NCBI GenBank assembly: GCA_025355955.1
Contig: JANXYP010000200.1
Span: 16,125 to 80,124, forward strand
DNA length: 64,000 nt
Direction of reading: 5' to 3'
Origin: Chloroflexota bacterium
GTDB taxonomy: Bacteria > Chloroflexota > Chloroflexia > QHBQ01
Shown here: positions 1 to 64,000 of the stretch, one piece after another
How the letters are laid out: every line of letters starts with the position of its first letter
How positions within the stretch are numbered: position 1 is the first letter of the stretch
Notes under the pieces: model-generated
What the model saw: the letters and a program-made list of their open reading frames with translations, nothing else
Told to the model about the DNA's origin: nothing
Database searches by the model: none
Program-made: the position numbers and the translations under genes

Positions 1-75
1 CAGCCCCAGCCGCAGGCGGTCAATAATCGCAAAGTTAGTGATGTTCAGTTCAGCTAGCAACTTGGGCTTCTCCAT
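1..75 (-). CDS. 5'-end fragment (N-terminus) of a RecN/SMC-type ATPase gene that runs off the window start
   Basis: Reverse translation of 75..1 gives MEKPKLLAELNITNFAIIDRLRLGL, resembling the conserved N-terminal strand of RecN/SbcC-like ATPases (L..L.I.NFAiId). ATG at 75..73. Confidence 0.4.
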   Translation of the reverse strand, partial: MEKPKLLAELNITNFAIIDRLRLGL

Positions 76-248
76 CAGTCTCTAGTTCATGCAGGCATAG
101 TCGGCATACGCGGCTTATTTTCCGCGCACCTTACTATACCATAATCAGGCTGATTCTGCAATTTGTGGGTGTGCGTGGAAGAGCCATGACACGGGTTAGA
201 AGTGGGTGAGAATTGGCGGCTGGGTGCGCGCCGCGTTTTTTTTTTTTC

Positions 249-431
249 ATACCCAACCAGGGCGAACAACGGTTCGGCCCTACGCTTACCCAACCAGGGC
301 GAACAACGGTTCGGCCCTACGCTTACCCAACCAGGGCGAACAACGGTTCGGCCCCTACGCTTACCCAACCAGGGCGAACAACGGTTCGCCCCTACCGACC
401 GCTTGCTCCGCAAGAACGTGATGCATACCAT
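249..431. repeat. Tandem array of 4 copies of the family-1 REP-like core (ccaGGGCGAACAACGGTTCG(G)CCCctac, unit ~39 bp) followed by the conserved tail cgcttgctccgcaagaacgtgatgcat. Preceded by a T13 run at 235..247.
   Basis: Direct reading. Four near-identical units with no unique spacers. The same core plus tail recurs at 3755..3835 and 14525..14610. Confidence 0.85.
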
Positions 432-708
432 CGGGCGCTCAACTGGATGACATCGCCAAACAGGTATGCTATACTAGGCATGAACAGGCTTCTTTCGGTG
501 AGGTTGGTTAATAAGCAGATTATGCCAGTTAATTACGAGTGGCTAAAAAGGTAGATGCAGAGGCATTGGTGTCCCAGGTTGTTCGCCATGTTCCCCTACC
601 GTTCGCCTCTCTTGCTTTAACCACTCCCCTTCACTTTTAACTTGAGCGTGCCTTTCATTAGCGCCCCTGTTGGTGCGTTCAGCCACTTGAACTTAGGAGG
701 TCTAATCT

Positions 709-2370
709 GTGACCGAAGACTACCCCCGCACCCCGCTGGGACAACTCGCTGCCCGTTACTTCCAGCGGTCGTTCGAGCAATACCCGCTGTTCGCCACCAG
801 CCTCGGTATCCACGATTATGACGATCAGCTGGGCGACTACACGGCAACCGCGCTTTATGCCTACGCCGCGCAGGTGAAGGTGATGCAGGCGGAGCTGGCA
901 CAGATTGACCCCGCCGTGCTATCGACCACCGAGCGAAGCGATTATCAACTGCTGGCCGCCAATATGGAAGATGCGCGGCTGGACATCGAGCAGATCAAGG
1001 ATTGGCAGCGTGCGCCACAGATGTATGCCGATATTGCGGTCTATGCCATCTTCCTGTTGGTAAGCCGAGATTTCGCACCGCTGGCGCTGCGACTACGCAG
1101 CGTGCTATCGCGGCTGCAGCAGGTGCCGGAGCTACTCGCCCTGGGCAAGCAACAAGTGCAGAACCCGCCCGCCATCTTCACCGAAATTGCGATTGAGGGG
1201 GGAAGCGGCGCGGTTGGCTTCTTTCTTATGGTGCCAACATTGGCGGACCAACTTGGTGCGGCGAACGACGAGCTAAAGACCGACCTAGTCGCTGCCGCAG
1301 AGCAGGCAGCGGCAGCCATGGAAGATTATGTCGCCTGGCTGAAGCACGACCTCAGCCCCCGCTCTAATGGCGACTTCGCCCTGCGTGAGCTTTATCCGCG
1401 CAAGCTCCAGCTGCAGCACATGATTGACCAGACTCCCGAACAGATTGCCGCCTGGGGCCACGAATTGTTCACCAACACCCTGGCAGAGATGCGCGATCTG
1501 GCGGCGGAGATTGACCCGCACAAAACCTGGCACCAGATAATCGCTGAAACCCGCAGCGACCACCCTACCGCTGACGGCCTGTTGCTAGCATATCGCGGCG
1601 AAACTGACCGGCTAGTAACCTTCCTCCAGCGCCAGAATCTTGTCACCATCCCGCCTGGCGAGCTTGAGATCGTGGAGACCCCCGCCTTTCAGCGCGCCAC
1701 CTACCCCTACGCCGGTTACGCCCAGCCGGGCGCGTTCGATGCGATGCAAACCGGTCAGTTCTGGGTTACGCCAGTGGATCTGCACGGCAGCGCGGAGCAG
1801 CAGGAGCAGCAGCTAGAAGAACACGCATGGGTCTGGATCCCTGTGATTGCCTTGCATGAGGGCTACCCCGGCCACCACCTGCAACTGTTGCGCGCCAACC
1901 AAACTAGCACCTATATCCGCAAGCACCTCGGCTTTAGTAGCCTAATGGTCGAGGGCTGGGCGCTCTACTGTGAACAGATGATGGGTGAAGTTGGCTACTA
2001 CACTGACCGACGGGTGAAATTGAGCCAACTGCGCGGCCAACTGTGGCGGGCGGCGCGGGTGATGATTGATGTGGGCCTGCAGATGGGAACGATGAGCGTA
2101 GACGAGGCCATCACCCTGCTCTCCGACCAGGTGAGGTTCTCCCCCGCCTCGGCACGTGGCGAGGTGCGCCGCTATACCATGACCCCCGGCCAGCCGATGA
2201 GCTATTTGCTAGGCAAGGATGCTATCCTTCGCCTGCGCGACGAGGCGCAGAAGCGTTGGGGCCACGCCTTTAGCCTGCAACGCTTCCACGACCGGCTGCT
2301 CGACAGCGGCAGTATTCCGATGATGTTGGTGCGTGAGGAGTTTTGGGCAAATGACGGCAACATTATATAA
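709..2370 (+). CDS. DUF885 family protein (HEGYPGHH zinc-binding-like motif)
   Basis: 553-aa ORF with GTG start at 709 preceded by AGGAGG (695..700). HEGYPGHHLQL motif is the DUF885 signature. Confidence 0.7.
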   Translation: MTEDYPRTPLGQLAARYFQRSFEQYPLFATSLGIHDYDDQLGDYTATALYAYAAQVKVMQAELAQIDPAVLSTTERSDYQLLAANMEDARLDIEQIKDWQRAPQMYADIAVYAIFLLVSRDFAPLALRLRSVLSRLQQVPELLALGKQQVQNPPAIFTEIAIEGGSGAVGFFLMVPTLADQLGAANDELKTDLVAAAEQAAAAMEDYVAWLKHDLSPRSNGDFALRELYPRKLQLQHMIDQTPEQIAAWGHELFTNTLAEMRDLAAEIDPHKTWHQIIAETRSDHPTADGLLLAYRGETDRLVTFLQRQNLVTIPPGELEIVETPAFQRATYPYAGYAQPGAFDAMQTGQFWVTPVDLHGSAEQQEQQLEEHAWVWIPVIALHEGYPGHHLQLLRANQTSTYIRKHLGFSSLMVEGWALYCEQMMGEVGYYTDRRVKLSQLRGQLWRAARVMIDVGLQMGTMSVDEAITLLSDQVRFSPASARGEVRRYTMTPGQPMSYLLGKDAILRLRDEAQKRWGHAFSLQRFHDRLLDSGSIPMMLVREEFWANDGNII

Positions 2371-2380
2371 TTAGGAGTTA

Positions 2381-2473
2381 CACCAATTAGCCGAGCAGAT
2401 AGTATAAATTGGGCCAGGGCGAACAACGGTTCGCCCCTACAGAAATTATAGCGGCACCACGGCTAATTGGTAT
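2381..2473. mobile_element. MITE-like element family 1: terminal inverted repeats caccaattagccg / cggctaattggtat flanking a REP-like hairpin core. A second TIR-less core copy at 2485..2545 abuts the murG stop.
   Basis: Near-identical copies at 8121..8214 (inverted), 58463..58556 and 60778..60962. Too small to encode a transposase. Confidence 0.7.
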
Positions 2474-2537
2474 TACACCAATGGATTGAGCAAGGGCGAA
2501 CAACGGTTCGCCCCTACAAATTATAGCATCGCCTCGG

Positions 2538-3686
2538 CTAAAACTTTAATTTCGCCTGGTGGGCCAGTTCGCGGAGCAACGTGACAATCGTCTCTGCGGC
2601 ATGGGGCTGGGCCAGGGCTTGAGCAGCCTGGCCCATGGTGATGAGACGGGCGGGGTCGGCCAGCAATTCGCCTACCTTTGCGCTCAGGCGATCGGCGTTC
2701 AACGCTGCTTCAGGGATGATGACCGCACCGCCCGCTGCTTTCATCAATTCGGCGTTACGCAACTGTTCGCCTTCGGCGCTGCTTGCCAGCGGCACCAGGA
2801 TCGCGGGTTTGCCCAGGGCGGCCAGTTCGTTGAGCGTTCCCGCCCCGCTGCGACCAATCACCAGGCGGGCTGCGGCATAGATGTCGGCAATCTCGCCGCG
2901 CACAAAGGGCAGCACTGCGTATCGTGCCTGCAAGTTGGGGGGCAACGCCGCCCGTCGCGCCTGCAAATCGCGCAAGTCCGCCCTGCTGCCGTCCGGCCCG
3001 TTGCCACACTGATGTACGATCGTCGCCTGCGCTAGCAACTGCGGCAGCGCAGCGCTCACTGCCTGGTTCAGAATATGCGAACCTTGCGCCCCGCCGGTGA
3101 TGTATACCAGCGCCACACTTTCATCCAACCCGAAGCGGCGGTAACCCTGCTCTGCCGCGCCACCGAACACCACCTGACGCACCGGATTGCCGCTCAATAC
3201 AACCCGCCGCGCCTTTGCGAAATATGGGCGCGAACTCTCGTAGCTGATCGCCACCACGTTGGCGAAGCGGGCAGCGATGCGGTTCGCCAACCCTACCAGC
3301 GCGGTCTGCTCATGCACCAACGATGGCACGTGGCGCAGCCAGCCTGCCAGCACCGTCGGCACGCTGACGAATCCGCCGGTGCTGAAGATCACGTCGGGTT
3401 TGAAGCGGCCCACCTGCCTTGTTGCCATCACCACCCCCACCGGGATGCGGGCCAGGTCTGGTGGGGTCTTCCACGACAGGTAGCGACGCAACTTGCCCAC
3501 TGGCACGCTAACATAGGGGATGCCCATCGCGCTGATCATTTCGCGCTCCGCGCCCGCCTTCGAGCCGATATACAGCAGCGTCAGCGGCCAACCTTGCGCC
3601 CCGCTCTGCGCCCGCAACTCCTCGATCACTGCCACCGCCGGGCTGACGTGGCCGCCCGTCCCGCCACCTGTAACAATAACCCGCAT
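2538..3686 (-). CDS. murG: Undecaprenyldiphospho-muramoylpentapeptide beta-N-acetylglucosaminyltransferase MurG
   Basis: 382 aa. N-terminal MRVIVTGGGTGGHVSPAVAV (G-loop GGTGGH typical of MurG) and a C-terminal GT28 domain. Confidence 0.85.
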   Translation of the reverse strand: MRVIVTGGGTGGHVSPAVAVIEELRAQSGAQGWPLTLLYIGSKAGAEREMISAMGIPYVSVPVGKLRRYLSWKTPPDLARIPVGVVMATRQVGRFKPDVIFSTGGFVSVPTVLAGWLRHVPSLVHEQTALVGLANRIAARFANVVAISYESSRPYFAKARRVVLSGNPVRQVVFGGAAEQGYRRFGLDESVALVYITGGAQGSHILNQAVSAALPQLLAQATIVHQCGNGPDGSRADLRDLQARRAALPPNLQARYAVLPFVRGEIADIYAAARLVIGRSGAGTLNELAALGKPAILVPLASSAEGEQLRNAELMKAAGGAVIIPEAALNADRLSAKVGELLADPARLITMGQAAQALAQPHAAETIVTLLRELAHQAKLKF

Positions 3687-3754
3687 AGATAATCCTTTGT
3701 TTCAGCCGCCAACTTGCAGCAGGTAGAGAGTTTTTTACGAGAATGCGTCACGTT

Positions 3755-3872
3755 CTTGAGTTCATGACCAGGGCAAACCGTTGTTCGCCCCTACTGAACG
3801 CTTACTCCGCAAGAACGTGACGCGCACTCGGTTTTTACAAATCAAAACTCAAAACTCAAAACTCAAAACTCA
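3755..3872. repeat. Family-1 REP-like core with inverted loop plus conserved tail (3755..3835), followed by the heptamer tandem repeat (tcaaaac)x4 at 3842..3869
   Basis: Direct reading. ccagggcaaaccgttgttcgcccctac tgaacgcttactccgcaagaacgtga, then acaaatcaaaactcaaaactcaaaactcaaaactca. Confidence 0.8.
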
Positions 3873-4571
3873 TCACTGGTACCGCTGCCGCGTCTTGAGC
3901 ATCTCGATGTAGCCGCCCGCCAGCTTGCCGAGCGGGTCGTGGTGGGTCCAGTGCATCTCGCCACCTTGCTCGTTCCAGATGTAGCGGCCACGTACCTCCA
4001 CCTCGTCGCCCACCCGCAGCGACACCCGTGGTGCATCGTCAATGTTGTGGACCACCAGGATTGATTGGCCGTCGGGCAGGGCGATGACGAAGCGTTGGTG
4101 GCGGTTGCCAATTGTATCGGTAGACAGCCGCTTGGTGACGCGGCCCTGAACCGTCAGCATCACGTTATTGTACTTATGTTCAAAGGCGCTCTCCGCGGTA
4201 AGCGCAAAGTTTGCCATATCTGCCACCTTGAACGGCATAGTGCGCTGGCGTATCTCCAGTTCTTCCTTGAGCGGTGAAGGAGGTGGGGAGTCAACGGGCA
4301 GCGTACCTGGCGCGAGGTGCTTGGCTGAAGCGGCTTCGAGCGCTGGCCCGAACACTTCATCGGCGTGCTGGCGCTGTTGCTGGCGGCGTTCGCGGCGGTT
4401 CAGCCCTGGCTTAGGCACGCTGTGCTGCTGATGCGCGGTTAGCGATGCTTGCGCCTTTGCCGCCCGACCTTTGTTCGGCGCTGATGGAGACCGCTGCCGA
4501 TGCGCCCGTCGTCGCAAAATGGCGGCGATTAGCTGAAGCAGCCTGGCGAACACCCTGATCATGCTGCCCAT
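3873..4571 (-). CDS. Hypothetical protein: N-terminal hydrophobic segment, Arg/Gln-rich low-complexity region, conserved ~130-aa C-terminal domain (…HQRFVIALPDGQSILVVHNIDDAPRVSLRVGDEVEVRGRY…)
   Basis: The ORF track extends to 4775 but that overlaps the convergent gene at 4646. Internal ATG at 4571 (MGSMIRVFARLLQLIAAIL) is the likely start. Function not recognisable. Confidence 0.45.
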   Translation of the reverse strand: MGSMIRVFARLLQLIAAILRRRAHRQRSPSAPNKGRAAKAQASLTAHQQHSVPKPGLNRRERRQQQRQHADEVFGPALEAASAKHLAPGTLPVDSPPPSPLKEELEIRQRTMPFKVADMANFALTAESAFEHKYNNVMLTVQGRVTKRLSTDTIGNRHQRFVIALPDGQSILVVHNIDDAPRVSLRVGDEVEVRGRYIWNEQGGEMHWTHHDPLGKLAGGYIEMLKTRQRYQ

Positions 4572-4645
4572 TAACCCTCCGAGTAGATGCCCTCCCCCAT
4601 TTCGGGGCAGGGTTGGGGTGGGGTAGTGTATAAAATGGCGCACGA

Positions 4646-5371
4646 ATGCCGTGCGCGGAAACCAGACCACTGATGAGCGATGCACACCTCGACCCAACTC
4701 TTTTGATCGAGATATACTCCCGGCTAGTCGCCAGCTATGGCCTGCAAGAATGGTGGCCGAGCCAGACTGGTACACCGTTCGAGGTTATCGTCGGCGCGAT
4801 CCTGACCCAGGGTACTAGTTGGCGCAGTGTGGAGCGCAGCATCACCAACATCATCGCCGCCGATGCCATGTCGCCCACCGCCATCCAGCAAATGCCTCGT
4901 GCAGATCTGATTGATCTAATTCGCCCGTCAGGGTATTATAACGCGAAAGCGGCCAAGCTACAAGCCTTCACCACCTTTTTGTTCGCGCAGCACGGCGGCG
5001 ATCTTGCCAGCCTGTTTGCCCTGCCCGTGACGGAGATGCGCCACCAACTGCTGGGCGTGTGGGGCATTGGCCCCGAAACCGCCGACGACATCATCCTCTA
5101 CGCCGCCTGCCAGCCCATCTTCGTGGTCGACTCCTACACCCAACGCATCCTCACCCGCCTGGGTATCGTCGCCCCCGCCATCACCCACCACGCGCTGCAA
5201 GAACGCTTCGCCAGCCTGCCAGCCGATGTGCCGCTGTTCAGCGAATACCACGCTCTGCTCGACGAACACGGCTCGCGCACCTGCCGCCCTACCCCTCGCT
5301 GCGCCGCCTGCCCCTTGCTCGATCTGCCCTGCCAGTATGGGCAGCAGCGGATGCTGAGTGCTGAGTGCTGA
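4646..5371 (+). CDS. Endonuclease III-like HhH-GPD DNA glycosylase with C-terminal 4Fe-4S cluster loop (C-x6-C-x2-C-x5-C)
   Basis: 241 aa with HhH-GPD core and a C-terminal Cys cluster RTCRPTPRCAACPLLDLPC. Alternative start at ATG 4673 (MSDAHL). Stop codon lies inside a (gctgagt)4 repeat. Confidence 0.7.
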   Translation: MPCAETRPLMSDAHLDPTLLIEIYSRLVASYGLQEWWPSQTGTPFEVIVGAILTQGTSWRSVERSITNIIAADAMSPTAIQQMPRADLIDLIRPSGYYNAKAAKLQAFTTFLFAQHGGDLASLFALPVTEMRHQLLGVWGIGPETADDIILYAACQPIFVVDSYTQRILTRLGIVAPAITHHALQERFASLPADVPLFSEYHALLDEHGSRTCRPTPRCAACPLLDLPCQYGQQRMLSAEC

Positions 5372-5380
5372 GTGCTGAGT
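5353..5380. repeat. Heptanucleotide tandem repeat (gctgagt)x4 spanning the stop codon of the HhH-GPD gene
   Basis: atgctgagtgctgagtgctgagtgctgagtgcc. TGA at 5369..5371 lies inside repeat unit 3. Confidence 0.9.
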
Positions 5381-5386
5381 GCCTCG

Positions 5387-5518
5387 TAAACAAAGTTTTG
5401 ACGAGGGGTGTAGTTTCCCCTCCCGCCGGGAGGGGTTGGGGTGGGTGCGTGCAGCGCGATGTAGACCCACCCCCTGCCCCTCCCAGCGGGAGGGGAGAAC
5501 CTCAAAACTTAGTTTACA
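5387..5518. mobile_element. MITE-like element family 2: ends taaacaaagttttgacgagg … cctcaaaacttagtttac enclosing a long GC hairpin (gggaggggttggggtgggtgcgtgcagcgcga … gacccaccccctgcccctcccagcgggagggg)
   Basis: Second full copy with an internal duplication at 46778..46990. Fragments at 4591..4628 and 24770..24805. Confidence 0.6.
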
Positions 5519-5613
5519 AAGCACTGAGTACGACACAAACTTAATTCAATGAGAACCTACGTAGGGGCGCAGATTTATCGCGCCTCGGTGAAGCGCATTA
5601 CTGCACCCCAAAC

Positions 5614-5643
5614 TTGCACCCCACCCAGGTCAGCGGTTATAAT
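5614..5643 (+). promoter_or_regulatory. Candidate sigma70-type promoter (TTGCAC, 18 nt, TATAAT) upstream of the radical SAM / toxin-antitoxin operon
   Basis: ttgcac at 5614..5619 and tataat at 5638..5643. By sequence inspection only. Confidence 0.3.
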
Positions 5644-5712
5644 TGTATATCTGATATTGTGCCTGTATAAAAATCCCCTTCCCCATATAGGGGGAGGCTA
5701 GGTGGGGGTATT

Positions 5713-7500
5713 TTGCCAAAGCCTAATCGCAACGAACGCTACGAACGCCTGGCCGCCGAGCAGGGCGGGGTGATCAAGGACTGGGGGGGCAAGATCAGCG
5801 TCGCGCTGGTGTTCCCCAATACCTACTATGTCGCCATGTCCAGCCTGGGCTACCAGGCGGTGTACAGCCTGATGAACGCAGAGCCGGATGTGGTCTGCGA
5901 GCGCGTCTTCCTGCCCGACATTGCCGAGCAGCAGCCCGACGCGCCATTTCCCAAGCCGGTCTCGCTGGAGTCAGGCCGCCCGCTCACCGATTTCGATGTG
6001 GTCGCGGTCAGCGTCAGCTTCGAGCTTGATTACTTCAACATCGTGCGGATGCTCAACGCCGCTAGCATCCCCCTGTTTAGCGACGAGCGTGACGACCGCC
6101 ATCCCTTCCTGATGGTGGGTGGCGCGTGCGCGATTGACAACGCCGAACCGATTGCCCCCTTCTTCGATCTGGTGGTGGTCGGTGAGGCCGAGGCGCTGTG
6201 GCCTGCGATGATTGATACGATGCGGCAGGCCATTCGTGGTGATCGCGAGGCGCTGCGCCAGGCTATGGCTCTCTATCCCGGCCTCTATATACCCGCCTTC
6301 TACGATACCTGGTTTGAGGCCAATGGCCGCTACGGTGGTATCCGCGCCAACTCGCGCCACCCCCGTCCCGACATAGCGTTGCCGATCTCGCGGCAGGGCG
6401 CACGCAACCTCAACGAGTTTGCCACCGTGAGCAAGGTGTTGACCCGCAACACCGAGTTTGGCGATGCCTATCTGATGGAAGTGGCACGCGGCTGTGCCAG
6501 GGGCTGCCGCTTCTGCCTGGCCGGTTTCGCCTTCCTGCCCCAGCGCGACCGTCACGTGCCGTTTCTGCTGGAGCAGGCCAAAGAGGGGCTGAAGTACCGC
6601 GACAAGGTGGGGCTAGTCGGCGCGTCGGTGTCGGATTACCGCTACATCGACGAACTGGTGGTTGGCCTTCGTAAGCTGGGCGCACGCATCAGTATCTCCT
6701 CGATGCGGGCCGATAGCATGACCCCCACGCTAGTGCAAGCGCTGATCGATAGTGGCGCACGCACGCTCACCTTCGCGCCGGAGGCGGCCAGCGAACGCTT
6801 GCGCCGCGTGATCAACAAGCGCCTCAGCTACGATGAGGTGATGGGCGCAACCGACCTGCTGGGCAAGGCGGGCGCACGCAGTATCAAGATGTACTATATG
6901 ATCGGGCTGCCCACGGAGGAACAGTCCGATGTGGAGCAAATCGTCAGCCTCAGCATGGCGGTGAAGAAGCGCATGGACGGACATCATCCGGGCGGCGAGA
7001 TTCAGGTCAGCGTCACTCCATTCGTGCCAAAGAGCCATACCCCCTTCCAGTGGGGCGGGATGTTCCCGCTCGATGTGCTGGAGAACGATGTAAACTATTT
7101 GAAGAAGGAACTGCGCCGCCAGGGTGTCACCTTCAAGATCGAGTCGCCCAAGTGGGTGCGGGTGCAAGGCACTCTGGCGCGGGGCGATCGCAGATTGGCG
7201 AAGGTGCTAGCCTACATGACCGAGGCGGGCAACGTCAGCATGGTAAACTGGCAGCGGGCGCTGGAGCATCACGGCCTCGATCAAGCCTGGTACCTCGATG
7301 CCTACGACGAGGGCGCACCGCTGCCCTGGGGTCATATCGAATCGGGGGTCAGCTTCAGCGCGATGCTGAGGCAATGGAACAAGGCCCACGTCGAAGCCGA
7401 AGACTACACCACCGCCATCCAGTACAAGCCCCGTGCCGAGATTCGCCTTGAACACGCGGTGCGCGAACACGCGAGGTTGGTGGAAGCATCGGCAAGCTGA
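5713..7500 (+). CDS. Radical SAM protein, TIGR03960-like (N-terminal B12-binding-like domain, CxxxCxxC = CARGCRFC)
   Basis: 595 aa. Radical SAM cysteine triad in ARGCARGCRFCLAGF. N-terminus ERYERLAAEQGGVIKDW resembles TIGR03960 proteins. TTG start at 5713. Confidence 0.7.
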   Translation: MPKPNRNERYERLAAEQGGVIKDWGGKISVALVFPNTYYVAMSSLGYQAVYSLMNAEPDVVCERVFLPDIAEQQPDAPFPKPVSLESGRPLTDFDVVAVSVSFELDYFNIVRMLNAASIPLFSDERDDRHPFLMVGGACAIDNAEPIAPFFDLVVVGEAEALWPAMIDTMRQAIRGDREALRQAMALYPGLYIPAFYDTWFEANGRYGGIRANSRHPRPDIALPISRQGARNLNEFATVSKVLTRNTEFGDAYLMEVARGCARGCRFCLAGFAFLPQRDRHVPFLLEQAKEGLKYRDKVGLVGASVSDYRYIDELVVGLRKLGARISISSMRADSMTPTLVQALIDSGARTLTFAPEAASERLRRVINKRLSYDEVMGATDLLGKAGARSIKMYYMIGLPTEEQSDVEQIVSLSMAVKKRMDGHHPGGEIQVSVTPFVPKSHTPFQWGGMFPLDVLENDVNYLKKELRRQGVTFKIESPKWVRVQGTLARGDRRLAKVLAYMTEAGNVSMVNWQRALEHHGLDQAWYLDAYDEGAPLPWGHIESGVSFSAMLRQWNKAHVEAEDYTTAIQYKPRAEIRLEHAVREHARLVEASAS

Positions 7501-7515
7501 TATAATGGAGCTAAG

Positions 7516-7830
7516 ATGACCCTTGACCAGAAGCTAGCGCGAATCAGGCAGCAGGCTGCCTCCGGTAATATTGTTCCCACTTTCCACATTCAAGACAGAA
7601 TGAAGAAGCGTGGCATCACTAATAGTGACATTGCTGAGGCTATTGCTAGTGGCGAGATTCTGGAAGACTACCCAAGTGATCCACGAGGAGCATCCTGCCT
7701 GATTAACGGCGTTACGCAAGTGGGTCGTCCGCTACACGTGGTATGCACTACCGATCTTGCTGACCTAACAATTATCTCTGCTTACGAACCATTGCCGCCA
7801 AAGTGGATTACACCTAGAACAAGGAGATAG
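7516..7830 (+). CDS. DUF4258 domain protein (predicted toxin of a type II toxin-antitoxin-like pair)
   Basis: 104 aa. 15 nt after the radical SAM stop, GGAG Shine-Dalgarno, and 2 nt before the next gene. DUF4258-like sequence (…FHIQDRMKKRGITNSDIAEAI…). Confidence 0.6.
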   Translation: MTLDQKLARIRQQAASGNIVPTFHIQDRMKKRGITNSDIAEAIASGEILEDYPSDPRGASCLINGVTQVGRPLHVVCTTDLADLTIISAYEPLPPKWITPRTRR

Positions 7831-7832
7831 TT

Positions 7833-8117
7833 ATGAAGTGCAACATTCCGGGTTGCCCAGGTGAATACGAAGACGATCTGATTGTCGATGCTGTCGAGCA
7901 TGAAGGACGAATCATCGTCTTCAAGGATGTCCCAGCCAAAGTATGCGACACCTGCGGGTATGTACTGATCAGCTGGGAGGTGGAAGGGCAATTGGTTCAC
8001 TTGCTAGAGTCGAACCCCATGCCAGTCGCTACGGCTCCTGTTTATCAGTTCGTGCCGCAGCAACTCTATGAGCTTGTAGGCGCTGGCCGCACAGGCAACG
8101 GTCGAACTGCGAAGTAA
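7833..8117 (+). CDS. YgiT-type (MqsA-like) zinc-finger protein, predicted antitoxin partner
   Basis: 94 aa. CPGC…CDTCG zinc ribbon (MKCNIPGCPG…KVCDTCGY). AGGAGA Shine-Dalgarno. Translationally coupled to the DUF4258 gene. Confidence 0.6.
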   Translation: MKCNIPGCPGEYEDDLIVDAVEHEGRIIVFKDVPAKVCDTCGYVLISWEVEGQLVHLLESNPMPVATAPVYQFVPQQLYELVGAGRTGNGRTAK

Positions 8118-8120
8118 TAC

Positions 8121-8214
8121 TAATACCAATTAGCCGTGGTGCCGCTATAATTTCTGTAGGGGCGAACCGTTGTTCGCCCTGGCCCAATTTATACTATCTG
8201 CTCGGCTAATTGGT
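8121..8214. mobile_element. MITE-like element family 1 (inverted orientation)
   Basis: ataccaattagccgtggtgccgctataatttctgtaggggcgaaccgttgttcgccctggcccaatttatactatctgctcggctaattggtat. Confidence 0.75.
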
Positions 8215-8235
8215 ATAAGAACAGAGTTTAGGTTG

Positions 8236-9114
8236 ATGCTCAGGCCATCTATGCCTCTACCACCGATCCTCTCCCACTATCAGGCTAGCCCCATCCTTGA
8301 AGCGCGACGCAAGGGGCAATCAACCGTGACCACCTCGCTGGATCTGGGCCGCAGTAGCGTGGAAGTGTCACTCACTGCCAGCGGCCTGCTGCTCCCTGAT
8401 GGGCAGGAACTCGGCTGGGCGGCGCTGGAGAAGGTAAATGGCGACGAGAACAAGTGCTTCACCGTCGAGGGCGGCGCAATCCAGCCGATCATCGTTCACT
8501 CGCCAACCACCAACTGGGTACGCACCCTATACCCCACCGCTGCTGCGCCAACTACCCTGGTCGCAGGCTTCCTCATGCACCGCATCAAGGATATTGACCC
8601 GTTGCAAGATACCCGCCGCAAAATCGCCACGATTGCGCCGATTACTGGCGCAGTGTTGGACACCGCTACCGGCCTCGGCTACACTGCGATCGAGGCGGCC
8701 CGCACCGCTACCCATGTTACCACCATCGAGCTAGATGCGGGCGCATTGGAGATTGCCCTGCTCAATCCCTGGTCGCAGCCGTTGTTCGACAATCCAAAGA
8801 TTACGCAAATAATTGGCGATGCCACTGAGGAGATCGCGAAGTTCGCCGACGGCCGGTTCAATCGCATCCTGCATGACCCGCCCACCTTCAGTCTGGGCGG
8901 CGAGCTATACTCCGCTGCCTTCTACGCCCAGCTATATCGGGTGCTGGGGCAGGGCGGACGGCTCTTCCACTACATCGGCGACCTCAGCAGCAGCTACGGC
9001 AGCCGCACGGTCAAGGGCGTGGTCCGCCGCTTGTTGGATGCAGGTTTCAGTCGGGTGGTGAAGAAGGATGAGGCGTTTGGGTTGGTGGCTACGAAGTTAA
9101 AAGTTGAAGGTTGA
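8236..9114 (+). CDS. Class I SAM-dependent methyltransferase with DPPF (motif IV) amino-methyltransferase signature (RsmD / N6-adenine-methyltransferase-like)
   Basis: The ORF track starts at 8170 inside the MITE. First ATG after the element is 8236. ILHDPPTFSLGG motif. The C-terminal residues and stop are encoded by a heptamer repeat. Confidence 0.55.
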   Translation: MLRPSMPLPPILSHYQASPILEARRKGQSTVTTSLDLGRSSVEVSLTASGLLLPDGQELGWAALEKVNGDENKCFTVEGGAIQPIIVHSPTTNWVRTLYPTAAAPTTLVAGFLMHRIKDIDPLQDTRRKIATIAPITGAVLDTATGLGYTAIEAARTATHVTTIELDAGALEIALLNPWSQPLFDNPKITQIIGDATEEIAKFADGRFNRILHDPPTFSLGGELYSAAFYAQLYRVLGQGGRLFHYIGDLSSSYGSRTVKGVVRRLLDAGFSRVVKKDEAFGLVATKLKVEG

Positions 9115-9137
9115 AGGTTAAAAGTTGAGGGTTGAGG
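9096..9137. repeat. Heptanucleotide tandem repeat ((a/g)gtt(a/g)a(a/g))x6 spanning the stops of two convergent genes
   Basis: agttaaaagttgaaggttgaaggttaaaagttgagggttgag. Confidence 0.85.
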
Positions 9138-10533
9138 TCATTCCGTAGGGGCGAACAACGGTTCGCCCTGGCCCAACTGCCTGATGCCTGATGAAAGTTG
9201 CACATAATTCCTCGCCCCTCAACATATACTCGACCAATGCCAGATTGTGACTCGCACCGATCTTGCGGAAGATGGTCGCCGCTTGCGTAAGCATCTCCCG
9301 CGCTGCCGGGGTGATAGCACCTTCGCGTTGGGCAATCGCTTTGGCATAATCATGGTAATCACGGCCCAGGTCGTAGGCATCACCGCGATGCTTGCTTTGC
9401 ACGATCGCCAGTTGGAAGTTGGCCTCGGCCTGCGGCCAGTCGCCCTGTGTGCCGTAGAAGTGGGCAATGGTCAGATAGAAGTGTTCATGATTCTCGCGGC
9501 CCGGTTGCTGATCGAAGCGGCGCAGCCAGTCAATGTAGTGGCGGGCATGGGCGAACTCACCGGTCGCGGTGTGATATTCCACCATTCGAGCCGCAACTTC
9601 TTTTTTGAGAATAATCGGGGCGGTGGGTTCCTCGAACACCGCGATGGCGGGCGCATAGCTACCCGCCAAATCGCCCATCTCCTGCCGCACCAGACTTAGC
9701 CGCGATAGCGCATATGCCTCGACGATCTTATTGTTGCCCACGCGGGCGGCGCTGAGAGCGCGGTTTAGATACTCCACTGCCTGCTCGAAGTCGCCCGCGC
9801 AGCGATGCACCCCCGCGACGCTAACCAGCGACTGGCTGATGAAGTTCTGGTTTTCGACCTGTGGCAGCAACTCTATTACCCGCTGCGCGTACTGGATGGC
9901 CCGTGAGATGGGGCCAATGTGGATATAGACGTGGCAAAGCAGCCGATATGACAGCATCAGGGTGGTGGGGTCGCCGTGCGCCTCGGCGAACTGGGCGGCC
10001 TTGTTGTAACGGAACAGCGCCTCGTGCATCCGCCCCTCGGTGGTACTGACATTACCGAGGTTGGCCCACAGCCGCGCTGCCAGTTCGCCGCCCGCCAGTC
10101 CTACATGGCGCAGGCCACGCTGATAATACAGGGTGGCCGCGCCGCCAACGCCGCTCACGTACTCGATGTTGCCCAGAATGTTCAAGATTTCGCCGAGCAG
10201 TTGCTTGTCGCCCGCTTCAGATTCGAGCATTACCAGTAGCGGCAGCAACTCCATCTTGGCCTGCTGCATCTCGCCCTGGTAGTAATGAATCAGCCCCTGT
10301 AGCCAGCGCAAACGTGCAGTCAGCAGGGCTGCCTCGGTGCCAAAGTCGGCGCTGGCAAGCTCCGCCTCCACGTTGGCAAGCTGGGCCTGGGCCGCCGCAT
10401 AGTCGCCCCGCTTGATATCAGTCTGAGCGCTATCCAACGTCTGGCGCAACCACACCGCTGCCAGCAAAGCGTCACACTGCTGACAGCGTTGGGCCGAAGC
10501 CGGGTTCTCGGCATTGCAGTTGGGGCAACGCAT
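9118..10533 (-). CDS. TPR-repeat protein with N-terminal zinc-ribbon (MRCPNCNAENPASAQRCQQCDALL)
   Basis: 471 aa. CxxC…CxxC at the N-terminus, multiple TPR-like helices. The C-terminal ~15 aa (GPGRTVVRP…) are translated from a REP-like element at 9146..9170. Confidence 0.6.
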   Translation of the reverse strand: MRCPNCNAENPASAQRCQQCDALLAAVWLRQTLDSAQTDIKRGDYAAAQAQLANVEAELASADFGTEAALLTARLRWLQGLIHYYQGEMQQAKMELLPLLVMLESEAGDKQLLGEILNILGNIEYVSGVGGAATLYYQRGLRHVGLAGGELAARLWANLGNVSTTEGRMHEALFRYNKAAQFAEAHGDPTTLMLSYRLLCHVYIHIGPISRAIQYAQRVIELLPQVENQNFISQSLVSVAGVHRCAGDFEQAVEYLNRALSAARVGNNKIVEAYALSRLSLVRQEMGDLAGSYAPAIAVFEEPTAPIILKKEVAARMVEYHTATGEFAHARHYIDWLRRFDQQPGRENHEHFYLTIAHFYGTQGDWPQAEANFQLAIVQSKHRGDAYDLGRDYHDYAKAIAQREGAITPAAREMLTQAATIFRKIGASHNLALVEYMLRGEELCATFIRHQAVGPGRTVVRPYGMTSTLNF

Positions 10534-10643
10534 AGCTATGTCCTGCGTCTAGCGAATGTGGTCACATCGCTCTGATTAGCAGCATGGGCTATTCGGCTGG
10601 GCGAGTGCCACCCGCCCCTACATTTATAACATCTCGAAGGGGA

Positions 10644-12560
10644 TTAGCCACCGCTCATCGTTGTGCTGGTGGCGATGGTGGCTAGCTGCTCCTCGTTCAG
10701 TCCGCGATGGCCGTTGCGCTTTACACGCTCATCGGCGGTCAGCGCCTCGATACTCACCGCTGCCAACTCTTGCTCTACGCTGGCATCCCCTTGCTGCACA
10801 TTGCGGGCAGGCTGGCGGTATGCGCCTTCCAGGGCAAAGATGCGGCGCAGGATCGCCACTGCGGTTGCATAAGTGGAGTCCATGCCCAGGTAGGCCAGGC
10901 TGCTGGCCCCCAGGTTCTTGCCCCGCGTGTAGGGCGTGTCCGAGGCGTAGTGCAGCACGCCCAGATCGAAGTTCAGCCGCTTGAAGTTGATGTGTTCGCT
11001 GGTGGGGTAGCGGGTGGAATAGATGTGTTCGTACAGCCCGTTCATGTACGGCCCCGCTTCCATCTCCACCACCGTATAGCTCTCGCGGTAGAACTCGTCG
11101 AGGTATTGGCGGTTCTGCAGGTATGTTCCCTTGACCGTGACTGCCTTCTGGTTGTCCAGCACCGAGCCGTAGACCAGGTATGGGGCAACCTCACCCGCGA
11201 CGAAGCAGTTATCCAGCCAGTAGGTGTTCTGCGAATGTTCGTCGTAGATGGAGTCGCTGATCATCACATCGCCGATACTGCCATTCAGGGTGGCCGCCTT
11301 GCCCAGGATGTAGATGCCCTTGATGTTCGACAGGCTCTGCGCCACCTGGGCCATGATGAAGTAGGAAGCCAGGCCGAGCGGGTAATCAATGTTGACGATG
11401 ACCGCATCGCTGCTCTTGATCGCCTCGCCATCCTCCAGCCCCAGACGTGGGTCGAACTCATTGGCACGCAGCTTGTTCAGCTCGATGATCTGCGCGTCAA
11501 CCGCCATGCCCTCGCTGGTCGGCACGAAGTGGATGCCGCGCTCCCGCTCGTCGGCCTCGCGCTGAGACCCCATCTTGCGGTTCTTGCCCAGGTATGAGCG
11601 CATGATGTAGTATAGGAAGTTCTCCAGGCTGCTGCGGCTCTCGCCCGCCATGATGTTCTCATACTCCTCGATCAGCAGCGGATCGTGCGAGTTTCGCATG
11701 AACTTGTCCAGTTCGCCGCGCAACCGCACCGCGCTGCCGCTAACCAGGTTGCTGATGCTGTGGGTGTTGCTGGAGATGAAGTACACCGGCCGATCTTGCA
11801 GGTGCAACTCTTCCATCTTCTGGGCAATTGGCCGCCACCAGCGGTGTGCCGCCTTGCCATAGCCAATGTAGCTGCCGCCCAGCATCCGCACGGTGAAGCT
11901 CTTGGGCTTGGCGGCAATGGCAAGCAGATTGTTCCAGAAGTTACCACCCCACACCGCCCGTAGCCGCTCCCAGTCCTCGATGCTGATCATCAGCCGCACG
12001 GTCAGCACCTTGACCATCTCGTTGTAGAGCGGCGAGTGTTCGTCCAACCCAGTACGCAGTATCTCGAGGGTGTTGGGATCGCGGTTGAGCAGGGCGTGCA
12101 GCTTGTTCCACTCGATCTGCAGGCCGACCAGCACCGGGATTACATCATCCACATCCGAACTGCTGGCGATGTAGACCGCGAGGGTGTTGCGCCCGTCGTA
12201 GAACCAACGCCGCCGCCGCCCCGCCGCACTGACGCTCTGCCACTTCTCCACATCATTGCCCGCCGCCTTGAACACATCTTCACTTTGGCCCAGCAGGACG
12301 CGGGTGATCTTCATAATGTCCTGCGGCAGCCGCTGCAAGCTATAGGTGAAAGCGCTGAGGTCGGGTTCGGCCAGCGAGGCCTTGGTGTGCAGGCTGGAGT
12401 CGCTATTGACATGAGCTTGGATCAGCGCCTTGATCTTAATATCGCCGCTGCTGCGTAGCATTGTGTTGTAGGTACGGATGTATAGCTCGACATCCTGCTT
12501 CTGCGCGGGGTAGACTTCCTCGCGCCGCTGGGTGCTGGCCTCGTTTTGTTGCATATCCAT
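10644..12560 (-). CDS. PNP/UDP-phosphorylase-family protein resembling AMP nucleosidase (C-terminal catalytic domain) with a ~400-aa N-terminal extension
   Basis: The ORF track starts at 12734. ATG (MDMQQNE…) at 12560 is more likely. The C-terminal region has the nucleosidase pattern GSIGDVMISD … VTVKGTY … TVVEMEAGPY … HYASDTPYTRGKN … GMDSTYATAVAILR, parallel to E. coli Amn blocks as recalled. Confidence 0.45.
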   Translation of the reverse strand: MDMQQNEASTQRREEVYPAQKQDVELYIRTYNTMLRSSGDIKIKALIQAHVNSDSSLHTKASLAEPDLSAFTYSLQRLPQDIMKITRVLLGQSEDVFKAAGNDVEKWQSVSAAGRRRRWFYDGRNTLAVYIASSSDVDDVIPVLVGLQIEWNKLHALLNRDPNTLEILRTGLDEHSPLYNEMVKVLTVRLMISIEDWERLRAVWGGNFWNNLLAIAAKPKSFTVRMLGGSYIGYGKAAHRWWRPIAQKMEELHLQDRPVYFISSNTHSISNLVSGSAVRLRGELDKFMRNSHDPLLIEEYENIMAGESRSSLENFLYYIMRSYLGKNRKMGSQREADERERGIHFVPTSEGMAVDAQIIELNKLRANEFDPRLGLEDGEAIKSSDAVIVNIDYPLGLASYFIMAQVAQSLSNIKGIYILGKAATLNGSIGDVMISDSIYDEHSQNTYWLDNCFVAGEVAPYLVYGSVLDNQKAVTVKGTYLQNRQYLDEFYRESYTVVEMEAGPYMNGLYEHIYSTRYPTSEHINFKRLNFDLGVLHYASDTPYTRGKNLGASSLAYLGMDSTYATAVAILRRIFALEGAYRQPARNVQQGDASVEQELAAVSIEALTADERVKRNGHRGLNEEQLATIATSTTMSGG

Positions 12561-12787
12561 AAAGCTTGTCGCTCTCTTTCTGCCTGCCCTTTGCAGGCAA
12601 TCCACGCATTTCGTGTTCTGCGTTTCCTTTAGATGTTGATACTGGTATTGTAACATGGAAGAGGGGGTAGTGGCAAGCATTTTGCGCCACACGGGGCAAA
12701 TGGGGCTTGACAAGGTAGGCGCTTTCCTATACACTGTGCCTAACTTACGTTATGCAAAGTTAGCAGCGGGGAAGGTGGATAGCATTC

Positions 12788-13651
12788 GTGGCGCTAGTGG
12801 GGCAACTTAGCGAGTTTCAACTGGTCAACATCATCGCGCTGCTGCAGGTGGAGCGTAAGACTGGCGAACTCACCTTGCAGGACGAGGAGCAGCACACTAT
12901 TCGCCTTTACCTGAAGGAGGGGCGGGTTATCCACGCCGAGGGCAGCCGGGCGAGCGGCCATTCCGCCCCCACTGATGGCTTCGAGCTAGCCCTGGAACCG
13001 TTTGTCTGGCTGGGCGGCAAGTTCCACTTCGAGGCTTACGATATCGCTATACCCAATCCCAATATCAACCAGGGCAACGTCGTGCTAGTGACTGAAGGGC
13101 GCAACCGCGCCACCGCCTTCCGCGAGATCAGCCAGAACGTGCCGAGCAGCAACCTGGTGCTGAAGCTGGTGCATCAGCCCGCCAGTTCAATGCAGAGCAT
13201 CAGCCTCGACTTTCACGAGTGGCGCTTCCTGACCATGGTGGATGCCGAGCGCGACCTGAACACCATCGCCGCCATGCTGGATGTGACTGAGCAGCGGGTG
13301 CGGGCGATTGCCAACAAGATGCTGAAGAACGGGCTGGTGGAGAAGGTGGATATGCGTACGCGGATGTACAAGCTGCACGCCTTCACCGCTGAGGACAACC
13401 ACCCCAACGACCTGGCGGTGATTGACGACCTCGGCCTCGACGTAATGGCCCACAACGATCGTGAACTGGTAGCAAACTCACAGTTGGAGGTGCTAACCTC
13501 CGATGAGCAACGCCACGAGCGGATGCGGGTGGCTGGCTACCCCAACATGGCCGACCGCGTCATGCTTGCGCCGATGATGATGGCGCAGCTGGGGGTGAGC
13601 AATGGCGACCCCCTCTATGTGCGGCTTCGCGACCTGCGTGGGGAGACGTAA
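12788..13651 (+). CDS. DUF4388 domain protein (PATAN-like N-terminal domain)
   Basis: 287 aa. N-terminal LSEFQLVNIIALLQVERKTGELTL… is the DUF4388 signature. Confidence 0.6.
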   Translation: MALVGQLSEFQLVNIIALLQVERKTGELTLQDEEQHTIRLYLKEGRVIHAEGSRASGHSAPTDGFELALEPFVWLGGKFHFEAYDIAIPNPNINQGNVVLVTEGRNRATAFREISQNVPSSNLVLKLVHQPASSMQSISLDFHEWRFLTMVDAERDLNTIAAMLDVTEQRVRAIANKMLKNGLVEKVDMRTRMYKLHAFTAEDNHPNDLAVIDDLGLDVMAHNDRELVANSQLEVLTSDEQRHERMRVAGYPNMADRVMLAPMMMAQLGVSNGDPLYVRLRDLRGET

Positions 13652-13667
13652 AAAGGGGGTAGGCAGC

Positions 13668-14492
13668 GTGCCTATCATCGGCCAATTGTTGCAATCAACG
13701 CTGGGCCGCCTGTTTTCCCGCCGCCGTGCGACTAACGCCAATGGCGGGCGGGCGGGCAGCGCCGCGCCGCCGCCCGCCTCGGCCACCCCCCGCCCATCTG
13801 ACCGTGAGGCGGCGCAACGTTGGGTGAAGCTGGGGGTCAGCTCCGCCGTCGCTGGGCAGCATGACAAGGCCCGCTATTGCTTCACCCAGGCGGTGCGGGC
13901 CGACGACCACAATGCTCGCGCCTGGCTCTACCTCGGCGGGGTGGCGGGCGATCCCGCCGATAGCCTGACTGCCTTGCAGCGGGCGCTAGCGCTGGAGCCG
14001 GGCAACGCGCAGGCGAAACTAGGTTACCTGTGGGCGCGCTATGAGCTAGGCTTGCTGCCAACCGCCGAGGAGCGGATCACCAGCCCGCTGCCGGGTCGCA
14101 CCACTCCCGCGCTCGGCATCCATTCCACCCCCCAACCGCGAGAACGTACTACTCAACCGCAGCCAGGCAGCCCACCTAGCGCCCAAACGTGGCTACGCCT
14201 CGGCGTGGAAGCCGCGATCGGTGGCAACCGCACCTATGCTCGCTACTGCTACGCTCGGGCGGCGGAGATGCCGATCAACGAGCGGCGGCTCGACGAGGTG
14301 CTGCTCAGGCGACGTGCCTGGCTCTACCTTGCTGGGGTCGCCGCCGACCCTGCTCTCACCCTGGCGACGCTCGAACGAGTGCTGGCTGAGGAGCCAGACA
14401 ACCAGGAGGCGCTCCGTGGCATCAGGTGGGCTACGGAGCGTCTTAATATTAGCGACTACGACCCCAGCAGAGGTTGGCGATTGCGCCCCTGA
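13668..14492 (+). CDS. TPR-repeat protein
   Basis: The ORF track start at 13602 overlaps the upstream gene. GTG at 13668 is preceded by AAGGGGG (13653..13659) and lies 16 nt after the upstream stop. TPR helices (ARAWLYLGGVAGDPADSLTALQRALALEP…). Confidence 0.55.
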   Translation: MPIIGQLLQSTLGRLFSRRRATNANGGRAGSAAPPPASATPRPSDREAAQRWVKLGVSSAVAGQHDKARYCFTQAVRADDHNARAWLYLGGVAGDPADSLTALQRALALEPGNAQAKLGYLWARYELGLLPTAEERITSPLPGRTTPALGIHSTPQPRERTTQPQPGSPPSAQTWLRLGVEAAIGGNRTYARYCYARAAEMPINERRLDEVLLRRRAWLYLAGVAADPALTLATLERVLAEEPDNQEALRGIRWATERLNISDYDPSRGWRLRP

Positions 14493-14524
14493 GCTGCCAG
14501 TTGATCATAGCTCAAAGGGTGCGC

Positions 14525-14610
14525 GTCCCTTTCTAGCATACCCAACCAGGGCGAACAACGGTTCGCCCCTGCTGAACGCTTGCTCTGCAAGAACATGATA
14601 CATGACCTAG
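14525..14610. repeat. Family-1 REP-like core plus conserved tail (catacccaaccagggcgaacaacggttcgcccctgctgaacgcttgctctgcaagaacatgatacatgacc)
   Basis: Same core and tail as 249..431 and 3755..3835. Confidence 0.8.
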
Positions 14611-14713
14611 CTCAAATAGGCTATTGACACAGGAACGCAGGTGGTGTATGATCTAATTAACATAACGTAGCTTATCGTGTCGTGCCACATATCTTACTCA
14701 GGAGGACCAAATA

Positions 14714-15562
14714 GTGAACAAATTGGAACATAAACGCACCACCTCAGCGCGGAAACGGTCGGGAGTCGGCGTAGCGCTGATCGCCGCGCTTGGCCTGGTC
14801 GCGCTTCTCGCTGCCTGCGACACAAGCGGTAGCGCAAGCCAGCCCCAGCAGGCGGTGGTATCACAACCGCAGCCGCAAGCGCCAAGCCCGAACAATCCCC
14901 CTAAGATTGCTACTGCCTATCGCCCCGGTGGGCAGGCTACCCCCTATGCTCCGCTGGTCATTCCCCCCGCCCCCGCCCTGCCGCCTGCGGTTGGCGCGGT
15001 GCTACTCGCTGACAGCTTCGCCGACACCCCGATCAGCAACTATACCATCGTTGATCTGGGAGTGGCCCCCGATGCCCGCCCCTCTACCTGGGCGGTACAG
15101 GACGGTATGCTAGCTCAGAACGGAGACGCTGACGGCAACCCCGCCGCCAACGAGACCCTCGCTGTAATCGGCAATGCAGTCTGGACCAACTACAGCGTCG
15201 AGGCTGAAGCCTACTCCGGTGGCAGCCCGCTCGGTTTGGTGGCGCGTTATTCGAAGGCCGGTTTCTACCGCCTGCGGGTCAATCGCAGCACGGTCACGGG
15301 CGCGGGCTGGCTGCTACAACGCTACGACAGTGGCAAGCAAGCCTATACCACCCTTGCCAGCGGCGCGCTCAATAGCGGCTACACCGTTCAGCAGTGGAAT
15401 TACCTCAAGCTGACGGCGCAGGGCAGCACCATCAGCGTCACGATCAACGGCCAGCCTGCGGCCAGCGTCAATGATAGCGCTTACCCAGGCGGCAGTGTTG
15501 GCCTCTACACCGAAGCAACCGGGGCGCGTTTCAGCAACCTGCGCGTCAGCGCACTGCAGTAA
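14714..15562 (+). CDS. Lipoprotein with DUF1080 (LamG-like / 3-keto-disaccharide-hydrolase-like) domain, copy 1
   Basis: GTG start with AGGAGG 8 nt upstream. Lipobox LLAAC. The C-terminal 120 aa (GFYRLRVNRSTVTGAGWLLQRYDSG…FSNLRVSALQ) are typical DUF1080. Confidence 0.65.
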   Translation: MNKLEHKRTTSARKRSGVGVALIAALGLVALLAACDTSGSASQPQQAVVSQPQPQAPSPNNPPKIATAYRPGGQATPYAPLVIPPAPALPPAVGAVLLADSFADTPISNYTIVDLGVAPDARPSTWAVQDGMLAQNGDADGNPAANETLAVIGNAVWTNYSVEAEAYSGGSPLGLVARYSKAGFYRLRVNRSTVTGAGWLLQRYDSGKQAYTTLASGALNSGYTVQQWNYLKLTAQGSTISVTINGQPAASVNDSAYPGGSVGLYTEATGARFSNLRVSALQ

Positions 15563-15585
15563 AATTGGAGAGGAATAGCAACCTA

Positions 15586-18063
15586 ATGTATAAAACTAAA
15601 CTTGCCAGCCGCGCCTTCGTCGGGCTGGTCAGCCTATCCCTGCTGCTAACCTTGAGCGTCTCCTACAGCGCCGCCCAACCCGCCACTGCACCTACCAGCC
15701 CATCCAGCCAGGGCCAGCCCGCCGCGCAATCAGCTAGCCGCCCCGCCTATAGCAACGTGCAGTGGTCAGCGGCGCAAAACATCTCTGGTGGCAATGGCGA
15801 ACTCTATCCTGGCGTGGCGATGAACGCGGGTGAGGCTCAGGTAAACTTCAAGGGTAGTTCTACTCAGGAGATCTACGAGTCCTACAGCAGCGATAACGGC
15901 CACAGCTGGGCGGCACCCACGTATCGCGGCTGCGACAACGGCAGCGCACGGGGCTCGACTGCACCCAGCATCGCCGAAGATGCCAACAAAAATGTCTACA
16001 TGGTGTGGGAGGATTACTGCGGACCCACTCGCCAACTGTACTTCAAGAAGCATGATGCTACATCCAACCAGTGGCAGGCTACCCGTCAGATCGTCAGCTC
16101 CAACAGTAATGGCGGCTCCGTGGCGGTCGGCCCTAATGGGGTGATCCACGTCTCATACATCAATGTGTTTGCCAGCGGGTCTAGCGGCCAGCTCGAATAT
16201 ATCTACTCCACCAATGGCGGTGCCTCCTTCAGCGCCCCCACTGTCCTTACTAACAGCGCTGAGTGGATTAACACTAGCCACATTGCGGTGGATACGCTCA
16301 ACCGCCCCCATATTGTCTGCGAAAAAGGTCCTTCTGGGCGATACAGCATTGTGGCTGAGGACTTCGTCAATGGCGCATGGCACACGACTACGATATATAC
16401 TGGTCGCGGCTACTGGTCGCAAATTGCCGCCAACCACAGTGGCGGAGTAGGCGCCGTCTGGCAGATGAACGATGCGGGGGATCAGATCCTCTACAGCCGC
16501 TGGAATGGCGCAAGCCAGACGTGGGATGCGATTTCCACCCAGGTATCGGTTGACAGTAGCAACAACTATTACCCCACGCTTACATACGACAACCTCGACG
16601 ATGCTTATGTCGTCTGGGGCCAGAGCAGCGGCAGCCCCGGTTCGCAGCAACTGCAGTTCAGCTACGAGCAAAGCATCGGCAATTGGAGCGCCGAGATAAA
16701 TATTCAGAGTACCCGCACCAGCGTAGCAGTGCTGGCTAACTACAACAACAATCTGACCGTCGCCTATCAGTTTGATGGCACGGGCAACTGGGGTATCTGG
16801 TCTAGCTGGCTGCAACTACCGCAGGCAAACTTCACGCCGACTAGCATCGCTACGCCAACCCACACCGCTACGCGGACTAACACGCCTACCAACACTGCCA
16901 CCGCCACCTTCTGCCCGGGCCAGACCTTCACCGATGTGAACTGCTCATTTTGGGCGTTCGGTTACATCAAGGCGATGAACGATGCCAACGTCATCAATGG
17001 CTACAGCGGCGCACAGTGTACTGGCGTACACGTCGGTTCGCCTTGTTACCTGCCAAGCAACCTGGTAACCCGCGCTGAAGTGACCAAGATGCTGGCCCGC
17101 GCCGAGGCCTGGCCGGCCGTTACCGTTACCAGTCCCCACTTTACCGATGTGCCGCCAAATTACTGGGCTTTCCAGTTTATTGAACGAGCGGTTGCGAATG
17201 GCGTGGCCGACGGTCTAAGCGCGCAGCAGTGCCAGGCAGCAGGCGCGACTCCACCCTGCTACTTGCCTAATAGCCCTTTGACCCGCGCCCAGATGACTAA
17301 GTTCGTCTACCGCGCTCATCATCCAGTTCCCTATACGCCAAGCGGGACACAGACATTCACCGATGTGCCGCCCAGCTACTTCGCCTATGGCTACATCGAA
17401 ACTGCCAACCATGATGGCATTGTTACTGGCTACACCTCGCAGCAGTGTACGGCGGCTGGCGCAACCTTCCCTTGCTTCCTGCCCAACCGCAACGTCCACC
17501 GCGATGAAGTGGCAAAGATGGTCAAGAAAATGCTCGACGCGGGCAGCGTTACCTCCACGCCGACTGTCGCGCCGACCTCGACCGCGACCAACACGCCGAC
17601 GAATACAAACACGCCAACGCTGACCAGCACTGCTGTCGCTACCAGCACCAACACGCCCACGCCGACCAGCACCAACACGCCCGCGCCGCCCACCAGCACT
17701 CCGCTGTCGTCTACCAACACCCTTACGCCCGTACCAACCGTCACTGTCACCCCTACCCCTACCATCACTCCAGGGATAGTCAATGTCAACATTGTGGACT
17801 ATGCCTTCAGCCCGCAAACCATCACTGTCACGCTCGGCACGCGTGTAATCTGGACAAACACTGGGACGATGACTCATACTGTCAACTCTGACGATGGCAG
17901 CTCGTTCGCCTCCGGCAACATTGCGCCATCAGGAACCTTCAGCCGTACCTTCACCACCACCGGCACGATCGGCTACCACTGCACTATCCACGGCGGCATT
18001 CATACGGGGATGTACGGTACGGTCGTCGTGCTGGCCGCCGACCACCCTAACGGCACAAATTAG
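15586..18063 (+). CDS. Secreted BNR/sialidase-like beta-propeller protein with three SLH domains and a C-terminal cupredoxin (plastocyanin/azurin-like type-1 copper) domain, copy 1
   Basis: The ORF track starts at 15565 (TTG). ATG at 15586 gives a signal peptide MYKTKLASRAFVGLVSLSLLLTLSVSYSAAQP. BNR motifs (SYSSDNGHSW, YSTNGGASF). SLH repeats (FTDV…WAF…I…A…ITRAE). C-terminal H…C-x2-H-x4-M (YHCTIHGGIHTGM). Confidence 0.7.
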   Translation: MYKTKLASRAFVGLVSLSLLLTLSVSYSAAQPATAPTSPSSQGQPAAQSASRPAYSNVQWSAAQNISGGNGELYPGVAMNAGEAQVNFKGSSTQEIYESYSSDNGHSWAAPTYRGCDNGSARGSTAPSIAEDANKNVYMVWEDYCGPTRQLYFKKHDATSNQWQATRQIVSSNSNGGSVAVGPNGVIHVSYINVFASGSSGQLEYIYSTNGGASFSAPTVLTNSAEWINTSHIAVDTLNRPHIVCEKGPSGRYSIVAEDFVNGAWHTTTIYTGRGYWSQIAANHSGGVGAVWQMNDAGDQILYSRWNGASQTWDAISTQVSVDSSNNYYPTLTYDNLDDAYVVWGQSSGSPGSQQLQFSYEQSIGNWSAEINIQSTRTSVAVLANYNNNLTVAYQFDGTGNWGIWSSWLQLPQANFTPTSIATPTHTATRTNTPTNTATATFCPGQTFTDVNCSFWAFGYIKAMNDANVINGYSGAQCTGVHVGSPCYLPSNLVTRAEVTKMLARAEAWPAVTVTSPHFTDVPPNYWAFQFIERAVANGVADGLSAQQCQAAGATPPCYLPNSPLTRAQMTKFVYRAHHPVPYTPSGTQTFTDVPPSYFAYGYIETANHDGIVTGYTSQQCTAAGATFPCFLPNRNVHRDEVAKMVKKMLDAGSVTSTPTVAPTSTATNTPTNTNTPTLTSTAVATSTNTPTPTSTNTPAPPTSTPLSSTNTLTPVPTVTVTPTPTITPGIVNVNIVDYAFSPQTITVTLGTRVIWTNTGTMTHTVNSDDGSSFASGNIAPSGTFSRTFTTTGTIGYHCTIHGGIHTGMYGTVVVLAADHPNGTN

Positions 18064-18130
18064 CGTAGCGTGCCAACAAGGCAACGCAATCAATGGCGCT
18101 GGCTCGACCAGCAGCACCATTATCGGGGCG

Positions 18131-18155
18131 CGATAAATCCGCGCCCCTACATCAC
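18131..18155 (+). repeat. REP-like hairpin ggggcgcgataaatccgcgcccctac downstream of the SLH gene stop
   Basis: 8-bp GC stem followed by CTAC. No T-run, so not a canonical intrinsic terminator. Confidence 0.7.
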
Positions 18156-18779
18156 CAGCCACCGCTCTTTGAGGCTGGTATAGCAATTAGGGCCATTGAT
18201 TTACACATTGGGCCAGGCCATCATTGGCCCGGCCCTTGTGCTTGTGGTACAAAGGTGTTCTCTTGACACACTCCCCAGCGTAGGTTATACTGCCCAAGTT
18301 CTTCGCCCAGAATCGGCAATTAGGGTGAAACCTTTTTGCTGCTGATACGTTATCTTCACAGCGCCTCTCAATGGCGAGGGTCGGCGCTGTATTTTTGAGG
18401 GTAGCTGGCATTGCAATTTGCGCCGCCTTCCGCTAATGCTCTTGGCGGAACGGTCCAGCCGCACTATCTCCCACCGGTCGCTGCAGCAAAGCCAGAACCC
18501 GCCGTCTCGTAAACCATATAGATAAGTGTCAATCATTCGCTAGCAATCACCTCAGCGCTTGCTGGTTGGCGATTACTGGTTGGCGTGCGTTGATACGCAC
18601 GCTCTAGAGGGGAGCAGATACCCTATACTTCGCTTCAGTGAAGCGAACGTTGCGAGAAGGTAAAACCATCAACCCCATCAATCGCTCATTATGGCAGGTA
18701 GTGGTCATGTGGGAGAGTCGCTACTAACGATGCCGTTGTGATATAAGAGCGGAATGTAAGAACCAGGAGGATAATAACC

Positions 18780-19610
18780 TTGTCAAATCAGAAGTCAAGC
18801 AATAGGGTTGCACGGGTTTGGGTTGGCCTCGCGCTAATTAGTGCGGCGCTGATCATGTCCGCTTGCAGCAGCGGCGGTACCGCCGCACAACCGGGTCAGG
18901 CGGTGGTGTCCCAACCGCAGCCGCAAACGGTAAGCTCGAACAATCCACCCAAGGTAGCTACTGCCTACCGCCCCGGTGGGCAGGCTACCCCCCAGCCTCC
19001 CATCGTCATTCCACCTGCCCCCGCCCTGCCCCCCAGCAGCGGCACCATCCTACTCGCCGATAACTTTGCCAACACCCTGATCAGCAACTACACCATTGTT
19101 GACATTGGCGCTGGCTCCGATGCCCTCCCCTCTAGCTGGCAGGTGCAGAACGGGATGCTCGCCCAGAATGGCGATAGCGACGGCAACCCTGCCTTCTACG
19201 ATACCTACGCCCTCACCGGCGATGCCGCCTGGACCAACTACAGCGTGGAGGGCGAAGCCTACTCTGGCGGCAGCCCGTTCGGCCTGGTAGCTCGCTACTC
19301 GAAGGCCGGTTTCTACCGCCTGCGGGTCAATCGCAGCACGGTCACGGGCGCGGGCTGGCTGCTACAACGCTACGACAGTGGCAAGCAAGCCTACACCACC
19401 CTTGCCAGCGGCGCGCTCAATAGCGGCTACACCGTTCAGCAGTGGAATTACCTCAAGCTGACGGCGCAGGGCAGCACGATTAGCGTAACCATCAACGGCC
19501 AGCCCACGGCCAGCGTCAGCGATGCCACCTACGCGGTGGGCAGCGTTGGCTTCTATGCCGAGGCTAGCGGGGCGCGCTTCAGCAACCTGCGCGTCAGCGC
19601 ACTGCAGTAG
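18780..19610 (+). CDS. Lipoprotein with DUF1080 domain, copy 2 (paralog of 14714..15562)
   Basis: TTG start with AGGAGG 8 nt upstream. Lipobox IMSAC. About 190 nt (≈19290..19480) are almost identical to 15240..15430. Confidence 0.65.
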   Translation: MSNQKSSNRVARVWVGLALISAALIMSACSSGGTAAQPGQAVVSQPQPQTVSSNNPPKVATAYRPGGQATPQPPIVIPPAPALPPSSGTILLADNFANTLISNYTIVDIGAGSDALPSSWQVQNGMLAQNGDSDGNPAFYDTYALTGDAAWTNYSVEGEAYSGGSPFGLVARYSKAGFYRLRVNRSTVTGAGWLLQRYDSGKQAYTTLASGALNSGYTVQQWNYLKLTAQGSTISVTINGQPTASVSDATYAVGSVGFYAEASGARFSNLRVSALQ

Positions 19611-19633
19611 AATTGGAGAGGAATAGCAACCTA

Positions 19634-22096
19634 ATGTATAAAGCTAAACTTGCCAGCCGCGCAGTCGCCGGTCTGGTTGCAATATCCCTGCTAATGACGG
19701 TGGGCGTTACCTACAGCGCTGCCCAGCCGGTCACGGCAACCAATAACCCGCCCGGCCCGTCCCAACCTGCGGTCAAGTCGGGGGCGCAATCCGCCGTTAA
19801 GTCCGGGGCGCAACCTGCATACACCAATGTGCAGTGGTCGGATGCCCAGAACGTATCCGGCGGTAGCGGTGAACTCTACCCTGGCCTGGCGATGAACGGC
19901 GGCGAAGCCCAGATAAACTTCAAGGGCGGCTCTCCCCAGGAGATTTTCGAGTCTTATAGCACCGATAACGGTCACACCTGGTCTGGACCCAGGTATCGGG
20001 GCTGCGACGGTGGTGCCGTGGCAGGCTCGACCGCGCCCAGCATTGCTGAAGACATCCACCTCAACGTCTATATGGTGTGGGAAGACTACTGCGGTAGCAC
20101 TCGCCAGTTGTACTTCAAGAAGTACGATGTTATCACCAACCAGTGGCTGGCTACCCGCCAGATCGTCAGCTCCAACACTAATGGCGGTTCAGTGGCGGTT
20201 GGCGCTGATGGGGTAATCCACATCTCCTTCATCAATGTGTTCGCCAGTGGGAGCAGCGGCCAGGTCGAGTACATCTACTCCACCAATGGTGGCAACAACT
20301 TCAGCAGCCCCACCGTTCTTAGCGACAGTAAGACCTGGGTGGTCACCACCCACGTTGCGGTGGACACCCTCAACCGCCCCCACATCGTCTACGACAAAGG
20401 CCCCAGTGGACGCTACAGCATTATCGCCAGCGATCTGATCAATGGCGCATGGCACGCGACTTCGATATACAGCGGGCGCGGTTTTTGGCCGAAGATTGCC
20501 GCTGACCACAATGGCGGCGTGGGTGCGGTCTGGCAGATGAACGATGCCGGGGTGCAGATACTCTATAGCCATTTTGATGGCACCAGCCAGCAGTGGGATG
20601 GGGTTCCCACCCAGATTTCGGTTGATAGTAGCAACAACTATTACCCTGCGCTCACCTACGACAACCTCGACGATGCCTATGTGGTTTGGGGTCAGAGCGA
20701 CAGCAGCCCCGGCTCTCAGCATCTGCAGTTCAGCTACGAGTACAGCCCTGGGGTCTGGAGTCCCGAGATCAACCTTCAGGGTACCCGTACCAGCGTGCCG
20801 GTGCTGGCTAACTACAACAACAATCTGACGCTAGCCTACCAGTTCGACGGCACAGGCAACTGGGGTATCTGGTCCAGTTGGGCGCAACTGTCGCAGCAGA
20901 CTAATACTCCGACCAACACCCCAACCAATACTTATACGCCCACGCCCACCAACACCCCCACCAACACCCCTACCTTCACGCCGACGTTTACGCCCACCCC
21001 TTGCGCTGACGGCTCGTTGTTCGCCGATGTCTGCCAGGGCTACTGGGCTTACCCCTACATCCAGGCACTGGGGCTACGCGGTATCGTCAGCGGCCAGGGC
21101 GGATACTACTACCCCGGTCGGCTAATCACTCGCGCCGAACTAACCGCAATTATGGTGCGTTCGCAGAGCTGGTCGCTGATTACACCGCCGACCCCCAGCT
21201 TCAGCGATGTACCAATTAGCTACTTTGCCTACAGCTACATAGAAACCGCCCTTGCCCATCACGCGATCAGCGGCTACACCGACAACATCAGCTCGCATCC
21301 CTGCGCCGATGCTGGCGTGGGTTCACCCTGCTTCCTGCCCAACAATTACGTGAAGCGTGATGAGACCACTGTGATCATCGTCAGGGCCAGCGGCTTCCCG
21401 CTAATCACCCCGCCGAACCCGAGCTTCACTGACGTGCCGACAACCTACTGGGCGTACAGCGCAATCGAAACCGCGCACGCTCGTGGCATCGTCTCCGGTG
21501 TAGGTGGTGGCCTGTTCCGCCCCGGAGACCACGCCAAGCGCGATCAGATGGCGAAGATCGTATACCTGGCCCTGCCCGCCATCACTAGCATCGTTCCCAG
21601 TTCGGCGCAGGCAGGTAGCAACACCCTGGTGACCATTACTGGACGCAACTTCGGCGACCCCCAGACCATCAGCAGCACGCTGCAGGTCAATGGGATAACC
21701 ATGACGATCGTCAGTTGGCACGACACCGTGATTAACTTCACCATTCCAGCTAACACGCCGTCCACGCCGAGTCCGGCAACCATCAATTTGACCTGGAACA
21801 ACAAGCTAGCCTTCATTGAGAACAACACCACCTTCACCGTGCTGCCCGCGCCGACCGCTACACCAGGCCCGCCGACCAGCACACCAGGTGGCCCCACCAA
21901 CACGCCGCTGCCGACCGTTACCAGCACGGCAACGGCAACGGTCACACCGGGCGGCCCAACTAACACCCCGCTGCCAACCGTTACCAGCACCGCAACGGTC
22001 ACACCGGGCGGCCCAACTAACACCCCGGTAGCTACCAACACGCCGCTGCCGACTACGACCGCAACCGCAACCCTTGCTGCTGAACCGAACAAGTAG
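19634..22096 (+). CDS. Secreted BNR/sialidase-like protein with three SLH domains and a C-terminal IPT/TIG domain, copy 2
   Basis: Same spacer and start context as copy 1 (ttggagaggaatagcaacctaATG). BNR motifs, SLH repeats, then an IPT/TIG-like segment (ITSIVPSSAQAGSNTLVTITGRNFG…) instead of a cupredoxin. Confidence 0.7.
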   Translation: MYKAKLASRAVAGLVAISLLMTVGVTYSAAQPVTATNNPPGPSQPAVKSGAQSAVKSGAQPAYTNVQWSDAQNVSGGSGELYPGLAMNGGEAQINFKGGSPQEIFESYSTDNGHTWSGPRYRGCDGGAVAGSTAPSIAEDIHLNVYMVWEDYCGSTRQLYFKKYDVITNQWLATRQIVSSNTNGGSVAVGADGVIHISFINVFASGSSGQVEYIYSTNGGNNFSSPTVLSDSKTWVVTTHVAVDTLNRPHIVYDKGPSGRYSIIASDLINGAWHATSIYSGRGFWPKIAADHNGGVGAVWQMNDAGVQILYSHFDGTSQQWDGVPTQISVDSSNNYYPALTYDNLDDAYVVWGQSDSSPGSQHLQFSYEYSPGVWSPEINLQGTRTSVPVLANYNNNLTLAYQFDGTGNWGIWSSWAQLSQQTNTPTNTPTNTYTPTPTNTPTNTPTFTPTFTPTPCADGSLFADVCQGYWAYPYIQALGLRGIVSGQGGYYYPGRLITRAELTAIMVRSQSWSLITPPTPSFSDVPISYFAYSYIETALAHHAISGYTDNISSHPCADAGVGSPCFLPNNYVKRDETTVIIVRASGFPLITPPNPSFTDVPTTYWAYSAIETAHARGIVSGVGGGLFRPGDHAKRDQMAKIVYLALPAITSIVPSSAQAGSNTLVTITGRNFGDPQTISSTLQVNGITMTIVSWHDTVINFTIPANTPSTPSPATINLTWNNKLAFIENNTTFTVLPAPTATPGPPTSTPGGPTNTPLPTVTSTATATVTPGGPTNTPLPTVTSTATVTPGGPTNTPVATNTPLPTTTATATLAAEPNK

Positions 22097-22121
22097 CAGC
22101 CAGGCAAGCAAGCAAGAAGAT

Positions 22122-22160
22122 GCGCCCCACCAGCCGATCGGCTGGTGGGGCGCATTGTTT
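22122..22160 (+). terminator. Rho-independent terminator candidate: perfect 32-nt palindrome gcgccccaccagccgatcggctggtggggcgc followed by attgttta
   Basis: Direct reading. 25 nt downstream of the SLH/IPT gene stop. Confidence 0.55.
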
Positions 22161-22252
22161 ATACCAATTGGTTAAGGCGATAATGGTTTACCATAGGGGC
22201 GCACGTCGTTGCAACCCTACGGGTAAATCCACTGAGTTATCAGCCAGTCTAG

Positions 22253-24391
22253 TTATTGCGACGGCAGCACGTAGCGCAGCACACGGCCAATCCAGCCATC
22301 CCAGCCGACCACGAATAGGAAGCCGAGCAAGCCGCTAACCAGCAGCCAGGTGCGCCAACCCCGCTGCCCCAGGTTCAGCGTAACCCCCTGCCTCGCGCCT
22401 GCCCAACTTGCGGGCAGCGCTTGCGCCAGCCTAACCAGCGCGTAACCCGCCAGCAATCCCAGCAGTGGCAGGGCGAACAGCATATGGCGCTGCAAGAGGT
22501 TGACCTTCAGGTCGACCACGCTGAAGACGGCGAATACCCCGGCCCATGCGATGATGATCGCGAGGCAGAAGCGGCGCACACCATCATTACTTATTGCGCT
22601 GCCCACTCGCCTTGCCAGCAGCAGGGCCAGGCCACTGAGGGCGAGGATGAGCGGCCATGCGGTGAAGTGCGCCCACACCTGCGGCCAAAAGCCGGTCAGT
22701 GGCGGCGTTCTAAAGAGGCTAGCATCCTGTCCCACCCCACTGCCCAGGTGCGCGATAATCGCGGGCAGCGAGATGGTTAGTATCGGCCAGACGTAAGCGC
22801 CATAGTAGAGGAGCGAGAGCGCCGCACCCACCCCGAACGAGGCCAGTAGCGGCCAGAGCGGAAAGCCAAACCCGCCCCGCCGCCGCATCACCAATACGAC
22901 TACCAACGCCAGACCCACCAACATCGCCATGAACAGGGCGATGGCGGTATGCGAGGTGAGGGTGAGGGCGGCTAGTAGGCTGAGGATCGCAAACGGTAGT
23001 GGCTTGTTCGCTCTGTCGGCGAGACATACCCCTGTCATTATGTAGACCACTGCCAGCCAGCCACCCCAGATGTAGGGCCAGTTGCCATCGCTGAAGTGCA
23101 GATAACTGAGCGGGGCGAACAGCGTGATTGCCGCCGCAATGATGCCCGCCTTTCCGCTGCTCAACCCCCGCTTGGCGATGGCATACAGCGCAAACACGAT
23201 CGTGCAGGTCAGCGCGGTCAGCGCGGTGTTGCAGGCAATCACCAGCCGATCTACATGGGTGGTGGGCCAGAGCAGACCGAACGGCACGAACAGGTAGTAG
23301 GCAAACGGCGGGTAGGGCAGCGGCACCGGCAGGTTCCATTGCCCCACAATCGAGAGTTCGCCACTGGTTCGCACATCGCTGTTGGCGGCGGCGCTGCTAA
23401 CCCGCTGGTACTTATCCCAGAAGGCGGCGGGGTCGGCAACCAGTTCCTGCACCTGGTGGGCGCGGAAGAGATGGTCGAGCATGATAAAACGGGGATGCAT
23501 CATCCCGCCCGCCTTAATCGCGAAGGCCAGCAGGAAGAGTAGCATCAGCCAGCGCAGCGCGATCGCGCCTGGCCTCGCCCCCAGCCGCGTCAGCGTCCAG
23601 GCAACCAGTGGCGGCAGTAGCACAGCCATGCCATAAACGCACAGCATCACCACCAGCAGCGGCAACGCGAACATGGTCAGGTCGTAGCGGTCGTAGACCA
23701 GCGCTGCGGCGGTGAGTAGCATCAGCGTCGCGCCACCCGCCCACGCGGTTCGCCCAGAGATGCCAAGGTGACGGAGGGTTAGGTAGAGCAGCAGCAGAGA
23801 AAGTAGCAGCCAGAGGGTGGCGCTGATCGGCGGCAGAGTCAGCCCCTCGCTAGCGGGCTGGCTCAACCCCACCGTATCGAACACCACTCCTAGCACGCGG
23901 CGGTCGTGCGCTGGGGAGAAGGCATTGGCCGCGAAGTAGATGGTCAGGTTATCATCGAGGTTGACGCTGGCGGGGATAGTTACGGTGTAGGTCTGTGGCC
24001 CCGGCTTGGGGGTGAGGATTGCAACCACCGTGCTATCGGCGGTGACGGTCAGCACGGCGGCGGGCTGTGCAGCAGGGCGGCTGCCAATCAGCCCCAGGGT
24101 GAGTTCGAGGCGCTGGCTGCGCCCCACCCCCGGCACCACCATCAACGAGACATCCTGCGACCAGCGGAAGCTGAGTTTGCCGTTGATCTCGCCATCGTTG
24201 AAGCCGCTCAGGTAGTAGCGGTCATTGTTAGTGCCGACATCAATGCCCAGGCGTGCGCCATAACTTACCTGATAGCCTAGCACAATCAGCAGCAGACCGA
24301 GGCCGAGCAACAGATACAGCCCAGGGCGGGCCAACTCCCTCCACTCCTCACCGATCAGCGGCGGCGCGACCCGCCCATTTGCTTCGTTCAT
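22253..24391 (-). CDS. Integral membrane protein (~13 TM) with N-terminal anchor and periplasmic domain; putative GT-C-fold glycosyltransferase / DUF2029-like. Paralog A.
   Basis: The ORF track starts at 24502. The paralog alignment and ATG at 24391 (MNEANGRVAPPLIGEEW…) support the shorter start. The glycosyltransferase assignment is tentative. Confidence 0.5.
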   Translation of the reverse strand: MNEANGRVAPPLIGEEWRELARPGLYLLLGLGLLLIVLGYQVSYGARLGIDVGTNNDRYYLSGFNDGEINGKLSFRWSQDVSLMVVPGVGRSQRLELTLGLIGSRPAAQPAAVLTVTADSTVVAILTPKPGPQTYTVTIPASVNLDDNLTIYFAANAFSPAHDRRVLGVVFDTVGLSQPASEGLTLPPISATLWLLLSLLLLYLTLRHLGISGRTAWAGGATLMLLTAAALVYDRYDLTMFALPLLVVMLCVYGMAVLLPPLVAWTLTRLGARPGAIALRWLMLLFLLAFAIKAGGMMHPRFIMLDHLFRAHQVQELVADPAAFWDKYQRVSSAAANSDVRTSGELSIVGQWNLPVPLPYPPFAYYLFVPFGLLWPTTHVDRLVIACNTALTALTCTIVFALYAIAKRGLSSGKAGIIAAAITLFAPLSYLHFSDGNWPYIWGGWLAVVYIMTGVCLADRANKPLPFAILSLLAALTLTSHTAIALFMAMLVGLALVVVLVMRRRGGFGFPLWPLLASFGVGAALSLLYYGAYVWPILTISLPAIIAHLGSGVGQDASLFRTPPLTGFWPQVWAHFTAWPLILALSGLALLLARRVGSAISNDGVRRFCLAIIIAWAGVFAVFSVVDLKVNLLQRHMLFALPLLGLLAGYALVRLAQALPASWAGARQGVTLNLGQRGWRTWLLVSGLLGFLFVVGWDGWIGRVLRYVLPSQ

Positions 24392-24518
24392 GTACCTATT
24401 ATATAAGCCCTTCTGCATCGGTGTCAATCGTGTCCGCGCCTCAATGTCTGGGATGCCGATTAAGTAATTGTTCCCCTCCCGGTGGGCAATTCTTACCCAC
24501 AAGTGGTGAAGGGCAGTA

Positions 24519-24720
24519 GTGGTGGGGATAAGCCCCGTTCGCCAAGTTACTGAGGGCTGGGAGCGTAGCTCCGAGCGGTCAAGCGCATCAATGCTTATCG
24601 AAAGCGCCTATGCGTCAACTGCGGTAAACCTTCGTCTGGGTAAGCAGCCGATAAGCCTGCGTAGCATTGCAAGCAAGGGCTGCGCCCCCAACCCCCGGTA
24701 ACTCGGCACGCCGCCTGCGT
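24519..24720. repeat. Family-5 structured repeat (gttactgagggctgggagcgtagctccgagcggtcaagc … gggctgcgcccccaacccccggtaactcgg)
   Basis: Homologous to 42990..43410 (two tandem units plus tail). Both sit upstream of minus-strand gene starts. Confidence 0.6.
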
Positions 24721-24838
24721 TCTTGCGGCATTATACTATTGGACGTTTTTACTTGTGGGTAACAATAAGCCCGCCGGGAGGGGTTGGGGTGGGTCCGTGC
24801 CACGCTCACTAGCCGATTAATTGACCACCAGCCTAGTT

Positions 24839-26968
24839 TCACCCCGTTCCCGGCGGCAGCACGTAACGCAGGATGCGGGCAATCCAATCATCCCAGCCGA
24901 CCGCAAACAGGAAGCCGAGCAGCCCGCCAACCAGCAGCCAGATGAGCCACCGTTGCGACACTAGCTCCATCACCCCACTTTGTCGCCCTAGCTTCGCGGC
25001 TGGCAGCGCTTGGGCCAGCCGCACCAGGGCGTAGCCCGCCAGCAGCCCCAGCAGGGGCAGGGCAAACAGCATATGCCGCTGCAAGAGATTAACCTTTAGA
25101 TCAACCACGCTAAATATGGCGAACACGCCCACCCAGGCGATGAGGATCGCGATGCAGAAGCGGTGGGTGCCATCGTTGCCAGTATCGCGCCTGCGGACGA
25201 CCAACAGGGCCAGGCCGCTGAGGGCCAGGATGAGCGGCCAGAGGGTGAAGTGCGCCCCCAGCTGCGGCCAGAAGCCAGTCAGCAGCGGCACGCTGAGGAA
25301 GCGCGGATCCTGGCCTAGTCCCGCACCCAGATGAGCGATAATCGCGGGTAGTGCGACAGTGAGTAGCGGCACGACATATGCGCCATAATATACAAGCGAT
25401 AGCACTGCGCCAACCCCGAACGAGGCCAGTAGCGGCCAGAGTGGAAAGCCAAATCCGCCCCGCCGCATTAGCAGCGCGACCACCAGTGCCAGCGCGACAA
25501 ATACCACCATGAACAGAGCAATCGCCGTGTGCGAGGCAAGGGTGAAGGCGGCTAGCAGGCTGAGGATAGCGAACGGCAGCGGCTTGCCCGCCCGATCCGC
25601 GAGACATACTCCTGCCATGATGTAGACCACCGCCAGCCAGCCCCCCCAGATGTAGGGCCAGTTGCCGTCGCTGAAGTGTAGATAGCTGACTGGCGCAAAT
25701 AGGGTGATCGCTGCCGCAATGACCCCCGTTCGCCCGCTGCCCAATCCCCGTTTGGCGATGGCGTACAACGCAAACGCCACCGTGCAGGCCAGCGCGGCCA
25801 GCATAGTATCGCAGGCAATCACCAGGCGGTCGACGTGGGCGGTGGGCCAGAGCAAGCCAAACGGCACGAACAGGTAATAGGCCAGCGGCGGGTAGGGCAG
25901 AGGCACCTGCAAGTGCCACTGCCCCAGCATCGAGTAGTCACTGCCGTGGCTGCCGCCGCTGGCATCGGCGGTAGTGACCCGCTGATACGTATCCCAGAAG
26001 CCCGCCGGGTTGCTCACCAGATACTGCACCTGATGGGCGCGGAAGATGTGGTCGAGCGCCTCGAAACGGGGGTGCATCATCCCGCCCGCCTTGATCGCGA
26101 AGGCCAGCAGGTAGAGCAGCATCAGCCAGCGCAGGGCGGTCGCGCTTGGCCCTGCCCCTAGCCGCATCAGCGTCCAGGCAACCATTGGCGGCAGCAGCAG
26201 GGCCATGCCGTAGACGCACAGCATCACCACTAGCAGAGGCAGCGCGAATATAGTCAGATCGTAGCGGTCGAAGGCCAGCAGCGCGGCGATCAGCAGCAGC
26301 AGCGCCGCACCGAGCGCCCATGATCCTTGCCAGGGTACACCCAGGTGGCGGAGGGTGAAATAGAGCAGCAGCAGGGGTAGCAGCAGCCAGAGGGTGGTAC
26401 TGAGCGGCGGCAGGGTCAGCCCATCGTTGGCGGGCTGGCTGAGTTGCACGCGGTCGAACACCACGCCCAGCACGCGGCGATCGTGGGGAGGCGAGAAGGC
26501 GTTGGCCGCGAAATATATGATCAGGTCATCGGCGGTGTTGACGCTGGCGGGGATGGTGACAGTGTAAGTCTGCGGCCCAGGCTGCGGGGTGAGGACTGCG
26601 ACTATAGTGCTATCGGCGGTGACGGTCAGTACGGCGGGAGGCTGCCCGGCGGGGCGGCTGCCAATCAGCCCCAGGGTGAGATCGAGGCGCTGGCTGCGGC
26701 CCACCCCTGGCACGACCATCAGCGAGACATCCTGCGACCAGCGGAAGCTGAGTTTGCCATTGACCTCGCCGTCGTTGAAGCCGCTGAGGTAGAAGCGGTC
26801 CTCGTCGGTGCCGACATCGATGCCCAGGCGTGCGCCCGACCTTAGCTGGTAGCCGAGGGCAATCAGCAGCAGGGCGAGGCCGAGCAGCAGATACAGCGAA
26901 GGGCGGGCCAACTCCCGCCACTCCTCACCGACCAGTGGCGGCGCAACCCGCCCATTTGCTTCGTTCAT
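24839..26968 (-). CDS. Integral membrane protein, paralog B of 22253..24391 (same N-terminus MNEANGRVAPPLVGEEWRELARP…)
   Basis: 709 aa, collinear with paralog A at roughly 75% identity by eye. Confidence 0.5.
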   Translation of the reverse strand: MNEANGRVAPPLVGEEWRELARPSLYLLLGLALLLIALGYQLRSGARLGIDVGTDEDRFYLSGFNDGEVNGKLSFRWSQDVSLMVVPGVGRSQRLDLTLGLIGSRPAGQPPAVLTVTADSTIVAVLTPQPGPQTYTVTIPASVNTADDLIIYFAANAFSPPHDRRVLGVVFDRVQLSQPANDGLTLPPLSTTLWLLLPLLLLYFTLRHLGVPWQGSWALGAALLLLIAALLAFDRYDLTIFALPLLVVMLCVYGMALLLPPMVAWTLMRLGAGPSATALRWLMLLYLLAFAIKAGGMMHPRFEALDHIFRAHQVQYLVSNPAGFWDTYQRVTTADASGGSHGSDYSMLGQWHLQVPLPYPPLAYYLFVPFGLLWPTAHVDRLVIACDTMLAALACTVAFALYAIAKRGLGSGRTGVIAAAITLFAPVSYLHFSDGNWPYIWGGWLAVVYIMAGVCLADRAGKPLPFAILSLLAAFTLASHTAIALFMVVFVALALVVALLMRRGGFGFPLWPLLASFGVGAVLSLVYYGAYVVPLLTVALPAIIAHLGAGLGQDPRFLSVPLLTGFWPQLGAHFTLWPLILALSGLALLVVRRRDTGNDGTHRFCIAILIAWVGVFAIFSVVDLKVNLLQRHMLFALPLLGLLAGYALVRLAQALPAAKLGRQSGVMELVSQRWLIWLLVGGLLGFLFAVGWDDWIARILRYVLPPGTG

Positions 26969-27008
26969 GCGCCTATTTTACGGTCCGGTTCATTGCTTTG
27001 TCAACCAG

Positions 27009-27953
27009 CTACAGCAGCGGGATGATCGCGTCGGCATACGCTTGCGCTCCCGAAGGGTTGGGGTGGCCCGCCGATGCCAGCAGGCAGAGAGGAATGTTGG
27101 TGCGGGTCGAGCCAGCGGCAGCGCAGGCCAACGCCCGTTGCTCCGCCACACTGGGGTCGTCGGCGGGGTAGAGCGGCGGGTTGATGGCGAAGATGAACGA
27201 ATCGGGTGCAGCAATCGCATTGGCGGGGCCGAAGCCGGGGTTGGCGAAGAAGATGCGGGCGGGGCCGCCCAGCGCGGCGTTGGCCTCATCCACCGCCTGC
27301 TGCAGCTTCAGGTTGGCCTGCTCCGCAAAAGTAAGGCAGTTCTCTATTACCCGCTGTAGTTCGGCAGCATCGGCGAAGAAGGTTCCCTCCAGCAACCCCA
27401 TCACAAACAGATAGGCGGCTAGCAGGAATTCGTCACTCTGTTCGCTGAAGATTTGGTAGTAGCCACTCACGATGATCTTCGCGTTGGCGAACACTGGCGT
27501 AACCAGGAGGGGGTTGGGCTGCGTACCAGTCATGGTCTGCAGCAGTTGACGCATCGCTAGGTGACAATAATGCTCCGCCAGGTCGCTGATGTCGTCAGTG
27601 GAGATTAGCGGATCGAGGATGTGGAACGGGCCTACATCGTTGATGCCACCATCGAGCAGGATCAGGTCAATCTCAGCGGGCGGGTCGCTGAAGGCGGCTG
27701 CCTGCTGCACGATGGTGGGATAGGAGCTTGGCACCTCGCCATCCAGCGGCGGCAGGCTGGTGGGGTCGTAAGGATGCAGCCCGATAATCGCGCCGGAGTG
27801 GGCGAGAACGGCGGTCTCTACACCGTCCACCCCTGGCTGCGACGCGATTGCTACGCCAACCAGGGTGGAGAACTTCTGCTCCTCCAGCAAACCCTGACCC
27901 CAGGTAACGGAATCGCCCAGCACCAGCATCTTGAAAACGTTTGGGTTTGACAT
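27009..27953 (-). CDS. SGNH/GDSL-family hydrolase
   Basis: N-terminal KMLVLGDSVTWGQG (GDSxxxG block I). Confidence 0.6.
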   Translation of the reverse strand: MSNPNVFKMLVLGDSVTWGQGLLEEQKFSTLVGVAIASQPGVDGVETAVLAHSGAIIGLHPYDPTSLPPLDGEVPSSYPTIVQQAAAFSDPPAEIDLILLDGGINDVGPFHILDPLISTDDISDLAEHYCHLAMRQLLQTMTGTQPNPLLVTPVFANAKIIVSGYYQIFSEQSDEFLLAAYLFVMGLLEGTFFADAAELQRVIENCLTFAEQANLKLQQAVDEANAALGGPARIFFANPGFGPANAIAAPDSFIFAINPPLYPADDPSVAEQRALACAAAGSTRTNIPLCLLASAGHPNPSGAQAYADAIIPLL

Positions 27954-28012
27954 AGCCTCCTTCAGGTTTTGGGATTTGGTGTAGGGGCGAACCCTTGTTC
28001 GCCCTCACGTTG

Positions 28013-31000
28013 CTACGGTTGCATCAGCCGGTACAGCACCCTGGCGATTTCGGCGCGGGTGATGTTGGCGTTGGGGTGGAACTGGCTGCCCGCATAGCCG
28101 CTGAACACTTGGTGGTAGGCGGCGGCCTCGATGTATATATACGCCCAGTAGTCGGGCGGCACATCGCTGAACAGCGGTGGAATCGGCGTGTTGGTGGCCC
28201 AGCCTTGCGCTTTCACCAGCATCCTGGCCGCCTCAGCGCGGCTAATGGTACGCACCGGGTTGAACATATGGTTGCCGTCGCCGCTGACCACTCCCCGCGC
28301 CGCCAGCGTCTCCACCCAGGGGTAGGCCCAGCTCCAGGGCAGCACATCGGCGAAGGTAGGTGCGGTAGGCGCGATTTGCGGCCAGCCCTCCGCCAGAGTA
28401 AGCAGCTTGGCAAACTCGGCGCGGCTGGTGGGGTTGTTGGGCCGGTAGGTGTTGTCGAGATAGCCGCTGACCACGTTCTGGCAGTAGAGGTACTGGATGT
28501 ACTGGTAGGCCCAGTAGCCAGTTGGCACGTCGTCGAGGTGGAAGTGGCAGGGGCGCGGCGTATCGCTCGGCTCCGGGGTGGGATTGCCGTAGCGGATGGT
28601 GACGGGAATGCCAATCAGTTGCGCCGCATTGCTGGGGCCGAGGAACGCCTGACCCTGCCAGATGCCGCTGGTCATGCCCGGCTTATTCCAGGCCAGGGTG
28701 AGGCCAACCTGCGAACCGGCCGGGATGGTGCCGCTGATCACTGCTGGTGTAAAGCTGAGATCGGTGCCGCCAATGGTGTTGATGGTCAGGTCGAAGTGGG
28801 TGCCAGCGCTGGGAATGTTGGTGCCGTCCACGCGGATGCGGTAGTCGCCATCCAGCGCCGGGCTGATGCGGATGAATTCGTCGCCGCTCGGCCCGGTCGA
28901 TGCGGCGATCTCGTTCCAGCGGTTGTTGAAGAAGCGATCGAGGAAGAGGTCGATGTCGGCATCGTTGTCGGCGTGGGTAGTGAGTTCGAGTGCGGCGGTG
29001 TTGGTTAGCGTCAGGTTGTCGAACCAGGTGCCATACTGTACCACGTACAGGTTGCGTAGGGTGCTTTGCTGGCTGAGGCCGAAGGCGCTGGTGCGTAGGC
29101 CATTGGGCAGGGTCAGGCCAGTGGTGAGCGTAATCGGCACGCTGCCGCTGCTGGAGTTGGTGCTGACATCCACGCTGGCGCTGCTGAGGTTGACGATGCC
29201 CAGCGTGTCGGTGAACGGCTCGGCGGGGGCGCGCCCGGCGTAGCCGACGTTGTGGTGGACGATCTCGTGCGCCGCCTGCACGTTGTTGAGGTGGGTGGAG
29301 ACCCACTCCTCGGTGGCGCCGGTCACGCTCTGGAAGGGGAAGATGCCGCCGCCGATCCAGGAATTGACGCTGCCGCCCAGCAGCCACTCAGGGTAGGGGC
29401 CGAACAGGTTGGGGTAGGTGGTAGAGAAGAAGTCCCAGGGCGCGGGGCCAAGCACCACCGTATCTATATCGGTGGGATAGTGATTCCATTTGGTGTTGAC
29501 CCAGAGGAAGTCGTTGCCGCCCACCTGCTGGGTGTTGTTGACAAAGAAATTGCGCCACTCGCCCGAGTCGGGCCGCCAGTTCCAGTCAATCGCGCCGCGC
29601 ACCTGCCCGCTATCGAAGATGCTGGCTGAGGGTGGCGTGCCGCCCAGGGTGGTGTCAAGTGCGGGAGCAACCACGTTGGCAGCGATGGGGATAGTCTGGG
29701 TGTAGGCAACGTGGCCGGGGCTGGGATGGGTGGCTACCGTGAGCGCGCCCTCATAGGTGCCGGGTGGCTGGCTAGATGGCGCGGTGAAACTGGCGACGAA
29801 GGTTGCCTGGCCATGCGCCGGCACGATAAGCTGCGTCGCGCTCAAATTGCTGACCATCGGCCATGCCTGGTGGTGGTAGAAGGTGGCTTTCAGGTTGATG
29901 GTGGTGGTGAGGATGTCGCCCGCATCGAAGCGGTGCTGCAAGCCGACGAAGAAGCCATCCTTGACCCGCTGCAAGGGCTGCTGCACCCACATCTGCAAGA
30001 TAGTGCCTGCATTATAGGCGTAGGCGAAGCGGTTGAACTCTCCGCTCTGATACTCGCCGTCGTTGACCACCCCATTGTGGTTGTCGTCGTGCCAGACGAT
30101 GCCGTCGTGGTTTTGGTCGTGCCAATCGTAGGCCAGCAGGCTCCAACTGCTCTGATTGCTGAGATAGAGCGAGGTGGGGGTAATCACGCTAAACTGCTCA
30201 TAGGGGAAGTAGGCGGTAAGCTGCACCAGGTCGGTGCCGAGCGGGATCTGGTTGCTGAGATTCCAGAGGTAATCGGGGCGGCTGAAGTTGGCGGGACTCT
30301 CATTGGTGATGCTGGTGGAAACCGACCAATCGAGGCTGCCGGTTGCCACCAGGTTGTCGCTGCCCAGATTGGCGGTGAGCGGTGCGGGGCTGGGGTTATT
30401 CAGGGTGAAGCTGCGAGTGAGGGTCAGGCCGGGAGTGATGAAGCCGATCGCGCCGGGGCTGCTGCTACCCACGTTCCAGGCTGAGGGGCTGGTGTAGAGG
30501 CCCGCATTTGCGGCGGCAATGTCCACCGTGCGACCAGCGTCTACCTGGCCTGCGCCCTGGGCGAACACATCGTAGTTGAGGTTCTTCGCCCCCGCTTTGA
30601 GGATGTCCTTCGCTACCTCGCCATCGGGGTAGTAGCCGTGCGCCGACTTGTATGCCTGATAGAGCAGCGCGGTTATGCCCGCCGCTTCGGGCGTAGACAT
30701 ACTGGTGCCGCCCCACAACACCCAGTCGTTCCAACCATCGTGGCCGCCGGAGGGAGCCAGCTCGTTAATCGGGATGTCACCGCTGCCCCACGCGCCCACC
30801 GATACAATATCCGGCTTGGGCTGGCCGCTGGCGGCGGGGCCGCGATTAGACCAGGGTTGCACATCGTTGAACTTGATCTGGTCGGTGCCGCTAATCGGGT
30901 CGAAGGTGGTGGTTTCGCCGTACTGGGTGGATGCGCCCACACTGATGACGTAGGGTGAGGTAGCCGGTGGCGTTACCGTGCCGTAGCCGGGGCCGCCGTT

Positions 31001-32803
31001 GCCGCTGGCGACCAGCACGGCGGTGTTGGGCGCGTACTGGCGCAGCAGCGCAGACAGATAGCGCGATTGGAAGTCCCAGCCATTATCCGCGCCGCCGGAG
31101 AAGCCGAAGCTGAGGCTGACAACCTGGGCATCGTCGCCGCTGCCGGGGATGCCATCGTAACCGTAGGTCATCAGCATATAAGCGTCGTAGATAGTCTGTA
31201 CGCTCTGGTAGATATTGCCGATGGCGATCAGTTTAGCGTGCGGCGCGGTGCCTTGCACCATACCGCCCACGCCCGCGGGTTTGTAGGGGGGATAGCCGTC
31301 ATGATGCCCGTCAATCACTCCTTGCGCCACAATCGAAGAGGCGCACAGGGTGCCGTGATCCTGGCCGTAGCCAAAGCTGCCCATCATCGCCACCAGGCTG
31401 CCATTGGCGGGCGGCAACTCGGCGTAGAGCCAGTCGCTGGCGGGGATGGGGGTGTGGCCGTCGGCGACGAAGTAGAGCATCCCGGTACTGCGGTCGGCGT
31501 AGCCGTCACCATTGTAGTCGCGGGTGGCAACCTCGTGACCCTTGTACAACGGGTCATCGTCGCGGAAGTCGTGGTTGTTGTTGAGATCCACGATCACAGT
31601 GTCGTACACACCTGCGGTGTGCGCGTCTACCACCAGCACAGCGGGATACTCGTGGTAGGTATCGTAGACCAGGTTCTCGTCGGGGTGGATGCCGATGTGG
31701 TAAATACCGCTCTTGCTGGTGCCGGGCAGAGTGTAGGTGTGGCTGATGGGAGAGAGGCCCAGGTCGCTCTCCGCTGCGGTGGTGAACACTGCGGTCGCGC
31801 CGCTGACGGTCGTGCTGGTGTCAATATACCACGAACCCCAGCCAGTGATCGCGCTGCTGACGTTGTGGCTGATGCCGTAGTTGTAAAGCTCCATGCTCCA
31901 AGGGTCGTAGGCTAGCGGCCAGCCATAGTATGGCGAGTTGGGGTTGTCGTCGCGGGCATAGGTGTTCTGCAAATCGGGATGACCGAAGTCCACGCCGGTA
32001 TCCAGCAGCGCGACCTTCACTCCGTCGCCTTGGTAGCCTGCGTTCCAGGCGCTATGCACGTTCATTACGTCGAGCGCGTGCCAACTGTCGGGCGACCCGG
32101 ATGAGTTTTGAGATTTGAGATTTGAGTTTTGAGTTGGGCTATTGGCTGCTGAGGATGTCTTATCTGCGGTTGTAGGGGCGAACCGTTGTTCGCCCTGCTG
32201 AAGCAGCACGGACCCCTTCCCAACCTCCCCTGGTGGGGGAAGGGTTTTGCTTTGAGTGCCGAGGGTGGGGCGTTGGGGCAACGATGGGGGATTGGGTTTC
32301 GCTGACCCCGCTCTGCAATTTGCAATCTGCACTCCGCAATCCGGCAGCGGTGGCACTTCGACCGCGCTGTTATCCATCACCTGCACCACATTGGCAGGGA
32401 CAGCCAGCTTCAACACCTGGCTGGCGGCTACCGCGCCGAAGTTGAAGACCAGGCCGTTAGGGTCGGGGCGGCGGGAGACACGGTTCTGCAGCGGCACGCT
32501 CTGAGGCAACGCGCCGACACTGACCACGATGACGCTGAGACGCTCACTATCCTGGGCAGCGGCGGCCTTGTCGCGCAGCATCGGGCTGACTTTCTGTTTG
32601 AGCGGGTCGCTGGCGGCGGTGACTTGACCCAACTTCTGCGCGGCTGGCACAGCGGGGGCGTGCTGCATATCGGCAGGGGCGGGCGGCTGGGGCGGCAATG
32701 GCCCATAAGGGGCCGACTGGGCTAGCAACGCGGGCAGCATCAGAGCCAACAGCAGGGGTATGATAAAGCGTACCCGGCGGTGAGAGGTGGTAGGCAGTTT
32801 CAA
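28013..32803 (-). CDS. S8 (subtilisin-like) serine peptidase, ~1597 aa: signal peptide, I9-like propeptide, repeat-encoded linker, catalytic domain (D-T-G / HGT / GTSMSTP), large beta-rich region, three C-terminal SLH domains
   Basis: The ORF track starts at 33154 inside family-3 repeats. TTG at 32803 (GGAG 8 nt upstream) gives MKLPTTSHRRVRFIIPLLLALMLPALLAQSA. Catalytic triad motifs ALLDTGVDFGHPD, HGTLCAS, GTSMSTPEAAG. SLH-type repeats at the C-terminus. Confidence 0.7.
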   Translation of the reverse strand: MKLPTTSHRRVRFIIPLLLALMLPALLAQSAPYGPLPPQPPAPADMQHAPAVPAAQKLGQVTAASDPLKQKVSPMLRDKAAAAQDSERLSVIVVSVGALPQSVPLQNRVSRRPDPNGLVFNFGAVAASQVLKLAVPANVVQVMDNSAVEVPPLPDCGVQIANCRAGSAKPNPPSLPQRPTLGTQSKTLPPPGEVGKGSVLLQQGEQRFAPTTADKTSSAANSPTQNSNLKSQNSSGSPDSWHALDVMNVHSAWNAGYQGDGVKVALLDTGVDFGHPDLQNTYARDDNPNSPYYGWPLAYDPWSMELYNYGISHNVSSAITGWGSWYIDTSTTVSGATAVFTTAAESDLGLSPISHTYTLPGTSKSGIYHIGIHPDENLVYDTYHEYPAVLVVDAHTAGVYDTVIVDLNNNHDFRDDDPLYKGHEVATRDYNGDGYADRSTGMLYFVADGHTPIPASDWLYAELPPANGSLVAMMGSFGYGQDHGTLCASSIVAQGVIDGHHDGYPPYKPAGVGGMVQGTAPHAKLIAIGNIYQSVQTIYDAYMLMTYGYDGIPGSGDDAQVVSLSFGFSGGADNGWDFQSRYLSALLRQYAPNTAVLVASGNGGPGYGTVTPPATSPYVISVGASTQYGETTTFDPISGTDQIKFNDVQPWSNRGPAASGQPKPDIVSVGAWGSGDIPINELAPSGGHDGWNDWVLWGGTSMSTPEAAGITALLYQAYKSAHGYYPDGEVAKDILKAGAKNLNYDVFAQGAGQVDAGRTVDIAAANAGLYTSPSAWNVGSSSPGAIGFITPGLTLTRSFTLNNPSPAPLTANLGSDNLVATGSLDWSVSTSITNESPANFSRPDYLWNLSNQIPLGTDLVQLTAYFPYEQFSVITPTSLYLSNQSSWSLLAYDWHDQNHDGIVWHDDNHNGVVNDGEYQSGEFNRFAYAYNAGTILQMWVQQPLQRVKDGFFVGLQHRFDAGDILTTTINLKATFYHHQAWPMVSNLSATQLIVPAHGQATFVASFTAPSSQPPGTYEGALTVATHPSPGHVAYTQTIPIAANVVAPALDTTLGGTPPSASIFDSGQVRGAIDWNWRPDSGEWRNFFVNNTQQVGGNDFLWVNTKWNHYPTDIDTVVLGPAPWDFFSTTYPNLFGPYPEWLLGGSVNSWIGGGIFPFQSVTGATEEWVSTHLNNVQAAHEIVHHNVGYAGRAPAEPFTDTLGIVNLSSASVDVSTNSSSGSVPITLTTGLTLPNGLRTSAFGLSQQSTLRNLYVVQYGTWFDNLTLTNTAALELTTHADNDADIDLFLDRFFNNRWNEIAASTGPSGDEFIRISPALDGDYRIRVDGTNIPSAGTHFDLTINTIGGTDLSFTPAVISGTIPAGSQVGLTLAWNKPGMTSGIWQGQAFLGPSNAAQLIGIPVTIRYGNPTPEPSDTPRPCHFHLDDVPTGYWAYQYIQYLYCQNVVSGYLDNTYRPNNPTSRAEFAKLLTLAEGWPQIAPTAPTFADVLPWSWAYPWVETLAARGVVSGDGNHMFNPVRTISRAEAARMLVKAQGWATNTPIPPLFSDVPPDYWAYIYIEAAAYHQVFSGYAGSQFHPNANITRAEIARVLYRLMQP

Positions 32804-32934
32804 AGTAGGTCTCCAATCCAGAGGGGGAAGAAGGGGCGGTTCGCAGCTACTAAACCCAGTATAAAACAGCGAGGACGGGTTGTCAATCAGTGTGTTGCAA
32901 GGGGTGCAATTCACAGTTTTGCGATCATCGGGGC

Positions 32935-33120
32935 GGATGGCGTTCGCCCCTACGTCGACATTGGTGCTGGCGATGGGGATTGATGCGCTTCGAGCGGGCG
33001 GGCAGCCGCCCGCCCCTACCCCAACATTCGTGCTTTCGATGAGCATTGGTGCGCTTCGAGCGGGCGTATGCCATGCGCCCCTACACCAACATTGACGCTC
33101 ATGATGGGCATTGATGCGCC
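32935..33120. repeat. Three tandem ~60-bp family-3 repeats (cattggtgcgcttcgagcgggcg(g/t)… gcccctac), each ending in a REP-like GGGCG…CGCCCCTAC hairpin
   Basis: Homologous to the 2-copy array at 40463..40598 (…gcgcttcagcagggcgtatgccatacgcccctacgggtaaatccgc). Confidence 0.7.
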
Positions 33121-33192
33121 GCACTGACGCACAAAGGTATTGGCCAAGGGCCATTCTCAGCAGCTACGTATGCAACTACCAACAGCGTTTCA

Positions 33193-34227
33193 TTATTCAA
33201 GCTCATCGGCCTCCTGCGTAGAAAGGTGATTGGCACTTTGTTTCCACACATTACTTCGATGCCAATCGAGCACCTCTTTAGGAGGACATATAGCTTCATT
33301 ATTGGGCAGCAGTATTTGCTTGCCATCCATGTTCATTAGATCGAAGTTGTTGGTATCTGCTATCATCAACACGGGGCTAAGAGTTATTCTATAATCATCA
33401 GTTAGGGTGAACAGTCCGTTATCAAAAGCCCAGTGGTGAGTACGGCACAACGCCAAGCCATTACGTGGGTCATCTGTACTATTCTGCTCTTTCGGCACAA
33501 TGTGCGCTGCTGTAACCTCTGACAAACCACCAAGCTGAACCTTCAAGCCGCAAACAGCACATGTATAATCGTACTCACGCAGAACCAAACGACGAAAGGC
33601 ACTGTCTCTTTGGGGCGAGGTTGCAGTGTAACTGACTCGCTTCTCTTCAATGAATAGCTGAAACTCATCGCTCAAATGAGCATATAGTTGTACTTCTTGG
33701 CTAGCATCTTCCGTATCTGGTATTTGTGATATCTCCATTAGAGAGGAATCATCAATGCCTACAATAACAAACCGATCTTCATCTGAATTATAACTTTCAA
33801 TTAGCCCCAATCCCAGAATTTTATAGGTACAACCTTGTAGCTTGTCGTATTTGTCTGTTAGACGCTCAAGCACAACGAGAGGAACTTTATCGCTCATGCA
33901 TTTCAACAAAGCATTTTTGTCTGACATAGCAGACCTATCATTAGGACTAGTAGGTGGTGAGTAGGTAATACTCCATCGTCCATCTTGAAGATACGAGATG
34001 CTATCTTTATTACCATATCGGCTATCTGCAATGATTTTTACAGACAGGGCATACTCGGAACCTTTCGGCTTATAGACACCTCTGGCTCTAGTGACCAAAT
34101 ACTTTAGTTCAGGAACATACAAAGATATGTTTTCGATATAGGTGCAAGGAAGGGATCTTCCCGTGTACTTAACAAGCTTCGTAAGAGCTTTAGCACGTTG
34201 CTCGTTAGGCATATTATACCTTCCCAT
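33193..34227 (-). CDS. HNH-family nuclease (C-terminal CAVCG…AAHIVP…NGLALCRTHHWAFDNGLF) with ~230-aa uncharacterised N-terminal domain, in a low-GC island. Candidate modification-dependent (type IV-like) restriction endonuclease.
   Basis: 344 aa. GC content ~43% versus ~64% in the flanks. HNH motif (C-x2-C … H … N … H-x3-H-like). A terminator-like hairpin ggcggtaac…gtcaccgcc lies just beyond the 34227 end. The N-terminal domain is not assignable by eye. Confidence 0.65.
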   Translation of the reverse strand: MGRYNMPNEQRAKALTKLVKYTGRSLPCTYIENISLYVPELKYLVTRARGVYKPKGSEYALSVKIIADSRYGNKDSISYLQDGRWSITYSPPTSPNDRSAMSDKNALLKCMSDKVPLVVLERLTDKYDKLQGCTYKILGLGLIESYNSDEDRFVIVGIDDSSLMEISQIPDTEDASQEVQLYAHLSDEFQLFIEEKRVSYTATSPQRDSAFRRLVLREYDYTCAVCGLKVQLGGLSEVTAAHIVPKEQNSTDDPRNGLALCRTHHWAFDNGLFTLTDDYRITLSPVLMIADTNNFDLMNMDGKQILLPNNEAICPPKEVLDWHRSNVWKQSANHLSTQEADELE

Positions 34228-34296
34228 CGATGGCGCTAAAGGCGGTAACGCTTGGTTTTGTCACCGCCTTTGCTATGCCGCTTTGTAGTCTGATGT

Positions 34297-35190
34297 TTAG
34301 CCCTTGACCGAACCGGCCAGCAGCCCGCGCACGAAGTAGCGGCTGAGGAAGATATAGAGTATCAGCGGCGGCAGTGCGGCGATGATTGCGCCTGCCATCT
34401 GCACATTCCACTGCACACTGTAGCTGCCCGCCAGGTTCTGGAGCGCGACGGTAATCGGCTGCGAACTGGGGTTGCTGACCAGATTGATGGCGAACAGGAA
34501 CTCGTTCCACACCGCGGTGAACTGCCAGATCAGCACCACGATGAAGCCGGGTACCGAGATGGGGAAAAGGATGTGGCGATAGATACCGAAGAAGCCTGCG
34601 CCATCGATGCGTCCCGCCTCGACCAACTCGGTTGGCACGCCCGCATAGTAGTTACGGAAGATCAGGGTGCAAATGGGCAGGCCGTAAATGACATGGGTGA
34701 GAATCAGGCCATACAGGTTGCCGTAGAGGTGTATGGCGCTCAAGGTGCGGGTCAAGGGGATGAGGATGGCCTGATATGGGATGAACATCCCGTACAGGAT
34801 GAGCGGGAAGATGATGTTCGCGCCGGGGAATTGCCACTTCGCCAGCACGTAACCATTGAGCGAACCGATGATCGCGGTAATCAAAGTAGCGGGAATAACC
34901 AGCTCGAAGCTGTTGAAAAAGCTGCCAGCCAGGCCGGTAATGGATTGGGACTCGCTGCCAAACCAGGCATCGCGGAAGCTGTCGAGGCTGAAGCCAGTGG
35001 GCAGGGTCCACATATGGCTGAGGTTCACCTCAGTGTACGCTTTGAGGCTGGTGGTGACCAGGATGTAGACTGGCAGCAAATAGAAGACGGTGAACATCAG
35101 CAGCACCGCATAGATAACAATGCGCCAGGGATTGAAGCGGCGGGGCGGGGCGGTATAGACCGCTGGTGGGTTGGTGGCAATCGCGCTCAT
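34297..35190 (-). CDS. Carbohydrate ABC transporter permease (MalG-like)
   Basis: 297 aa, 6 TM. The EAA-type loop region TELVEAGRIDGAGFFGIYRHILFP is typical. Confidence 0.75.
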   Translation of the reverse strand: MSAIATNPPAVYTAPPRRFNPWRIVIYAVLLMFTVFYLLPVYILVTTSLKAYTEVNLSHMWTLPTGFSLDSFRDAWFGSESQSITGLAGSFFNSFELVIPATLITAIIGSLNGYVLAKWQFPGANIIFPLILYGMFIPYQAILIPLTRTLSAIHLYGNLYGLILTHVIYGLPICTLIFRNYYAGVPTELVEAGRIDGAGFFGIYRHILFPISVPGFIVVLIWQFTAVWNEFLFAINLVSNPSSQPITVALQNLAGSYSVQWNVQMAGAIIAALPPLILYIFLSRYFVRGLLAGSVKG

Positions 35191-36122
35191 TGCTTCACCT
35201 CGTTTCGGAAGTTGAAGATCAGGTAGGGGATGATCAGGATGCTGACCAGGATGAGCAGAATCATGGCAATGGCTGCGCCACTGGAATACTCGTTAGCCGC
35301 GATGGTGTCGAACATATTGAGGGCGGGTACATCGGTGCCAAAGGCGGGGCCATGGCCGCTCATGGCGAACACCAGGTCGAAAATCTTGAGCGAGATATGG
35401 CCGAGGATGATCACCGCGCTGAGGGTAATCGGCTGCAGCAAAGGAAAGATGATGCTACGGAACACCTGCCACTCGGTTGCGCCGTCCACGCGGGCAGCCT
35501 CGCGGATTTCGTCGGGGATGGCGCGCAGGCCCGCAATGTACATCGCCATCACATAGCCTGACATCTGCCATACCGCCGCTAGCGCCACCGAGAAGATGCC
35601 GCTATCGGCGTTGGAGAACCAGGTCCAGGTGAGGGGGTCGAGGTTGAACAATTGATCCACGCCATGTGGATCGCCTGCGGTGCCAGGCGAGAGCAGCCAA
35701 CGCCAGGCCACGCCAGTTACGATGAATGAGATCGCCAGCGGAAACATGAAAATATTGCGGAAGATAGCTTCGCCCTTGACCTTTTGATCGAGCAGGATGG
35801 CGAGCAGCAGCCCAATCGCAAGGCAGACGACCAGGAAAGCGATGGTAAAGAACAGGGTGTTACGCAAGTCTTGCTGGAAGCGGAAGGTACTAAACAACTG
35901 CTGATAGTTTTGCAAGCCAACGAACTTGTTCGTATAGTTGGATTGGTTCCAATCGATGACCGAGATGTAGGCACTCGCTCCAATGAAGAAATAAACGAAG
36001 ATGGCGATGGCGATTATTGAGGGAGCGATGACCGCGATGGAGATAATCCGATCAATTCTAACCCGCCGTTTCTTCGGCTCGTAGGGGGCAACAGCAGTCA
36101 TTACCGTATCTGCCTGGCTCAT
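35187..36122 (-). CDS. Carbohydrate ABC transporter permease (MalF-like)
   Basis: 311 aa. EAA loop IPDEIREAARVDGATEWQVFRSIIFPLL. 4-nt overlap with the downstream permease. Confidence 0.75.
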   Translation of the reverse strand: MSQADTVMTAVAPYEPKKRRVRIDRIISIAVIAPSIIAIAIFVYFFIGASAYISVIDWNQSNYTNKFVGLQNYQQLFSTFRFQQDLRNTLFFTIAFLVVCLAIGLLLAILLDQKVKGEAIFRNIFMFPLAISFIVTGVAWRWLLSPGTAGDPHGVDQLFNLDPLTWTWFSNADSGIFSVALAAVWQMSGYVMAMYIAGLRAIPDEIREAARVDGATEWQVFRSIIFPLLQPITLSAVIILGHISLKIFDLVFAMSGHGPAFGTDVPALNMFDTIAANEYSSGAAIAMILLILVSILIIPYLIFNFRNEVKQ

Positions 36123-36189
36123 GTTATGCTCCTAAAGAATGGGGCGGCCAGAGCTGACCGCCCCATTACCCTGAAAGTAGCGGTTAGCC

Positions 36190-37629
36190 TTACTTGCCCA
36201 TTGCAGTCGCTGCGGCAGTTACCAGTTGGGACTGGGTAGCCGTAACATCCTGCTTGGTAACGAAAGCATTGACCGCATCGGTGTAGTCCTTGACCCAGCT
36301 TGGCTTCGCGGCAGCACCGTGGACAACGCTAGGAACAATCGTGTCCTTGGTCCAGTCGCTCATCGCGCTCTTGAGGTAGTCGTTGTAGCTGGGTTGACCG
36401 GCGGCTGGCTTACCGGCATCGGTGCGGGCCGGAATCGAACCCTTGAGCGGGTTGAAGATGTCCTGACCCTGCTGCGAACCAGCCAGCTTCAGCCAGGCGA
36501 TGGCGTTGTCACGATCAGGTGCGCCCTTCGGCAGAGCGAAAGTGTCGGACAGCGCATCGTAGATGCCCTTGGTACCGGGGGCGTTAACCCAGCCGTAGTT
36601 GGTGAAGTTCTTGGCGATATAGTCGGCGTTGGCCCAGTCGCCCATGATGGTCATAGCGGCCTTGCCGGAGATGACTTCGCTGTTGGCCTGGTCCCAGCTC
36701 AACGAAGCGTGGTCGGAGTTGATGTAGCCTAGCATCTTCTTGAAGGTGTTGAGCGCTTCGGTGACCTTGGGGTCGTCCCACTTGGTCGTGCCAGTCCACA
36801 GACCCTTCCAGCCATCTGCGCCGAGGGTGCCGAGCAGCACAGTCTCCATAAGGTGCGGGGCAGCGAAGCTATCCTTGTCGCCGAGGGCCAGCGCGGCAAT
36901 ACCTTTGGCCTTGAGCGCATCGGCGGCGGTGAAGAAGTCAGCGAAGGTCGCGGGCGGCTGCAGGTTGTTGTCGCTGAACACCTTCTTGTTGTACCATAGT
37001 ACGTTGGCGCGATGGATGTTGACCGGCACCGACCAGTAGTGCTTGGTGCCGTTGGCATCGGTGGAAGAGACGATGTCGAGAACGCCCTGGGGGAAGGTCT
37101 TGGTCCAACCCTCGGACTGATAAAGGCTGGACAGATCCTCGACCTGACCGGCAGCGACGGGGCCGTCAATCAGTTCGTGGCCCATATGGATCTGGAAGGC
37201 ATCGGGTGGGTTGTTGTTCTGCAAACGGTTGTTCAGTACCGCGTGAGCATCCTGGCCCGCTCCGCCTGCCACCGCCGAGTTGACGATGTTGACGTTCGGG
37301 TAGGTGACGTTATAAGCCTGATACAGCTTCTTGAGACCGGCTGCCTCACCGCCGGTGCTCCACCAGGAGAACATCTCAAGTTTGCCGGTAAGGCTGGAAT
37401 TGCTGGTGCCAGTCATCACTGCTGTGCCAGTCATCACTGCCGTACTTGCCATTACGGGTGTGTTCGCCATTACGGCTGTGTTCGCCATTACGGGTGTGCT
37501 GCCGCCGCTGCCAGTAGCCGCGCCCGCGCTAGGGGTCGATGTGCCATTGTCGCCGCCGCAGGCAGCGAGCAGGGGTAGCAGCATCAGGATGCTAGCCAGG
37601 GTTAGGATGTTATACTTGGGTTTCCGCAC
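36190..37629 (-). CDS. ABC transporter extracellular solute-binding protein (family 1, sugar-type), lipoprotein
   Basis: GTG at 37629 with AGGAGG 7 nt upstream gives MRKPKYNILTLASILMLLPLLAACGG. In-frame 18-bp tandem repeats (TAVMTG / TPVMAN) follow the lipobox. Confidence 0.7.
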   Translation of the reverse strand: MRKPKYNILTLASILMLLPLLAACGGDNGTSTPSAGAATGSGGSTPVMANTAVMANTPVMASTAVMTGTAVMTGTSNSSLTGKLEMFSWWSTGGEAAGLKKLYQAYNVTYPNVNIVNSAVAGGAGQDAHAVLNNRLQNNNPPDAFQIHMGHELIDGPVAAGQVEDLSSLYQSEGWTKTFPQGVLDIVSSTDANGTKHYWSVPVNIHRANVLWYNKKVFSDNNLQPPATFADFFTAADALKAKGIAALALGDKDSFAAPHLMETVLLGTLGADGWKGLWTGTTKWDDPKVTEALNTFKKMLGYINSDHASLSWDQANSEVISGKAAMTIMGDWANADYIAKNFTNYGWVNAPGTKGIYDALSDTFALPKGAPDRDNAIAWLKLAGSQQGQDIFNPLKGSIPARTDAGKPAAGQPSYNDYLKSAMSDWTKDTIVPSVVHGAAAKPSWVKDYTDAVNAFVTKQDVTATQSQLVTAAATAMGK

Positions 37630-38105
37630 TGAAGTTCCTCCTTGGGAATGATAACCTACATAGTTGAGTCGGGCGCTATAAAGCGCTGTTGGCGTACCCC
37701 CACGCACTCTGCCGATGAGGCGGCTTTGCCAAACCGGGTGTGCAGAAGCGAGGCTGCCGCGCTGAGGCTAGGGCAGCCGGTTGCTACGGCAATCGGGTTG
37801 GGCAAATCAGGGGGTGGCTGGTTGCAACTTGCAACGTTAGTGCCATTTTAGTCGGGCTTGTTCATTTTGTCAAGTCGCGGTACATACCAATTTGTGGCGA
37901 GGCCAGGCCGCCGTCCAAATCGGGATCCGGTTTCATCGGCCACCCGACAATTTGCCTTAGATGCGCTGTGCTTGACAAAAGCACTATGTCGGTGCTACAC
38001 TATAATCGTAGCGGTTCACAAGCAGATTCAAAGTAACCAGGCTGTCACCCTCCCCTGCGAGAACGCTTTTGTATTAGTCAATAGTTAGATTAGGAGGATT
38101 CAACA

Positions 38106-38993
38106 ATGGCGGATAGCAGCGAGCAGAAGTTTAAGGAATATGCCCACCCCGAAGTGCTGGTCAGCACCGCGTGGGTAGCCGAACATCTCAAGGACTCCCA
38201 CGTACGTATAGTCGAATCGGACGAGGATGTGCTACTTTACGAGCAGGGCCACGTTCCCGGCGCGGTCAAGCTGGACTGGCACACCGAGGAGCAGCACCCG
38301 CTGATGCGTGACTTCGTGGACAAGGAAGGCTTCGAGCATCTGATGAGCAGCAAGGGCATCGCCAACGACACCACCGTGGTGTTCTATGGCGACAAGAACA
38401 ACTGGTACGCCACCTATACCTTCTGGCTGTTCAAGTATTATGGGCATAAGGATTGCCGCGTGATGGACGGTGGGCGGGCCAAGTGGGTTGCCGAGGGCCG
38501 TGAACTAAGCAAGGACGATGCTGACTATGCGGCTACCAAGTACAAGGCCCAGGACCGCGATACCAGCGTGCGGGTGTTCCGCGACGATGTGCTGAAAGGG
38601 TTGAACGACCACAACCGTCGGTTGATTGATGTGCGTAGCCCGCAAGAGTACAGCGGCGAGATGCTGGCAATGACCGGCTACGCACAGGAGGGCGCACAGC
38701 GGGCGGGTCATATCCCCACCGCCAAGAGCATCCCCTGGGCGAAGGCGGCTGCCGAGGATGGCACCTTCAAGCCCGCCTCCGACCTCAAAACCCTGTATGG
38801 CGGCCATGATATAACCCCAGACAAGGATGTGGTCGCTTATTGTCGCATCGGCGAACGTAGCAGCCATACCTGGTTCGTGCTGACCTACCTGCTCGGCTAT
38901 CCCCATGTCCGTAACTACGACGGTAGCTGGACCGAGTGGGGCAGCAGCGTTGCCGTGCCAATCGAGCGCAGCACCGATAAGCCTGCCTCCTGA
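38106..38993 (+). CDS. Rhodanese-type sulfurtransferase (thiosulfate / 3-mercaptopyruvate sulfurtransferase family)
   Basis: 295 aa, two rhodanese domains. Active-site loop [15 protein letters not shown] as in mycobacterial CysA/SseA-type enzymes. AGGAGG upstream. Confidence 0.75.
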
Positions 38994-39103
38994 GCATTGT
39001 AAAAGGCGCATTGCTAAAGACTCTCCCTGTGGGTAGATTTGGTGAAGGGAAAACTCGTCTTGCGACAATCTTGCGTGTAAGTCAACCTTCATCCCTCACC
39101 AAA

Positions 39104-39130
39104 CCTCTCCCTGCCAGGGAGAGGCTTTTT
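39104..39130 (+). terminator. Intrinsic terminator candidate cctctccctgccagggagagg + cttttt
   Basis: Hairpin plus T-run ~110 nt after the sulfurtransferase stop. The same gggagaggcttttt motif recurs in the 46335..46770 repeats. Confidence 0.5.
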
Positions 39131-39209
39131 GCTGCCCATTTTGCGCCCAATCACAGCGGGTGTATAATATAATCGGGCTGGACATTCAGCCGCGAGAGGG
39201 GAGATAGCA

Positions 39210-39605
39210 ATGGCGGAGATCCGCAAGTTTTACACCGTAGAGGAAGCCAATCGGCTGCTGCCGCAGCTAACCGCGACCCTGCGCGAGATGCAGGCATCCA
39301 AGGATGAGATTATCGCCCACCGCGACGAGCTTGAGCAGTTGGAGCTGGTGGCGGCCAGCAACGGCCACGCCCGCCATGCTGAGGAGCTAACCGCCCGCCT
39401 CGACGATTTGGTGCGTCTACTCGAAGCGCGGCTGGAGCGCATCGTGGCTGCCAGCATCGAACTGCGCGACCTCGACGACGGCTTGCTCGACTTTCCATCA
39501 CTGCGCGGCACACGCATGATCTGGCTCTGCTGGAAGCAGGGCGAACCGCAGGTTGCCTACTGGCATGAACTGAGCAGTGGCTTCGCCACCAGGCAGAGAT
39601 TGTAG
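39210..39605 (+). CDS. DUF2203 family protein
   Basis: 131 aa, MAEIRKFYTVEEANRLLPQL… typical of DUF2203. Confidence 0.5.
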   Translation: MAEIRKFYTVEEANRLLPQLTATLREMQASKDEIIAHRDELEQLELVAASNGHARHAEELTARLDDLVRLLEARLERIVAASIELRDLDDGLLDFPSLRGTRMIWLCWKQGEPQVAYWHELSSGFATRQRL

Positions 39606-39750
39606 AGATTGCAGATCGTAGATTTAAGATTGCAGATTATGGCCCAAACTTATGCCACCTACTCCCATATTCTGAATTGCAAGTTGTAAATGGCAGCCGG
39701 GTATTCACCCCACTAAGCTGCAATCTGCAATCTTAAACCTGCAATCATTT
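39594..39750. repeat. Two inverted arrays of heptamers (agattgc-like x~6 at 39594..39640; gcaatct x4 at 39718..39748) flanking an 80-bp spacer
   Basis: Direct reading. The arrays are reverse complements of each other and overlap the DUF2203 stop. The same 7-mer occurs at 59240..59274. Confidence 0.7.
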
Positions 39751-39762
39751 AGAGGAACATTA

Positions 39763-40305
39763 ATGTCCGATGGACAGAAAGCGATAGGCGGGGCGGAGCG
39801 GCGGGAGCAACTCGCCACTTTGTTGCGGGCGGCAAATGGCAATCCGATTGCCGGTGCCGAGCTGGCAGCGCGGGTGGGGGTCAGCCGCCAGGTGGTGGTA
39901 CAAGATATGGCGCTGCTGCGGGCCAGCGGGCGGCGCATCATCGGCACGCCGGGCGGCTACCTGCTGCTGGGCGAACTCGACCATAGCACAGTCACAGCGG
40001 TGCTGCCCTGCCGCCACGATGCCGCGCAGGTGGAGCAGGAGCTAAACATTATGGTGGACTGCGGCCTGCGCGTGCTGGATGTGGTAGTCGAGCACCCTCT
40101 CTACGGTGAACTGCGCGGCAACCTGATGATAAATGACCGCGCCGATGTGCATCGTTTTGTCGCGGGCCTGCGCGAGGGGCAGTACAGTATGCTGGCCGCG
40201 CTCACGGGTGGGGTCCACCTCCATACCGTCGAAGCCCCAACCCAGGCCAGCATCGCGCAGGCACGGCAGGAATTGCGGGCGGCGGGAATATTGCTGGAGG
40301 AGTGA
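39763..40305 (+). CDS. NiaR/YrxA-family transcriptional repressor (HTH + 3H domain), niacin-responsive regulator-like
   Basis: 180 aa. HTH then 3H-domain histidines (…VVVEHPLYGELRGNLMINDRADVHRF…). Confidence 0.6.
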   Translation: MSDGQKAIGGAERREQLATLLRAANGNPIAGAELAARVGVSRQVVVQDMALLRASGRRIIGTPGGYLLLGELDHSTVTAVLPCRHDAAQVEQELNIMVDCGLRVLDVVVEHPLYGELRGNLMINDRADVHRFVAGLREGQYSMLAALTGGVHLHTVEAPTQASIAQARQELRAAGILLEE

Positions 40306-40309
40306 TTGG

Positions 40310-40337
40310 GGTGAATGGTGAATGGTGAAGGTGGATG
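40310..40337. repeat. Heptamer repeat (gtgaatg)x3-4 followed by the REP-like hairpin gtaggggcggcataaatcccgccc (40330..40355)
   Basis: ggggtgaatggtgaatggtgaaggtggatgtaggggcggcataaatcccgccc. Confidence 0.75.
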
Positions 40338-40462
40338 TAGGGGCGGCATAAATCCCGCCCTGGTGAAGCGTGTCACTAGCAAAAAAGCCGCTGCACCCCA
40401 TCCGATTATCCGTTTATTCGCTGTCACAATCCGCTGGCTTACCCGTTTCGCGCCCAGCATTA

Positions 40463-40598
40463 ACAGCTTGCGATAGGCATTGATGCGCTTCAGCAGGGCG
40501 TATGCCATACGCCCCTACGGGTAAATCCGCAACAGCTTGCGATAGGTATTGGTGCGCTTCAGCAGGGCGTATGCCATACGCCCCTACGGGTAAATCCG
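40463..40598. repeat. Two tandem 68-bp family-3 repeats (aacagcttgcgataggcattgatgcgcttcagcagggcgtatgccatacgcccctacgggtaaatccgc)
   Basis: Each unit contains the palindrome GGGCGTATGCCATACGCCC + CTAC. Confidence 0.8.
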
Positions 40599-40723
40599 CT
40601 TGTTTTCAGACAGCCTCTTAAACCAAGCTTAACCCTGCCTCTCCATATGTGAAAACTAAAGCGCAAAAATAAGCAATTGATAGCTGGTTGGCGAAGGATG
40701 CAATCGGTCGCGTCTTTGTATCT

Positions 40724-42961
40724 TCAAATGAACCTCGCAGTGATACTCCGCTGGCAGTTTTTCAATTCTTGCGGTGGCCCCTCAAACAACACTTCACCAC
40801 CAGCGCTGCCCCCTTCGGGACCCAGGTCTATGATCCAGTCGGCCTGCCGGATCACGTCCAGATGATGCTCAATCAGGATGACCGTGTTGCTGGCATCCAC
40901 CAGCCGGTCAATGATGCCCATCAGCAGGTTGATGTCGGAACGGTGTAGCCCGGTGGTGGGTTCGTCCATCACGTAGACGCTACCCTTTTTGTGCAGTTCG
41001 GTAGCGATTTTCAGGCGTTGCCCTTCACCGCCCGACACGGTACTGAGTGGCTGGCCCAGTGTTAGGTAGCCCAGCCCCACGTCGTTCATCGCTTGCAGCA
41101 CGGCCTTGACCTTCTTCTCGCTGAAGAAGATCAGGGCTTCCTCCACCGCCATGTCCAGCACGTCGCTGATGGTCTTGCCGCGTAGGTGGTACTCCAACAC
41201 ATCGGGCTTGAAACGTTTGCCCTCGCAGATTTCGCAGGTGGATGCGTATCCCTCCATGAACGCCAGGTCGGTGTACACCACACCCAGACCGTTGCAGTTG
41301 GGGCAACTGCCCTCCGAGTTGAAACTGAAGAGCGCCGCGCTAACCTTGTTGGTTTTAGCGAACGCCTGCCGAATGTCGTCCATGATGCCGGTATAGGTGG
41401 CCGGAGCCGAGCGGCTGTTTGCCGTCACGCGGGACTGATCGATCACAATCGCGCCCGCGTGCTGCTGCAGGAAGACATCGTTAATCAGGGTGCTTTTTCC
41501 CGAACCAGCCACCCCCGTCACCACAGTCAGTACGCCAGTGGGAATGTTCACCGTGACGTTCTTCAGGTTATGCAGGGTGGCATTCTTGATCGCCATATGC
41601 CCAGTGGGCAGCCGTACCTGCTGCTTGATTGGCAGGCGCTGCTTCACAAATCGCCCGGTGAGGGTGTCAGCGTTCTTGAGCGCTTCATAGCTGCCCTCAA
41701 ATACCACTTCACCGCCATGTATCCCCGCCTTTGGGCCGAGGTCTACCAGGTGATCGGCGATCGCCATTACATCTGGATCATGCTCGACGATCAGGACGGT
41801 ATTGCCCTTGTCTCGCAGCTTCTGCAGCAGGCTGTTCAGGCGGGCGACATCGCGGGCGTGCAGCCCCACGCTGGGTTCATCGAGGATGTACAGCATCTCG
41901 GTCAGGCTGTTGCCCAGGTGCCGAATCATCTTCACCCGCTGCGACTCGCCGCCGGACAGGGTGGAGGTTTCGCGGCTGAGGCTCAGATAACCCAGCCCAA
42001 TATCTATGAGGTGCTGCAAGCGTTCGCTGAGACTGGTAGCTACGCGCATGGCGACTGGATCGCTGAACTCCCCCAGGAGTTTGACCAGTTCGGTCGCTTC
42101 CAGGTCGGAGAGTTCGGCGATATTGTGGCCGCCAATCCTGCAATTCAGGGCGGCCTGGTTGAGCCTGGCACCATGGCACAGCGGGCAAGTCTGCGAGGTG
42201 GTGAATTGCTCGAAGACGGCACGGTTGCGTTCGGACATTGCCGCCGCGTCCTTCTTGACAAACGAGCGGTTGAAACGCTCGACAAGGCCTTCATATTGCA
42301 GATAGCCCATGCCCAGATCAATCTTAGCTGCGTCTGCGCCGTACAGCAGAGCGTTCAGCTCCTCCTCCGTGTAATCCTTGATTGGTTTATCGTTGTCGAA
42401 GAGGCCGGAGAGGGCGTAGGTCTTCCACAGCAAATTGCCGACTTTGAACGCAGGGTGGAGGGTTGCCCCGCCATTCAGCGACTTGCTGCGATCGAGGAAC
42501 TTGTCCAGATCGAGCTGCACCGTCTTGCCGATACCTTCGCACTCTGGACACATTCCCTGGATGGTGTTGAACGAGAAGTGGTAGCCCGGACCGACATAGG
42601 GCTGTCCCGCCCGTGAGAAGAGCAGCCGCAGCAAAGTGGCAATATCCGTGTATGTGCCTGCGGTCGAACGCGAGCCACCGCCGACCCGCTTCTGGTCAAT
42701 GATGACCGGCGCGTTCAGGTTTTCGATATGGTCCACGTCCGGTTGGCCGTAGTGCGGCAGGAAGCCTTGCACGAAGAAGGTGAAGGTTTCGTTCAACTGG
42801 CGTTGCGCTTCGGCGGCGATGGTGTCGAATACCAGTGAAGATTTGCCAGAGCCAGACACGCCGGTAAACACCGTGATCTTCTGCTTGGGGATGTTCAGCG
42901 AGATGTCCTTGAGGTTGTTTTCGCGTGCGCCGTGAACCTCGATGAACTGCCGATCGGTCAT
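40724..42961 (-). CDS. UvrA-family ABC ATPase paralog (short class II/UvrA2-like, 745 aa)
   Basis: N-terminal MTDRQFIEVHGARENNLKDISLNIPKQKITVFTGVSGSGKSS (Walker A) and a second ABC module. About 200 aa shorter than canonical UvrA. Confidence 0.75.
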   Translation of the reverse strand: MTDRQFIEVHGARENNLKDISLNIPKQKITVFTGVSGSGKSSLVFDTIAAEAQRQLNETFTFFVQGFLPHYGQPDVDHIENLNAPVIIDQKRVGGGSRSTAGTYTDIATLLRLLFSRAGQPYVGPGYHFSFNTIQGMCPECEGIGKTVQLDLDKFLDRSKSLNGGATLHPAFKVGNLLWKTYALSGLFDNDKPIKDYTEEELNALLYGADAAKIDLGMGYLQYEGLVERFNRSFVKKDAAAMSERNRAVFEQFTTSQTCPLCHGARLNQAALNCRIGGHNIAELSDLEATELVKLLGEFSDPVAMRVATSLSERLQHLIDIGLGYLSLSRETSTLSGGESQRVKMIRHLGNSLTEMLYILDEPSVGLHARDVARLNSLLQKLRDKGNTVLIVEHDPDVMAIADHLVDLGPKAGIHGGEVVFEGSYEALKNADTLTGRFVKQRLPIKQQVRLPTGHMAIKNATLHNLKNVTVNIPTGVLTVVTGVAGSGKSTLINDVFLQQHAGAIVIDQSRVTANSRSAPATYTGIMDDIRQAFAKTNKVSAALFSFNSEGSCPNCNGLGVVYTDLAFMEGYASTCEICEGKRFKPDVLEYHLRGKTISDVLDMAVEEALIFFSEKKVKAVLQAMNDVGLGYLTLGQPLSTVSGGEGQRLKIATELHKKGSVYVMDEPTTGLHRSDINLLMGIIDRLVDASNTVILIEHHLDVIRQADWIIDLGPEGGSAGGEVLFEGPPQELKNCQRSITARFI

Positions 42962-42989
42962 GCGTACCTCCTTGTTGTGCCAAAAGTGT

Positions 42990-43410
42990 CCGAAGCGATA
43001 ATGTTGACGTTACTGGGGTGGAGCAGGGTAGCGGGCCGCCGGGTTACTGGGGGCTGGGGGCGTAGCCCCGCACGGTGCAGCGTTACTAAGGCTGTGGGAC
43101 AATACCAGCGTCTATTATCTCACTTCTGGCAATTGTGGGCAAGGCAAGGAGACGAGCTTGAACAATTGTGGCGGGTGGGGCAGGGCAGCGGGCCGACGAG
43201 TTACCGGGGGCTGGGGGCGTAGCCCCGCACGGTGCAGCGTTAATAAGGCTAGGGACAATGGCAGCGTCTATTATCCCACTTCTGGCAATTGTGGGCAAGA
43301 CGAGGAGACGGTGAACACCAGTTCCGATAAGCATTAGTAGCGCTCGACCGATCGGGCTGCGCCCCAACCCCCTGGTAACTCGTCGGCCCGCCGCCTGATC
43401 CGAACGTTAC
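42990..43410. repeat. Family-5 structured repeat: two tandem ~125-bp units plus a conserved tail (…gggctgcgccccaacccccggtaactcgtcggcccgccgcc)
   Basis: Homologous to 24519..24720. Located between the anti-sigma gene end and the uvrA2 start. Confidence 0.65.
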
Positions 43411-43458
43411 TGCCGGTCAGCAGCTGGGAGCTGAACCCCCAGACCCCCACGCAGTCTT

Positions 43459-45618
43459 CTACGGAGTTAGCGTGGGCGTAGCGAACACCGATGGCTCATA
43501 GGGGTTGGCGGTGCTGGACAGGGTGTTCGCCAGGGCGATTAGCTGATCCTTACTCATCTGCAAGCCGCGCAGTTCCACGTAGCTGCTCTGCTTGACCATC
43601 CACAATGTCGGCCCGCCCTGCTGCGTTGGGTTGTTCAGGAAGTGCGCGGCGCTGCCGTCGGCCAGCGTCACTGCCTCACCCTGCTGGCTGGGGTCAGCAT
43701 CGCGGCAGCAGCCTTTCGCGCCGCTAAGGACACTGAGGGCGAAGCTGCCATCGGGGTGATGGTAGACAAGCTCCACTGTATTCACCCCCTCATAAGAGGT
43801 TGCATTCTTAATGTTGAATACATGGACATTTACTGGCGGCTCGACGATTAGTCCGACGGGAGTATCAGGGGGCGCGAAGATGGCGAATGGTAGCTTCCCG
43901 CGCATAGCATCGAGTCGGGGGAGGCCAAACAGTGTGTTGGAAATTGGAGTAGGGGTCGCGGTTACCCCAATCGGCACCTGAGTGAATGAGTTAGCGACCT
44001 TGATAAGCTCGTCGCTGCTCAGGGTAGCGTTAGACAAGCCTAGTTCGTTTCCGTCCCGGTTCAACTCCAGAAATATCACTGGTTGACCGTTGCGATAAGT
44101 TGTATGGGTGAGCCATGCCCTTCTACCACCTACATACACTGACTGCTCATCGGATGAATGTGCCGAGCTAGCGCCTAGCGCCTGCTCCTCGATAAGCAAC
44201 CCATGTGCCATAGGATCAATCGGTTGGTTTGCTTCGCTGGCTGGCACGTATTCCAAATTCAGATACATACCCGAATCTGGAGCTGAAGGGAGTACGTTTG
44301 GCTGACGCGGAACCAGGTTATTAGGTATGTAGGACGGCAGGAACAGAGAGAAACCTGCCTTTGCGGACAAATCCTGCATCTGCGCGTCAAACTGCGTTTG
44401 TGTGGCCGCCCCTTTCGGGCGATAGTCGCTTACGCTGGTACCTGGCGGGGGCGTAAAGGTAAACACTGACTGATCGATCGGCATATCAAACTGGGCGGTG
44501 GTGGCGGTTACTCGCCGACTAAGGTTGTTGCCGTTGTATATCTCATATTTGAGCATGAAGTAGTTGCTGCGATCAATCCAGATTACGAACCGCGCTACTG
44601 GTGAAACTCCTGACGCTAGCGGCCCGTTGGGAAAAGCAGGTGAGGGTACGTTTAGCATTGATGCGGGCGAAGCTGAAGATGAAGGAGGGCAGTGTGATTG
44701 ACCCGAGTCGATCACGTAAGTTGCGCGGCCAGCGACTGTGTCAGTGCCTCGCAGCGCAGGTGTGTAGCATTGCCCCATGCTATCAAGGACACTATATTGC
44801 CAGTTAGTGGTAACGAATTGCAATCGGTTCATGCTGTCTGTGGGATTGTACTCTCTACCAAATAGCTCCACATGAGCGCTCTTATTGCTGGTGGTACCGC
44901 CCACAGTGCCATCGTAGTGCCAAACGTAAGTGCCATCACTGACATCAATTTGCTCATCCGGTATAAACTGCGTCCCTTTACTGGAAAAACCGATGCTGTT
45001 GCTACTCACAGTTCGCCAGCGGTTCGGCGCTTCGTACCAGAGGGCAGTAGGTACGCTGTTGGTTACTACTTCTGGACGAGCTGTTGTTGGGATGGAGTTA
45101 GGGCCGCCCATAGGAGGGATGGACAAATCCATCTCTTCACTTTGAGTAATTACCAAACTCTTGATGCTGCCATCGGTAAACACCGCCTGCGCCCTCTTGA
45201 TGATCTGATCGGCGCTTAGGGGTGTGGGGTTGTTGCTCAGGCTGCCGACCAGCAGCCAGCCACCTGCCAGGATAAGGATAGCAACAGCGGCAGTCGCCAG
45301 GCGGGGGAAGAACCAGCGGCGCAGCGGCTTGGTGGGGGCGGGTTGGCTAAAGCGACCCGCGCCGATGTCGGGCAGCATGGGCATGACGGGTGCCTGCTCT
45401 GCGCTAGTTGCGCCTTGCAGTGCGCTTTCCAGTTGGGCCTTGAGGCGGATTTGATAGGCCAGCGTGGGCGCGGGCGTGTCAAGGCCACGCCGCAGCATCT
45501 GTGCTTGCTCTGCCAGTTCGGCATCCAGCCCGGCAGTTGGCGGCGCGGTGGGGTTCTGCTCAAGCTGACGGCAGTATTGCTCCAGTAGCGCGGCCTGCTG
45601 TTCTTCGTCACTGCCCAT
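43459..45618 (-). CDS. Anti-sigma factor (N-terminal cytoplasmic domain, single TM, ~600-aa extracytoplasmic domain)
   Basis: Immediately downstream (14 nt) of the ECF sigma gene. TM segment RWFFPRLATAAVAILILAGGWLLVGSL. Function inferred from position and topology. Confidence 0.5.
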   Translation of the reverse strand: MGSDEEQQAALLEQYCRQLEQNPTAPPTAGLDAELAEQAQMLRRGLDTPAPTLAYQIRLKAQLESALQGATSAEQAPVMPMLPDIGAGRFSQPAPTKPLRRWFFPRLATAAVAILILAGGWLLVGSLSNNPTPLSADQIIKRAQAVFTDGSIKSLVITQSEEMDLSIPPMGGPNSIPTTARPEVVTNSVPTALWYEAPNRWRTVSSNSIGFSSKGTQFIPDEQIDVSDGTYVWHYDGTVGGTTSNKSAHVELFGREYNPTDSMNRLQFVTTNWQYSVLDSMGQCYTPALRGTDTVAGRATYVIDSGQSHCPPSSSASPASMLNVPSPAFPNGPLASGVSPVARFVIWIDRSNYFMLKYEIYNGNNLSRRVTATTAQFDMPIDQSVFTFTPPPGTSVSDYRPKGAATQTQFDAQMQDLSAKAGFSLFLPSYIPNNLVPRQPNVLPSAPDSGMYLNLEYVPASEANQPIDPMAHGLLIEEQALGASSAHSSDEQSVYVGGRRAWLTHTTYRNGQPVIFLELNRDGNELGLSNATLSSDELIKVANSFTQVPIGVTATPTPISNTLFGLPRLDAMRGKLPFAIFAPPDTPVGLIVEPPVNVHVFNIKNATSYEGVNTVELVYHHPDGSFALSVLSGAKGCCRDADPSQQGEAVTLADGSAAHFLNNPTQQGGPTLWMVKQSSYVELRGLQMSKDQLIALANTLSSTANPYEPSVFATPTLTP

Positions 45619-45632
45619 TGGATACCTCTTCC

Positions 45633-46223
45633 TTAACGACTCGGCTTCATTATCTCGCGCAAGCGTTGCATTGCCCGCAGCCGCAGCATCCGCACCGCCG
45701 CTGGCGTGCGCGACAGCGCGGCGGCAATCTGTGCGTCGGCCCAGCCAGTGAACTGCAACTCGATGACGGCCCGCTGCTCGTGGTTCAGCATTGCCAGCGC
45801 GTTGTAGAGCGGTTCGTACTCCGCGCCGCCCGCGATCGCGTCTTCGGCAGTGGGCTGTGGGTCGCTGAGGTGCATCGCGTCGTCAATCGCCGCCTCGGGC
45901 CGCTGCGCCCGATAGCTATCCACCACCACATTGTGGGCGATGCGGAACAGCCAGGCAGCGAAGTTACCCTGCTGGTAGTCGCCCAGCCTCGCCACCACGC
46001 GCAGGAACACCTCGCTGGTAGCATCCTCGGCGCGTTCGCGGTTGCCCATCCGCACGTAGCAGTAGCGGTAGACCGGCTCGAGGTAGCGTTCGTAGAGTAG
46101 GGTCAGCACGGCTGGGTCGGTATGCAGCCGTGCCACCAACCCGGCATCGTCGGATCCCGCATCAATGGCGGCGCGGTCGGCGGAGTCGGACTCAGCCTGT
46201 GCTTGTGGCGACCAGAAGGCCAT
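45633..46223 (-). CDS. ECF-type sigma-70 family RNA polymerase sigma factor
   Basis: Region 2 (VYRYCYVRMGNRERAEDATSEVFLRVV) and region 4 (ALSRTPAAVRMLRLRAMQRLREI) motifs. Confidence 0.75.
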   Translation of the reverse strand: MAFWSPQAQAESDSADRAAIDAGSDDAGLVARLHTDPAVLTLLYERYLEPVYRYCYVRMGNRERAEDATSEVFLRVVARLGDYQQGNFAAWLFRIAHNVVVDSYRAQRPEAAIDDAMHLSDPQPTAEDAIAGGAEYEPLYNALAMLNHEQRAVIELQFTGWADAQIAAALSRTPAAVRMLRLRAMQRLREIMKPSR

Positions 46224-46334
46224 AAGCCTCTGGACCTCTCTTCTCCCCTGGCTGGGGTTATTTGCTAATATAGACGGAAAACGGTGGGGTGTTATAACGG
46301 TGACTTTGCAGATTGAGGGTAAATGATTTGCACC

Positions 46335-46770
46335 TCATTCCAATTAGCCAACGAGATGCTATAGTTCTGTAGGGGCGAACCGCTGTTCGCCCTGGCTCAA
46401 TCTATCGCGGCACCATCGATAATAGGAATAAGGCAAGCTCTCCCCCCACCAACCTACCCACAGGGAACCCCACAAGGGGGTTTCCCCGCTGGGGAGAGGC
46501 TTTTTGGCTTATCGTATTAGCCAACGAGATGCTATAGTTCTGTAGGGGCGAACCGCTGTTCGCCCTGGCTCAATCTATAGCGGCACCATCGCTAATGGGA
46601 ATAAGGCAAGCTCTCCCCTCACCAACCTACCCACAGGGAACCCCACAAGGGGGTTTCCCCGCTGGGGAGAGGCTTTTTGGCTTATCGTATTAACCAACGA
46701 GATGCTATAGTTCTGTAGGGGTGAACCGATGTTCGCCCTGGCTCAATCTATAGCGGCACCATCGCTAATG
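46335..46770. repeat. About 2.5 tandem copies of a ~180-bp composite repeat. Each unit is a family-1 REP-like core (gtaggggcgaaccgctgttcgccctgg) plus a terminator-like hairpin (ctctcccc…ggggagaggcttttt).
   Basis: Units start at ~46335, ~46517 and ~46688 (partial). Confidence 0.8.
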
Positions 46771-46777
46771 GGTATCG

Positions 46778-46990
46778 CAAACAAAGTTCTGATGGCGAGG
46801 GTGTAGTTTCCCCTCCCACCGGGAGGGGTAGGGGTGGGTGCGTGCAGCGCGACTCGGACCCACCCCCAGCTTGATTGATGCTGTGCTGGGTGGAATCTAT
46901 CTGCGTGTCAAAGTGGGTGCGTGCAGCGCGACTTGGACCCACCCCCAGCCCCTCCCGGTGGGAGGGGAGAACATCAGGACTTTGTTTATC
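46778..46990. mobile_element. MITE-like element family 2 (second copy, with internal duplication of the gtgggtgcgtgcagcgcgac…gacccacccccagc arm)
   Basis: Ends acaaagttctgatggcgagggtgtag … gggagaacatcaggactttgtttatc match 5387..5518. Confidence 0.6.
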
Positions 46991-47012
46991 CGGCTCTCAA
47001 AACTCAAAACTA

Positions 47013-47570
47013 CTATTCTGCTTCTTCCATCCCTACAGCGATGAGGTAGCCCCGCGCCCGCTCACTGAGCGGGTAACGGTTGACTAGCTTCCAGAAGGCA
47101 GTGGAGTGGTTGGCTTCGCGCAGGTGGGTCAGTTCGTGGACGATGACGTAATCCAGTACCCAGACGGGCATGGTTGCCAGCCGATCTGATATGCGGATGC
47201 TGCCGGTGGAGGGGGTGCAGCTACCGTAGCGGCGCTGCTGGTTGGTGACATACTCGATCGAGTTGTACTTCAGCTTGCCGTCGAAGTAGCGTTTGTTCAG
47301 TTCGGCAGCGCGTTCAGCAAGGTTGCGGTCGGTGTTGAGGTTGCGGCGGCGGGTCTGGCGCTCCAGGGCGAGCAGCAGGTTGTTGACCGTCTCCTGCTCC
47401 TGCACGGGGGTGAGGCCCGCAGGCACGCGCACAACGATGCGTCCACCCACGCGCTGGGCGCTAGAGGTGTTCTTGCGCCGATTGCTGCGGATAATCTCAA
47501 TCGGGGTGGGACTTGACTCGCCCGCATCAAGGTGCGATGCGGGCGGTTGGTTGTGGCGATCGTCGCTCAT
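47013..47570 (-). CDS. DUF45 / YgjP-like zinc metallopeptidase (HExxH: VIVHELTHL)
   Basis: 185 aa. WVLDYVIVHELTHLREANHSTAFW motif. Starts 6 nt after the stop of the 1358-aa gene. Confidence 0.65.
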   Translation of the reverse strand: MSDDRHNQPPASHLDAGESSPTPIEIIRSNRRKNTSSAQRVGGRIVVRVPAGLTPVQEQETVNNLLLALERQTRRRNLNTDRNLAERAAELNKRYFDGKLKYNSIEYVTNQQRRYGSCTPSTGSIRISDRLATMPVWVLDYVIVHELTHLREANHSTAFWKLVNRYPLSERARGYLIAVGMEEAE

Positions 47571-47576
47571 CTCGGT

Positions 47577-50500
47577 TTAATCGCGCTCATCATAGGGTTC
47601 GACGCGCTGGGCCCGCTGGGGAATGGGTGCGATGTCAGGGTTGGCGGGATCCTCGTCGCGGCCACGGCGCAGGTCGCTAGGGCCATTACGTCGCCTCCCA
47701 TTGCGGGCTGGCTTGTTCTCAACAACCGCCGCCTCGCTGGTCGCGGCGGGTGCTACAGTCGGGGTTTCGCTTGAAGCTTGCGCTTCAGGCTGGTTGGCTG
47801 GCTTACGATTACGGTTGCGGGCAGGTTGGGGCCGGGTGGGGGTGGCAGCGGTTGCGGTCTCCGTTGACGCTGGTTGCGCTTCGGGCTGGGCTTTGGGCTG
47901 CGACGGACGACGGTTGCGGCTGGGCTTCTGGCGCTGGGGCGTTTCGGGGGCAATGGATTGCGCCCCTACGGTAGCGTCTGATTCGGGAACGGTGGTTGGT
48001 TCGGGTTGGATCGCTTCGGTTGCGCTAGTTGGTTCGGTGGTAGCTGCATCGGTTGCGCTAGTTGGTTCGGTGGCAGTTGCAGCGGGTTGGCGCTTGCCAC
48101 TACCGCGTCCACCGCGACCACGGCTGCGCTGCTCTGGATCCAGGGCGACCCCCCAGGCGGCGCGGGCTTCGGACAACGGTGGAGTGGTGCCATCATCGCT
48201 AACCACCGCCGCTTCCGGCACGTCGCCGCTGTCAAGCACCACGATGAAATCGCTAATCTCCTCCGGCAGCAGGTAGGTGGGCGGCTCGAACCCGGCTAGC
48301 CCTTCGCTGAGGGTCGCCTCATCAGCAGCGCGGTGGGCTGATACCATCTCTGGCACCAGGATCGCCTCATCGAACACTGAAGCAGGCAGCAGCGTCTCAT
48401 CGAGCGGGGCGGTCTGTTCGCGGCGGCGCGGGGTAGCGGGGTAGGCAAGGTGTTCGTGGCCGTGCGCGGTCAGGGCCATGGCCCGCTCGTGGGGGTCATC
48501 CATGCGGTTGAAGTGCTGCTCAATCTGGTCGGCGAAGTCGCTGATATTGCTAAGGGTGGCGGGGTCGTAGAGCATCGCACTCTGGGTCTCTGCCGCAACC
48601 TCGCGGTTGCCGCTCTCTGCTGCGGCCGGTTGCTCGGCGTAAGCGGTTTCATCCTCGTTCTCTACAGTTGGGGTGGTGGAGGTGAAGGCCAGCCAGGGGC
48701 CGTGCAACCCCTCTTCAGTTACGCCGTAATAAGCGTGGAAATTGCCAGCAGCATCGCGCTGGGCCAGGTCGTAGCGGCGCACATCGGCACGGATGGTGCT
48801 GCGCCAAAGGCCAACATCGCCCAGCCAGGTCACATCTTCAGGGCGCGGCTCGTTGTGTTCGCGCTGAGTGATGGCGTAGCGCCACAGGCGGCGGGCGGAG
48901 TGGCGGCTGACGTGATGCACCAGGTTTCCGTTACGCAAATCCTTCATCGTATGATAGATGGTGCCATCACGCTCTTCGCTGGCGACAATCTCCACGCCGG
49001 TGTGGGGTGGGTCAGTGATGCTGTCGGGGCTGGTGGTTTCGACCTCTACGCCAATAGGTTCGTCCACTTCTATGCTGCTCGGCTCATCGGTAACGAGCGC
49101 GGCGGTAGCAGCCTCGGCAGATTGGCCGGGGCTGCGCCCACGCTTACGGCGAGGGCGATGATGTGCGCCGCTTGCCTGTTCCTCGCCAATCGCGCTCTGG
49201 CGATGCTCTTCTGGATGTACGCCCCCGCTGTTGTCCGGCTCGGCTGCAATAGTGGCAGCGGCAATGCTGGGGGCAGCCAGTGCGACCAGCGCGGGTTCAA
49301 CCTGGGGCGCGGGCTGGCGCAAGCTGGTGGGCGGGCTGGCAACTGCATCAACCAACTGGCTGGCGGCGATTTGCGGCTGGGGCAGGCTGGCGGGTTGCTC
49401 CTCGCGGGGCGCGATAACGAGGCGCTCCCGCCGGGGGAAGCGACGCTCATCGCGCTCACCGCTCTGCGGTTGCTGGGTCTGTGGCTGCTGGATTTGCGCC
49501 GGGCGCGGGGCAAAGATAGTCTCACCTGCGCCGCCGGTTATCACCTCACGCATCAGTTGCACGATCTCGTCGCGCATCGCCAGATTGGTCTCGCTCTCCT
49601 GGCGGATGTAGATCTGGCTGCCTTCCAGGGCGTAGGGGCGGTCGCTGCCCTTCGGTACGTTGACCAGCACCACAGATTTGCCTTCGCTGGTGCGTAGATC
49701 CATAGTCAGGTTGAGCGCGGGGGTGATATTGCGCTGGATGTCGCCGCGCAGCACATCTATCGCCTCGGCGGGGTTGTCTACCCCACGCAATGGCAGGCTG
49801 GACAGGGGCGGCACGCCGAGGAAGATGGTGCCACCGTTGGTGTTGGCGAAGGCCACCACATCGCGGAGGATGTGGTGGCTGCTGGTACGGCGCATCGGCA
49901 GGCGGTCGTGGAACGCCTGCACCTGGTTGGGGCCAACGGTGCGGGCGGCCTTGACTGCATCGAACGGCGCTTCGCTGATCTGGCGGCTGGGGCGCACGCG
50001 GTCGAAATCGCTGCTGAACAACAGCCCCTTGAGCGCGGCGAAGCTCTGCTCCGGCAGCAGCACGTCGGTGGTGCGGTCGCCCATGCCGGGCAAACGTTGC
50101 TTCTCGTCGCGGTAGATAAGGTGGCTGTCGCTGCTCTGGATGCAGTGCATACGGCGAGGGTATTCCGGCTTGCTGCCGTTGAAGAAGTTGGGAGTGCTGC
50201 GGCGGCTGATGCTCTCCAGGTCGGTGACTTCGAGGGCGGCGAGGTTGGGGTCCTGGGTGTAGGCGATCTTGGTCTGGCCGCCGAAGTTGAAGCCGTTCAT
50301 CACGATGCCATTGGAGGAGTTAGCGTGCGCGCCGATGCAGATGCCGCCCTCGGCGGCCACGGTGCGGTAGACGTTCAGCACATCGGTGGTCGCGCCCACT
50401 TCGGGGCTGCCCAACAACATCTTTTCTTCGGTGATACCCATGCTCATCAGCAGGTATTCCAGCCGTCGCAAGCTGGTGGTGGGCGGGAAAATGCAGGTGA

Positions 50501-51653
50501 TGTGGAATCCGAAGGTGGCGCTGAACTCGAAGCCGGGCAGCACCAGTATCTTGCTGAAGATACGGCGATACTCCTCCAGTCGGTAGCGTTCGTCGGCAGT
50601 GAGGCGACCCTCGCGCTCCATCTGCTCGACGTGGGCGCGGTCGCGCATCAGATCGTCGTAGCCCGCCACGGTGTTGTGGTCGGTGAAGGCCATGATGTCT
50701 ACATGGCGTTCCTCAGCTTTCTGCAGGATACGCAGATAGCTGACGTTTGGTTCGCGGTAGCAGACGGTGCTGCGCGGGGTGTGACAGTGCAGGTCCATGC
50801 GATACCAGTACATCCCTGGGTGCATCAGCTCGACGGCGCGACGCTGCTCCTGCTCCAGCCTGAGTTCAGCGGCGGTGTAGGTGCGCGGCTCGGCGCTGGT
50901 CTCCTCCTCACCGTTGCGCCCATAGCTGCGTTCGCCGGGGCGGCGCGGGCTAATCCGTTCGCCGGGCAGGGTACGCATAGTGGGGTTGCTGTGGCTGGTA
51001 ACCGCGCGGTGGATGCGATGCTCCGGCTCGGCAGTGGGGGGGGTGCTGCGCTCTGCAGTCGAGGTTGGGGCAGCTTCTGGTGCCTGCGGGCGGGGGGTAG
51101 AGTGCGTCGCACGGGCAGGCCGGGGAGTGATGCGCTCTGGCGCAGACGCGGGCCTGGGGGTGATGCGCTCCGGCGCGGGGGTCGCTTTGGGGGTGATGCG
51201 CTCTGCTTGCGCGGGGGTCGCTTTGGGGGTAATCCGCTCTGCTTGCGCGGCGGTCGCTTTGGGAGTGATGCGCTCGGCTGGCAGTTGGCTGCTCGAGGTC
51301 GGCGCGGCGGCAATCGGCGCGACGGCAGCGGTGCTACGCTCCGGCGGCGATTGATTGCTGCTTGGTGCGGCGGGGGCGGGCGCGGGTTGGGTTAGTGTAG
51401 TGATGGGCGCGGCGGGGGCGGCTGCGCTGCCACTGGCAGCAGTAGCTGCAGCGGCGCGGGCGGCGCGTTCTGCCGCCCGCTGGGCACGCAGGTCGCGGGC
51501 AGCGCGGGTGGCGGTGGTCTCACTGACGTTGCCAGGGTCATTATTTTCCGCACTGGGGCGGGCGGTAATCTTCTCGGCGGGCAGGCTGGTTGGCGCTGCT
51601 GGGGTGGCCGCGCTACGGCGGGGGGGTCGTTTGCTCTTATCGTTGGTAGCCAT
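47577..51653 (-). CDS. Large (1358-aa) protein: Pro/Ala/Thr-rich N-terminus with [12 protein letters not shown] tandem repeats, PHP phosphoesterase domain (MDLHCHT…[10 protein letters not shown]), AlbA_2 / Schlafen-like DNA-binding domain ([20 protein letters not shown]), further low-complexity regions and a conserved C-terminal domain
   Basis: Single uninterrupted reading frame. Domain calls are from hallmark motifs only. The in-frame 36-nt repeats at ~50980..51350 are visible at the DNA level. Confidence 0.55.
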
Positions 51654-51867
51654 GTACTGGTTGTTCTCTCTTTGGTAGTCACACCACGCGGGCGTTGCGG
51701 CCAGGTAAAGGCGCTGCGCTGATTCGCGCCGCTGCTAATGTTAGCAAAAGCGCGGGCGGGGCAGCAAGCTGGCTGTCTTAATCGCTGCGGGGCGGTAGGT
51801 TGTTAATTGTCGGTAGCGCATGAGGCCGATGGTGCGAAATCGCGTTTACCAGCGGCGGGTGGCGCGG

Positions 51868-54366
51868 TCAAACGGCGGGCTGGTCGGGCAGGCTGGGCAG
51901 CGCATCGATTGTTTCGATGGGCGGCGCGGGTTCAGCTTGCGGTACAACCTCGTCCTGGGGTGCGGCCTCGCTAGCAGCGGGCAGCAAGTCATCGGTTACT
52001 ACCTGCTCATCAGCCGCCATCACTAGCGGGCGCTCTAGCGCGGCAGCGATCACCTCGTCCATGTTTGCCACCCAGAGGAACTCAAGCTCCTGCCGCACGC
52101 GGGCGGGGATTTCGATCAGGTCGCGCTGATTCTCCTTGGGGGCGATGATGCGCTTGATGCCGTTGCGGTGGGCGGCCAGCACTTTCTCCTTGAGGCCGCC
52201 AATCGCCAGCACTCGCCCACGTAGGGTAATCTCGCCGGTCATCGCGGTGTCGGCTCGCACCGGCTGCTGGGTCAACGCGCTGATTACTGCGGTCGCCATG
52301 GTGATGCCTGCGCTCGGCCCATCCTTGGGGATAGCCCCTTCCGGCAGGTGGATGTGCAGGTCGGTGGTGGCCTGGAAGTCGGGGTCTATGTGCAACTGTA
52401 CGGCCCGACTGCGAGCGTAACTGAGCGCCGCCCGTGCCGACTCCTGCATCACATCGCCCAACCGCCCGGTGATGGTCAGGCTGCCTCGCCCCGGCATGGT
52501 AGCGACTTCCACTGGCAGCACTTCGCCGCCCACTTCAGTCCAGGCCAGGCCGGTCACTACGCCAACCTGGTTTAGCTTGCTCAGGCTACTGTCTGCGTTG
52601 TAGCGGGCGGGGCCGAGGTAGCTCTCCAGATTGTTGAGGGTGATACGCACCCGCGTGCTACGCCCGCCCACCAGTTGCCGCGCCGCCTTGCGGCAGATTG
52701 CCGCCAGCTTGCGCTCCAGGTCGCGTACGCCCGCCTCGCGGGTGTACTGCTGGATGATGGCACGGTACACCTTGTCCGGTATCTCGATGTAGCCGCGGGC
52801 CAGGCCATGCCCCTCCAACTCGCGGGCAAGCAGGTAACGGCGGGCGATCTGCACCTTTTCATCCTCGGTGTAGCCGCTCAGTTCGATTATCTCCATCCGA
52901 TCGCGCAGCGGCTTGGGGATGTTGCCAAGATAGTTGGCGGTAGTGATGAACAGTGTCTGCGACAGGTCGAATGGCAGGTCGATGTAATGGTCTACGAAGG
53001 TGCCGTTCTGGGCCGGGTCGAGAACTTCGAGCAGCGCCGAGGTGGGATCGCCGCGCTGGTCGCTGGTCAGCTTGTCAATCTCGTCGAGCAGCATCACCGG
53101 GTTGCGCGAACCGCCCTGCTTGATGCCCTGGATGATGCGCCCCGGCATAGCGCCGACATAGGTGCGGCGATGACCGCGTATCTCCGCCTCGTCGTGTATG
53201 CCGCCGAGCGAGATGCGGACGAACTTGCGGCTCATTGCCCGCGCAATGCTCTGACCCAGGCTGGTCTTGCCCACCCCCGGTGGGCCAGCGAAGCATAGCA
53301 CCTGGGCCATGGTCTTGTGGCCGCCACCCCGCGCCACCAGTTGGCGCACCGCTAGAAACTCGATGATGCGCTCCTTAATGCGCTCCAGCCCGTAGTGATC
53401 GGCATCTAGCACTTCCTCGGCGATAAGGATGTCGTCGCAGTCCTCAGTCTGCTCAGTCCAGGGTAGAGACAAGAGCCAATCTATGTAGGTGCGAGCCACG
53501 CTAGCCTCCGGCGCGGCAGCGGTCATGCGCTCCAGGCGACTCAGTTCCTTGAGTAGCTTGGCGTTGATTTCCTCCGGTAGGTTGCGCTCGACGACTTTCT
53601 GGCGCAGTTCGGCAATCTCATTGCCGCCTTCACCGGATAGCTCGTCGTGGATGGCCTTCAGTTGTTCGCGCAGGTAAAACTCGCGCTGGTTCTTGTCAAT
53701 CTGGCTACGCACTTTGGCGCGGATGCGCTCGTCGATCTGCAAGACATCGAGTTCGCCTGCGATGATCACGCCAACCCGCTCCAACCGCACAATCTGGTCG
53801 GTTAGCACCAGCAGTTGCTGGCGCTGCGCCGCGTCGCTAACTACGTGAGCGGCCACCACATCGGCAAGCTGACCTGCGTCGCTAATGTGGCGAGCGGTAT
53901 CCAGCACATCGGCTGGTACCCGCTGGTTTAGCCGCCCGAAGTCGGTGAACAGCCCTAGCACGTGACGAATCAACGCCTCGCTGGCTGCACCCTCGCTGCC
54001 CTGCTCGGCCATCGCTGCCACCTCGACATCATAAAGCCAGTCGGTTGCGATGTATCGCATGACTCGAACGCGGCGCAGCCCCTCGACAATAACCTGGTAG
54101 TTACCGTCGGGTTGACGCTGATAGCTGGTCACTTCGATGAGCGTGCCGACTTCGTAGAGGTCGTCGGGGATTGGCTCTTCGCTGCTGGTGTTGCGCTGGG
54201 TCATCACCACCAGACGCTTGTTGTCGGCGAGGGCGTGTTCCAATGCCCGCAGTGAGCGCGGACGACCAACCATCAGGGTGACAATGGTGTGGGGGAAGAT
54301 GACGACATTTTTGAGCGGCAACAGAGGATAGGCATCGTAGCCTGGGTCTGGGGTGGTATCGTTCAT
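51868..54366 (-). CDS. lon: ATP-dependent Lon protease (endopeptidase La)
   Basis: The ORF track starts at 54453. ATG at 54366 ([26 protein letters not shown]…) matches the Lon N-terminus. AAA+ Walker [11 protein letters not shown]16 protease motif PKDGPSAG. Confidence 0.85.
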
Positions 54367-54488
54367 GGCCTTATCATCGTTCAAGGAAATCGTCTTTCCA
54401 GCTCCTGCAAGTCTGCAACCGTCTACGCTTGCCTGTAAAGGATTATAACACATATATCCTACATAGGCAAGCGGTTATACAAATCGCA

Positions 54489-55790
54489 TCATTTGGCCGG
54501 GTGCATCAGCGTAGCGTAGGTGATGCGATAGACCGTGCCGTCGCCGTTATCACGGCTGACGTAGAGCGCACCGTCGGGGCCGACCGCCAGGCCAGCGGGC
54601 CGCCAGATGGCATCGGGTGGGGGGAAACTGGAGGGCAACGCGCCAACCGCAAGGTCGATGGTGGGCGGATTCCAGTGGTGGCCGGAGTGGGAGGCAAAGG
54701 CGGGAATGTAGACCACCTTGTAGCCAGTCGGTACGGTGCGATTGTAGGAGCCGTGGAAGGCAACGAAGAAGCCTTGCTTCCAACTGTCGGGGAAGGCCAC
54801 GTTGGTGTTCTGCGAGAAGGCCAGGCCGAGCGGCGCGCTGTGCGCCTGCATCATTACCACCGGCTGCACCATCCCGCTCGAGCAGTAATCGGGGCGTGGC
54901 GGAGAAACACGGGGATCGGGAGTGCCATCACCATAGCAGTAGGGCCAGCCGTAGTATTGATGCTCTTGTATCAGATTGACCTCTTCGGGCGGCGCATTGT
55001 CGCTCAGGTCATCGGCACCATTCTCCACTGACCATAGTTCGCTGGTGCCGGGGCGGAAGGCAAGGCCGACATCGTTGCGTAGCCCGCTGGCGTAAGTCTC
55101 GAACTGGCCGTTGAAGAAGCGAGATATCGCGGCGCGACGGGGGTCGGTTTCGATGCAGACATTGCACGACGCGCCGATTGAGATGTACATCGCGCCGTCC
55201 GGTCCGTGGATCAGCGTGCGGGTGTAGTGGCCGCCACCGGAGGGCAACCCGCTGACCAAAGTCGTCGGGTTGGAGGGACCGCTGTCGCAGGTGGCCTGAT
55301 CGAAGCGGTCGACCTCGGTGCGCGAGGCGACGTAATATTGGCCGTTATAATACTCGATGCTGTTCACCGGGTCGGCCATGCCGGTGTTGAACTGGATCAC
55401 GCTGTCGGCCACGCCATCGTGGTTGCGATCGGGCAGGCGGGTGGTATAGGTAAACATACTACCGGCGAACAGGTCGCCACACGCGCCGAAGGTGAGCAGC
55501 CGCGCCGAGCCGAGGCCCGCCGCGAACACGCTGATGCCGAAACCAACCGGCATGGTAATCACCGTCGGCCCGTTGTAGACACTGCGATATTGCGGCGGCA
55601 CCACCACCGTCACCGCCTGCATCGGCGGCTGGGTAAAGGCCGCGTCCATCCCCGCCTGCCCCGCTGCGCCTGCATCCGCACCGGAGGTGGGGTTAGCGGC
55701 AGGCTGGCTCAAGTCGCAAGCCTGGATCAACAGCAAGCAGGTGCAGGCGACGGATGCAAGAGCGGCAAGTCTGAAGCGGCGGTAGGACAT
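54489..55790 (-). CDS. PQQ-dependent sugar (glucose/sorbosone) dehydrogenase-family beta-propeller, lipoprotein
   Basis: ATG at 55790 with GGAGG 6 nt upstream gives MSYRRFRLAALASVACTCLLLIQACD. Motifs HGPDGAMYISIG and LRNDVGLAFRPGTSELW are typical of soluble quinoprotein dehydrogenases. Confidence 0.6.
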   Translation of the reverse strand: MSYRRFRLAALASVACTCLLLIQACDLSQPAANPTSGADAGAAGQAGMDAAFTQPPMQAVTVVVPPQYRSVYNGPTVITMPVGFGISVFAAGLGSARLLTFGACGDLFAGSMFTYTTRLPDRNHDGVADSVIQFNTGMADPVNSIEYYNGQYYVASRTEVDRFDQATCDSGPSNPTTLVSGLPSGGGHYTRTLIHGPDGAMYISIGASCNVCIETDPRRAAISRFFNGQFETYASGLRNDVGLAFRPGTSELWSVENGADDLSDNAPPEEVNLIQEHQYYGWPYCYGDGTPDPRVSPPRPDYCSSGMVQPVVMMQAHSAPLGLAFSQNTNVAFPDSWKQGFFVAFHGSYNRTVPTGYKVVYIPAFASHSGHHWNPPTIDLAVGALPSSFPPPDAIWRPAGLAVGPDGALYVSRDNGDGTVYRITYATLMHPAK

Positions 55791-55925
55791 GACGGACCTC
55801 CGAGAAGGTAGCAGGTAGTGGGTAGAAGGTAGAATGTGGTGGCTGGCTGGTGAAGTATCGATGCCTCTATTATAGCGACAAGTGGGGGTGTGGGCAAGAG
55901 GGTGCAATCCATCAAGCTCTTTGCT

Positions 55926-55955
55926 TGACAAACGGGTACGCAGTTTGCTATAACA
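55926..55955 (+). promoter_or_regulatory. Candidate sigma70-type promoter TTGACA, 18 nt, TATAAC upstream of hppD
   Basis: cttgacaaacgggtacgcagtttgctataacat. By inspection only. Confidence 0.35.
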
Positions 55956-56042
55956 TATGTGAGAGTGCAGGCGCGCTGAATCCGCGCCGCTACAAAGCAG
56001 GCTTATCCAACGCGACAGATATAGCATGACCAATCACGCCAC

Positions 56043-56084
56043 AATCCGAAATCCAAAATCCGAAATCCAAAATCGAAAGATCGG
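56043..56084. repeat. Heptamer tandem repeat (aatccga/aatccaa)x6 in the hppD 5' leader
   Basis: aatccgaaatccaaaatccgaaatccaaaatcgaaagatcgg, ending 12 nt before the hppD ATG. Confidence 0.85.
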
Positions 56085-56095
56085 AGAACACATCA

Positions 56096-57238
56096 ATGGC
56101 GATGACAATACCGCGCCCCCTTAGCAGGAAGGAACGCCGCGCCGAGCAGGAGGATTTCTTCCCCATTCAGCGCCTCGATTACGTTGAGTTCTATGTGGGC
56201 AACGCCCGCCAGGCGGTTCACTATTATCAGAGCGGCTTCGGCTTCAACCTGATCGGCTATCTAGGCCCCGAAACAGGCGTGCGCGACCGCAGCAGCTACC
56301 TGTTGGAGCAGGGTCAGATTCGCTTCATCTTCACCACCCCCCTCTTCCCTGAAGGGCCAATTGCCGAACACATTCACAAACACGGCGACGGCGTGCGCGA
56401 CATCGCCTTCCAGGTGCCAGATGCGGCCAGCGCCTATGCGGCAGCCACCGAGCGTGGCGCAGCTTCGGAAGCGGAGCCGACCACTGTGCGCGACAACAAT
56501 GGCAGCTTCACCCGCGCCGCCATCCGCGCCTACGGCGATACCATCCACAGTATCATCCAGCGCAACGACTATCATCCCCACTTCCTGCCCGGCTTCCGCC
56601 CCGCCCATGATACTTTTGAGATTAAGCCGACTGGCATCAAGGCGGTAGACCACATGGTTGCCAACGTCGAACTGGGCAAGATGGATGATTGGGTCAACTT
56701 CTACGCCAATATGCTCGGCTTCCAGAACACCCTTCACTTCGACGACAAGACCATCAACACCGAGTACAGCGCGCTGATGAGCAAAGTGATGGAAAACGGC
56801 AACGGGCGGGTCAAGTTCCCCATCAACGAACCAGCAGCGGGCCGCAAGAAGAGCCAGATCCAAGAATATCTCGACTACTACATCGGACCCGGCGTGCAGC
56901 ACATTGCCCTCGCCACCGCCGACATCGTTGCCACCGTGCGCGACATGACCAGTCGCGGCGTGGAGTTCATGCCCACCCCGCACAGCTACTACGAGGCACT
57001 ACCGGAGCGCATCGGTGAGATCAAAGAGAGCTACAACACCCTGGAAGAACTCAGCATCCTGGCAGATCGCGACGATGAGGGCTATCTGCTGCAGATCTTC
57101 ACCCGCCCGGTCGAGGATCGGCCCACTGTCTTCTACGAGATCATCGAGCGGCATGGCGCACGCGGCTTCGGCGCAGGCAACTTCAAGGCGCTGTTCGAAG
57201 CGATCGAGCGCGAACAAGAGGCACGCGGCAACCTTTAA
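56096..57238 (+). CDS. hppD: 4-hydroxyphenylpyruvate dioxygenase
   Basis: 380 aa, two VOC modules. C-terminal …QIFTRPVEDRPTVFYEIIERHGARGFGAGNFKALFEAIEREQ is characteristic of HPPD. Confidence 0.8.
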   Translation: MAMTIPRPLSRKERRAEQEDFFPIQRLDYVEFYVGNARQAVHYYQSGFGFNLIGYLGPETGVRDRSSYLLEQGQIRFIFTTPLFPEGPIAEHIHKHGDGVRDIAFQVPDAASAYAAATERGAASEAEPTTVRDNNGSFTRAAIRAYGDTIHSIIQRNDYHPHFLPGFRPAHDTFEIKPTGIKAVDHMVANVELGKMDDWVNFYANMLGFQNTLHFDDKTINTEYSALMSKVMENGNGRVKFPINEPAAGRKKSQIQEYLDYYIGPGVQHIALATADIVATVRDMTSRGVEFMPTPHSYYEALPERIGEIKESYNTLEELSILADRDDEGYLLQIFTRPVEDRPTVFYEIIERHGARGFGAGNFKALFEAIEREQEARGNL

Positions 57239-58305
57239 TGAAACTAGTTAGTTATACAGTAGATCTGCCCGGCACGTTTGGGCCGCAAGGCAAGCTGGCC
57301 GCACTGGTGACGTTGGGCGGTGAGCAGCGCTTGCTGCCGCTGGCTGCCCTGAGCAACTGGGCGATCCATAACGTCGCGCCCGATGAGCTGCGTGATCGTA
57401 GCATCGCCGCGTTCGCCCCGCCCGTTACCATGCTCGACCTGCTGGATCGCGGCTACGGCGTGACCATCGAGGGCCAGCCCGACCTGATGCCCGACTTCGA
57501 CCCCCTCGCTGATGTGCGCGCCCTGCTGGGGCTGCACGCCGACCTGTCCGCCAGCGACCCGACTCTCGCCCGCCAACTAACCATCGCGTCCGGCATGGTG
57601 CGGCTGCTAGCGCCACTGCCCCGCCCCCGCAGCGTGCGCGACTTCTACGCCTTCGAGCAGCACGTACGCACCGCCCGCGCCCAGCGGGGGCAGGAGGTCG
57701 CGGCGGAGTGGTATGAGATTCCGGTTTTTTACTTCTCCAACCACAACGCCATCATCGGACCGGAGCAGCCAGTGCATGGCCCGATTGATAGCGACGAGCT
57801 TGACTACGAGCTAGAAATCGCCTGCGTCATCGCCAGACCGGGGCGCGACATCGCCCCAGAAGATGCGGCTAGCTTCATCGCGGGCTACACCATCATGAAC
57901 GACTGGAGCGCCCGCGACCTGCAACGCCGTGAGATGCGCGTCGGCCTCGGTCCAGCCAAGGGCAAGGACTTCGCCACCAGCCTCGGCCCCATGCTGGTTA
58001 CGCCTGACGAACTGGAGTCGCGCAAGGTTGGCGACGGGATATATGACCTGGCAATGACCGCCCGCGTGAATGGCGAGGAGCGCAGTCGCGGCAACCTGAA
58101 GGACATCCACTACAGCTTCGCGCAGCTAATCGCCCAGGCTAGCCGCGATGCCTGGCTCTACCCCGGCGACGTAATCGGCAGCGGCACGGTTGGCACTGGC
58201 TGCTTGCTGGAACTGACCGCAGGCAAAGGGCCGTATCTGCAGTCCGGCGATCAGGTCGAGCTTGAGGTAGAGTGCCTCGGCACGCTACGCAATCAAGTAA
58301 CCTGA
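57238..58305 (+). CDS. Fumarylacetoacetate hydrolase (FAH) family protein
   Basis: 355 aa. ATG overlaps the hppD stop (TAATG). FAH-fold motifs (…GYTIMNDWSARDLQ…GPAKGKDFATSLGP…). Confidence 0.6.
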   Translation: MKLVSYTVDLPGTFGPQGKLAALVTLGGEQRLLPLAALSNWAIHNVAPDELRDRSIAAFAPPVTMLDLLDRGYGVTIEGQPDLMPDFDPLADVRALLGLHADLSASDPTLARQLTIASGMVRLLAPLPRPRSVRDFYAFEQHVRTARAQRGQEVAAEWYEIPVFYFSNHNAIIGPEQPVHGPIDSDELDYELEIACVIARPGRDIAPEDAASFIAGYTIMNDWSARDLQRREMRVGLGPAKGKDFATSLGPMLVTPDELESRKVGDGIYDLAMTARVNGEERSRGNLKDIHYSFAQLIAQASRDAWLYPGDVIGSGTVGTGCLLELTAGKGPYLQSGDQVELEVECLGTLRNQVT

Positions 58306-58329
58306 CACCCATATACCTGAAAGTTGGGG

Positions 58330-58440
58330 TGAGCGTTGGGTGCCAACGCAGGAATAATGCAAAAAGCCCCCAGCGGGGGTTGGGGGAATGCCACCTCGCC
58401 GCAAAAAGCCCCCAGTGGGGGTTGGGGGAGAAATCCCGAA
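58330..58440. repeat. Two tandem ~45-55-bp family-4 repeats containing the hairpin cccccagcggggg / gggggttggggg
   Basis: caaaaagcccccagcgggggttgggggaatgcc… caaaaagcccccagtgggggttgggggagaaatc… The same family occurs in inverse orientation at 62500..62640. Confidence 0.7.
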
Positions 58441-58462
58441 GCTACAACCACGCTCATTGTAA

Positions 58463-58556
58463 TACCAATTAGCCGAGCAGATGGTATAAATTGGGCCAGG
58501 GCGAACAACGGTTCGCCCCTACAGAAATTATAGCGTCACCAAGGCTAATTGGTATA
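58463..58556. mobile_element. MITE-like element family 1
   Basis: ataccaattagccgagcagatggtataaattgggccagggcgaacaacggttcgcccctacagaaattatagcgtcaccaaggctaattggtat. Confidence 0.75.
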
Positions 58557-58579
58557 ACTATTTACCCAGAGACGCGAAC

Positions 58580-59059
58580 ATGACCGCCATCGCAATTCAA
58601 ACTACCATCCGTCCCGCCCGCCCCGATGAGGCAGCATACCTTACCGAACTAACGATGCGCTCCAAAGCGCACTGGGGCTACGATGCCGACTTCCTGGCCG
58701 CCTGCCGCCCCGGCCTAACTATAACGGCGGACTACATCGCTAGCCACCCTGTCTACGTTGCCGATGACGATGGCACAATAATTGGCTTTTATAGTCTAGC
58801 CGAGGAGATACCAGGTCAGCAGGTCGAGCTAGACTTCCTGTTCATCGCGCCAGAGGCAATCGGCAAAGGAGCGGGCAAGCGGCTCTGGCAGCACGCTGTC
58901 ACCAACGCCCGTCGACATGGCTACTGCCTGATGAGCATCGTTGCCGACCCCAATGCCGAAGCGTTCTATCGGCACATGGGCGCGGTAACAGTAGGCGTGG
59001 TGCTGTCGGAGGCCAAAGTAGGGCGCACACTGCCGCTGCTGCACTTCTCATTGTTATAA
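58580..59059 (+). CDS. GNAT-family N-acetyltransferase
   Basis: 159 aa. Acetyl-CoA-binding motif A-like IGKGAGKRLW. Confidence 0.6.
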   Translation: MTAIAIQTTIRPARPDEAAYLTELTMRSKAHWGYDADFLAACRPGLTITADYIASHPVYVADDDGTIIGFYSLAEEIPGQQVELDFLFIAPEAIGKGAGKRLWQHAVTNARRHGYCLMSIVADPNAEAFYRHMGAVTVGVVLSEAKVGRTLPLLHFSLL

Positions 59060-59070
59060 GGGGGGTTATA

Positions 59071-59229
59071 ATGCGTTTCAAAGTTGTACTCGAGCCAGAC
59101 AAAAACGGCTACACTATCTACGTCCCTGCGCTACCTGGCTGTATTAGCGAGGGTAAGACCGAGGCGTAGGCGCTTACTAACATCCAAGAGGCTATCGAAC
59201 TTTATTTGGAGCCTGTAGAGGAAGATTAG
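59071..59229 (+). pseudogene. HicB-like antitoxin remnant with in-frame TAG (codon 33) and a short C-terminus
   Basis: ATG 59071 preceded by AAGGGGGG. Translation MRFKVVLEPDKNGYTIYVPALPGCISEGKTEA*ALTNIQEAIELYLEPVEED* matches the HicB N-terminal consensus across the stop (gag to tag). No hicA nearby. Confidence 0.5.
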
Positions 59230-59239
59230 CAGAAAGCGC

Positions 59240-59274
59240 CAATCTGCAATCTGCAATCTGCAATCTACAATCAG
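59240..59274. repeat. Heptamer tandem repeat (caatctg)x5 in the hmgA leader
   Basis: ccaatctgcaatctgcaatctgcaatctacaatcagg. Confidence 0.85.
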
Positions 59275-59289
59275 GAAAGAGGGGCAACG

Positions 59290-60489
59290 ATGCCTTATTA
59301 CAAGAAAATGGGGAACATCCCCCACAAGCGGCACACCATCTTCCGCCGCCCCGACGGCAAGCTCTACACCGAGGAGTTGTTTGGGGTGGAGGGCTTTAGC
59401 GGGATTGCCAGCCTGCTCTACCACTACAACCCGCCAGTGCGGGCGGTACGCATCCAGCCCTGCCCGGAGATGAGCGCTGCGCTCACCCCCAAAGTCGCGC
59501 CGCAGGATGTGCAGCGCCATCACCACCTAAAGACTGGCGCGCTGCCCGCCGGTGGCGACCCCATCCAGGCGCGGCGCATCCTGATGTTCAACAACGACAT
59601 CCGCATGGCCCTGGCCCGCCCCACCGAGCAGATGCCCTACTACTACCGCAACTCCCAGGCTGACGAGATGTATTTCATCCACCAGGGGCGCGGCGTGTTC
59701 GAGACCGTCTTCGGCAACCTGCCCTACGAGCCGGGCGATTACGTCATCCTGCCGCATGGCACCACCTACCGCGTGGTGTTGGACAATGCCAACAGCCCAG
59801 AGGGGCAGCGCTGGTTCGTCAGCGAGGCGAAGGGGCGTATCGAAGTGCCGCATCGTTACCAGAATCAATACGGTCAACTGCTGGAACACTCACCTTTCTG
59901 CGAACGCGACATCAGCGGGCCAGCCGAGCTAGCGCCGATCATCGAAGACCCCCAGACGGGGCGCGAGTACGAGGTGGTAGTGCGCGCCGCCGATATGGTC
60001 ACGGCGTACTACTACGAAACCCACCCTCTGGACGTGGTTGGCTGGGATGGCTATCTCTATCCCTGGCGCTTCAACATCCGCGACTTCGAGCCGATAACTG
60101 GCCGCATCCACCAGCCACCGCCCGTGCATCAGACCTTCCAGGGGCCAAACTTCGTAGTCTGCTCGTTCGTGCCACGCAAGTTCGACTATCATCCCGAAGG
60201 CATCCCCGCGCCCTACAACCACAGCAACATCGACAGCGAGGAGATGATCTACTACGTCAACGGCAACTTCATGTCGCGCAAGGGCATGGAGATTGGGAGC
60301 ATCACCATGCACCCGCACGGCATCCCACATGGCCCAGCGCCCGGCGCAGCCGAGGCTAGCATCGGCAAGGAAGCCACCGAGGAACTGGCGGTGATGATTG
60401 ACACCTTCCATCCTGTCTACTACACCGAAGCGGCGATGGAGATTGACGACCCCAGCTATCCTCTTAGCTGGTACGAGAACGACAAGTAA
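59290..60489 (+). CDS. hmgA: Homogentisate 1,2-dioxygenase
   Basis: 399 aa cupin-fold protein. N-terminal MPYYKKMGNIPHKRHTIFRRPDGKLYTEELFGVEGFSG and His/Glu iron ligands are typical of bacterial HGD. Confidence 0.75.
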   Translation: MPYYKKMGNIPHKRHTIFRRPDGKLYTEELFGVEGFSGIASLLYHYNPPVRAVRIQPCPEMSAALTPKVAPQDVQRHHHLKTGALPAGGDPIQARRILMFNNDIRMALARPTEQMPYYYRNSQADEMYFIHQGRGVFETVFGNLPYEPGDYVILPHGTTYRVVLDNANSPEGQRWFVSEAKGRIEVPHRYQNQYGQLLEHSPFCERDISGPAELAPIIEDPQTGREYEVVVRAADMVTAYYYETHPLDVVGWDGYLYPWRFNIRDFEPITGRIHQPPPVHQTFQGPNFVVCSFVPRKFDYHPEGIPAPYNHSNIDSEEMIYYVNGNFMSRKGMEIGSITMHPHGIPHGPAPGAAEASIGKEATEELAVMIDTFHPVYYTEAAMEIDDPSYPLSWYENDK

Positions 60490-60509
60490 GCAAACCAGGA
60501 GGAGCAAAC

Positions 60510-60680
60510 ATGGACGATAACGTTAATACCAGGACCGCTACGCCCGACGCTGATCAAGCGGCAGAGGGTGAAGAGCTAAACCAGCGCTGGACGGTCGACG
60601 AAGATGGCGTGGTCAGCCTGGCGGAGGATGACGACCAGCCCGATCTTGCCGATAACCCCGATGCCAACGACGCACCATAG
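60510..60680 (+). CDS. Small acidic hypothetical protein (56 aa)
   Basis: ATG with AGGAGG 7 nt upstream. MDDNVNTRTATPDADQAAEGEELNQRWTVDEDGVVSLAEDDDQPDLADNPDANDAP. Below the ORF-track length cutoff. Confidence 0.35.
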   Translation: MDDNVNTRTATPDADQAAEGEELNQRWTVDEDGVVSLAEDDDQPDLADNPDANDAP

Positions 60681-60777
60681 CCCAGGCCAGCATAGTCGTC
60701 GTAAAGAGATTGGCCCACCATGTTTTATTTGGCGGGCCAATCTTTTCTCTTCTGGCTTGAGTGCAGGCTACCCCCTT

Positions 60778-60962
60778 ATACCAATTAGCCGCGCAGCTAG
60801 TACAAATTGGACCAGGGCGAACAACGGTTCGCCTAACAGATCGCCGAACAGAATGGACCAGGGCGAACAACGGTTCGCCTAACAGATCGCCGAACAGAAT
60901 GGACCAGGGCGAACAACGGTTCGCCCCTACAGAACTATGGCATCGCCTCGGCTAATTGGTAT
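60778..60962. mobile_element. MITE-like element family 1 with three tandem copies of the core (43-bp unit ggaccagggcgaacaacggttcgcctaacagatcgccgaacagaat)
   Basis: TIRs ataccaattagccg … cggctaattggtat as at the other family-1 loci. The internal core is triplicated. Confidence 0.75.
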
Positions 60963-60984
60963 TACTCAAAACTCAGTATTGTTC

Positions 60985-61458
60985 TCACCCTCGCAGTGAG
61001 CCAATCAGCCGCATAGGGTTCAGCAGCAGATCGAGCGCGTCGGTGATGTTGCGGGCCACAATGTCGGCGTTCTCCATCGCCTCGTTCGCCAACCCCTCTG
61101 GCCCCAGCACGGCAATGCCCAGCCCGGCCATGAACAACATCGCGCCGTCGTTCGCGCCATTGCCAATTGCCACTACGTTGTGCGCCCCCAGGCCACCCAC
61201 ATAGATTGCCTTCTGCTCTGCTCCTATATGATCCTTATCGAGCAGGTGCAACTCCACCCCCAGCTGTTGGGCGACTGCAGTGGCCGTGCCTAGTGTATCA
61301 GCACTCAGCAATACAATGTGTAGCTGCCCACCCAACCTCTTGAGGCGCTCATCCACCCCGGCAATTATTTCACCGTCCAGTGTGATCGTGCCATTGATGT
61401 CTAGGGCCAGATGCTCCAGCCGCAGCTTCTTCCAGTTGGGAACCTCAATCTCGATCAT
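60985..61458 (-). CDS. HAD-superfamily hydrolase resembling the soluble P-type-ATPase-like HAD module (COG4087-like)
   Basis: 157 aa. DINGTITLDG (motif I-like) and VVAIGNGANDGAMLFMAGLGIAV (motif IV GDGxND-like). Confidence 0.5.
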   Translation of the reverse strand: MIEIEVPNWKKLRLEHLALDINGTITLDGEIIAGVDERLKRLGGQLHIVLLSADTLGTATAVAQQLGVELHLLDKDHIGAEQKAIYVGGLGAHNVVAIGNGANDGAMLFMAGLGIAVLGPEGLANEAMENADIVARNITDALDLLLNPMRLIGSLRG

Positions 61459-61589
61459 CGTGTCCGCCTCTCATTGTCCACTGTCGTCTACTATCCTGTC
61501 GGTGTTCTCATTGTACATCGTATTGCCCCCGCTGTCAAAGGCCGCCATTATATAAGGGTGTGTTACTAGTTATTCGGTGGTTAGCTCTC

Positions 61590-61615
61590 TCATCAGGGCG
61601 GGCCACCGCCCGCCC
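61590..61615 (+). repeat. REP-like hairpin gggcgggccaccgcccgcccctac
   Basis: GC stem plus CTAC, same architecture as the superfamily. Confidence 0.6.
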
Positions 61616-61717
61616 CTACGTTTATCCAATAACTTGTATCACACCCCTTACATCAGCATCGGTGCAGGGTGAGGGGGTGTATGCCGTCCACCCCTACTGC
61701 AGATGCTTATTCAGGCT

Positions 61718-62050
61718 TCATCCCTTGCGTAGCGAATACTCCGCCGGGGCGAAGAAGACCAGCACGCGCAGCTCCTCGCTAATGCTATGGAAGCAATGCT
61801 CAACCTCTGCGGCAACGAACACCACTGCCCCAGCGGCTACCGCACTGTCCTCTGCGCCGACTCGAATCTGCCCGCTGCCGCTGATTACGTAGTAAACCTC
61901 ATCCTCGCTATGCGGCTGCTGTGGATCCGTACCGCCAGGGGGCAACACGTAGAGACCGATACTGAGCGATGACTCGCGCAGGAACTCCAGATAAAGGCGG
62001 CCTGACTCGGCCTGCTGCGCGGCTAGCTGTTCGATGGTAAAGATGTCCAC
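61718..62050 (-). CDS. Cupin domain protein
   Basis: 110 aa. Conserved-barrel motifs (…PHSEDEVYYVISGSG…GAVVFVAAEVEHCFH…). Confidence 0.5.
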   Translation of the reverse strand: MDIFTIEQLAAQQAESGRLYLEFLRESSLSIGLYVLPPGGTDPQQPHSEDEVYYVISGSGQIRVGAEDSAVAAGAVVFVAAEVEHCFHSISEELRVLVFFAPAEYSLRKG

Positions 62051-62051
62051 G

Positions 62052-62480
62052 TTAATAATCCCCTCTCTTTTTCACTGCAACAAGTATGGTGAAATCGCGC
62101 ACCCGCCAGCCGATACTGGTGCTGACCATCTGCGCCTGCAGCACTGGCGCAGTGGGTTGCCAGTCGCCCGCGCCGCTGCGTAGCTCCACCGTCACCGTCA
62201 CAAGTACGCTTGCACCCTCGTCGGTGTTCGGGGTGGGAGTAGCTGATAGCGGCGTAAAGATCGCCTTTGGGTTACGCACATCGTAACCGTGCAGCGTGTT
62301 TGCCACCGCCGCGATGCTTGCCTCATTCTCCGCCGTAATCTGACGCGGCAGCCAGTACGCCTGCGCGTTGTCCGTGGCACCCTCGTGGAGGAAAAAGAAA
62401 AAGTTGAGCGTGGCCGCCTCCGGTGTAATCGTCGGCTGCATCGGTTCGCCACATCCCGACAATAGCGATACAAGCAGCAA
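62052..62480 (-). CDS. Hypothetical lipoprotein (…AWFIAALLLVSLLSGCGEP…); start codon unresolved
   Basis: Lipobox LLSGC is clear, but no in-frame ATG/GTG lies upstream. A TTG at 62480 would leave only 8 signal residues. The ORF-track N-terminus (to 62822) translates two family-4 repeat units (SKKPPAGVGGE x2). Possible frameshift or 5'-end duplication. Confidence 0.3.
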   Translation of the reverse strand: MLLVSLLSGCGEPMQPTITPEAATLNFFFFLHEGATDNAQAYWLPRQITAENEASIAAVANTLHGYDVRNPKAIFTPLSATPTPNTDEGASVLVTVTVELRSGAGDWQPTAPVLQAQMVSTSIGWRVRDFTILVAVKKRGDY

Positions 62481-62499
62481 GGCCGCGATGAACCATGCT

Positions 62500-62640
62500 C
62501 GTCCAGCATTGAGGGGGGTTCGAGATTCTCCCCCAACCCCCGCTGGGGGCTTTTTGCTGATGATGAACCATGCTCGTTCAACATTGAGCTGGGTTCGATA
62601 TTCTCCCCCAACCCCCGCTGGGGGCTTTTTGCTAACGTGC
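62500..62640. repeat. Two tandem ~75-bp family-4 repeats (inverse orientation relative to 58330..58440). Each includes the hairpin cccccgctggggg + cttttt and the first codons of the adjacent lipoprotein signal peptide.
   Basis: atgaaccatgctcgtccagcattgaggggggttcgagattctcccccaacccccgctgggggctttttgctg, repeated with variants. Confidence 0.7.
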
Positions 62641-62748
62641 TGGTTTAGTCCTGGGTTGCTTGACAAGCGTAGCCCCCCTGCCTTATAATCCCTCATAATT
62701 TGTTCGCCGGTTGGAGTAATTGGGCAACAGGCTGAAGGAGAATCGAAC

Positions 62749-63411
62749 GTGACACAGAATAATACCGAACAGGCGCGTCCCACCCGCATCGTTGCCGCCG
62801 ACGACGAGCCACTTATTCGCATGAACCTGCGCGAGACGCTTAACAGCCTCGGTTATGAGGTGGTGGGCGAGGCGGGCGATGGTAGCCAGGCAGTCAAGCT
62901 GGCCCGCGAGTTGCGACCAGACATCGTGATTATGGACATCAAGATGCCGGAGATGGACGGTATCGAGGCGGCTCACATCCTGACTAGTGAACAGATCGCC
63001 CCTGTCCTGCTGCTGACCGCCTACAGCGATCGTGAGCTGATTGAGCGGGCTAAGGGTGCAGGGGTGATGAACTACCTGGTCAAGCCCTTCCGTGAAGAGA
63101 GCCTGACCCCCGCCATCGAAGTGACGCTGGCGACCTGGAGCAGTATGCAGCAACTCGATCAACAGGTGGACAGTCTACAGGGCCAGCTTGATACCACCCA
63201 GGGTGAGCTAGGCAGTCTGCGTGAGCAGCTCGAGGCCCGCAAGATGATCGAGCGGGCGAAGGGGCTGCTGATGCAGCGCAAAGGCATCAGCGAACAGGAA
63301 GCCTTCCGCATCGTGCAGAAGCGCAGCATGGACTCGCGCAAGTCCATGCGCGAGGTGGCGAAGGAGATCATTGATGCTTACTCGCTGACCGACGACCTGG
63401 AAAAGCAATGA
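62749..63411 (+). CDS. ANTAR-domain response regulator (REC + ANTAR; AmiR/NasT-like RNA-binding antiterminator)
   Basis: GTG start with AAGGAG upstream. REC acid pocket (…VAADDEP…IVIMDIKMPEMDG…). C-terminal ANTAR helix pair (…EARKMIERAKGLLMQRKGISEQEAFRIVQKRSMD…). Confidence 0.75.
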   Translation: MTQNNTEQARPTRIVAADDEPLIRMNLRETLNSLGYEVVGEAGDGSQAVKLARELRPDIVIMDIKMPEMDGIEAAHILTSEQIAPVLLLTAYSDRELIERAKGAGVMNYLVKPFREESLTPAIEVTLATWSSMQQLDQQVDSLQGQLDTTQGELGSLREQLEARKMIERAKGLLMQRKGISEQEAFRIVQKRSMDSRKSMREVAKEIIDAYSLTDDLEKQ

Positions 63412-63515
63412 TGAATGGTGAATGGTAAATGGTAAATGAAAAGCAAGGTGCCTCCACGGGCTTGCTTTCTTGCTGATTAACCTGATTTACCATTCACCAT
63501 TTACCATTCACCATT
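63412..63515. terminator. Composite bidirectional terminator-like structure between convergent genes: (gaatggt/aaatggt)x4, hairpin aagcaaggtgcctccacgggcttgctt + tcttgc, (accattc/accattt)x4
   Basis: The two heptamer arrays are near reverse complements, so they can extend the central hairpin into a ~28-bp outer stem. Confidence 0.55.
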
Positions 63516-64000
63516 TGGTTCAGCTGCTCCAGCCCATCCACGCAGCGTGGGCCGGGGCGGAGCAGCGCGTCGTCAATTGGGTAGACTTTGCCGCTCTTGA
63601 CCGGGGCAAGGTCTTGCCATGCTTGCGACCGCGACTTCACCTCATTGGCGGTTATACCTATGCTGGCATCGCCGAGGATGATCAGGTCAGGGGGGCGCTG
63701 CTGCAAATCGCCCAGCTTGACCGTGACCAGGCTGCCGCTAACCACGGTCGTGGGTGCGAGGGCGCTATCCAGGTTGTCGCTACCAGCGGTGGGTTGGGCC
63801 ACTGCAAGGTCGTTTACATAGTTGCTGCCGCCCGCCGCCACGATCAGCCCGGCGACGAACGTGTTGGGCGCAACCGTCAGCGGCGTATCCAGGTTGCTGG
63901 CATCCACCTCGTAGAACACTAGCGGGCGTTTGCTTTGCGCCCCTACTTTGGCCCGCATCGCCTCGAGCCGCGCCTGCATCGCCTTGCCCAGCGTGTCCGC
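63494..64000 (-). CDS. 3'-portion of a periplasmic binding protein gene (BtuF / Fe3+-siderophore PBP-like); N-terminus lies beyond the window end
   Basis: …FYEVDASNLDTPLTVAPNTFVAGLIVAAGGSNYV…IILGDASIGITANEVKSRSQAWQDLAPVKSGKVYPIDDAL is the typical C-terminal lobe of class III PBPs. No signal peptide is present in the window part. Confidence 0.5.
   Translation of the reverse strand, partial: ADTLGKAMQARLEAMRAKVGAQSKRPLVFYEVDASNLDTPLTVAPNTFVAGLIVAAGGSNYVNDLAVAQPTAGSDNLDSALAPTTVVSGSLVTVKLGDLQQRPPDLIILGDASIGITANEVKSRSQAWQDLAPVKSGKVYPIDDALLRPGPRCVDGLEQLNQMVNGKW

Follow-up and report, generated by a model that had tools for sequence, protein, structure and literature searches.

STRR1-3, the heptamer repeats of heterocystous cyanobacteria, are built of the words CCCCAGT, TTGGTCA and CAACAGT. 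As later papers relate it, STRR are dispersed intergenic elements of a few to tens of copies (Mazel et al. 1990, cited in PMC2670836 and PMC4692102), and in Nostoc STRR hairpins occupy the spacer of the co-transcribed genes hupS and hupL and a site upstream of hoxW, beside the 3' end of hppD; they have been proposed to make transcripts more stable or to couple translation (PMC2670836). According to PMC4679880 and PMC4692102, which cite it, the survey of Mrazek, Guo & Shah (2007) found heptanucleotides to be the commonest class of long SSRs in most prokaryotic genomes, over-represented among SSRs of 5-11 nt, mainly intergenic and phylogenetically scattered, and put forward polymerase slippage as the origin of SSRs. 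Chloroflexus aurantiacus has 22 satellites derived from (GATAGRA)n, reported in a study that scored longer satellites and suggested transposition (Subirana & Messeguer 2019, PMC6749651). In marine Beggiatoaceae, some Cyanobacteria and Bacteroidetes, 2-6 'forward' copies of TAACTGA lie a few nucleotides upstream of the start codons of unrelated genes, and a translational role with S1, Csp or CsrA as binders has been proposed (MacGregor 2015, PMC4679880). The intergenic GGGNATC/GGGGAYT repeats of Xanthomonas and Nostoc vary in length among related strains and, where genes converge, occasionally stand as inverted pairs (Rehm et al. 2015, PMC4692102). Deletion of heptamer repeats in Nostoc recO/recF constructs altered reporter expression, and the same preprint postulates a heptamer-binding protein (bioRxiv 10.1101/2022.06.06.494920). 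In Haemophilus and Moraxella, gene expression is likewise affected by the length of SSRs in 5' leaders (PMC12721329; PMC4679880). The arrays that we describe here, in a 64 kb stretch of Chloroflexota DNA analysed over its whole length (the window), belong to the heptanucleotide SSR class that includes STRR, Mrazek's long SSRs, (GATAGRA)n and TAACTGA.

Period-7 excess in the window and in relatives

When the 64 kb window was scanned with TRF and arrays of at least 3 copies were counted for periods up to 37, period 7 gave 13 arrays whereas every other period gave 0-2. A match-run scan independent of TRF found 7 arrays at period 7 and 0-3 at each of the other periods from 4 to 15, and 100 shuffles preserving local composition yielded a mean of 0.51 period-7 arrays with a maximum of 3. 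Thus, within the window, period 7 is commoner than other periods, and TRF recovered a period-7 array at each of the ten places that the original prediction had cited as well as four that it had overlooked (32312-32341, 55803-55842, 46996-47011 and 9178-9193). TRF rows of 2.1-2.3 copies at 43047, 44168 and 53054 are no more than chance would give. Individual arrays are 16-46 bp long and made of AT-rich units with no G run longer than GG, their GC content being 39% against 53.5% for non-coding sequence and 60% for the whole window. Merging heptamers up to rotation and reverse complement, we found class AATCTGC four times, AAAACTC three times and AATGGTG/AAATGGT three times, so that the claim of few words recurring at distant loci held up, with 10 same-class pairs observed and 0.13 expected from random non-coding heptamers. 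At least eight word classes are nevertheless present within 64 kb, with no common core apart from G or C content. We conclude that the heptamer arrays at gene starts and ends in the window are real.

A comparison with related taxa had been proposed, and there too period 7 prevailed: 80 hmgA loci of relatives yielded 104 period-7 arrays and no more than 25 of any other period, and 80 metagenome contigs yielded 219 and no more than 54. Arrays avoid coding sequence, since of the 120 found in the window and the 80 hmgA loci together just 3 lie inside called ORFs. The closest relative compared (L001), a Chloroflexota MAG whose hmgA is 81% identical to that of the window, lacks an array in the hmgA leader, so individual arrays are dispensable.

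Placement at gene boundaries and predicted folding

The arrays were said to lie at gene boundaries and in 5' leaders, and this is where we found them: eight window arrays contain a stop codon, or start at it or at most 5 nt from it, while five come to an end 12-17 nt short of a start codon or SD, or belong to a CDS linker in the same sense. On the stop side, (TCAAAAC)x4.4 on the plus strand (TRF, 100% match; 3842-3872, minus) reads GUUUUGA in the sense of gene 3873-4775(-), begins at the stop codon of this gene, 156 nt upstream of murG (2538-3686, minus), with a REP palindrome nearby at 3771-3790. Immediately past the stop of gene 47013-47570(-), (CTCAAAA)x2.3 on the plus strand (46996-47011, minus) also reads GUUUUGA in the gene sense; the two arrays use the identical word. 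The perfect (TGCTGAG)x4.4 array found by TRF at 5352-5382 (plus) encodes the final codons of the HhH-GPD glycosylase gene 4646-5371 and spans its TGA stop, as had been noticed, and so does the unstranded (GTTRARR)x5.7 array at 9096-9135 run across both stops of the convergent genes 8170-9114(+) and 9118-10533(-). The plus strand of the latter has no C and a super-period of 21 nt, and downstream of it follow a REP at 9149-9168 and a short (TGCCTGA)x2.3 array at 9178-9193. A (GGTGAAT)x4.1 array without C (40310-40337, plus) lies 5 nt past the stop of gene 39763-40305 and is directly followed by the REP-like palindrome TAGGGGCGGCATAAATCCCGCCCT.

Many arrays form inverted pairs with predicted long hairpins. 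A G-rich arm of about 6 AGATTGY-type units (39593-39638, plus) takes in the stop and final codons of the DUF2203 gene 39210-39605, and pairs with a C-rich arm, CTGCAAT x4.1 (39718-39746, plus), whose end is 17 nt short of the ATG of the HTH_11/3H regulator gene 39763-40305; the predicted MFE of 39598-39747 is -46.4 kcal/mol (z = -4.9). The gaatggt/accattc inverted arrays reported around a hairpin correspond to a G-rich arm, AATGGTR x4.6 (63407-63438, plus), that includes the TGA with which the ANTAR response-regulator gene 62749-63411 ends, and to an arm that is C-rich on the plus strand, ATTYACC x4.4 (63485-63516, minus), reads AATGGTR in the sense of gene 63494-63979(-) and encodes its last residues MVNGKW and its stop. 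The fold was borne out by prediction, with either strand forming a hairpin some 110 nt long (-47.2/-49.8 kcal/mol, z = -5.8/-6.5). In the hmgA leader, (CAATCTG)x4.7 (59240-59272, plus) ends 17 nt before the ATG at 59290, just upstream of the SD, and with the degenerate G-rich partner GTAGAGGAAGATTAGCAGA (59215-59233, plus) is predicted to form a hairpin of -25.5 kcal/mol (z = -3.2).

Other arrays lie in C/A-rich leaders without structure. The hppD leader, in which (AATCCRA)x5.7 (56039-56078, plus) ends 17 nt before the ATG at 56096, is predicted to be unstructured (z = -0.1), and so is that of a GSDH-like gene (z = +1.4), where an array of about 4.6-5.7 copies (55803-55842, minus; AGAAGGT in TRF, CTACCTT-type in the gene sense) ends 12 nt before the probable ATG (~55790), just ahead of a GGAGG SD. 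Since promoter-like sites lie upstream at 55897-55869 (minus) and 59045-59072 (plus), we place the 55803 and 59240 arrays in 5' UTRs. Among start-side arrays, ATG, GTG or TTG was present in the sense orientation only in 4 and in the antisense orientation only in 24 (p = 2e-4).

We consider it moderately likely that these are heptanucleotide SSR arrays of the STRR/long-SSR type, with a slippage origin and an RNA-level effect in a Chloroflexota genome. We infer the slippage, the transcription of the arrays and a regulatory effect, the last from their position and modelled folding. AT-rich 7-bp units would amplify and vary in copy number by slipped-strand mispairing, and would persist only where a change in length does no harm, that is in spacers, last codons and one disordered protein linker. 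The turnover of words and copy numbers at orthologous sites, in the S8 linker and in the hppD-hmgA spacer of Balneolaceae (both below), speaks for this reading, as do the published slippage hypothesis, STRR hairpins, TAACTGA arrays and Nostoc reporter result cited above. Most arrays would lie in transcribed portions of mRNA and act there. A G-rich array and its complement flanking a spacer would form a long hairpin from the upstream stop codon to just before the next SD, which may have a stabilising role, mark a site of processing or pausing, or couple translation, while a lone C/A-rich array before an SD would provide a structure-free leader which has no G and therefore no SD-like motifs or false start codons. 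Copy-number steps of 7 bp would change the length of the stem or leader and may thereby tune expression.

Word recurrence, array order and competing explanations

Purely local slippage does not predict the recurrence of words in the window, nor does it predict words common to distant lineages. A Roseiflexaceae MAG with an hmgA of 54% identity also has AGATTGY/GCAATCT hairpins, GCAATCT is kept in many high-GC metagenome contigs, and (CAATCTG)3 is found in more than 120 metagenome contigs. Such sharing, together with few words standing at unrelated genes (GCAATCT precedes hmgA as well as the 39763 regulator gene) and a strict orientation relative to genes, would suit arrays that serve as multivalent targets of a single oligomeric nucleic-acid-binding protein or of a few such proteins, with selection keeping the word and the 7-nt period reflecting subunit spacing. 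A HutP/TRAP-type RNA-binding regulator, S1, Csp, CsrA or a DNA-binding global regulator would be candidates, in line with MacGregor's proposal for TAACTGA and the protein postulated in the Nostoc preprint. We regard this as unlikely, however, given the many word classes without a shared core, and given that words change at orthologous sites; in Balneolaceae the hppD-hmgA spacer always carries an inverted heptamer pair, the words of which vary by genus. Moreover, most arrays have a complementary arm whose pairing would mask a single-stranded site, and no candidate protein was found for the window arrays.

Slippage alone also fails to predict the order of the arrays, which in each spacer of the window is strictly G-rich first and C-rich second. 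Among 290 further arrays from relatives and metagenome contigs, a G-rich array lay 5' of a C-rich array in 43:3 at the level of pairs, across all spacer types, and in 9:1 in spacers between convergent genes, which have no start codon close by; adjacent non-complementary arrays and the S8 linker arrays described below are G-first too. For this near-absolute polarity we found no precedent in the literature compared here. The G-rich strand runs 5' to 3' toward the spacer centre on either side regardless of gene orientation, a skew that we looked for and did not see in spacer flanks without arrays; REP palindromes often lie between the G-rich and C-rich arrays (9149, 32176, 40339), and the loops between paired arms are unrelated from locus to locus. 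All this could point to a directional process on DNA, with spacers at its centre, of which the arrays are products or guards: either repeat addition or slippage synthesis at 3' ends facing a break followed by joining, in a geometry of telomere-telomere fusion, or selection for G-rich 3'-ended strands (Chi-like or RecA-loading) beside breakage-prone palindromes. We hold such a process to be quite improbable, as no enzyme, template or break site was found, the many words would require many templates, and A and T are balanced in the arrays, which sets the skew apart from the G+T richness typical of Chi, RecA-preferred or telomeric strands. Two RNA-level selections, for leaders without G before starts and for G-rich trailers past stops, could yield the same geometry, and a 100-kb sample of a Nostoc plasmid did not show the rule and held one clear C-first pair.

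A unit of 7 had been taken to exclude a coding-repeat origin, but it does not bar arrays from coding sequence: several arrays supply C-terminal codons and a stop codon, and two are translated in-frame in the CDS of an S8 protease, a secreted, SLH/S-layer-anchored surface protein, where both lie in the variable linker between the pro-region and the catalytic domain. One (32312-32341, minus; TRF: TCTGCAA x4.3) is (GATTGCR)x4.3 in the S8 sense and is translated DCGVQIANCR. The other, rightly located within the S8 CDS before (32102-32135, minus; TRF: TGAGTTT x4.9), is (AAACTCA/AAATCTC)x4.9 in the S8 sense and is translated TQNSNLKSQNSS, just preceding the conserved PDSWH...DTGVD. The REP between them (32176-32195) is translated as well (QQGEQRFAPT). 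Gain or loss of one unit here would shift the frame, and arrays also lie in 5' leaders, as do the SSRs of Haemophilus and Moraxella cited above, so the arrays might be contingency loci at which copy-number change switches genes on and off, notably the S8 protease. Yet the orthologues L081 and L082 have a heptamer array at the position matching 32102-32135, with 4.9, 3.7 and 3.7 copies of related yet different words in the three relatives, and the catalytic-domain frame is open through the array in all three; L082 is broken nonetheless, by frameshifts upstream in its pro-region, which may be assembly errors or mark a pseudogene. Stop-overlapping arrays would affect no more than a few residues at the C terminus, the genes linked to arrays have for the most part housekeeping or catabolic roles (the murG neighbour, hppD, hmgA, the glycosylase) rather than surface or virulence ones, and the organism is a free-living environmental bacterium; switching of this kind is very unlikely. 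Chance low-complexity sequence or an assembly artefact, to which only the short array length would lend itself, is ruled out by the shuffle controls and by the recurrence of the architecture in independent assemblies from many projects, the strictness of placement and orientation arguing against it too.

Comparison with described heptamer repeats

The likeness to STRR that had been suggested is sound for architecture: both have tandem 7 bp units in low copy number, intergenic or at gene boundaries, with several word families and inverted hairpins. They are not STRR proper, because neither the word sequences, none of the eight window classes being STRR1-3, nor the lineage fits, the host belonging to Chloroflexota rather than to heterocystous cyanobacteria. 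The G-first order of the window and its relatives was, moreover, not evident in the small Nostoc plasmid sample. As the citing papers present it, the survey of Mrazek and colleagues is without paired inverted arrays, placement at stops and SDs, or G/C polarity, whereas the window has all of these. SSR contingency loci of Haemophilus, Neisseria and Moraxella likewise consist of tandem repeats in leaders or CDS whose length is able to alter expression, but a bias toward surface antigens is not evident among the array-linked genes here. GGGNATC/GGGGAYT units have runs of G3-4 and form G-quadruplexes, in contrast to the AT-rich window units. TAACTGA resembles our start-side arrays, although one word dominates in that genome versus several here, and it stands at starts while window arrays are equally found at stops, often hairpin-paired. 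The (GATAGRA)n satellites of Chloroflexus aurantiacus are likewise dispersed heptamer arrays, in the same phylum as the source of the window, but consist of one, different word as against eight classes in 64 kb, and in the window the sequence between paired arms is not conserved across loci. The original prediction had found heptamers surprising in a genome of this kind; with heptamers being the commonest long SSRs in the 2007 survey, as cited, and with satellites known in Chloroflexus aurantiacus, this surprise was unwarranted.

Period-7 arrays in the window and in related loci

By TRF, tandem 7-bp units occupy 15 places in the window with 2.3-5.7 copies each, including every place at which the original prediction had named one. 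These are the perfect arrays TCAAAAC x4.4 (3842-3872) and TGCTGAG x4.4 (5352-5382), GTTRARR (9096-9135, scored also as a 21-nt period), TGAGTTT x4.9 (32102-32135), AGATTGC (39593-39638) with its inverted partner GCAATCT (39718-39746), GGTGAAT x4.1 (40310-40337), AATCCRA x5.7 (56039-56078), CAATCTG x4.7 (59240-59272), and AATGGTR (63407-63438) with its complement at 63485-63516. Four further arrays, at 9178-9193, 32312-32341, 46996-47011 and 55803-55842, had been overlooked. Period 7 prevails over the other periods in the window, with 13 arrays of at least three copies versus at most two for each other period by TRF; a match-run scan gave seven for period 7 and 0-3 for periods 4-15. One hundred shuffles preserving local composition yielded a mean of 0.51 and a maximum of 3 period-7 arrays; chance or artefact is excluded as the origin of the 13 observed, and in their excess over composition they agree with the heptanucleotide long SSRs in the sense of Mrazek 2007. 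The arrays occur at a density of 0.2 per kb; 300 of their 462 bases are non-coding, compared with a non-coding share of 13.7% for the whole window, and at 39% their GC content is below that of non-coding sequence (53.5%) and of the window as a whole (60%). The word classes are AATCTGC, AAAACTC, AATGGTG, AAATGGT, ACTCAGC, AACCTTC, AAGGTAG and AAAATCC. That few words are used and that they recur, as the original prediction had it, was borne out: up to rotation and strand, AATCTGC appears four times, AAAACTC three times and AATGGTG/AAATGGT three times, giving 10 same-word pairs versus 0.13 expected. A search of the whole window against Rfam 15 at the gathering score gave 0 matches.

The window encodes murG, a radical SAM enzyme, SLH-anchored surface proteins, an ABC sugar transporter, Lon and the tyrosine catabolism genes hppD, FAA hydrolase and hmgA, the gene content of an ordinary free-living bacterium. 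In a scan of one genome per species, the best hmgA relatives were Chloroflexota MAGs, at 81% and then 63% identity, and relatives of the S8 protease were found at 52-67% identity on metagenome contigs. The 80 hmgA loci from relatives and other lineages (1.3 Mb) hold 104 period-7 arrays of at least three copies, compared with 25 or fewer for any other period. Array-rich loci include those of Roseiflexaceae (locus L040), Anaerolineales (L018, L041), Chloroflexus, Balneolaceae (many genera) and Rhodothermales (L049). In L001, the closest relative, and in further Chloroflexota MAGs, the locus stretch examined had no arrays. One hairpin in the Roseiflexaceae locus is built from AGATTGY/GCAATCT, a word that the window also uses. 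When (CAATCTG)3 was searched for as an exact string, the matches listed included more than 120 metagenome contigs, 80 of which, with a median GC of 62%, carry 122 more heptamer arrays with other words, and ten viral contigs carry a (CAATCTG)3 array as well.

Among the (CAATCTG)n contigs, periods 8 and 9 are raised too (54 and 40 rows versus 219 for period 7), and one contig has about 24 CAATCTG copies. Some high-GC soil contigs (L087, L091, L112, L116 and others) have entire spacers that are mosaics of different adjacent 7- and 8-nt arrays, for example (GGAGACAA)n beside (CAATCTG)n and a hairpin of (AGACGAT)n. A MITE with a conserved core was rejected, since the loops of the GCAATCT pairs differ in length and sequence at every locus inspected and thus revealed no conserved core of REP, REPIN or MITE type.

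Placement at stop and start codons, and predicted folding

At Pfam-supported genes the leader arrays lie on the sense strand directly before the SD and start, ending 12-17 nt before the ATG. Four genes have such leaders: hmgA with (CAATCTG)n, hppD with (AATCCRA)n, an HTH_11/3H regulator at 39763 with (CTGCAAT)n, and a GSDH-like gene on the minus strand (start near 55790) with (CTACCTT)n. Two of these arrays would fall in 5' UTRs, judging by promoter-like hexamers, recognised by consensus match only, at 59045-59072(+) and 55897-55869(-). A second group, at 3842, 5352, 9096, 39593, 40310, 46996, 63407 and 63485, lies at or overlaps stop codons; several of these arrays encode the final residues and the stop itself, the one at 9096 spans the stops of two convergent genes, and those at 3842 and 46996 both read GUUUUGA in sense. 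In model cases from the Roseiflexaceae locus, the order is stop codon, G-rich array, short loop, complementary C-rich array, SD and ATG.

An inverted partner lies within 220 nt of 76 of the 120 arrays of the window and the 80 hmgA loci. The hairpin at 63400-63525 has a predicted energy of -47.2 kcal/mol (z = -5.8) for the plus and -49.8 kcal/mol (z = -6.5) for the minus strand, and that at 39598-39747 of -46.4 kcal/mol (z = -4.9). For the hmgA leader array, whose pairing partner at 59215-59233 has decayed, the value is -25.5 kcal/mol (z = -3.2), and the hppD and GSDH-like leaders show structure at shuffle level (z = -0.1 and +1.4).

The best account, which we hold to be somewhat probable, is that AT-rich heptamers change by slippage, persist where 7-bp steps do no harm, and act in mRNAs as hairpins or leaders. 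The heptamers would expand and contract by slippage and the arrays would be kept only where such steps are harmless; if transcribed, as we infer, some would serve as length-adjustable hairpins reaching from a stop codon to the next SD and others as unstructured, G-free leaders. Local slippage alone predicts neither the recurrence of words, nor their occurrence in distant lineages, nor the polarity of the arrays, and these observations leave room for rival explanations. Specific binding proteins could account for the arrays, a reading to which the recurring and shared words are relevant; the Balneolaceae hppD-hmgA spacer holds an inverted heptamer pair in every case, with a word that varies by genus, and we consider such proteins an unlikely explanation. 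The position of arrays right upstream of many hmgA genes in different phyla prompted the narrower idea of an hmgA-specific regulator site, which we rejected because the same word also stands before the unrelated regulator gene in the window, because lineages with arrays carry them in much of their intergenic space, in a high proportion of all spacers, and because the Balneolaceae cases are orthologous and hence non-independent.

In Gracilimonas, Balneola, Fodinibius and relatives (loci L007-L031, L048 and others), nearly all of the hppD-hmgA spacer, about 90-100 nt before hmgA, is an inverted AT-rich heptamer pair that reaches the ATG; its position is kept across genera and its word is not. 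A second array in these loci, GTTATTG/CCAATAA, about 3 kb upstream, has a constant word across genera.

Order of G-rich and C-rich arrays within spacers

On the basis of crude ORF calls, each array was assigned to whichever gene boundary was closer. Arrays adjacent to the left gene were C-poor on the plus strand (41:11) and those adjacent to the right gene G-poor (37:12; Fisher p = 4e-8). In transcript sense, post-stop arrays contain 22% G and 10% C, and pre-start arrays 20% C and 10% G; array-free spacer flanks have no comparable G/C skew. The polarity was replicated in an independent metagenome set, on words outside the search (23:7 versus 6:25, p = 9e-6). Counting only pairs with both arms called by TRF, we found that the G-rich arm comes first, that is, 5' of the C-rich arm within the spacer, in 43 of 46 pairs (43:3), with ratios of 24:1 in co-directional, 5:1 in divergent and 9:1 in convergent spacers and 5:0 where no gene was called on one side. 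The convergent status of the pair at 63407-63516 was checked by codon-position GC. Adjacent non-complementary arrays are also G-first, both in the window (55803, then 56039) and in the soil contigs L091, L112 and L116, as are both tight inverted pairs on viral contigs and the two arrays of the S8 protease linker. The pair-level polarity is close to strict and spans all spacer types as well as Chloroflexota, Balneolaceae/Rhodothermales, metagenome and viral contigs. It cannot be an artefact of orientation, since the order of a pair is identical when read from either strand.

Several simple causes of this order were rejected. Supply of stop codons does not account for the C-poor post-stop arrays, in which stop triplets are as frequent in sense as in antisense (45 versus 47 of 61); amplification of a pre-existing local skew is contradicted by array-free flanks in which G and C are about equal; and a keto/amino skew (G+T versus A+C) fails because A and T are balanced. 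Avoidance of start triplets and SD-like G-runs upstream of starts accounts for part of the polarity (4 versus 24), but as the sole cause it was rejected, given the 9:1 ratio in convergent spacers. We found no description of the G-first polarity in the literature examined.

From either side of a spacer, it is the G-rich strand that runs 5' to 3' toward the centre. A directional process at the DNA level, rather than selection at the RNA level, might lie behind the polarity: either repeats would be synthesized at 3' ends that meet at a break, much as telomeres are healed and fused but in a bacterium, or G-rich 3' strands that promote recombination would be selected around breakage-prone palindromes. 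The polarity, which local slippage alone does not predict, speaks for it, and part of the polarity follows from avoidance upstream of starts; we rate a DNA-level process quite improbable. If it is real, heptamer SSRs would be scars of repair or aids to it, and the 35-year-old puzzle of STRR-type repeats would have its explanation. A sampled 100 kb of plasmid alpha from Nostoc PCC 7120 has only nine period-7 arrays, too few to test the rule, and the sole clear pair is C-first; the G-first rule may not extend to cyanobacteria.

Other repeats accompany the arrays in the window. A REP-like palindrome, GGGCGAAC-N4-GTTCGCCC, often extended to GTAGGGGCGAAC...GTTCGCCCCTAC, is present in 19 copies in 64 kb versus 0.02 expected (250-395, 2417-2513, 3771, 8160, 9149, 14549, 27985, 32176, 46373-46738, 58499 and 60815-60926), is in part clustered in tandem (periods 37, 46 and 173 bp), is itself G-first, and in several copies lies between or beside heptamer arrays. 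A 65-69-bp unit (GGCATTGATGCGCTTC...CCCCTAC) is repeated x2.3 and x2.0 at 32971-33119 and 40462-40599, and a 75-bp unit, x2 at 62487-62633, holds a CCCCC/GGGGG hairpin followed by a T-run and is terminator-like. Terminator-like hairpins with T-runs at 58367-58428(-) and 39104-39124(+) have the C-rich arm first, as in CCCCCAACCCCCACTGGGGG-CTTTTT, opposite to the heptamer-array hairpins, and G-first order might mark hairpins that do not terminate. On a larger scale, a two-gene module is duplicated in tandem at 14714-18063 and 18780-22096; its first gene encodes a 3-keto-disaccharide-hydrolase-like protein and its second a surface protein (about 830 aa, BNR and SLH domains), which ends in a cupredoxin domain in the first copy and a TIG domain in the second.

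Translated arrays and comparison with known heptamer repeats

The product of the S8 peptidase gene, 28013-32790(-), is about 1590 aa long and carries three SLH domains at its C-terminus. For this gene, we first assumed a start downstream of its arrays, which would then be intergenic. This was rejected since the array at 32102-32135 directly precedes the catalytic Asp motif (LLDTGVD), and is itself preceded, in frame, by a signal peptide (RRVRFIIPLLLALMLPALLAQSAP) and a pro-region, both of which can be aligned with the S8 homologues P0001, P0002, P0008, P0011 and P0014. It follows that both S8 arrays and the REP between them are translated, into the linker DCGVQIANCR ... QQGEQRFAPT ... TQNSNLKSQNSS, which is variable in all homologues. 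At the orthologous position, one relative (L081) has AACTCAG/AACTCAA x3.7, read as QNSELKTQNS, and another (L082) has CCAAAAT x3.7, read as DPKSKIQNP. The original prediction that a 7-base unit rules out a coding origin therefore does not hold, as three units make seven codons. Phase variation of this gene would be in keeping with an SSR in the coding sequence of a surface gene, which was found for the SLH-anchored S8 protease (two arrays) and for this one gene only; the frame is open through the array itself in three orthologues, and we judge phase variation improbable. The orthologous arrays vary in copy number and word among relatives at 53-67% protein identity. Arrays and a REP in frame within a secreted protease mean that heptamer-type repeats can be absorbed into protein linkers.

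The linker seems to have taken up a whole spacer-like cassette of G-rich array, REP palindrome (32176-32195) and C-rich array. The longest S8 ORF runs on too far, to 33154, into a region full of repeats; the real start lies near 32790-32800, with no canonical ATG, GTG or TTG visible immediately before the signal peptide. On the metagenome contig L082, at 8850-10150, frameshifts in the pro-region, ahead of the heptamer array, break the S8 orthologue up into several ORFs; they could be assembly indel errors or signs of a pseudogene.

The arrays are genuine and of a kind that has been well described, here in a further lineage, and the list of heptamer-rich bacteria gains a Chloroflexota. Heptanucleotides are the most abundant long SSRs in most prokaryotic genomes, with slippage as the proposed origin (Mrazek et al. 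2007, as cited in PMC4679880 and PMC4692102), and Chloroflexus aurantiacus has 22 satellites derived from (GATAGRA)n (PMC6749651); as the class was already known, the surprise voiced in the original prediction at finding it here was not warranted. In itself the presence of the arrays is ordinary. Their placement rules and G-first polarity are clean and, so far as we found, not previously reported, and they offer three regularities testable on any genome collection: arrays start at stops and end at the SD, two thirds are hairpin arms, and the G-first order is independent of orientation. If RNA-level selection underlies the polarity, the arrays would be a widespread, length-tunable post-transcriptional element; a DNA-level process would instead point to an unknown mechanism of repeat genesis.

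The predicted likeness to STRR holds for architecture, which thereby extends beyond cyanobacteria, but not for words or host, the two traits by which STRR proper is defined. None of the STRR1-3 words, CCCCAGT, TTGGTCA and CAACAGT, is found by rotation or complement among the window's word classes, and in place of a heterocystous or filamentous cyanobacterium we found hmgA relatives in Chloroflexota and S8 relatives on contigs of like kind. STRR heptamer hairpins occur in the hupS-hupL spacer and also ahead of hoxW, adjoining the hppD 3' end, and were suggested to stabilise transcripts or couple translation (PMC2670836); in Nostoc recO, deletion of heptamers altered reporter output (bioRxiv 10.1101/2022.06.06.494920). 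In Beggiatoaceae, start codons are immediately preceded by TAACTGA repeats (PMC4679880), and a sense array less than about 20 nt before the start is likewise found here for hmgA, hppD, the regulator at 39763 and the GSDH-like gene; however, a single dominant word is lacking, with no TAACTGA class and four words at the start position. The arrays of the window have the architecture common to all the cited heptamer systems and the words of none.

Follow-up and report, generated by a model that had tools for sequence, protein, structure and literature searches.

A secreted, SLH-anchored S8 protease encoded in the stretch of Chloroflexota DNA analysed here (64 kb in all, referred to below as the window) contains, between its pro-domain and its catalytic domain, in-frame translations of genome-wide non-coding repeat elements. 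As a sequence-only reading of this DNA had proposed, the elements lie in a single ORF and are shared with intergenic copies. The explanation we prefer, and regard as probable, is that the linker between the two domains is disposable and can be settled by genome-wide repeats, the one filter being that the frame stays open.

A single open frame spans 28013..33154 on the minus strand (ORF call and translation). The protein encoded in it comprises, in order, a signal peptide, a pro-domain, ~87 disordered residues, an S8 catalytic domain and three SLH repeats, and the features of the gene are as follows.

32858..32886, minus strand: promoter-like site TTGACA-17-TATACT, 11/12 consensus positions, ~55 nt upstream of the TTG (consensus scan; consensus match only)
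28013..32803, minus strand: coding sequence of a secreted, SLH-anchored S8 (pyrolysin-like) subtilase, 1596 aa, TTG start at 32803, stop codon at 28013..28015
32711..32803, minus strand: signal-peptide-like N-terminus MKLPTTSHRRVRFIIPLLLALMLPALLAQSA, read off the translation and aligning with the N-termini of orthologues
32363..32611, minus strand: folded pro-domain with a ferredoxin-like alpha/beta fold, residues 65-147, AlphaFold pLDDT 91-97
32090..32350, minus strand: disordered, hypervariable linker, residues 152-238, codon-usage signal absent
32078..32092, minus strand: PDSWH motif, where the conserved, well-folded part of the catalytic domain begins (P, S and W invariant in a 13-sequence alignment; pLDDT >90 onward)
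30524..32089, minus strand: S8 catalytic domain with large insertions (Pfam), Asp268 (32000..32002), His483 and Ser701, catalytic motifs invariant in the alignment

The TTG at 32803 is likely to be the start codon, given a GGAG 8 nt upstream, the signal-peptide-like N-terminus and the promoter-like site. Translation from it yields 1596 aa rather than the 1597 aa first claimed, while the description of an SLH-anchored S8 protease in a single frame held. Pfam searches matched Peptidase_S8 (1e-29) and SLH (2e-35, three copies), Foldseek searches with the protease model returned Tk-SP, Vpr, KP-43 and fervidolysin, and full-length orthologues share 45-55% identity with the protein and have alignable N-termini.

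Pro-subtilases of the pyrolysin group (Tk-SP, 3afg; Tk-subtilisin, 2e1p; fervidolysin, 1r6v) likewise consist of a signal peptide, a small alpha/beta pro-domain and an S8 domain, but here the spacer is ~58-96 residues long, there is no Inhibitor_I9 Pfam match and the C-terminus carries the SLH anchoring. When the whole protease model was aligned with pro-subtilase structures, the alignment began at the N-domain and extended over 715-754 columns, compared with ~540 for mature forms. Modelled alone (pLDDT 89.6), the pro-domain gave non-significant matches throughout in a fold search (best E 0.12), the weak matches including the CspB, Tk-SP, cucumisin and Tk-subtilisin pro-peptides (TM 0.39-0.50). 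The Pfam model PF05922 (Inhibitor_I9) did not match the N-terminus of the window protein or of four orthologues at E<=10. The label "I9-like" given to the propeptide from sequence is thus not confirmed by Pfam; its position and the weak fold resemblance are what point that way.

In the AlphaFold model, pLDDT is <50 over exactly 32090..32350 (model residues 125-211) and >90 on either side. The low values in the linker are partly a matter of the missing alignment signal there. Between 32353 and 32085, codon-usage log-odds drop to ~0 whichever of the three frames is read, with +0.4 to +0.8 in the flanks. The frame is unbroken across the repeats and encodes the three peptides originally quoted (TLPPPGEVGKGS, LLQQGEQRFAPT and PTQNSNLKSQNS). 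Searching the linker peptide against a set of 5.8 billion proteins returned no candidate with three common 5-residue words, which means that the REP-encoded peptide is unseen in other predicted proteins, a set in which this organism is poorly represented. Scanning the 64-kb window against Rfam and for tRNAs gave no matches.

One element of the linker belongs to a REP family, another copy of which lies just beyond the gene.

32171..32197, plus strand: GTAG-tagged REP palindrome, tGTAG-GGGCGAAC-CGTT-GTTCGCCC-tg on the plus strand, read on the minus strand as QQGEQRFAPT
27985..28004, minus strand: further REP core, extragenic as is usual in this family, 9 nt downstream of the protease stop codon

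The REP-like core seen at first reading is real and lies at 32176..32195; the core GGGCGAACNNNNGTTCGCCC is matched 19 times in the 64-kb window, against 0.02 matches expected. Together with its flanks, the in-gene REP (32171..32197) is identical at 27/27 positions to copies at 2415, 8155, 58497 and 60905. It is a short, GC-rich palindrome with an 8-bp stem (GGGCGAAC/GTTCGCCC) and a 4-nt loop (-14.6 kcal/mol, z -2.45), and CTAC (GTAG on the opposite strand) follows the core in 13/19 copies, the in-gene copy (tGTAGGGGCGAAC...) included. The family is high-copy and mainly extragenic, with 18/19 copies in the window intergenic or at ORF edges and 1/19 gene-internal. The statement that the core encodes the same QGEQRFAP peptide elsewhere is formally correct, but the other copies sit in intergenic open stretches of 11-114 codons. 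The REP was not found in any of the 164 other loci fetched. One orthologous lineage (L077) has GGGGCGAACACCG near the homologous place, perhaps a decayed REP half, although in another frame and where the alignment is unreliable.

The window REP thus resembles the GTAG REPs described by Di Nocera, De Gregorio and Rocco (2013, PMC3733652), which are 20-40-nt, GC-rich, GTAG-tagged stem-loops in high copy and mainly extragenic, reported from Chloroflexi among their hosts, with occasional copies wholly within ORFs that add a dozen or so residues and are considered likely to be neutral where they fall in flexible linkers or loops. It differs in that a single linker packs several unrelated repeat types, the REP among them, and in that the copies in the window stand alone or form direct tandem clusters (with periods of 37, 46 and 173 nt) instead of head-to-head dimers. 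Inverted (head-to-head or tail-to-tail) dimers and BIME-like arrangements were not found in the window, and no RAYT (Y1_Tnp) match was seen among its 39 predicted ORFs.

The in-frame repeats had also been likened to Rickettsia palindromic elements (RPEs), reportedly described by Ogata et al. in 2000. Classical RPE-1 elements are ~100-150 nt long and lie in frame in many unrelated genes. The analogy is sound in principle, in both cases a selfish palindromic DNA being tolerated in genes through in-frame insertion at permissive surface or linker positions, but it does not extend to membership. The palindrome here is a 27-nt GTAG-tagged REP with no sequence relationship to RPEs and a single gene-internal copy among the 19 in the window, not a 100-150-nt element in frame in many unrelated genes (RPEs are themselves mentioned in PMC3733652).

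The remaining elements of the linker are two heptamer arrays and an imperfect palindrome.

32312..32341, minus strand: heptamer array B (GATTGCA-type on the coding strand; TCTGCAA), 4.3 units, 78% matches (TRF), encoding DCGVQIANCR directly after the pro-domain
32214..32245, minus strand: imperfect C/G-rich palindrome, encoding LPPPGEVGKG, with a T-run on the antisense (plus) strand
32102..32135, minus strand: heptamer array A (CTCAAAA/CTCAAAT on the coding strand), 4.9 units, 92% matches (TRF), encoding PTQNSNLKSQNS a few codons upstream of the catalytic domain

Array A was confirmed. Its unit is also that of the intergenic array at 3842..3872, and related arrays occupy the same linker site in L077 (CTCAAAC x4.4) and L014 (AACTCAA x4.7). 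Array B, a fourth linker element that had been missed, belongs to a family present also at 59240..59272 and 39718..39746, and orthologue L005 has a similar array where array B sits. Altogether, the 64-kb window contains 13 heptamer arrays of at least 3.5 units (3.6-5.7 units each), all of which adjoin a stop or start except the two in the linker; outside the linker, every REP and every array of this size in the window is intergenic or at an ORF edge (e.g., 55803..55834, 13 nt upstream of an ATG). The palindrome had been put forward as a terminator-like hairpin and repeat element. The sequence is there, but its fold is no better than that of shuffled sequences (z -1.7 and -1.4 by strand, with 13 and 21 of 200 shuffles as stable), and it has no second copy in the window. 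It loosely resembles a 4-copy C/G-rich family (CTCCCCCAACCCCCGCTGGGGGCTTTTTGC at 58367, 58407, 62531 and 62606); it was not counted as a verified member, as the common pattern CCCAACC..CTGG.GGGG..TTTTGC requires several indels and the fold is non-significant.

Head-to-tail, of few units, present at many loci and mostly at gene boundaries, these arrays are STRR-like heptamer satellites, cyanobacterial STRR being heptamer-type tandem arrays. Known bacterial heptamer arrays (TAACTGA, PMC4679880; GGGNATC, PMC4692102; GATAGRA satellites of Chloroflexus aurantiacus, PMC6749651; cyanobacterial STRR) likewise have 2-6 units, often about four, and are scattered over genomes, mostly intergenic near starts and stops and sometimes translated at the ORF periphery in a stop-free orientation. 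The rare cases within ORFs are peripheral (PMC4679880, PMC4692102), and heptamer-derived satellites are abundant in C. aurantiacus (PMC6749651). The arrays described here differ in unit sequence, in being located inside a long ORF, where they occupy a linker between domains, and in recurring at that site across a protein family in uncultured Chloroflexia.

Orthologues had been suggested as a check on whether the linker is absent from related proteases. It is not: all 14 of the orthologous linkers recovered (14/14) join the pro-domain and catalytic domain in one frame, with 58-76 residues between the same motif boundaries versus 96 in the window protein. The joined frame is thus no artefact of annotation. 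The linker sequences are unalike and not alignable, and heptamer arrays occur in 9/15 lineages (window included), while 6/15 have no array above threshold. Linkers contain 13 heptamer arrays in 2.85 kb, compared with 2 in the remaining 56.1 kb of coding sequence, a 128-fold enrichment whose binomial p of 7e-16 is optimistic because the lineages are not independent. Array density in linkers across lineages (4.6/kb) is also above a rough intergenic estimate for the window (11 arrays in ~8.8 kb outside predicted ORFs), and arrays adjoin the start of PDSWH in the window, L077, L010, L004, L005, L014 and L018. The array-free lineages include the closest complete orthologues, L002 and L015. Unit sequences differ between lineages, which therefore have no conserved peptide or RNA motif in common.

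Comparison of individual lineages shows how the arrays change. L004, L014 and L016 encode proteins that are 88-90% identical; their array 1 is equal in length and different in its units, and array 2 is variously retained, missing through a gap of exactly 21 nt (three units), or swapped for another heptamer. These 21 nt are the sole length difference in the linker seen between close relatives. The linker of L009 has degenerate arrays only, at a laxer threshold, and its TAG-containing unit GTAGGGA is degenerate where a perfect array would make an in-frame stop; deeper in the L009 protein, an inverted heptamer pair lies in frame within a variable loop. For the closest relative (L006, MAG La1_metabat2.069, 92% identity) the linker is not comparable because the contig starts at residue 245, just past it, and a scan of metagenomes for relatives found none closer than 48%.

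Given its intergenic-like composition and repeat content, with arrays at both ends, the linker might be taken for an intergenic spacer between a small secreted pro-peptide-like gene and a catalytic gene starting at ATG 32065, open by chance or through a mis-join at the REP. A database gene call (P0001, 1350 aa) does start at this ATG, and an independent contig (L001) starts within the REP. However, the start of P0001 is a contig-end artefact, its source contig breaking inside the REP. The frame is continuous in all orthologues, and the N-terminal part is orthologous to the N-terminus of the same protein in relatives. PDSWH and the first folded catalytic residues lie upstream of ATG 32065, the Met at this position is non-conserved and lacks a preceding Shine-Dalgarno sequence, and a product starting there would carry SLH wall anchors without a signal peptide. 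We therefore consider the two-gene arrangement highly improbable; the internal start at ATG 32065, raised at first reading as an alternative, was rejected in view of the orthologues and the structure model.

The sequence-only reading went further and proposed that array A is a contingency locus, at which slipped-strand mispairing of one unit shifts the frame and toggles the surface protease off and on. Its premise is correct. The heptamer unit is not a multiple of three, and adding or removing one unit brings a stop after residue 252 or 243 (within ~30 codons), leaving only the signal peptide, pro-domain and linker. The gene product is surface-exposed, as are the usual targets of phase variation, length changes at the linker site do occur over evolutionary time, and in simple-sequence contingency loci too (CTCTT in Neisseria opa, tetranucleotide tracts in Haemophilus) the repeats, in units not divisible by three, lie towards the 5' end of a gene for a surface protein. 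However, the tracts of known contingency switches are long and perfect, and their copy number varies among sibling cells or strains. Array A is short and interrupted (A, T, T, A variants over 4.9 units), and arrays of the same size occur genome-wide at gene boundaries and so are not specific to the protease gene. Copy number is equal in three independent-assembly pairs (window vs L001, L010 vs L086, L004 vs L087), these being consensus assemblies in which rare minority variants would not show; agreement with L001 covers the REP onward and not the part of the window upstream of it, because that contig starts inside the REP. None of the 14 orthologues (0/14) has an out-of-frame linker, and the single indel seen is exactly three units. 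A contingency switch at this site is accordingly very unlikely.

Alternatively, the repeats could be kept in the linker for a role, as spacer length or protease-sensitive processing sites or as a signal at the RNA or DNA level, such as binding sites for a heptamer-recognising factor, pausing of translation after the pro-domain and before the catalytic domain, or G-quadruplexes (GGGGTCA-type arrays). The above-intergenic array density and the recurrence of arrays beside PDSWH in the lineages listed above are in keeping with such a role. So are the several linker arrays with 100% matches, which would be young or homogenised, and array 1 of L004, L014 and L016, whose length is kept while its units change in concert; regulatory roles have also been proposed for heptamer arrays beside start codons, with four units preferred (PMC4679880, PMC4692102). 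It is difficult to reconcile with the lineages that have no array above threshold, among them L002 and L015, with unit sequences that differ between lineages and conserve no peptide or RNA motif, and with a REP and hairpin confined to this genome, and we consider it unlikely. In a narrower form, the heptamer arrays at the pro-domain/catalytic-domain junction would be a maintained feature, either a low-rate phase switch or an RNA- or DNA-level signal coupling translation or secretion of the two domains. This would explain why arrays recur by PDSWH in many lineages at above-intergenic density, but seems to us similarly doubtful.

The disposable linker, our preferred explanation, could operate as follows. 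In subtilases generally, such a spacer is lost with the pro-peptide during autocatalytic maturation. By analogy with these enzymes, the unstructured spacer of ~87 residues would be cut away together with the pro-peptide. Its amino-acid sequence would then barely matter, so that the DNA is constrained only to stay open and in frame, and inserts in it would be neutral. DNA of this kind may behave as intergenic DNA does and accumulate the repeat families of its own genome, here the GTAG-tagged REP, two heptamer families of ~4-5 units and perhaps the C/G-rich hairpin. Selection would remove each variant that brings a stop or a frame shift, and heptamer arrays would therefore persist only in a stop-free orientation and in length steps of three units (21 nt). 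Two observations speak against pure neutrality, namely the array density in linkers above the rough intergenic estimate and the regular placing of arrays at PDSWH in several lineages, which a neutral model does not predict.

Intragenic REPs and heptamer satellites have already been described; the window is a further example of a known phenomenon and provides no evidence for a new regulatory mechanism. What it offers is a clean natural case of a coding segment evolving as intergenic DNA, with the open frame as the only visible constraint: repeats usually kept out of genes accumulate in what is probably a discarded spacer, and the heptamer arrays there step by three units. There are also consequences for annotation and assembly, since gene callers and assemblers break at this place (the truncated 1350-aa call; contigs ending in the REP), and low-complexity peptides of Chloroflexia proteins, IQNPKSK and NPQSAIR for example, represent satellites that are translated rather than domains. 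The known range of heptamer satellites and GTAG REPs is thereby widened to uncultured Chloroflexia.

The protease is encoded by a single long open frame on the minus strand (28013..33154), with a likely start at TTG 32803, 8 nt downstream of GGAG, giving a protein of 1596 aa. Its N-terminus (MKLPTTSHRRVRFIIPLLLALMLPALLAQSA) is signal-peptide-like and aligns with orthologue N-termini, a sequence match to a promoter (TTGACA-17-TATACT) lies 5' of the gene at 32886..32858, and Pfam detected Peptidase_S8 and three SLH repeats. Two more SLH-domain proteins, of BNR/cupredoxin-like and TIG-domain types, are encoded ~6-12 kb past its 3' end (15478..18063 and 19568..22096), and the region codes for several wall-anchored surface proteins.

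In an AlphaFold model of residues 28-780 (46-sequence alignment, mean pLDDT 80.9), a small alpha/beta domain (residues 65-147) and the catalytic domain from residue 239 onward were confident; residues 152-238 (window 32090..32350) had pLDDT <50, coinciding exactly with the repeat-bearing stretch. Codon-usage log-odds were +0.4 to +0.8 on either side of this linker and ~0 in all three frames over 32353..32085. The sequence-only reading had placed three repeats in frame here, quoting peptides that are exactly those the protease frame encodes. Two of the three, the REP and the heptamer array, were verified and a further array was found, leaving only the hairpin in doubt.

Candidate repeat elements in the linker, listed in the minus-strand direction of the protease:
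32312..32341, heptamer array missed by the sequence-only reading (TCTGCAA, 4.3 units, 78% matches), encoding DCGVQIANCR
32214..32245, reported 'terminator-like hairpin', T-run on the antisense strand
32176..32195 (32171..32197 with flanks), REP core
32102..32135, heptamer array first reported (4.9 units, 92% matches)

The window contains 19 copies of the REP core (GGGCGAACNNNNGTTCGCCC), where 0.02 would be expected, and the in-gene copy with flanks is identical at 27/27 positions to those at 2415, 8155, 58497 and 60905. On the plus strand it reads tGTAG-GGGCGAAC-CGTT-GTTCGCCC, which fits the definition of GTAG-tagged REPs in PMC3733652, where such elements are reported in Chloroflexi too. The core was absent from all 164 other loci fetched. 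Other window copies formally encode the QGEQRFAP peptide, as claimed, albeit only in intergenic open stretches of 11-114 codons and not in genes. Tandem repeats at 32971..33119 (65 nt x2.3) and 40462..40599 (69 nt x2.0) have a left flank in common (GGCATTGATGCGCTTC.AGC.GGGCG) and differ in their GTAG-tagged palindromes (GGGCGGG-AAGCCA-CCCGCCC-CTAC and GGGCGTAT-GCC-ATACGCCC-CTAC, respectively); therefore, several REP subfamilies seem to be built on one frame in this genome. The flank GCTTCAGCAGGGCG is common to the second palindrome and the in-gene REP. REP-core clusters at 250..395, 60808..60925 and 46343..46772 (periods 37, 46 and 173 nt) are direct tandems, whereas REPs/BIMEs are typically inverted dimers.

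Both linker arrays have intergenic kin: the array at 32102..32135 shares its unit with 3842..3872, and that at 32312..32341 groups with 59240..59272 and 39718..39746. Inverted intergenic pairs (unit and reverse complement, 50-80 nt apart) at 39606..39638/39718..39746 and 63414..63438/63485..63515 could form long hairpins. The linker hairpin could not be confirmed as a repeat. It is single-copy within the window, is no more stable than shuffled sequence (z -1.7 and -1.4; 13 and 21 of 200 shuffles fold as well), and would not terminate the protease transcript because its T-run is antisense. It loosely resembles a C/G-rich terminator-like element, CTCCCCCAACCCCCGCTGGGGGCTTTTTGC, present in four copies (58361..58428 and 62487..62633), two within a 75-nt tandem duplication between divergently oriented genes. 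A small hairpin family with conserved flanks, CCCCTCCC-GGT-GGGAGGGG, has three copies (5420..5440, 46813..46833, 46944..46964).

Genes were mapped roughly by codon usage, with a check by Pfam. Outside the protease linker, all REP cores and all heptamer arrays of 3.5 units or more fall on this map in intergenic DNA or at an extreme ORF edge, the linker being the sole site in 64 kb with such repeats deep in a gene. Several arrays start only a few bases from a stop codon, and one (55803..55834) ends 13 nt before an ATG with a Shine-Dalgarno and a lipoprotein-like signal peptide. A peripheral case of repeat translation is a TPR protein (9118..9200, minus strand) whose stop is reached only after the C-terminal tail, ...FIRHQAVGPGRTVVRPYGMTSTLNF*, has crossed a REP core and a short heptamer repeat.

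P0001, a 1350-aa database protein with 100% identity to the window, starts at ATG 32065, as if the catalytic domain were a separate gene. This reading is very unlikely: L001, the contig of P0001, starts precisely at the REP core, as is typical when an assembly breaks in a repeat, so that the contig end cuts the gene and the start is an artefact. The PDSWH motif (32078..32092), with P, S and W invariant across a 13-sequence alignment, lies upstream of that ATG, and its Met is not conserved. Conserved motifs, the AlphaFold model and codon usage support a single gene for pro-domain and catalytic domain. The contig of a 92%-identical relative (L006, JBBRMT010000328.1) begins at residue 245, just past the linker; the linker repeats evidently fragment assemblies of this lineage, yielding truncated gene calls.

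The N-domain had been described as an I9-like propeptide. In structure comparison, the pro-subtilases ProN-Tk-SP (3afg), pro-Tk-subtilisin (2e1p) and fervidolysin (1r6v) aligned over 715-754 columns, from the N-domain on, and mature forms over ~540. Matches to the isolated domain (pLDDT 89.6) were all non-significant, several subtilase pro-peptides among them (TM 0.39-0.50), and Pfam I9 did not match. Because of its position and general fold we call it a putative pro-domain, rather than a proven I9 member.

Full-length relatives (45-55% identity) come from uncultured Chloroflexia. Linker DNA was compared from 14 lineages beside the window, and all 14 keep pro-domain and catalytic domain in a single frame. 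The in-frame insertion reading is upheld. Their linkers are unalignable; measured between shared boundary motifs they are 58-76 residues long, versus 96 in the window.

Heptamer arrays in orthologous linkers, all in frame (L numbers denote loci of relatives)
L010: AATCCAA x4.7, encoding IQNPKSKIQNP
L004: TCAGGGG x4.6 and CAATCCG x4.7
L014: TCAGGGG x4.7 and AACTCAA x4.7
L005: GATTGCG x4.4 and TCCGCAA x5.4
L018: CAATCCG x4.9
L013: GGGGTCG x7.1
L077: CTCAAAC x4.4, same site as the window array at 32102..32135

With the window included and a minimum of 3.5 units per array, linkers held 13 arrays in 2.85 kb (at least one in 9 of 15 lineages) and the remaining coding sequence 2 in 56.1 kb, a 128-fold enrichment (binomial p 7e-16, optimistic since lineages are not independent). 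The closest complete orthologues, L002 and L015, had no linker array of this size. Both non-linker arrays are in L009 (5794..5858; ...PDDGRWTMDDGISIVHRPSSIVQH...) and make up a perfect inverted pair, GACGATG x4.1 and ATCGTCC x4.1 with an 8-nt spacer, translated in frame within a variable loop deep in the protein. A 7.6-unit AGTAGGC array (L010, 5437..5489) holds the last residues and stop codon of orthologue P0008 (...VGSGQRAVGSGQ*).

Array content differs between relatives. Among L004, L014 and L016 (proteins 88-90% identical), the first array is equal in length with differing units (ATCAGGC vs GTCAGGG); at the second site L014 is longer than L016 by exactly 21 nt (three units), and L004 has a different heptamer. 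All linker arrays are in stop-free orientation, and the L009 linker array, whose unit contains TAG, is degenerate where a perfect array would give an in-frame stop. With one unit gained or lost in the 32102..32135 array, translation would stop after residue 243 or 252, and slippage had been proposed to toggle this surface protease as a contingency switch. We consider this very improbable: the tract is short and interrupted, arrays of equal size are a genome-wide feature, and no copy-number or out-of-frame variant was found in consensus assemblies, which can miss rare variants. Copy number was identical between independent assemblies in the window and L001, L010 and L086 (DNA 99.98% identical), and L004 and L087 (99.88%).

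The simplest account is a disposable, disordered linker colonised by the genome's repeats. In subtilases, the spacer is cut away together with the pro-peptide. By analogy, the disordered spacer here would be removed likewise, and its sequence would therefore be free to drift and take in the genome's repeat families, with selection rejecting only stops and frameshifts. This agrees with proposals that intragenic REPs are neutral in flexible linkers or loops (PMC3733652) and with the finding that heptamer arrays are tolerated at protein peripheries in stop-free orientation (PMC4679880). Chloroflexus aurantiacus has documented satellites derived from heptamers (PMC6749651), and about four units are preferred in other heptamer families (PMC4692102). 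The arrays are denser in linkers (roughly 4.6 per kb) than in intergenic DNA (about 1.3) and often adjoin the PDSWH motif, which keeps a functional role conceivable, though we think one unlikely. Taken together, these repeats add one more, rather neat, instance of kinds already described.

What the first reader, a model, noticed from the sequence alone, without database searches (positions are those of the whole stretch)
33155..34260. Single-gene low-GC island: HNH nuclease with a novel N-terminal domain (candidate type IV restriction enzyme)
The 1.1-kb segment holding the 344-aa ORF has ~43% GC against ~64% on both sides, with sharp boundaries: a family-3 repeat array on one side (a possible insertion hotspot) and a hairpin ggcggtaac…gtcaccgcc on the other. 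The protein has an unambiguous C-terminal HNH core (CAVCG…AAHIVP…NGLALCRTHHWAFDNGLF) and ~230 N-terminal residues with no motif I can name (…YVPELKYLVTRARGVYKPKGSEYALSVKII…LVVLERLTDKYDKLQGCTYKILGLGLIESY…). Standalone reader-domain + HNH proteins of this size are the usual format of modification-dependent restriction enzymes (McrA / SRA-HNH / COG3440-like). The foreign composition argues for recent horizontal acquisition as a defence gene. If it is a new modified-base reader, it would be both biologically new and useful as a tool.
Basis: partly seen in the sequence, partly recalled or inferred. Interest (0 to 1): 0.7.

Follow-up and report, generated by a model that had tools for sequence, protein, structure and literature searches.

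The report
Divergent SRA-HNH type IV restriction gene
The low-GC single gene encodes a stand-alone nuclease whose "unknown" front half is a sequence-divergent SRA domain (a pocket that reads flipped-out methylated cytosine) fused to a TagI-type HNH cutter. It is therefore a fairly ordinary, uncharacterised member of a known class of enzymes that cut modified foreign DNA.

Summary
A 339/344-aa ORF at 33193..34212/34227 (-) has 42.8% GC (GC3 39%), against 60% for the window (neighbours' GC3 74-80%). This is the lowest-GC stretch in the 64 kb. It lies between a conserved hairpin and a 3x66-nt repeat array.

- **Type IV candidate: supported.** The HNH module keeps every catalytic and zinc residue of TagI. 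No DNA methyltransferase is adjacent in the window or any of the eight homologue contexts examined. The gene is under purifying selection (dN/dS 0.35).

The gene is therefore an SRA-HNH enzyme of the TagI/ScoA3IV kind, from a large unannotated SRA clade (449 clusters), mostly fused to HNH_2 and rarely to an AAA_5 ATPase, NOV_C or MTaX1. Base specificity is not established. The two pocket tyrosines are conserved, but the canonical Asp position holds an invariant Lys-Asp pair.

The host is a Chloroflexia bacterium. Its closest relative carries a Dcm/EcoRII-type R-M pair at the same site. A 91%-identical copy sits at the same junction in another sample, so acquisition is not very recent.

The parts
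33193..34212 (-). Gene for the SRA-HNH protein (339 aa from the second ATG; the mechanical ORF runs to 34227, 344 aa; stop codon 33193-33195)
   Evidence: ORF list. SD-like GGGAAGG at 34219-34225, 6 nt before the ATG at 34212. Database proteins P0001 (100% identity) and P0002 (88%) are 339 aa. dN/dS versus L095 is 0.35.
34117..34212 (-). N-terminal helical lead (aa 6-37 in 344-aa numbering) preceding the SRA barrel
   Evidence: AlphaFold model: helix 8-21, strand 25-27, helix 28-32. Conserved in the close family. Variable or absent in distant members.
33748..34116 (-). Divergent SRA (SET-and-RING-associated, PUA-superfamily) domain, aa ~38-160. Motifs: GVYKP 50-54, ALS 60-62, Y71, K74-D75, W85, TY89, N104-x-AL, VPLVV 115-119, Y135-x-x-LGLG.
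33568..33747 (-). Helical linker / pre-HNH region (aa 161-220), shared with other type IV HNH_2 enzymes
   Evidence: NCBIfam NF045808 and PADLOC PDLC04132 alignments start at aa 184-186. Helices 160-167, 173-183 and 204-218 in the model.
33403..33567 (-). HNH_2 beta-beta-alpha-Me nuclease core (aa 221-275). Zinc site C223, C226, C261, H264. Catalytic H242, N256, H265, D269. Also D252 and N270.
   Evidence: Pfam PF13391, E = 2.3e-15. Residue-by-residue alignment to TagI 6ghs, mapped onto the TagI active-site description. These residues are invariant across the family, except C223, which is nearly invariant.
33196..33402 (-). C-terminal extension of the HNH domain (aa 276-344). The last ~20 aa are poorly conserved.
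   Evidence: Matched to the ends of NF045808 (profile 137-284) and PDLC04132. The tail diverges between the window and L095.
34238..34271 (-). Stable hairpin between the ABC permease stop (34297) and the HNH start. Probably the operon's terminator or an mRNA-stabilising stem.
   Evidence: Pairing is kept in L095 through one double change (G-C to T-A) and two single-sided changes. No canonical U-tract on the minus strand.
33161..34336 (.). Extent of DNA homology with the independent relative L095 (91% identity). It covers the 3' end of the permease, the hairpin, the HNH gene and ~32 nt after its stop, which marks the downstream edge of the island.
   Evidence: blastn. The L095 tail has no match in the window.
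32929..33125 (.). Flanking 3 x 66-nt intergenic repeat array. It borders the island but is not part of the gene.
   Evidence: A related 69-nt pair lies at 40462-40599.

Best explanation
The gene encodes a stand-alone, NTP-independent, modification-dependent (type IV) restriction endonuclease of the SRA-HNH architecture.

By analogy with TagI and ScoA3IV, the proposed mechanism is as follows.
- The N-terminal SRA domain flips a modified pyrimidine out of the duplex, most likely 5-methylcytosine or 5-hydroxymethylcytosine, into a pocket walled by Tyr71 and Tyr89.
- The C-terminal HNH domains dimerise and, with Mg2+ or Mn2+, nick or cut the DNA some distance from the modified base.
- The host is presumed not to carry the cognate modification. 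The enzyme therefore attacks incoming phage or plasmid DNA that carries it.

The gene is an accessory, horizontally acquired cargo at a variable site just after an ABC sugar-transporter operon in a Chloroflexia genome.

Shown here: the fold, the catalytic residues, the domain fusions, the gene contexts, selection, and foreign composition. Inferred: modification dependence, the identity of the modified base, dimerisation, and cleavage at a distance.
For: **Fold**
- The N-domain model has pLDDT 91.6 and pTM 0.87.
- Foldseek on the full-length model puts TagI first, E = 1.8e-6 over 301 columns.

**Sequence**
- The broad N-domain profile has SUVH4, SUVH6 and SUVH5 SRA as its three best hits among 177,635 PDB sequences.
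- hhalign to UHRF1 SRA is colinear, and Y71/Y89 fall on Y466/Y478.
- Pfam SAD_SRA is hit weakly by 14 of 36 relatives.

**HNH module**
- HNH_2, E = 2.3e-15.
- All TagI zinc ligands and catalytic residues are conserved.

**Reader-domain behaviour**
- The same N-domain occurs in 449 clusters.
- Of 90 members of at least 200 aa, 64 carry HNH_2. One or two each carry an AAA_5 ATPase, NOV_C, DpnI_C or MTaX1, and another has a PF01844-type HNH.

**Context**
- No DNA methyltransferase is adjacent in the window or in 8 homologue contexts. This agrees with Lutz et al. 2019 for PUA-superfamily enzymes of this class.
- Neighbours include an SBD-HNH gene, an Abi_C protein followed by AAA_15/AAA_21 ATPase and UvrD-like helicase genes (Gabija-like by my reading), toxin-antitoxin pairs and IS elements.

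**Selection and composition**
- dN/dS is 0.35 overall and 0.19 in the SRA part.
- GC3 is 39% against 74-80% in the neighbours.

**Variable site**
- The gene is absent from all 80 related ABC loci.
- The closest relative has a Dcm-like methyltransferase plus an EcoRII-C endonuclease at the same position.
Against: - No biochemical data exist for any member of this clade.
- The query itself does not reach any Pfam SRA threshold, and a narrow family profile finds no SRA in PDB.
- The canonical pocket carboxylate (Tyr+3: Asp469 in UHRF1, Asp58 in TagI) is not in place. The query has Y71-G-N-K-D, and the close family has an invariant K74-D75.
- Relative to UHRF1, the thumb and NKR-finger loops appear shortened or deleted (a low-confidence alignment).
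- I could not inspect model coordinates, so pocket geometry is unverified.
- The HNH part of the full-length model had low confidence.
- No convincing own promoter was found.
Confidence: 0.75

Rival explanations
1. It is a modification-dependent SRA-HNH enzyme, but it reads a base other than 5mC/5hmC, for example a modified thymine/uracil such as 5hmU, N4-methylcytosine, or a hypermodified phage pyrimidine. The reason would be that the pocket carboxylate is displaced and an invariant lysine sits at the canonical Asp position.
For: - The close family has an invariant K74-D75 and a variable Tyr+2. The broader clade conserves Y-x-D rather than the canonical Y-x-x-D.
- In TagI and UHRF1 the Tyr+3 carboxylate is what selects cytosine over thymine.
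- The thumb and finger loops are shortened.
- SRA-containing enzymes with non-5mC dependence exist. HHPV4I is m6A-dependent (abstract); my recollection, not checked here, is that its winged-helix domain does the reading.
Against: - Loop alignments are unreliable at this divergence. D75, or D73 in the 88% relative, may occupy the canonical position in three dimensions.
- Both tyrosine walls are conserved.
- The best structural matches are genuine 5mC readers.
- The closest relative's allele at this site is an m5C system, so 5mC is in play in this clade's DNA pool.
Confidence: 0.15
2. It is a modification-independent nuclease: an orphan type II-like restriction enzyme whose methyltransferase lies elsewhere, or a nonspecific DNA-damaging toxin. 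The SRA-like domain would serve only as a general DNA-binding module.
For: - PADLOC's second hit is labelled "Type II restriction enzyme" (C-terminal half only).
- A prophage homologue is auto-annotated as a type II REase.
- Some homologues sit next to toxin-antitoxin genes.
Against: - No methyltransferase is adjacent in any context examined.
- No m5C or N6/N4 methyltransferase motif was found in the 64-kb window, though the regex check was crude.
- SRA folds are dedicated flipped-base readers, and the pocket tyrosines are invariant.
- An unregulated nonspecific nuclease would not be maintained as a lone gene under purifying selection.
Confidence: 0.06
3. It is a selfish homing HNH endonuclease or a phage-derived HNH (a packaging or homing accessory), which would explain the foreign composition.
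For: - Many PHROG HNH families match the C-terminal core.
- The gene is low in GC.
- Two Vibrio prophage-like elements carry a distant homologue of the N-domain.
Against: - The gene is not inside an intron, an intein or another gene.
- No full-length family member was found in 2.9 million IMG/VR contigs.
- PHROG matches cover only the HNH core.
- It is found at different chromosomal sites, often among defence genes.
- In the prophage it lies in the accessory region next to a defence gene.
Confidence: 0.02

Closest known systems
[quoted passage not shown]
   Same: - Same two-domain order (N-terminal SRA, C-terminal HNH) and similar size (~310-340 aa).
- Identical HNH logic: a CxxC...CxxH/D zinc site, His-Asn-His, an Asp four residues after the last His, and Ala before the first His.
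- Stand-alone, with no adjacent methyltransferase.
   Different: - TagI's SRA is found by UHRF1 at E = 1.5e-20. This protein's SRA is invisible to phmmer and to a narrow profile, and is only 13% identical in the structural alignment.
- There is an extra ~37-aa helical lead.
- An insertion lies between the two pocket tyrosines (17 versus 11 intervening residues).
- The thumb is shorter and the finger loop is largely missing.
- Tyr+3 is Lys, not Asp.
Eukaryotic SRA domains (UHRF1; Arabidopsis SUVH4/KRYPTONITE, SUVH5, SUVH6, SUVH9)
   Different: They are chromatin readers fused to SET or RING domains, not nucleases. This protein lacks the NKR-finger-type loop and the canonical YEDD pocket motif.
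ScoMcrA / SprMcrA (SBD-(SRA)-HNH, phosphorothioate-dependent; NCBIfam NF045808)
   Different: The sulfur-binding domain is absent: the score is 109 bits against a cutoff of 180, and the N-terminal half of the profile is unmatched. In one homologue locus a separate SBD-HNH gene lies next door, which shows that the two are distinct enzymes.
MspJI/LpnPI/AspBHI, PvuRts1I/AbaSI and SauUSI (SRA-like readers fused to other nucleases)
   Different: The catalytic domains differ (PD-(D/E)XK or helicase-nuclease). This N-domain is closer to canonical SRA than to these.
VcaM4I/TspA15I (EVE-HNH)
   Same: A PUA-superfamily reader plus an HNH_2-type nuclease. Weak full-length Foldseek and sequence hits come through the HNH part.

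Membership tests
SRA-HNH modification-dependent restriction endonucleases (TagI / ScoA3IV / TbiR51I) | N-terminal domain with the SRA fold (distorted beta-barrel of the PUA superfamily) | tested here: met
SRA-HNH modification-dependent restriction endonucleases (TagI / ScoA3IV / TbiR51I) | Sequence membership in Pfam SAD_SRA (PF02182) at the curated threshold | tested here: not met
   The query has no SAD_SRA hit even at E <= 1. 14 of 36 close relatives give only weak hits, best E = 0.0049. None of 90 distant clade members hits at E <= 0.01. A broad profile does reach the SUVH SRA domains, at E = 0.0027-0.09.
SRA-HNH modification-dependent restriction endonucleases (TagI / ScoA3IV / TbiR51I) | Flipped-base pocket walled by two tyrosines | tested here: met
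   Y71 and Y89 are invariant or nearly so across both the close family and the broad clade. They align with UHRF1 Y466/Y478 in hhalign. This is alignment-level evidence only; coordinates were not inspected.
SRA-HNH modification-dependent restriction endonucleases (TagI / ScoA3IV / TbiR51I) | Carboxylate three residues after the first pocket Tyr, reading the cytosine Watson-Crick edge (Asp58 in TagI, Asp469 in UHRF1) | tested here: inconclusive
   The query reads Y71-G72-N73-K74-D75. K74 and D75 are invariant or nearly so in the close family. The broader clade conserves Y-x-D. Asp may be shifted by one residue, or the pocket chemistry may differ.
SRA-HNH modification-dependent restriction endonucleases (TagI / ScoA3IV / TbiR51I) | C-terminal canonical HNH (beta-beta-alpha-Me) with a structural zinc site and an extra Asp metal ligand | tested here: met
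   HNH_2, E = 2.3e-15. C223/C226/C261/H264, H242, N256, H265 and D269 align with TagI C210/C213/C250/D253, H229, N245, H254 and D258. They are invariant or nearly invariant in the family.
SRA-HNH modification-dependent restriction endonucleases (TagI / ScoA3IV / TbiR51I) | Stand-alone gene without a cognate DNA methyltransferase | tested here: met
   There is no DNA methyltransferase next to the gene in the window or in L001-L003, L091-L094, L097 and L098.
SRA-HNH modification-dependent restriction endonucleases (TagI / ScoA3IV / TbiR51I) | Cleavage or toxicity that depends on 5mC/5hmC in the substrate | not testable with these tools
   This requires expression in dcm+/dcm- hosts and in vitro digests (as in the papers read).
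SBD-HNH phosphorothioate-dependent restriction endonucleases (NCBIfam NF045808; ScoMcrA/SprMcrA) | N-terminal sulfur-binding domain and a full-length match above the curated cutoff | tested here: not met
   109.3 bits against a cutoff of 180. Only profile positions 137-284 (the HNH half) align, to aa 184-329. The N-domain fold is SRA.
EVE-HNH endonucleases (VcaM4I / TspA15I group) | N-terminal EVE domain | tested here: not met
Homing / phage HNH endonucleases | Location in an intron, an intein or a phage genome, with a sequence-specific DNA-binding module | tested here: not met
   The gene is free-standing and chromosomal, between an ABC operon and a protease gene. No full-length relative was found in IMG/VR. 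PHROG hits cover the HNH core only.

The most novel reading that the evidence does not exclude
This unannotated SRA clade (449 clusters at 50% identity) has a re-wired pocket, with an invariant Lys-Asp in place of the canonical Asp, and truncated thumb and finger loops. It may therefore read a modified base other than 5mC/5hmC, for example 5hmU-type thymine replacements, N4-methylcytosine or hypermodified phage pyrimidines. That would give a new specificity class of type IV enzymes and a new epigenetic or phage-DNA mapping reagent.
Probability: 0.12. Interest if true: 0.6.

Novelty: new member of a known kind. Interest (0 to 1): 0.3.

Why it matters
As it stands, this mainly corrects an annotation. 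A widespread family now labelled only "HNH endonuclease" or "hypothetical protein" can be assigned as SRA-HNH type IV restriction enzymes, and the reader domain defines a large SRA clade that Pfam does not capture.

There are two modest points of biological interest.
- In two related Chloroflexia lineages the same chromosomal site carries opposite cargo. One holds an m5C-writing Dcm/EcoRII-type R-M pair. The other holds a putative reader-nuclease for modified cytosine. This is a small natural example of incompatible defence alleles at one hotspot.
- The deviant pocket motif makes the clade a reasonable candidate to screen for new modified-base specificities.

Neither point would surprise a restriction-enzyme specialist.

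Tried and rejected
- **Direct sequence searches for the N-domain.** phmmer and narrow-profile searches against PDB found only the HNH part or noise. hhalign of the narrow profile to UHRF1 was insignificant, although correctly registered. Global-mode hhalign gave a meaningless alignment (first run). Only the broadened profile and the fold comparison resolved the domain.
- **First full-length AlphaFold model.** It was mediocre (pLDDT 68, with the HNH part below 50), so I remodelled the N-domain alone with a more diverse alignment.
- **Sulfur-binding (phosphorothioate) reader.** Rejected.
- **EVE, McrA-N or winged-helix reader.** No support.
- **Mobile-element signatures.** There are no flanking direct repeats. 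The only flanking inverted repeat (33117-33130 / 34368-34381) has one arm inside the permease gene and is probably chance. There is no tRNA in the window, no Rfam family in 30-38 kb, and no integrase or transposase next to the gene.
- **Promoter scan.** It gave no convincing minus-strand promoter for the gene. The terminator scan did not call the hairpin on the minus strand.
- **Phage association.** No full-length relative was found in IMG/VR. Only 2 of 50,697 phage records and 1 of 72,556 plasmids carry even a distant N-domain homologue.
- **Source contig.** It could not be recovered beyond short Logan contigs.
- **Methyltransferase motifs.** A regex scan of the window found none, but the check is crude.
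Full report
**1. The observation**

The ORF is present at 33193..34227 on the minus strand, 344 aa. The first ATG has no ribosome-binding site. The second ATG (34212) follows GGGAAGG by 6 nt (sequence). It gives the 339-aa protein that public gene callers report (P0001 100% identical, P0002 88%), and it matches the N-termini of homologues. I take 33193..34212 as the gene.

The ORF is 42.8% GC, against 60.0% for the window (sd 3.6% for windows of this length). It is the lowest-GC stretch in the 64 kb; the next lowest is 51.9%. GC3 is 39%, against 74-80% in the four neighbouring genes.

The hairpin (34238-34249 / 34260-34271) and the 3 x 66-nt repeat array (32929-33125) are real.

**2. The neighbourhood**

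On the minus strand the gene order is as follows.
- A sugar-type ABC transporter: substrate-binding protein 36190-37707, then permeases 35187-36122 and 34297-35190.
- The hairpin.
- The HNH gene.
- The repeat array.
- A large secreted S8 protease with SLH domains, 28013 to ~32800. The mechanical ORF call runs on through the repeats.

There is no tRNA, integrase or Rfam element nearby.

The permease identifies the host as a Chloroflexia-class bacterium. The best match is 82%, to MAG LS1_sbin.36, and the other close hits are nearly all Chloroflexota.

**3. The C-terminal half**

Pfam finds HNH_2 at aa 223-275, E = 2.3e-15. NCBIfam's phosphorothioate-dependent enzyme model (NF045808) and a PADLOC HNH model match aa ~184-335 only, and NF045808 scores below its cutoff.

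The best solved relative by sequence is TagI (6GHS), the prototype SRA-HNH enzyme. I mapped that alignment onto the published TagI active site.

| Role | This protein | TagI |
|---|---|---|
| Structural zinc site | C223, C226, C261, H264 (CxxC...CxxH; the paper notes CxxH as a family variant) | C210, C213, C250, D253 |
| General base | H242, preceded by Ala | H229, preceded by Ala |
| Holds the general base | D252 | D241 |
| Structural Asn | N256 | N245 |
| Metal ligands | H265, D269 | H254, D258 |
| Dimer interface | N270 | N259 |

All are invariant in 36 family members except C223, which is nearly invariant. The nuclease is therefore predicted to be active and of the TagI type.

**4. The N-terminal half: the crux**

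The protein belongs to a well-populated family: 373 hits, ~320 aa, 44-50% identical over the full length, mostly from metagenomes and some from Chloroflexota MAGs. Only the HNH part is annotated in these.

Reading the alignment, I noticed SRA-like motif blocks, and I tested this lead in four ways.

  |---|---|
  | SUVH4 | 12.6 |
  | SUVH5 | 12.3 |
  | SUVH6 | 11.4 |
  | TagI | 11.3 |
  | UHRF1 | 11.1 |
  | SUVH9 | 10.2 |
  | ScoMcrA SRA | 9.2 |
  | MspJI | 8.9 |
  | LpnPI | 8.8 |
  | AspBHI | 6.9 |
  | SauUSI | 6.8 |
  | AbaSI | 6.8 |
  | PvuRts1I | 6.0 |

- **(ii) Pfam.** 14 of 36 close relatives hit SAD_SRA weakly, best E = 0.0049. The query itself does not.
- **(iii) Profile against PDB sequences.** The narrow profile found nothing. 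A profile broadened with distant clade members has SUVH4 (E = 0.0027), SUVH6 (0.033) and SUVH5 (0.09) as its top three among 177,635 sequences.
- **(iv) hhalign to UHRF1 SRA.** I first verified the UHRF1 sequence against PDB. The broad profile aligns colinearly over query 37-157 and UHRF1 10-164, P = 0.0023, through all motif blocks.

The N-terminal domain is therefore an SRA domain, sequence-divergent but closest in structure to canonical SRA. For scale, TagI's own SRA is found by UHRF1 at E = 1.5e-20, so this clade is much further out.

**5. How it differs from canonical SRA**

The two tyrosines that wall the flipped-base pocket (UHRF1 Y466/Y478, TagI Y55/Y67) correspond to Y71 and Y89. These are invariant or nearly so in both the close family and the broad clade.

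The carboxylate that reads the cytosine Watson-Crick edge sits at Tyr+3 in UHRF1 and TagI. The position varies here.
- The query reads Y71-G-N-K-D.
- In the close family, K74 is invariant, D75 is nearly invariant, and Tyr+2 is variable.
- The 88% relative has D at Tyr+2.
- The broader clade conserves Y-x-D.

The hhalign alignment also implies three structural differences: a 7-residue deletion in the thumb, a 12-15-residue deletion where UHRF1 has its NKR finger, and a 6-residue insertion between the pocket tyrosines. In the model that insertion forms an extra strand at aa 76-79.

These alignments have low confidence, and I could not inspect coordinates. The identity of the base that is read therefore remains an inference: 5mC/5hmC by analogy, with a real chance of something else.

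**6. The domain behaves as a reader module**

A profile of the N-domain alone finds 449 cluster representatives at E <= 1e-3 among 1.84 billion, 186 of them at E <= 1e-10. Of 90 that are at least 200 aa long, 64 carry HNH_2. The remainder include the following.
- An AAA_5 ATPase, which I read as McrB-like (P0202).
- A NOV_C domain (P0212).
- An MTaX1 "methylase-associated" protein, with the domain at its C-terminus (P0160).
- A PF01844-type HNH (P0249).
- A DpnI_C-containing protein.

By my reading, this kind of shuffling among effector modules is typical of modified-DNA sensor domains.

**7. Gene contexts of family members**

None of the eight homologue contexts, nor the window itself, has an adjacent DNA methyltransferase.

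| Locus | Neighbours |
|---|---|
| L001/L002 | Nucleotidyltransferase/HEPN pair |
| L003 | IS200-type transposase and an RHH protein |
| L091 | A second HNH, Abi_C, an AAA_15/21 ATPase plus a UvrD-like helicase (Gabija-like by my reading) |
| L092 | Directly followed by an SBD(ScoMcrA)-HNH_2 gene; SIR2 and DUF87 genes also in the locus |
| L093 | An intein-containing gyrB |
| L094 | An IS3-family (rve) transposase |
| L097 (Rhizobium megaplasmid) | Stand-alone |
| L098 (Vibrio prophage-like element) | In the accessory end, beside a PD-Lambda-5 defence gene |

This matches the published rule that fewer than 6% of PUA-superfamily enzymes of this class have a nearby DNA methyltransferase. Family genes are usually lower in GC than their flanks, for example 0.48 versus 0.63 and 0.39 versus 0.53. 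No full-length member occurs in IMG/VR.

**8. History at this locus**

- None of 80 related ABC loci from other genomes carries the gene. Synteny ends after the permease in all the close ones.
- In the closest relative (L007), the position 10 nt after the same permease holds a C5-cytosine methyltransferase (PF00145, E = 3.7e-90; Dcm-like in NCBIfam), followed by an EcoRII-C endonuclease. That is an m5C-writing R-M pair, at host-like GC.
- An independent sample contains a 91%-nt / 88%-aa identical copy (L095). Its contig starts with the permease 3' end. It keeps the hairpin, through one G-C to T-A double change and two single-sided changes. It loses homology ~32 nt after the stop codon, and its downstream sequence matches nothing in the window.

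The gene therefore entered this site after the split from the L007 lineage but before the window and L095 lineages diverged. It is foreign but not brand-new, and it has not ameliorated. dN/dS between the two copies is 0.35 (SRA part 0.19, HNH part 0.37), so the gene is maintained by selection. That the repeat array is an insertion hotspot remains untested.

**9. Mechanism proposed**

By homology with TagI, Sco5333 and Tbis1, the protein dimerises through its HNH domains. Each SRA domain flips a modified pyrimidine into the Y71/Y89 pocket. The tethered, weakly active HNH dimer nicks or cuts nearby DNA with Mg2+/Mn2+, without NTP. The host, presumed to lack the cognate modification, is spared, while methylated or hydroxymethylated invading DNA is cut.

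Steps shown here are the fold, the catalytic residues, the fusion pattern, the context and the selection. Steps inferred are modification dependence, base identity, dimerisation and cleavage at a distance. My confidence is ~0.75 for "SRA-HNH type IV enzyme" and ~0.5-0.6 for 5mC/5hmC specifically.

**10. Verdict**

The finding is real, but the exciting part, a novel reader domain, does not hold. This is a new, uncharacterised and sequence-divergent member of the known SRA-HNH class.

Residual novelty lies in three things: the unannotated SRA clade, its deviant pocket motif, and the alternative m5C-writer / putative modified-cytosine-reader cargo at one site in sister lineages. Interest 0.3.

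Noticed in passing
L007:1111-2891 (closest relative, Chloroflexia MAG LS1_sbin.36): At the position occupied by the SRA-HNH gene in the window, 10 nt after the same ABC permease, this relative carries a Dcm-like C5-cytosine methyltransferase (PF00145, E = 3.7e-90) followed by an EcoRII-C restriction endonuclease, both at host-like GC. This gives opposite cargo (an m5C writer versus a putative reader of modified cytosine) at one site in sister lineages.
   Followed up: partly
window 3842-3872, 5352-5382, 9103-9135, 32102-32135, 40310-40337, 55803-55834, 56039-56078, 59240-59272, 63414-63438, 63485-63515: At least ten short tandem arrays of 7-nt units (4-6 copies, mostly near-perfect) are scattered over the 64 kb. 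The one at 32102-32135 lies inside the S8/SLH protease ORF, where it encodes ..QNSNLKSQNS... A 7-nt unit in a coding region could allow slipped-strand frameshifting. From memory, this resembles cyanobacterial STRR heptamer repeats.
   Followed up: no
window 32929-33125 and 40462-40599; also 250-395, 46343-46772, 60808-60925: There are two families of intergenic, hairpin-bearing repeats. One is the 66/69-nt unit sharing GCATTGATGCGCTTC...GGGCGTATGCCAT(A/G)CGCCCCTAC. The other is built around GGGCGAACAACGGTTCGCCC, including a 173-nt unit repeated 2.5 times. They look REP- or MITE-like.
   Followed up: no
window 28013-33154 (-): The mechanical 1713-aa ORF for the S8-protease/SLH protein runs upstream through the repeat array. 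The real start is probably near 32790, just before a signal-peptide-like RRVRFIIPLLLALMLPALLAQSAP. A near-consensus promoter-like site, TTGACA-17-TATACT, lies at 32886-32858.
   Followed up: partly
window 34238-34271 versus L095:62-96: The hairpin between the permease stop and the HNH start keeps its pairing in a 91%-identical relative, through one compensatory G-C to T-A change and two single-sided changes. This suggests a functional terminator or stabiliser, although it lacks a canonical U-tract.
   Followed up: partly
L092:6001-7949: A family member is directly followed by a separate gene for a DNA-SBD(ScoMcrA)+HNH_2 protein, which is of the phosphorothioate-dependent type. This makes a tandem pair of type IV enzymes with different readers. 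SIR2 and DUF87 genes also lie in the locus.
   Followed up: no
L091:373-6703: A family member heads a run of defence-type genes: a second HNH protein, Abi_C, an AAA_15/AAA_21 ATPase and a UvrD-like helicase. The last two look Gabija-like.
   Followed up: no
L093:2267-5908: The gyrB gene next to a family member contains an intein with a LAGLIDADG homing-endonuclease domain.
   Followed up: no
P0202, P0212, P0160 (proteins): The same divergent SRA domain is fused to an AAA_5 ATPase (McrB-like by my reading), to a NOV_C domain, and, C-terminally, to an MTaX1 "methylase-associated" domain.
   Followed up: partly
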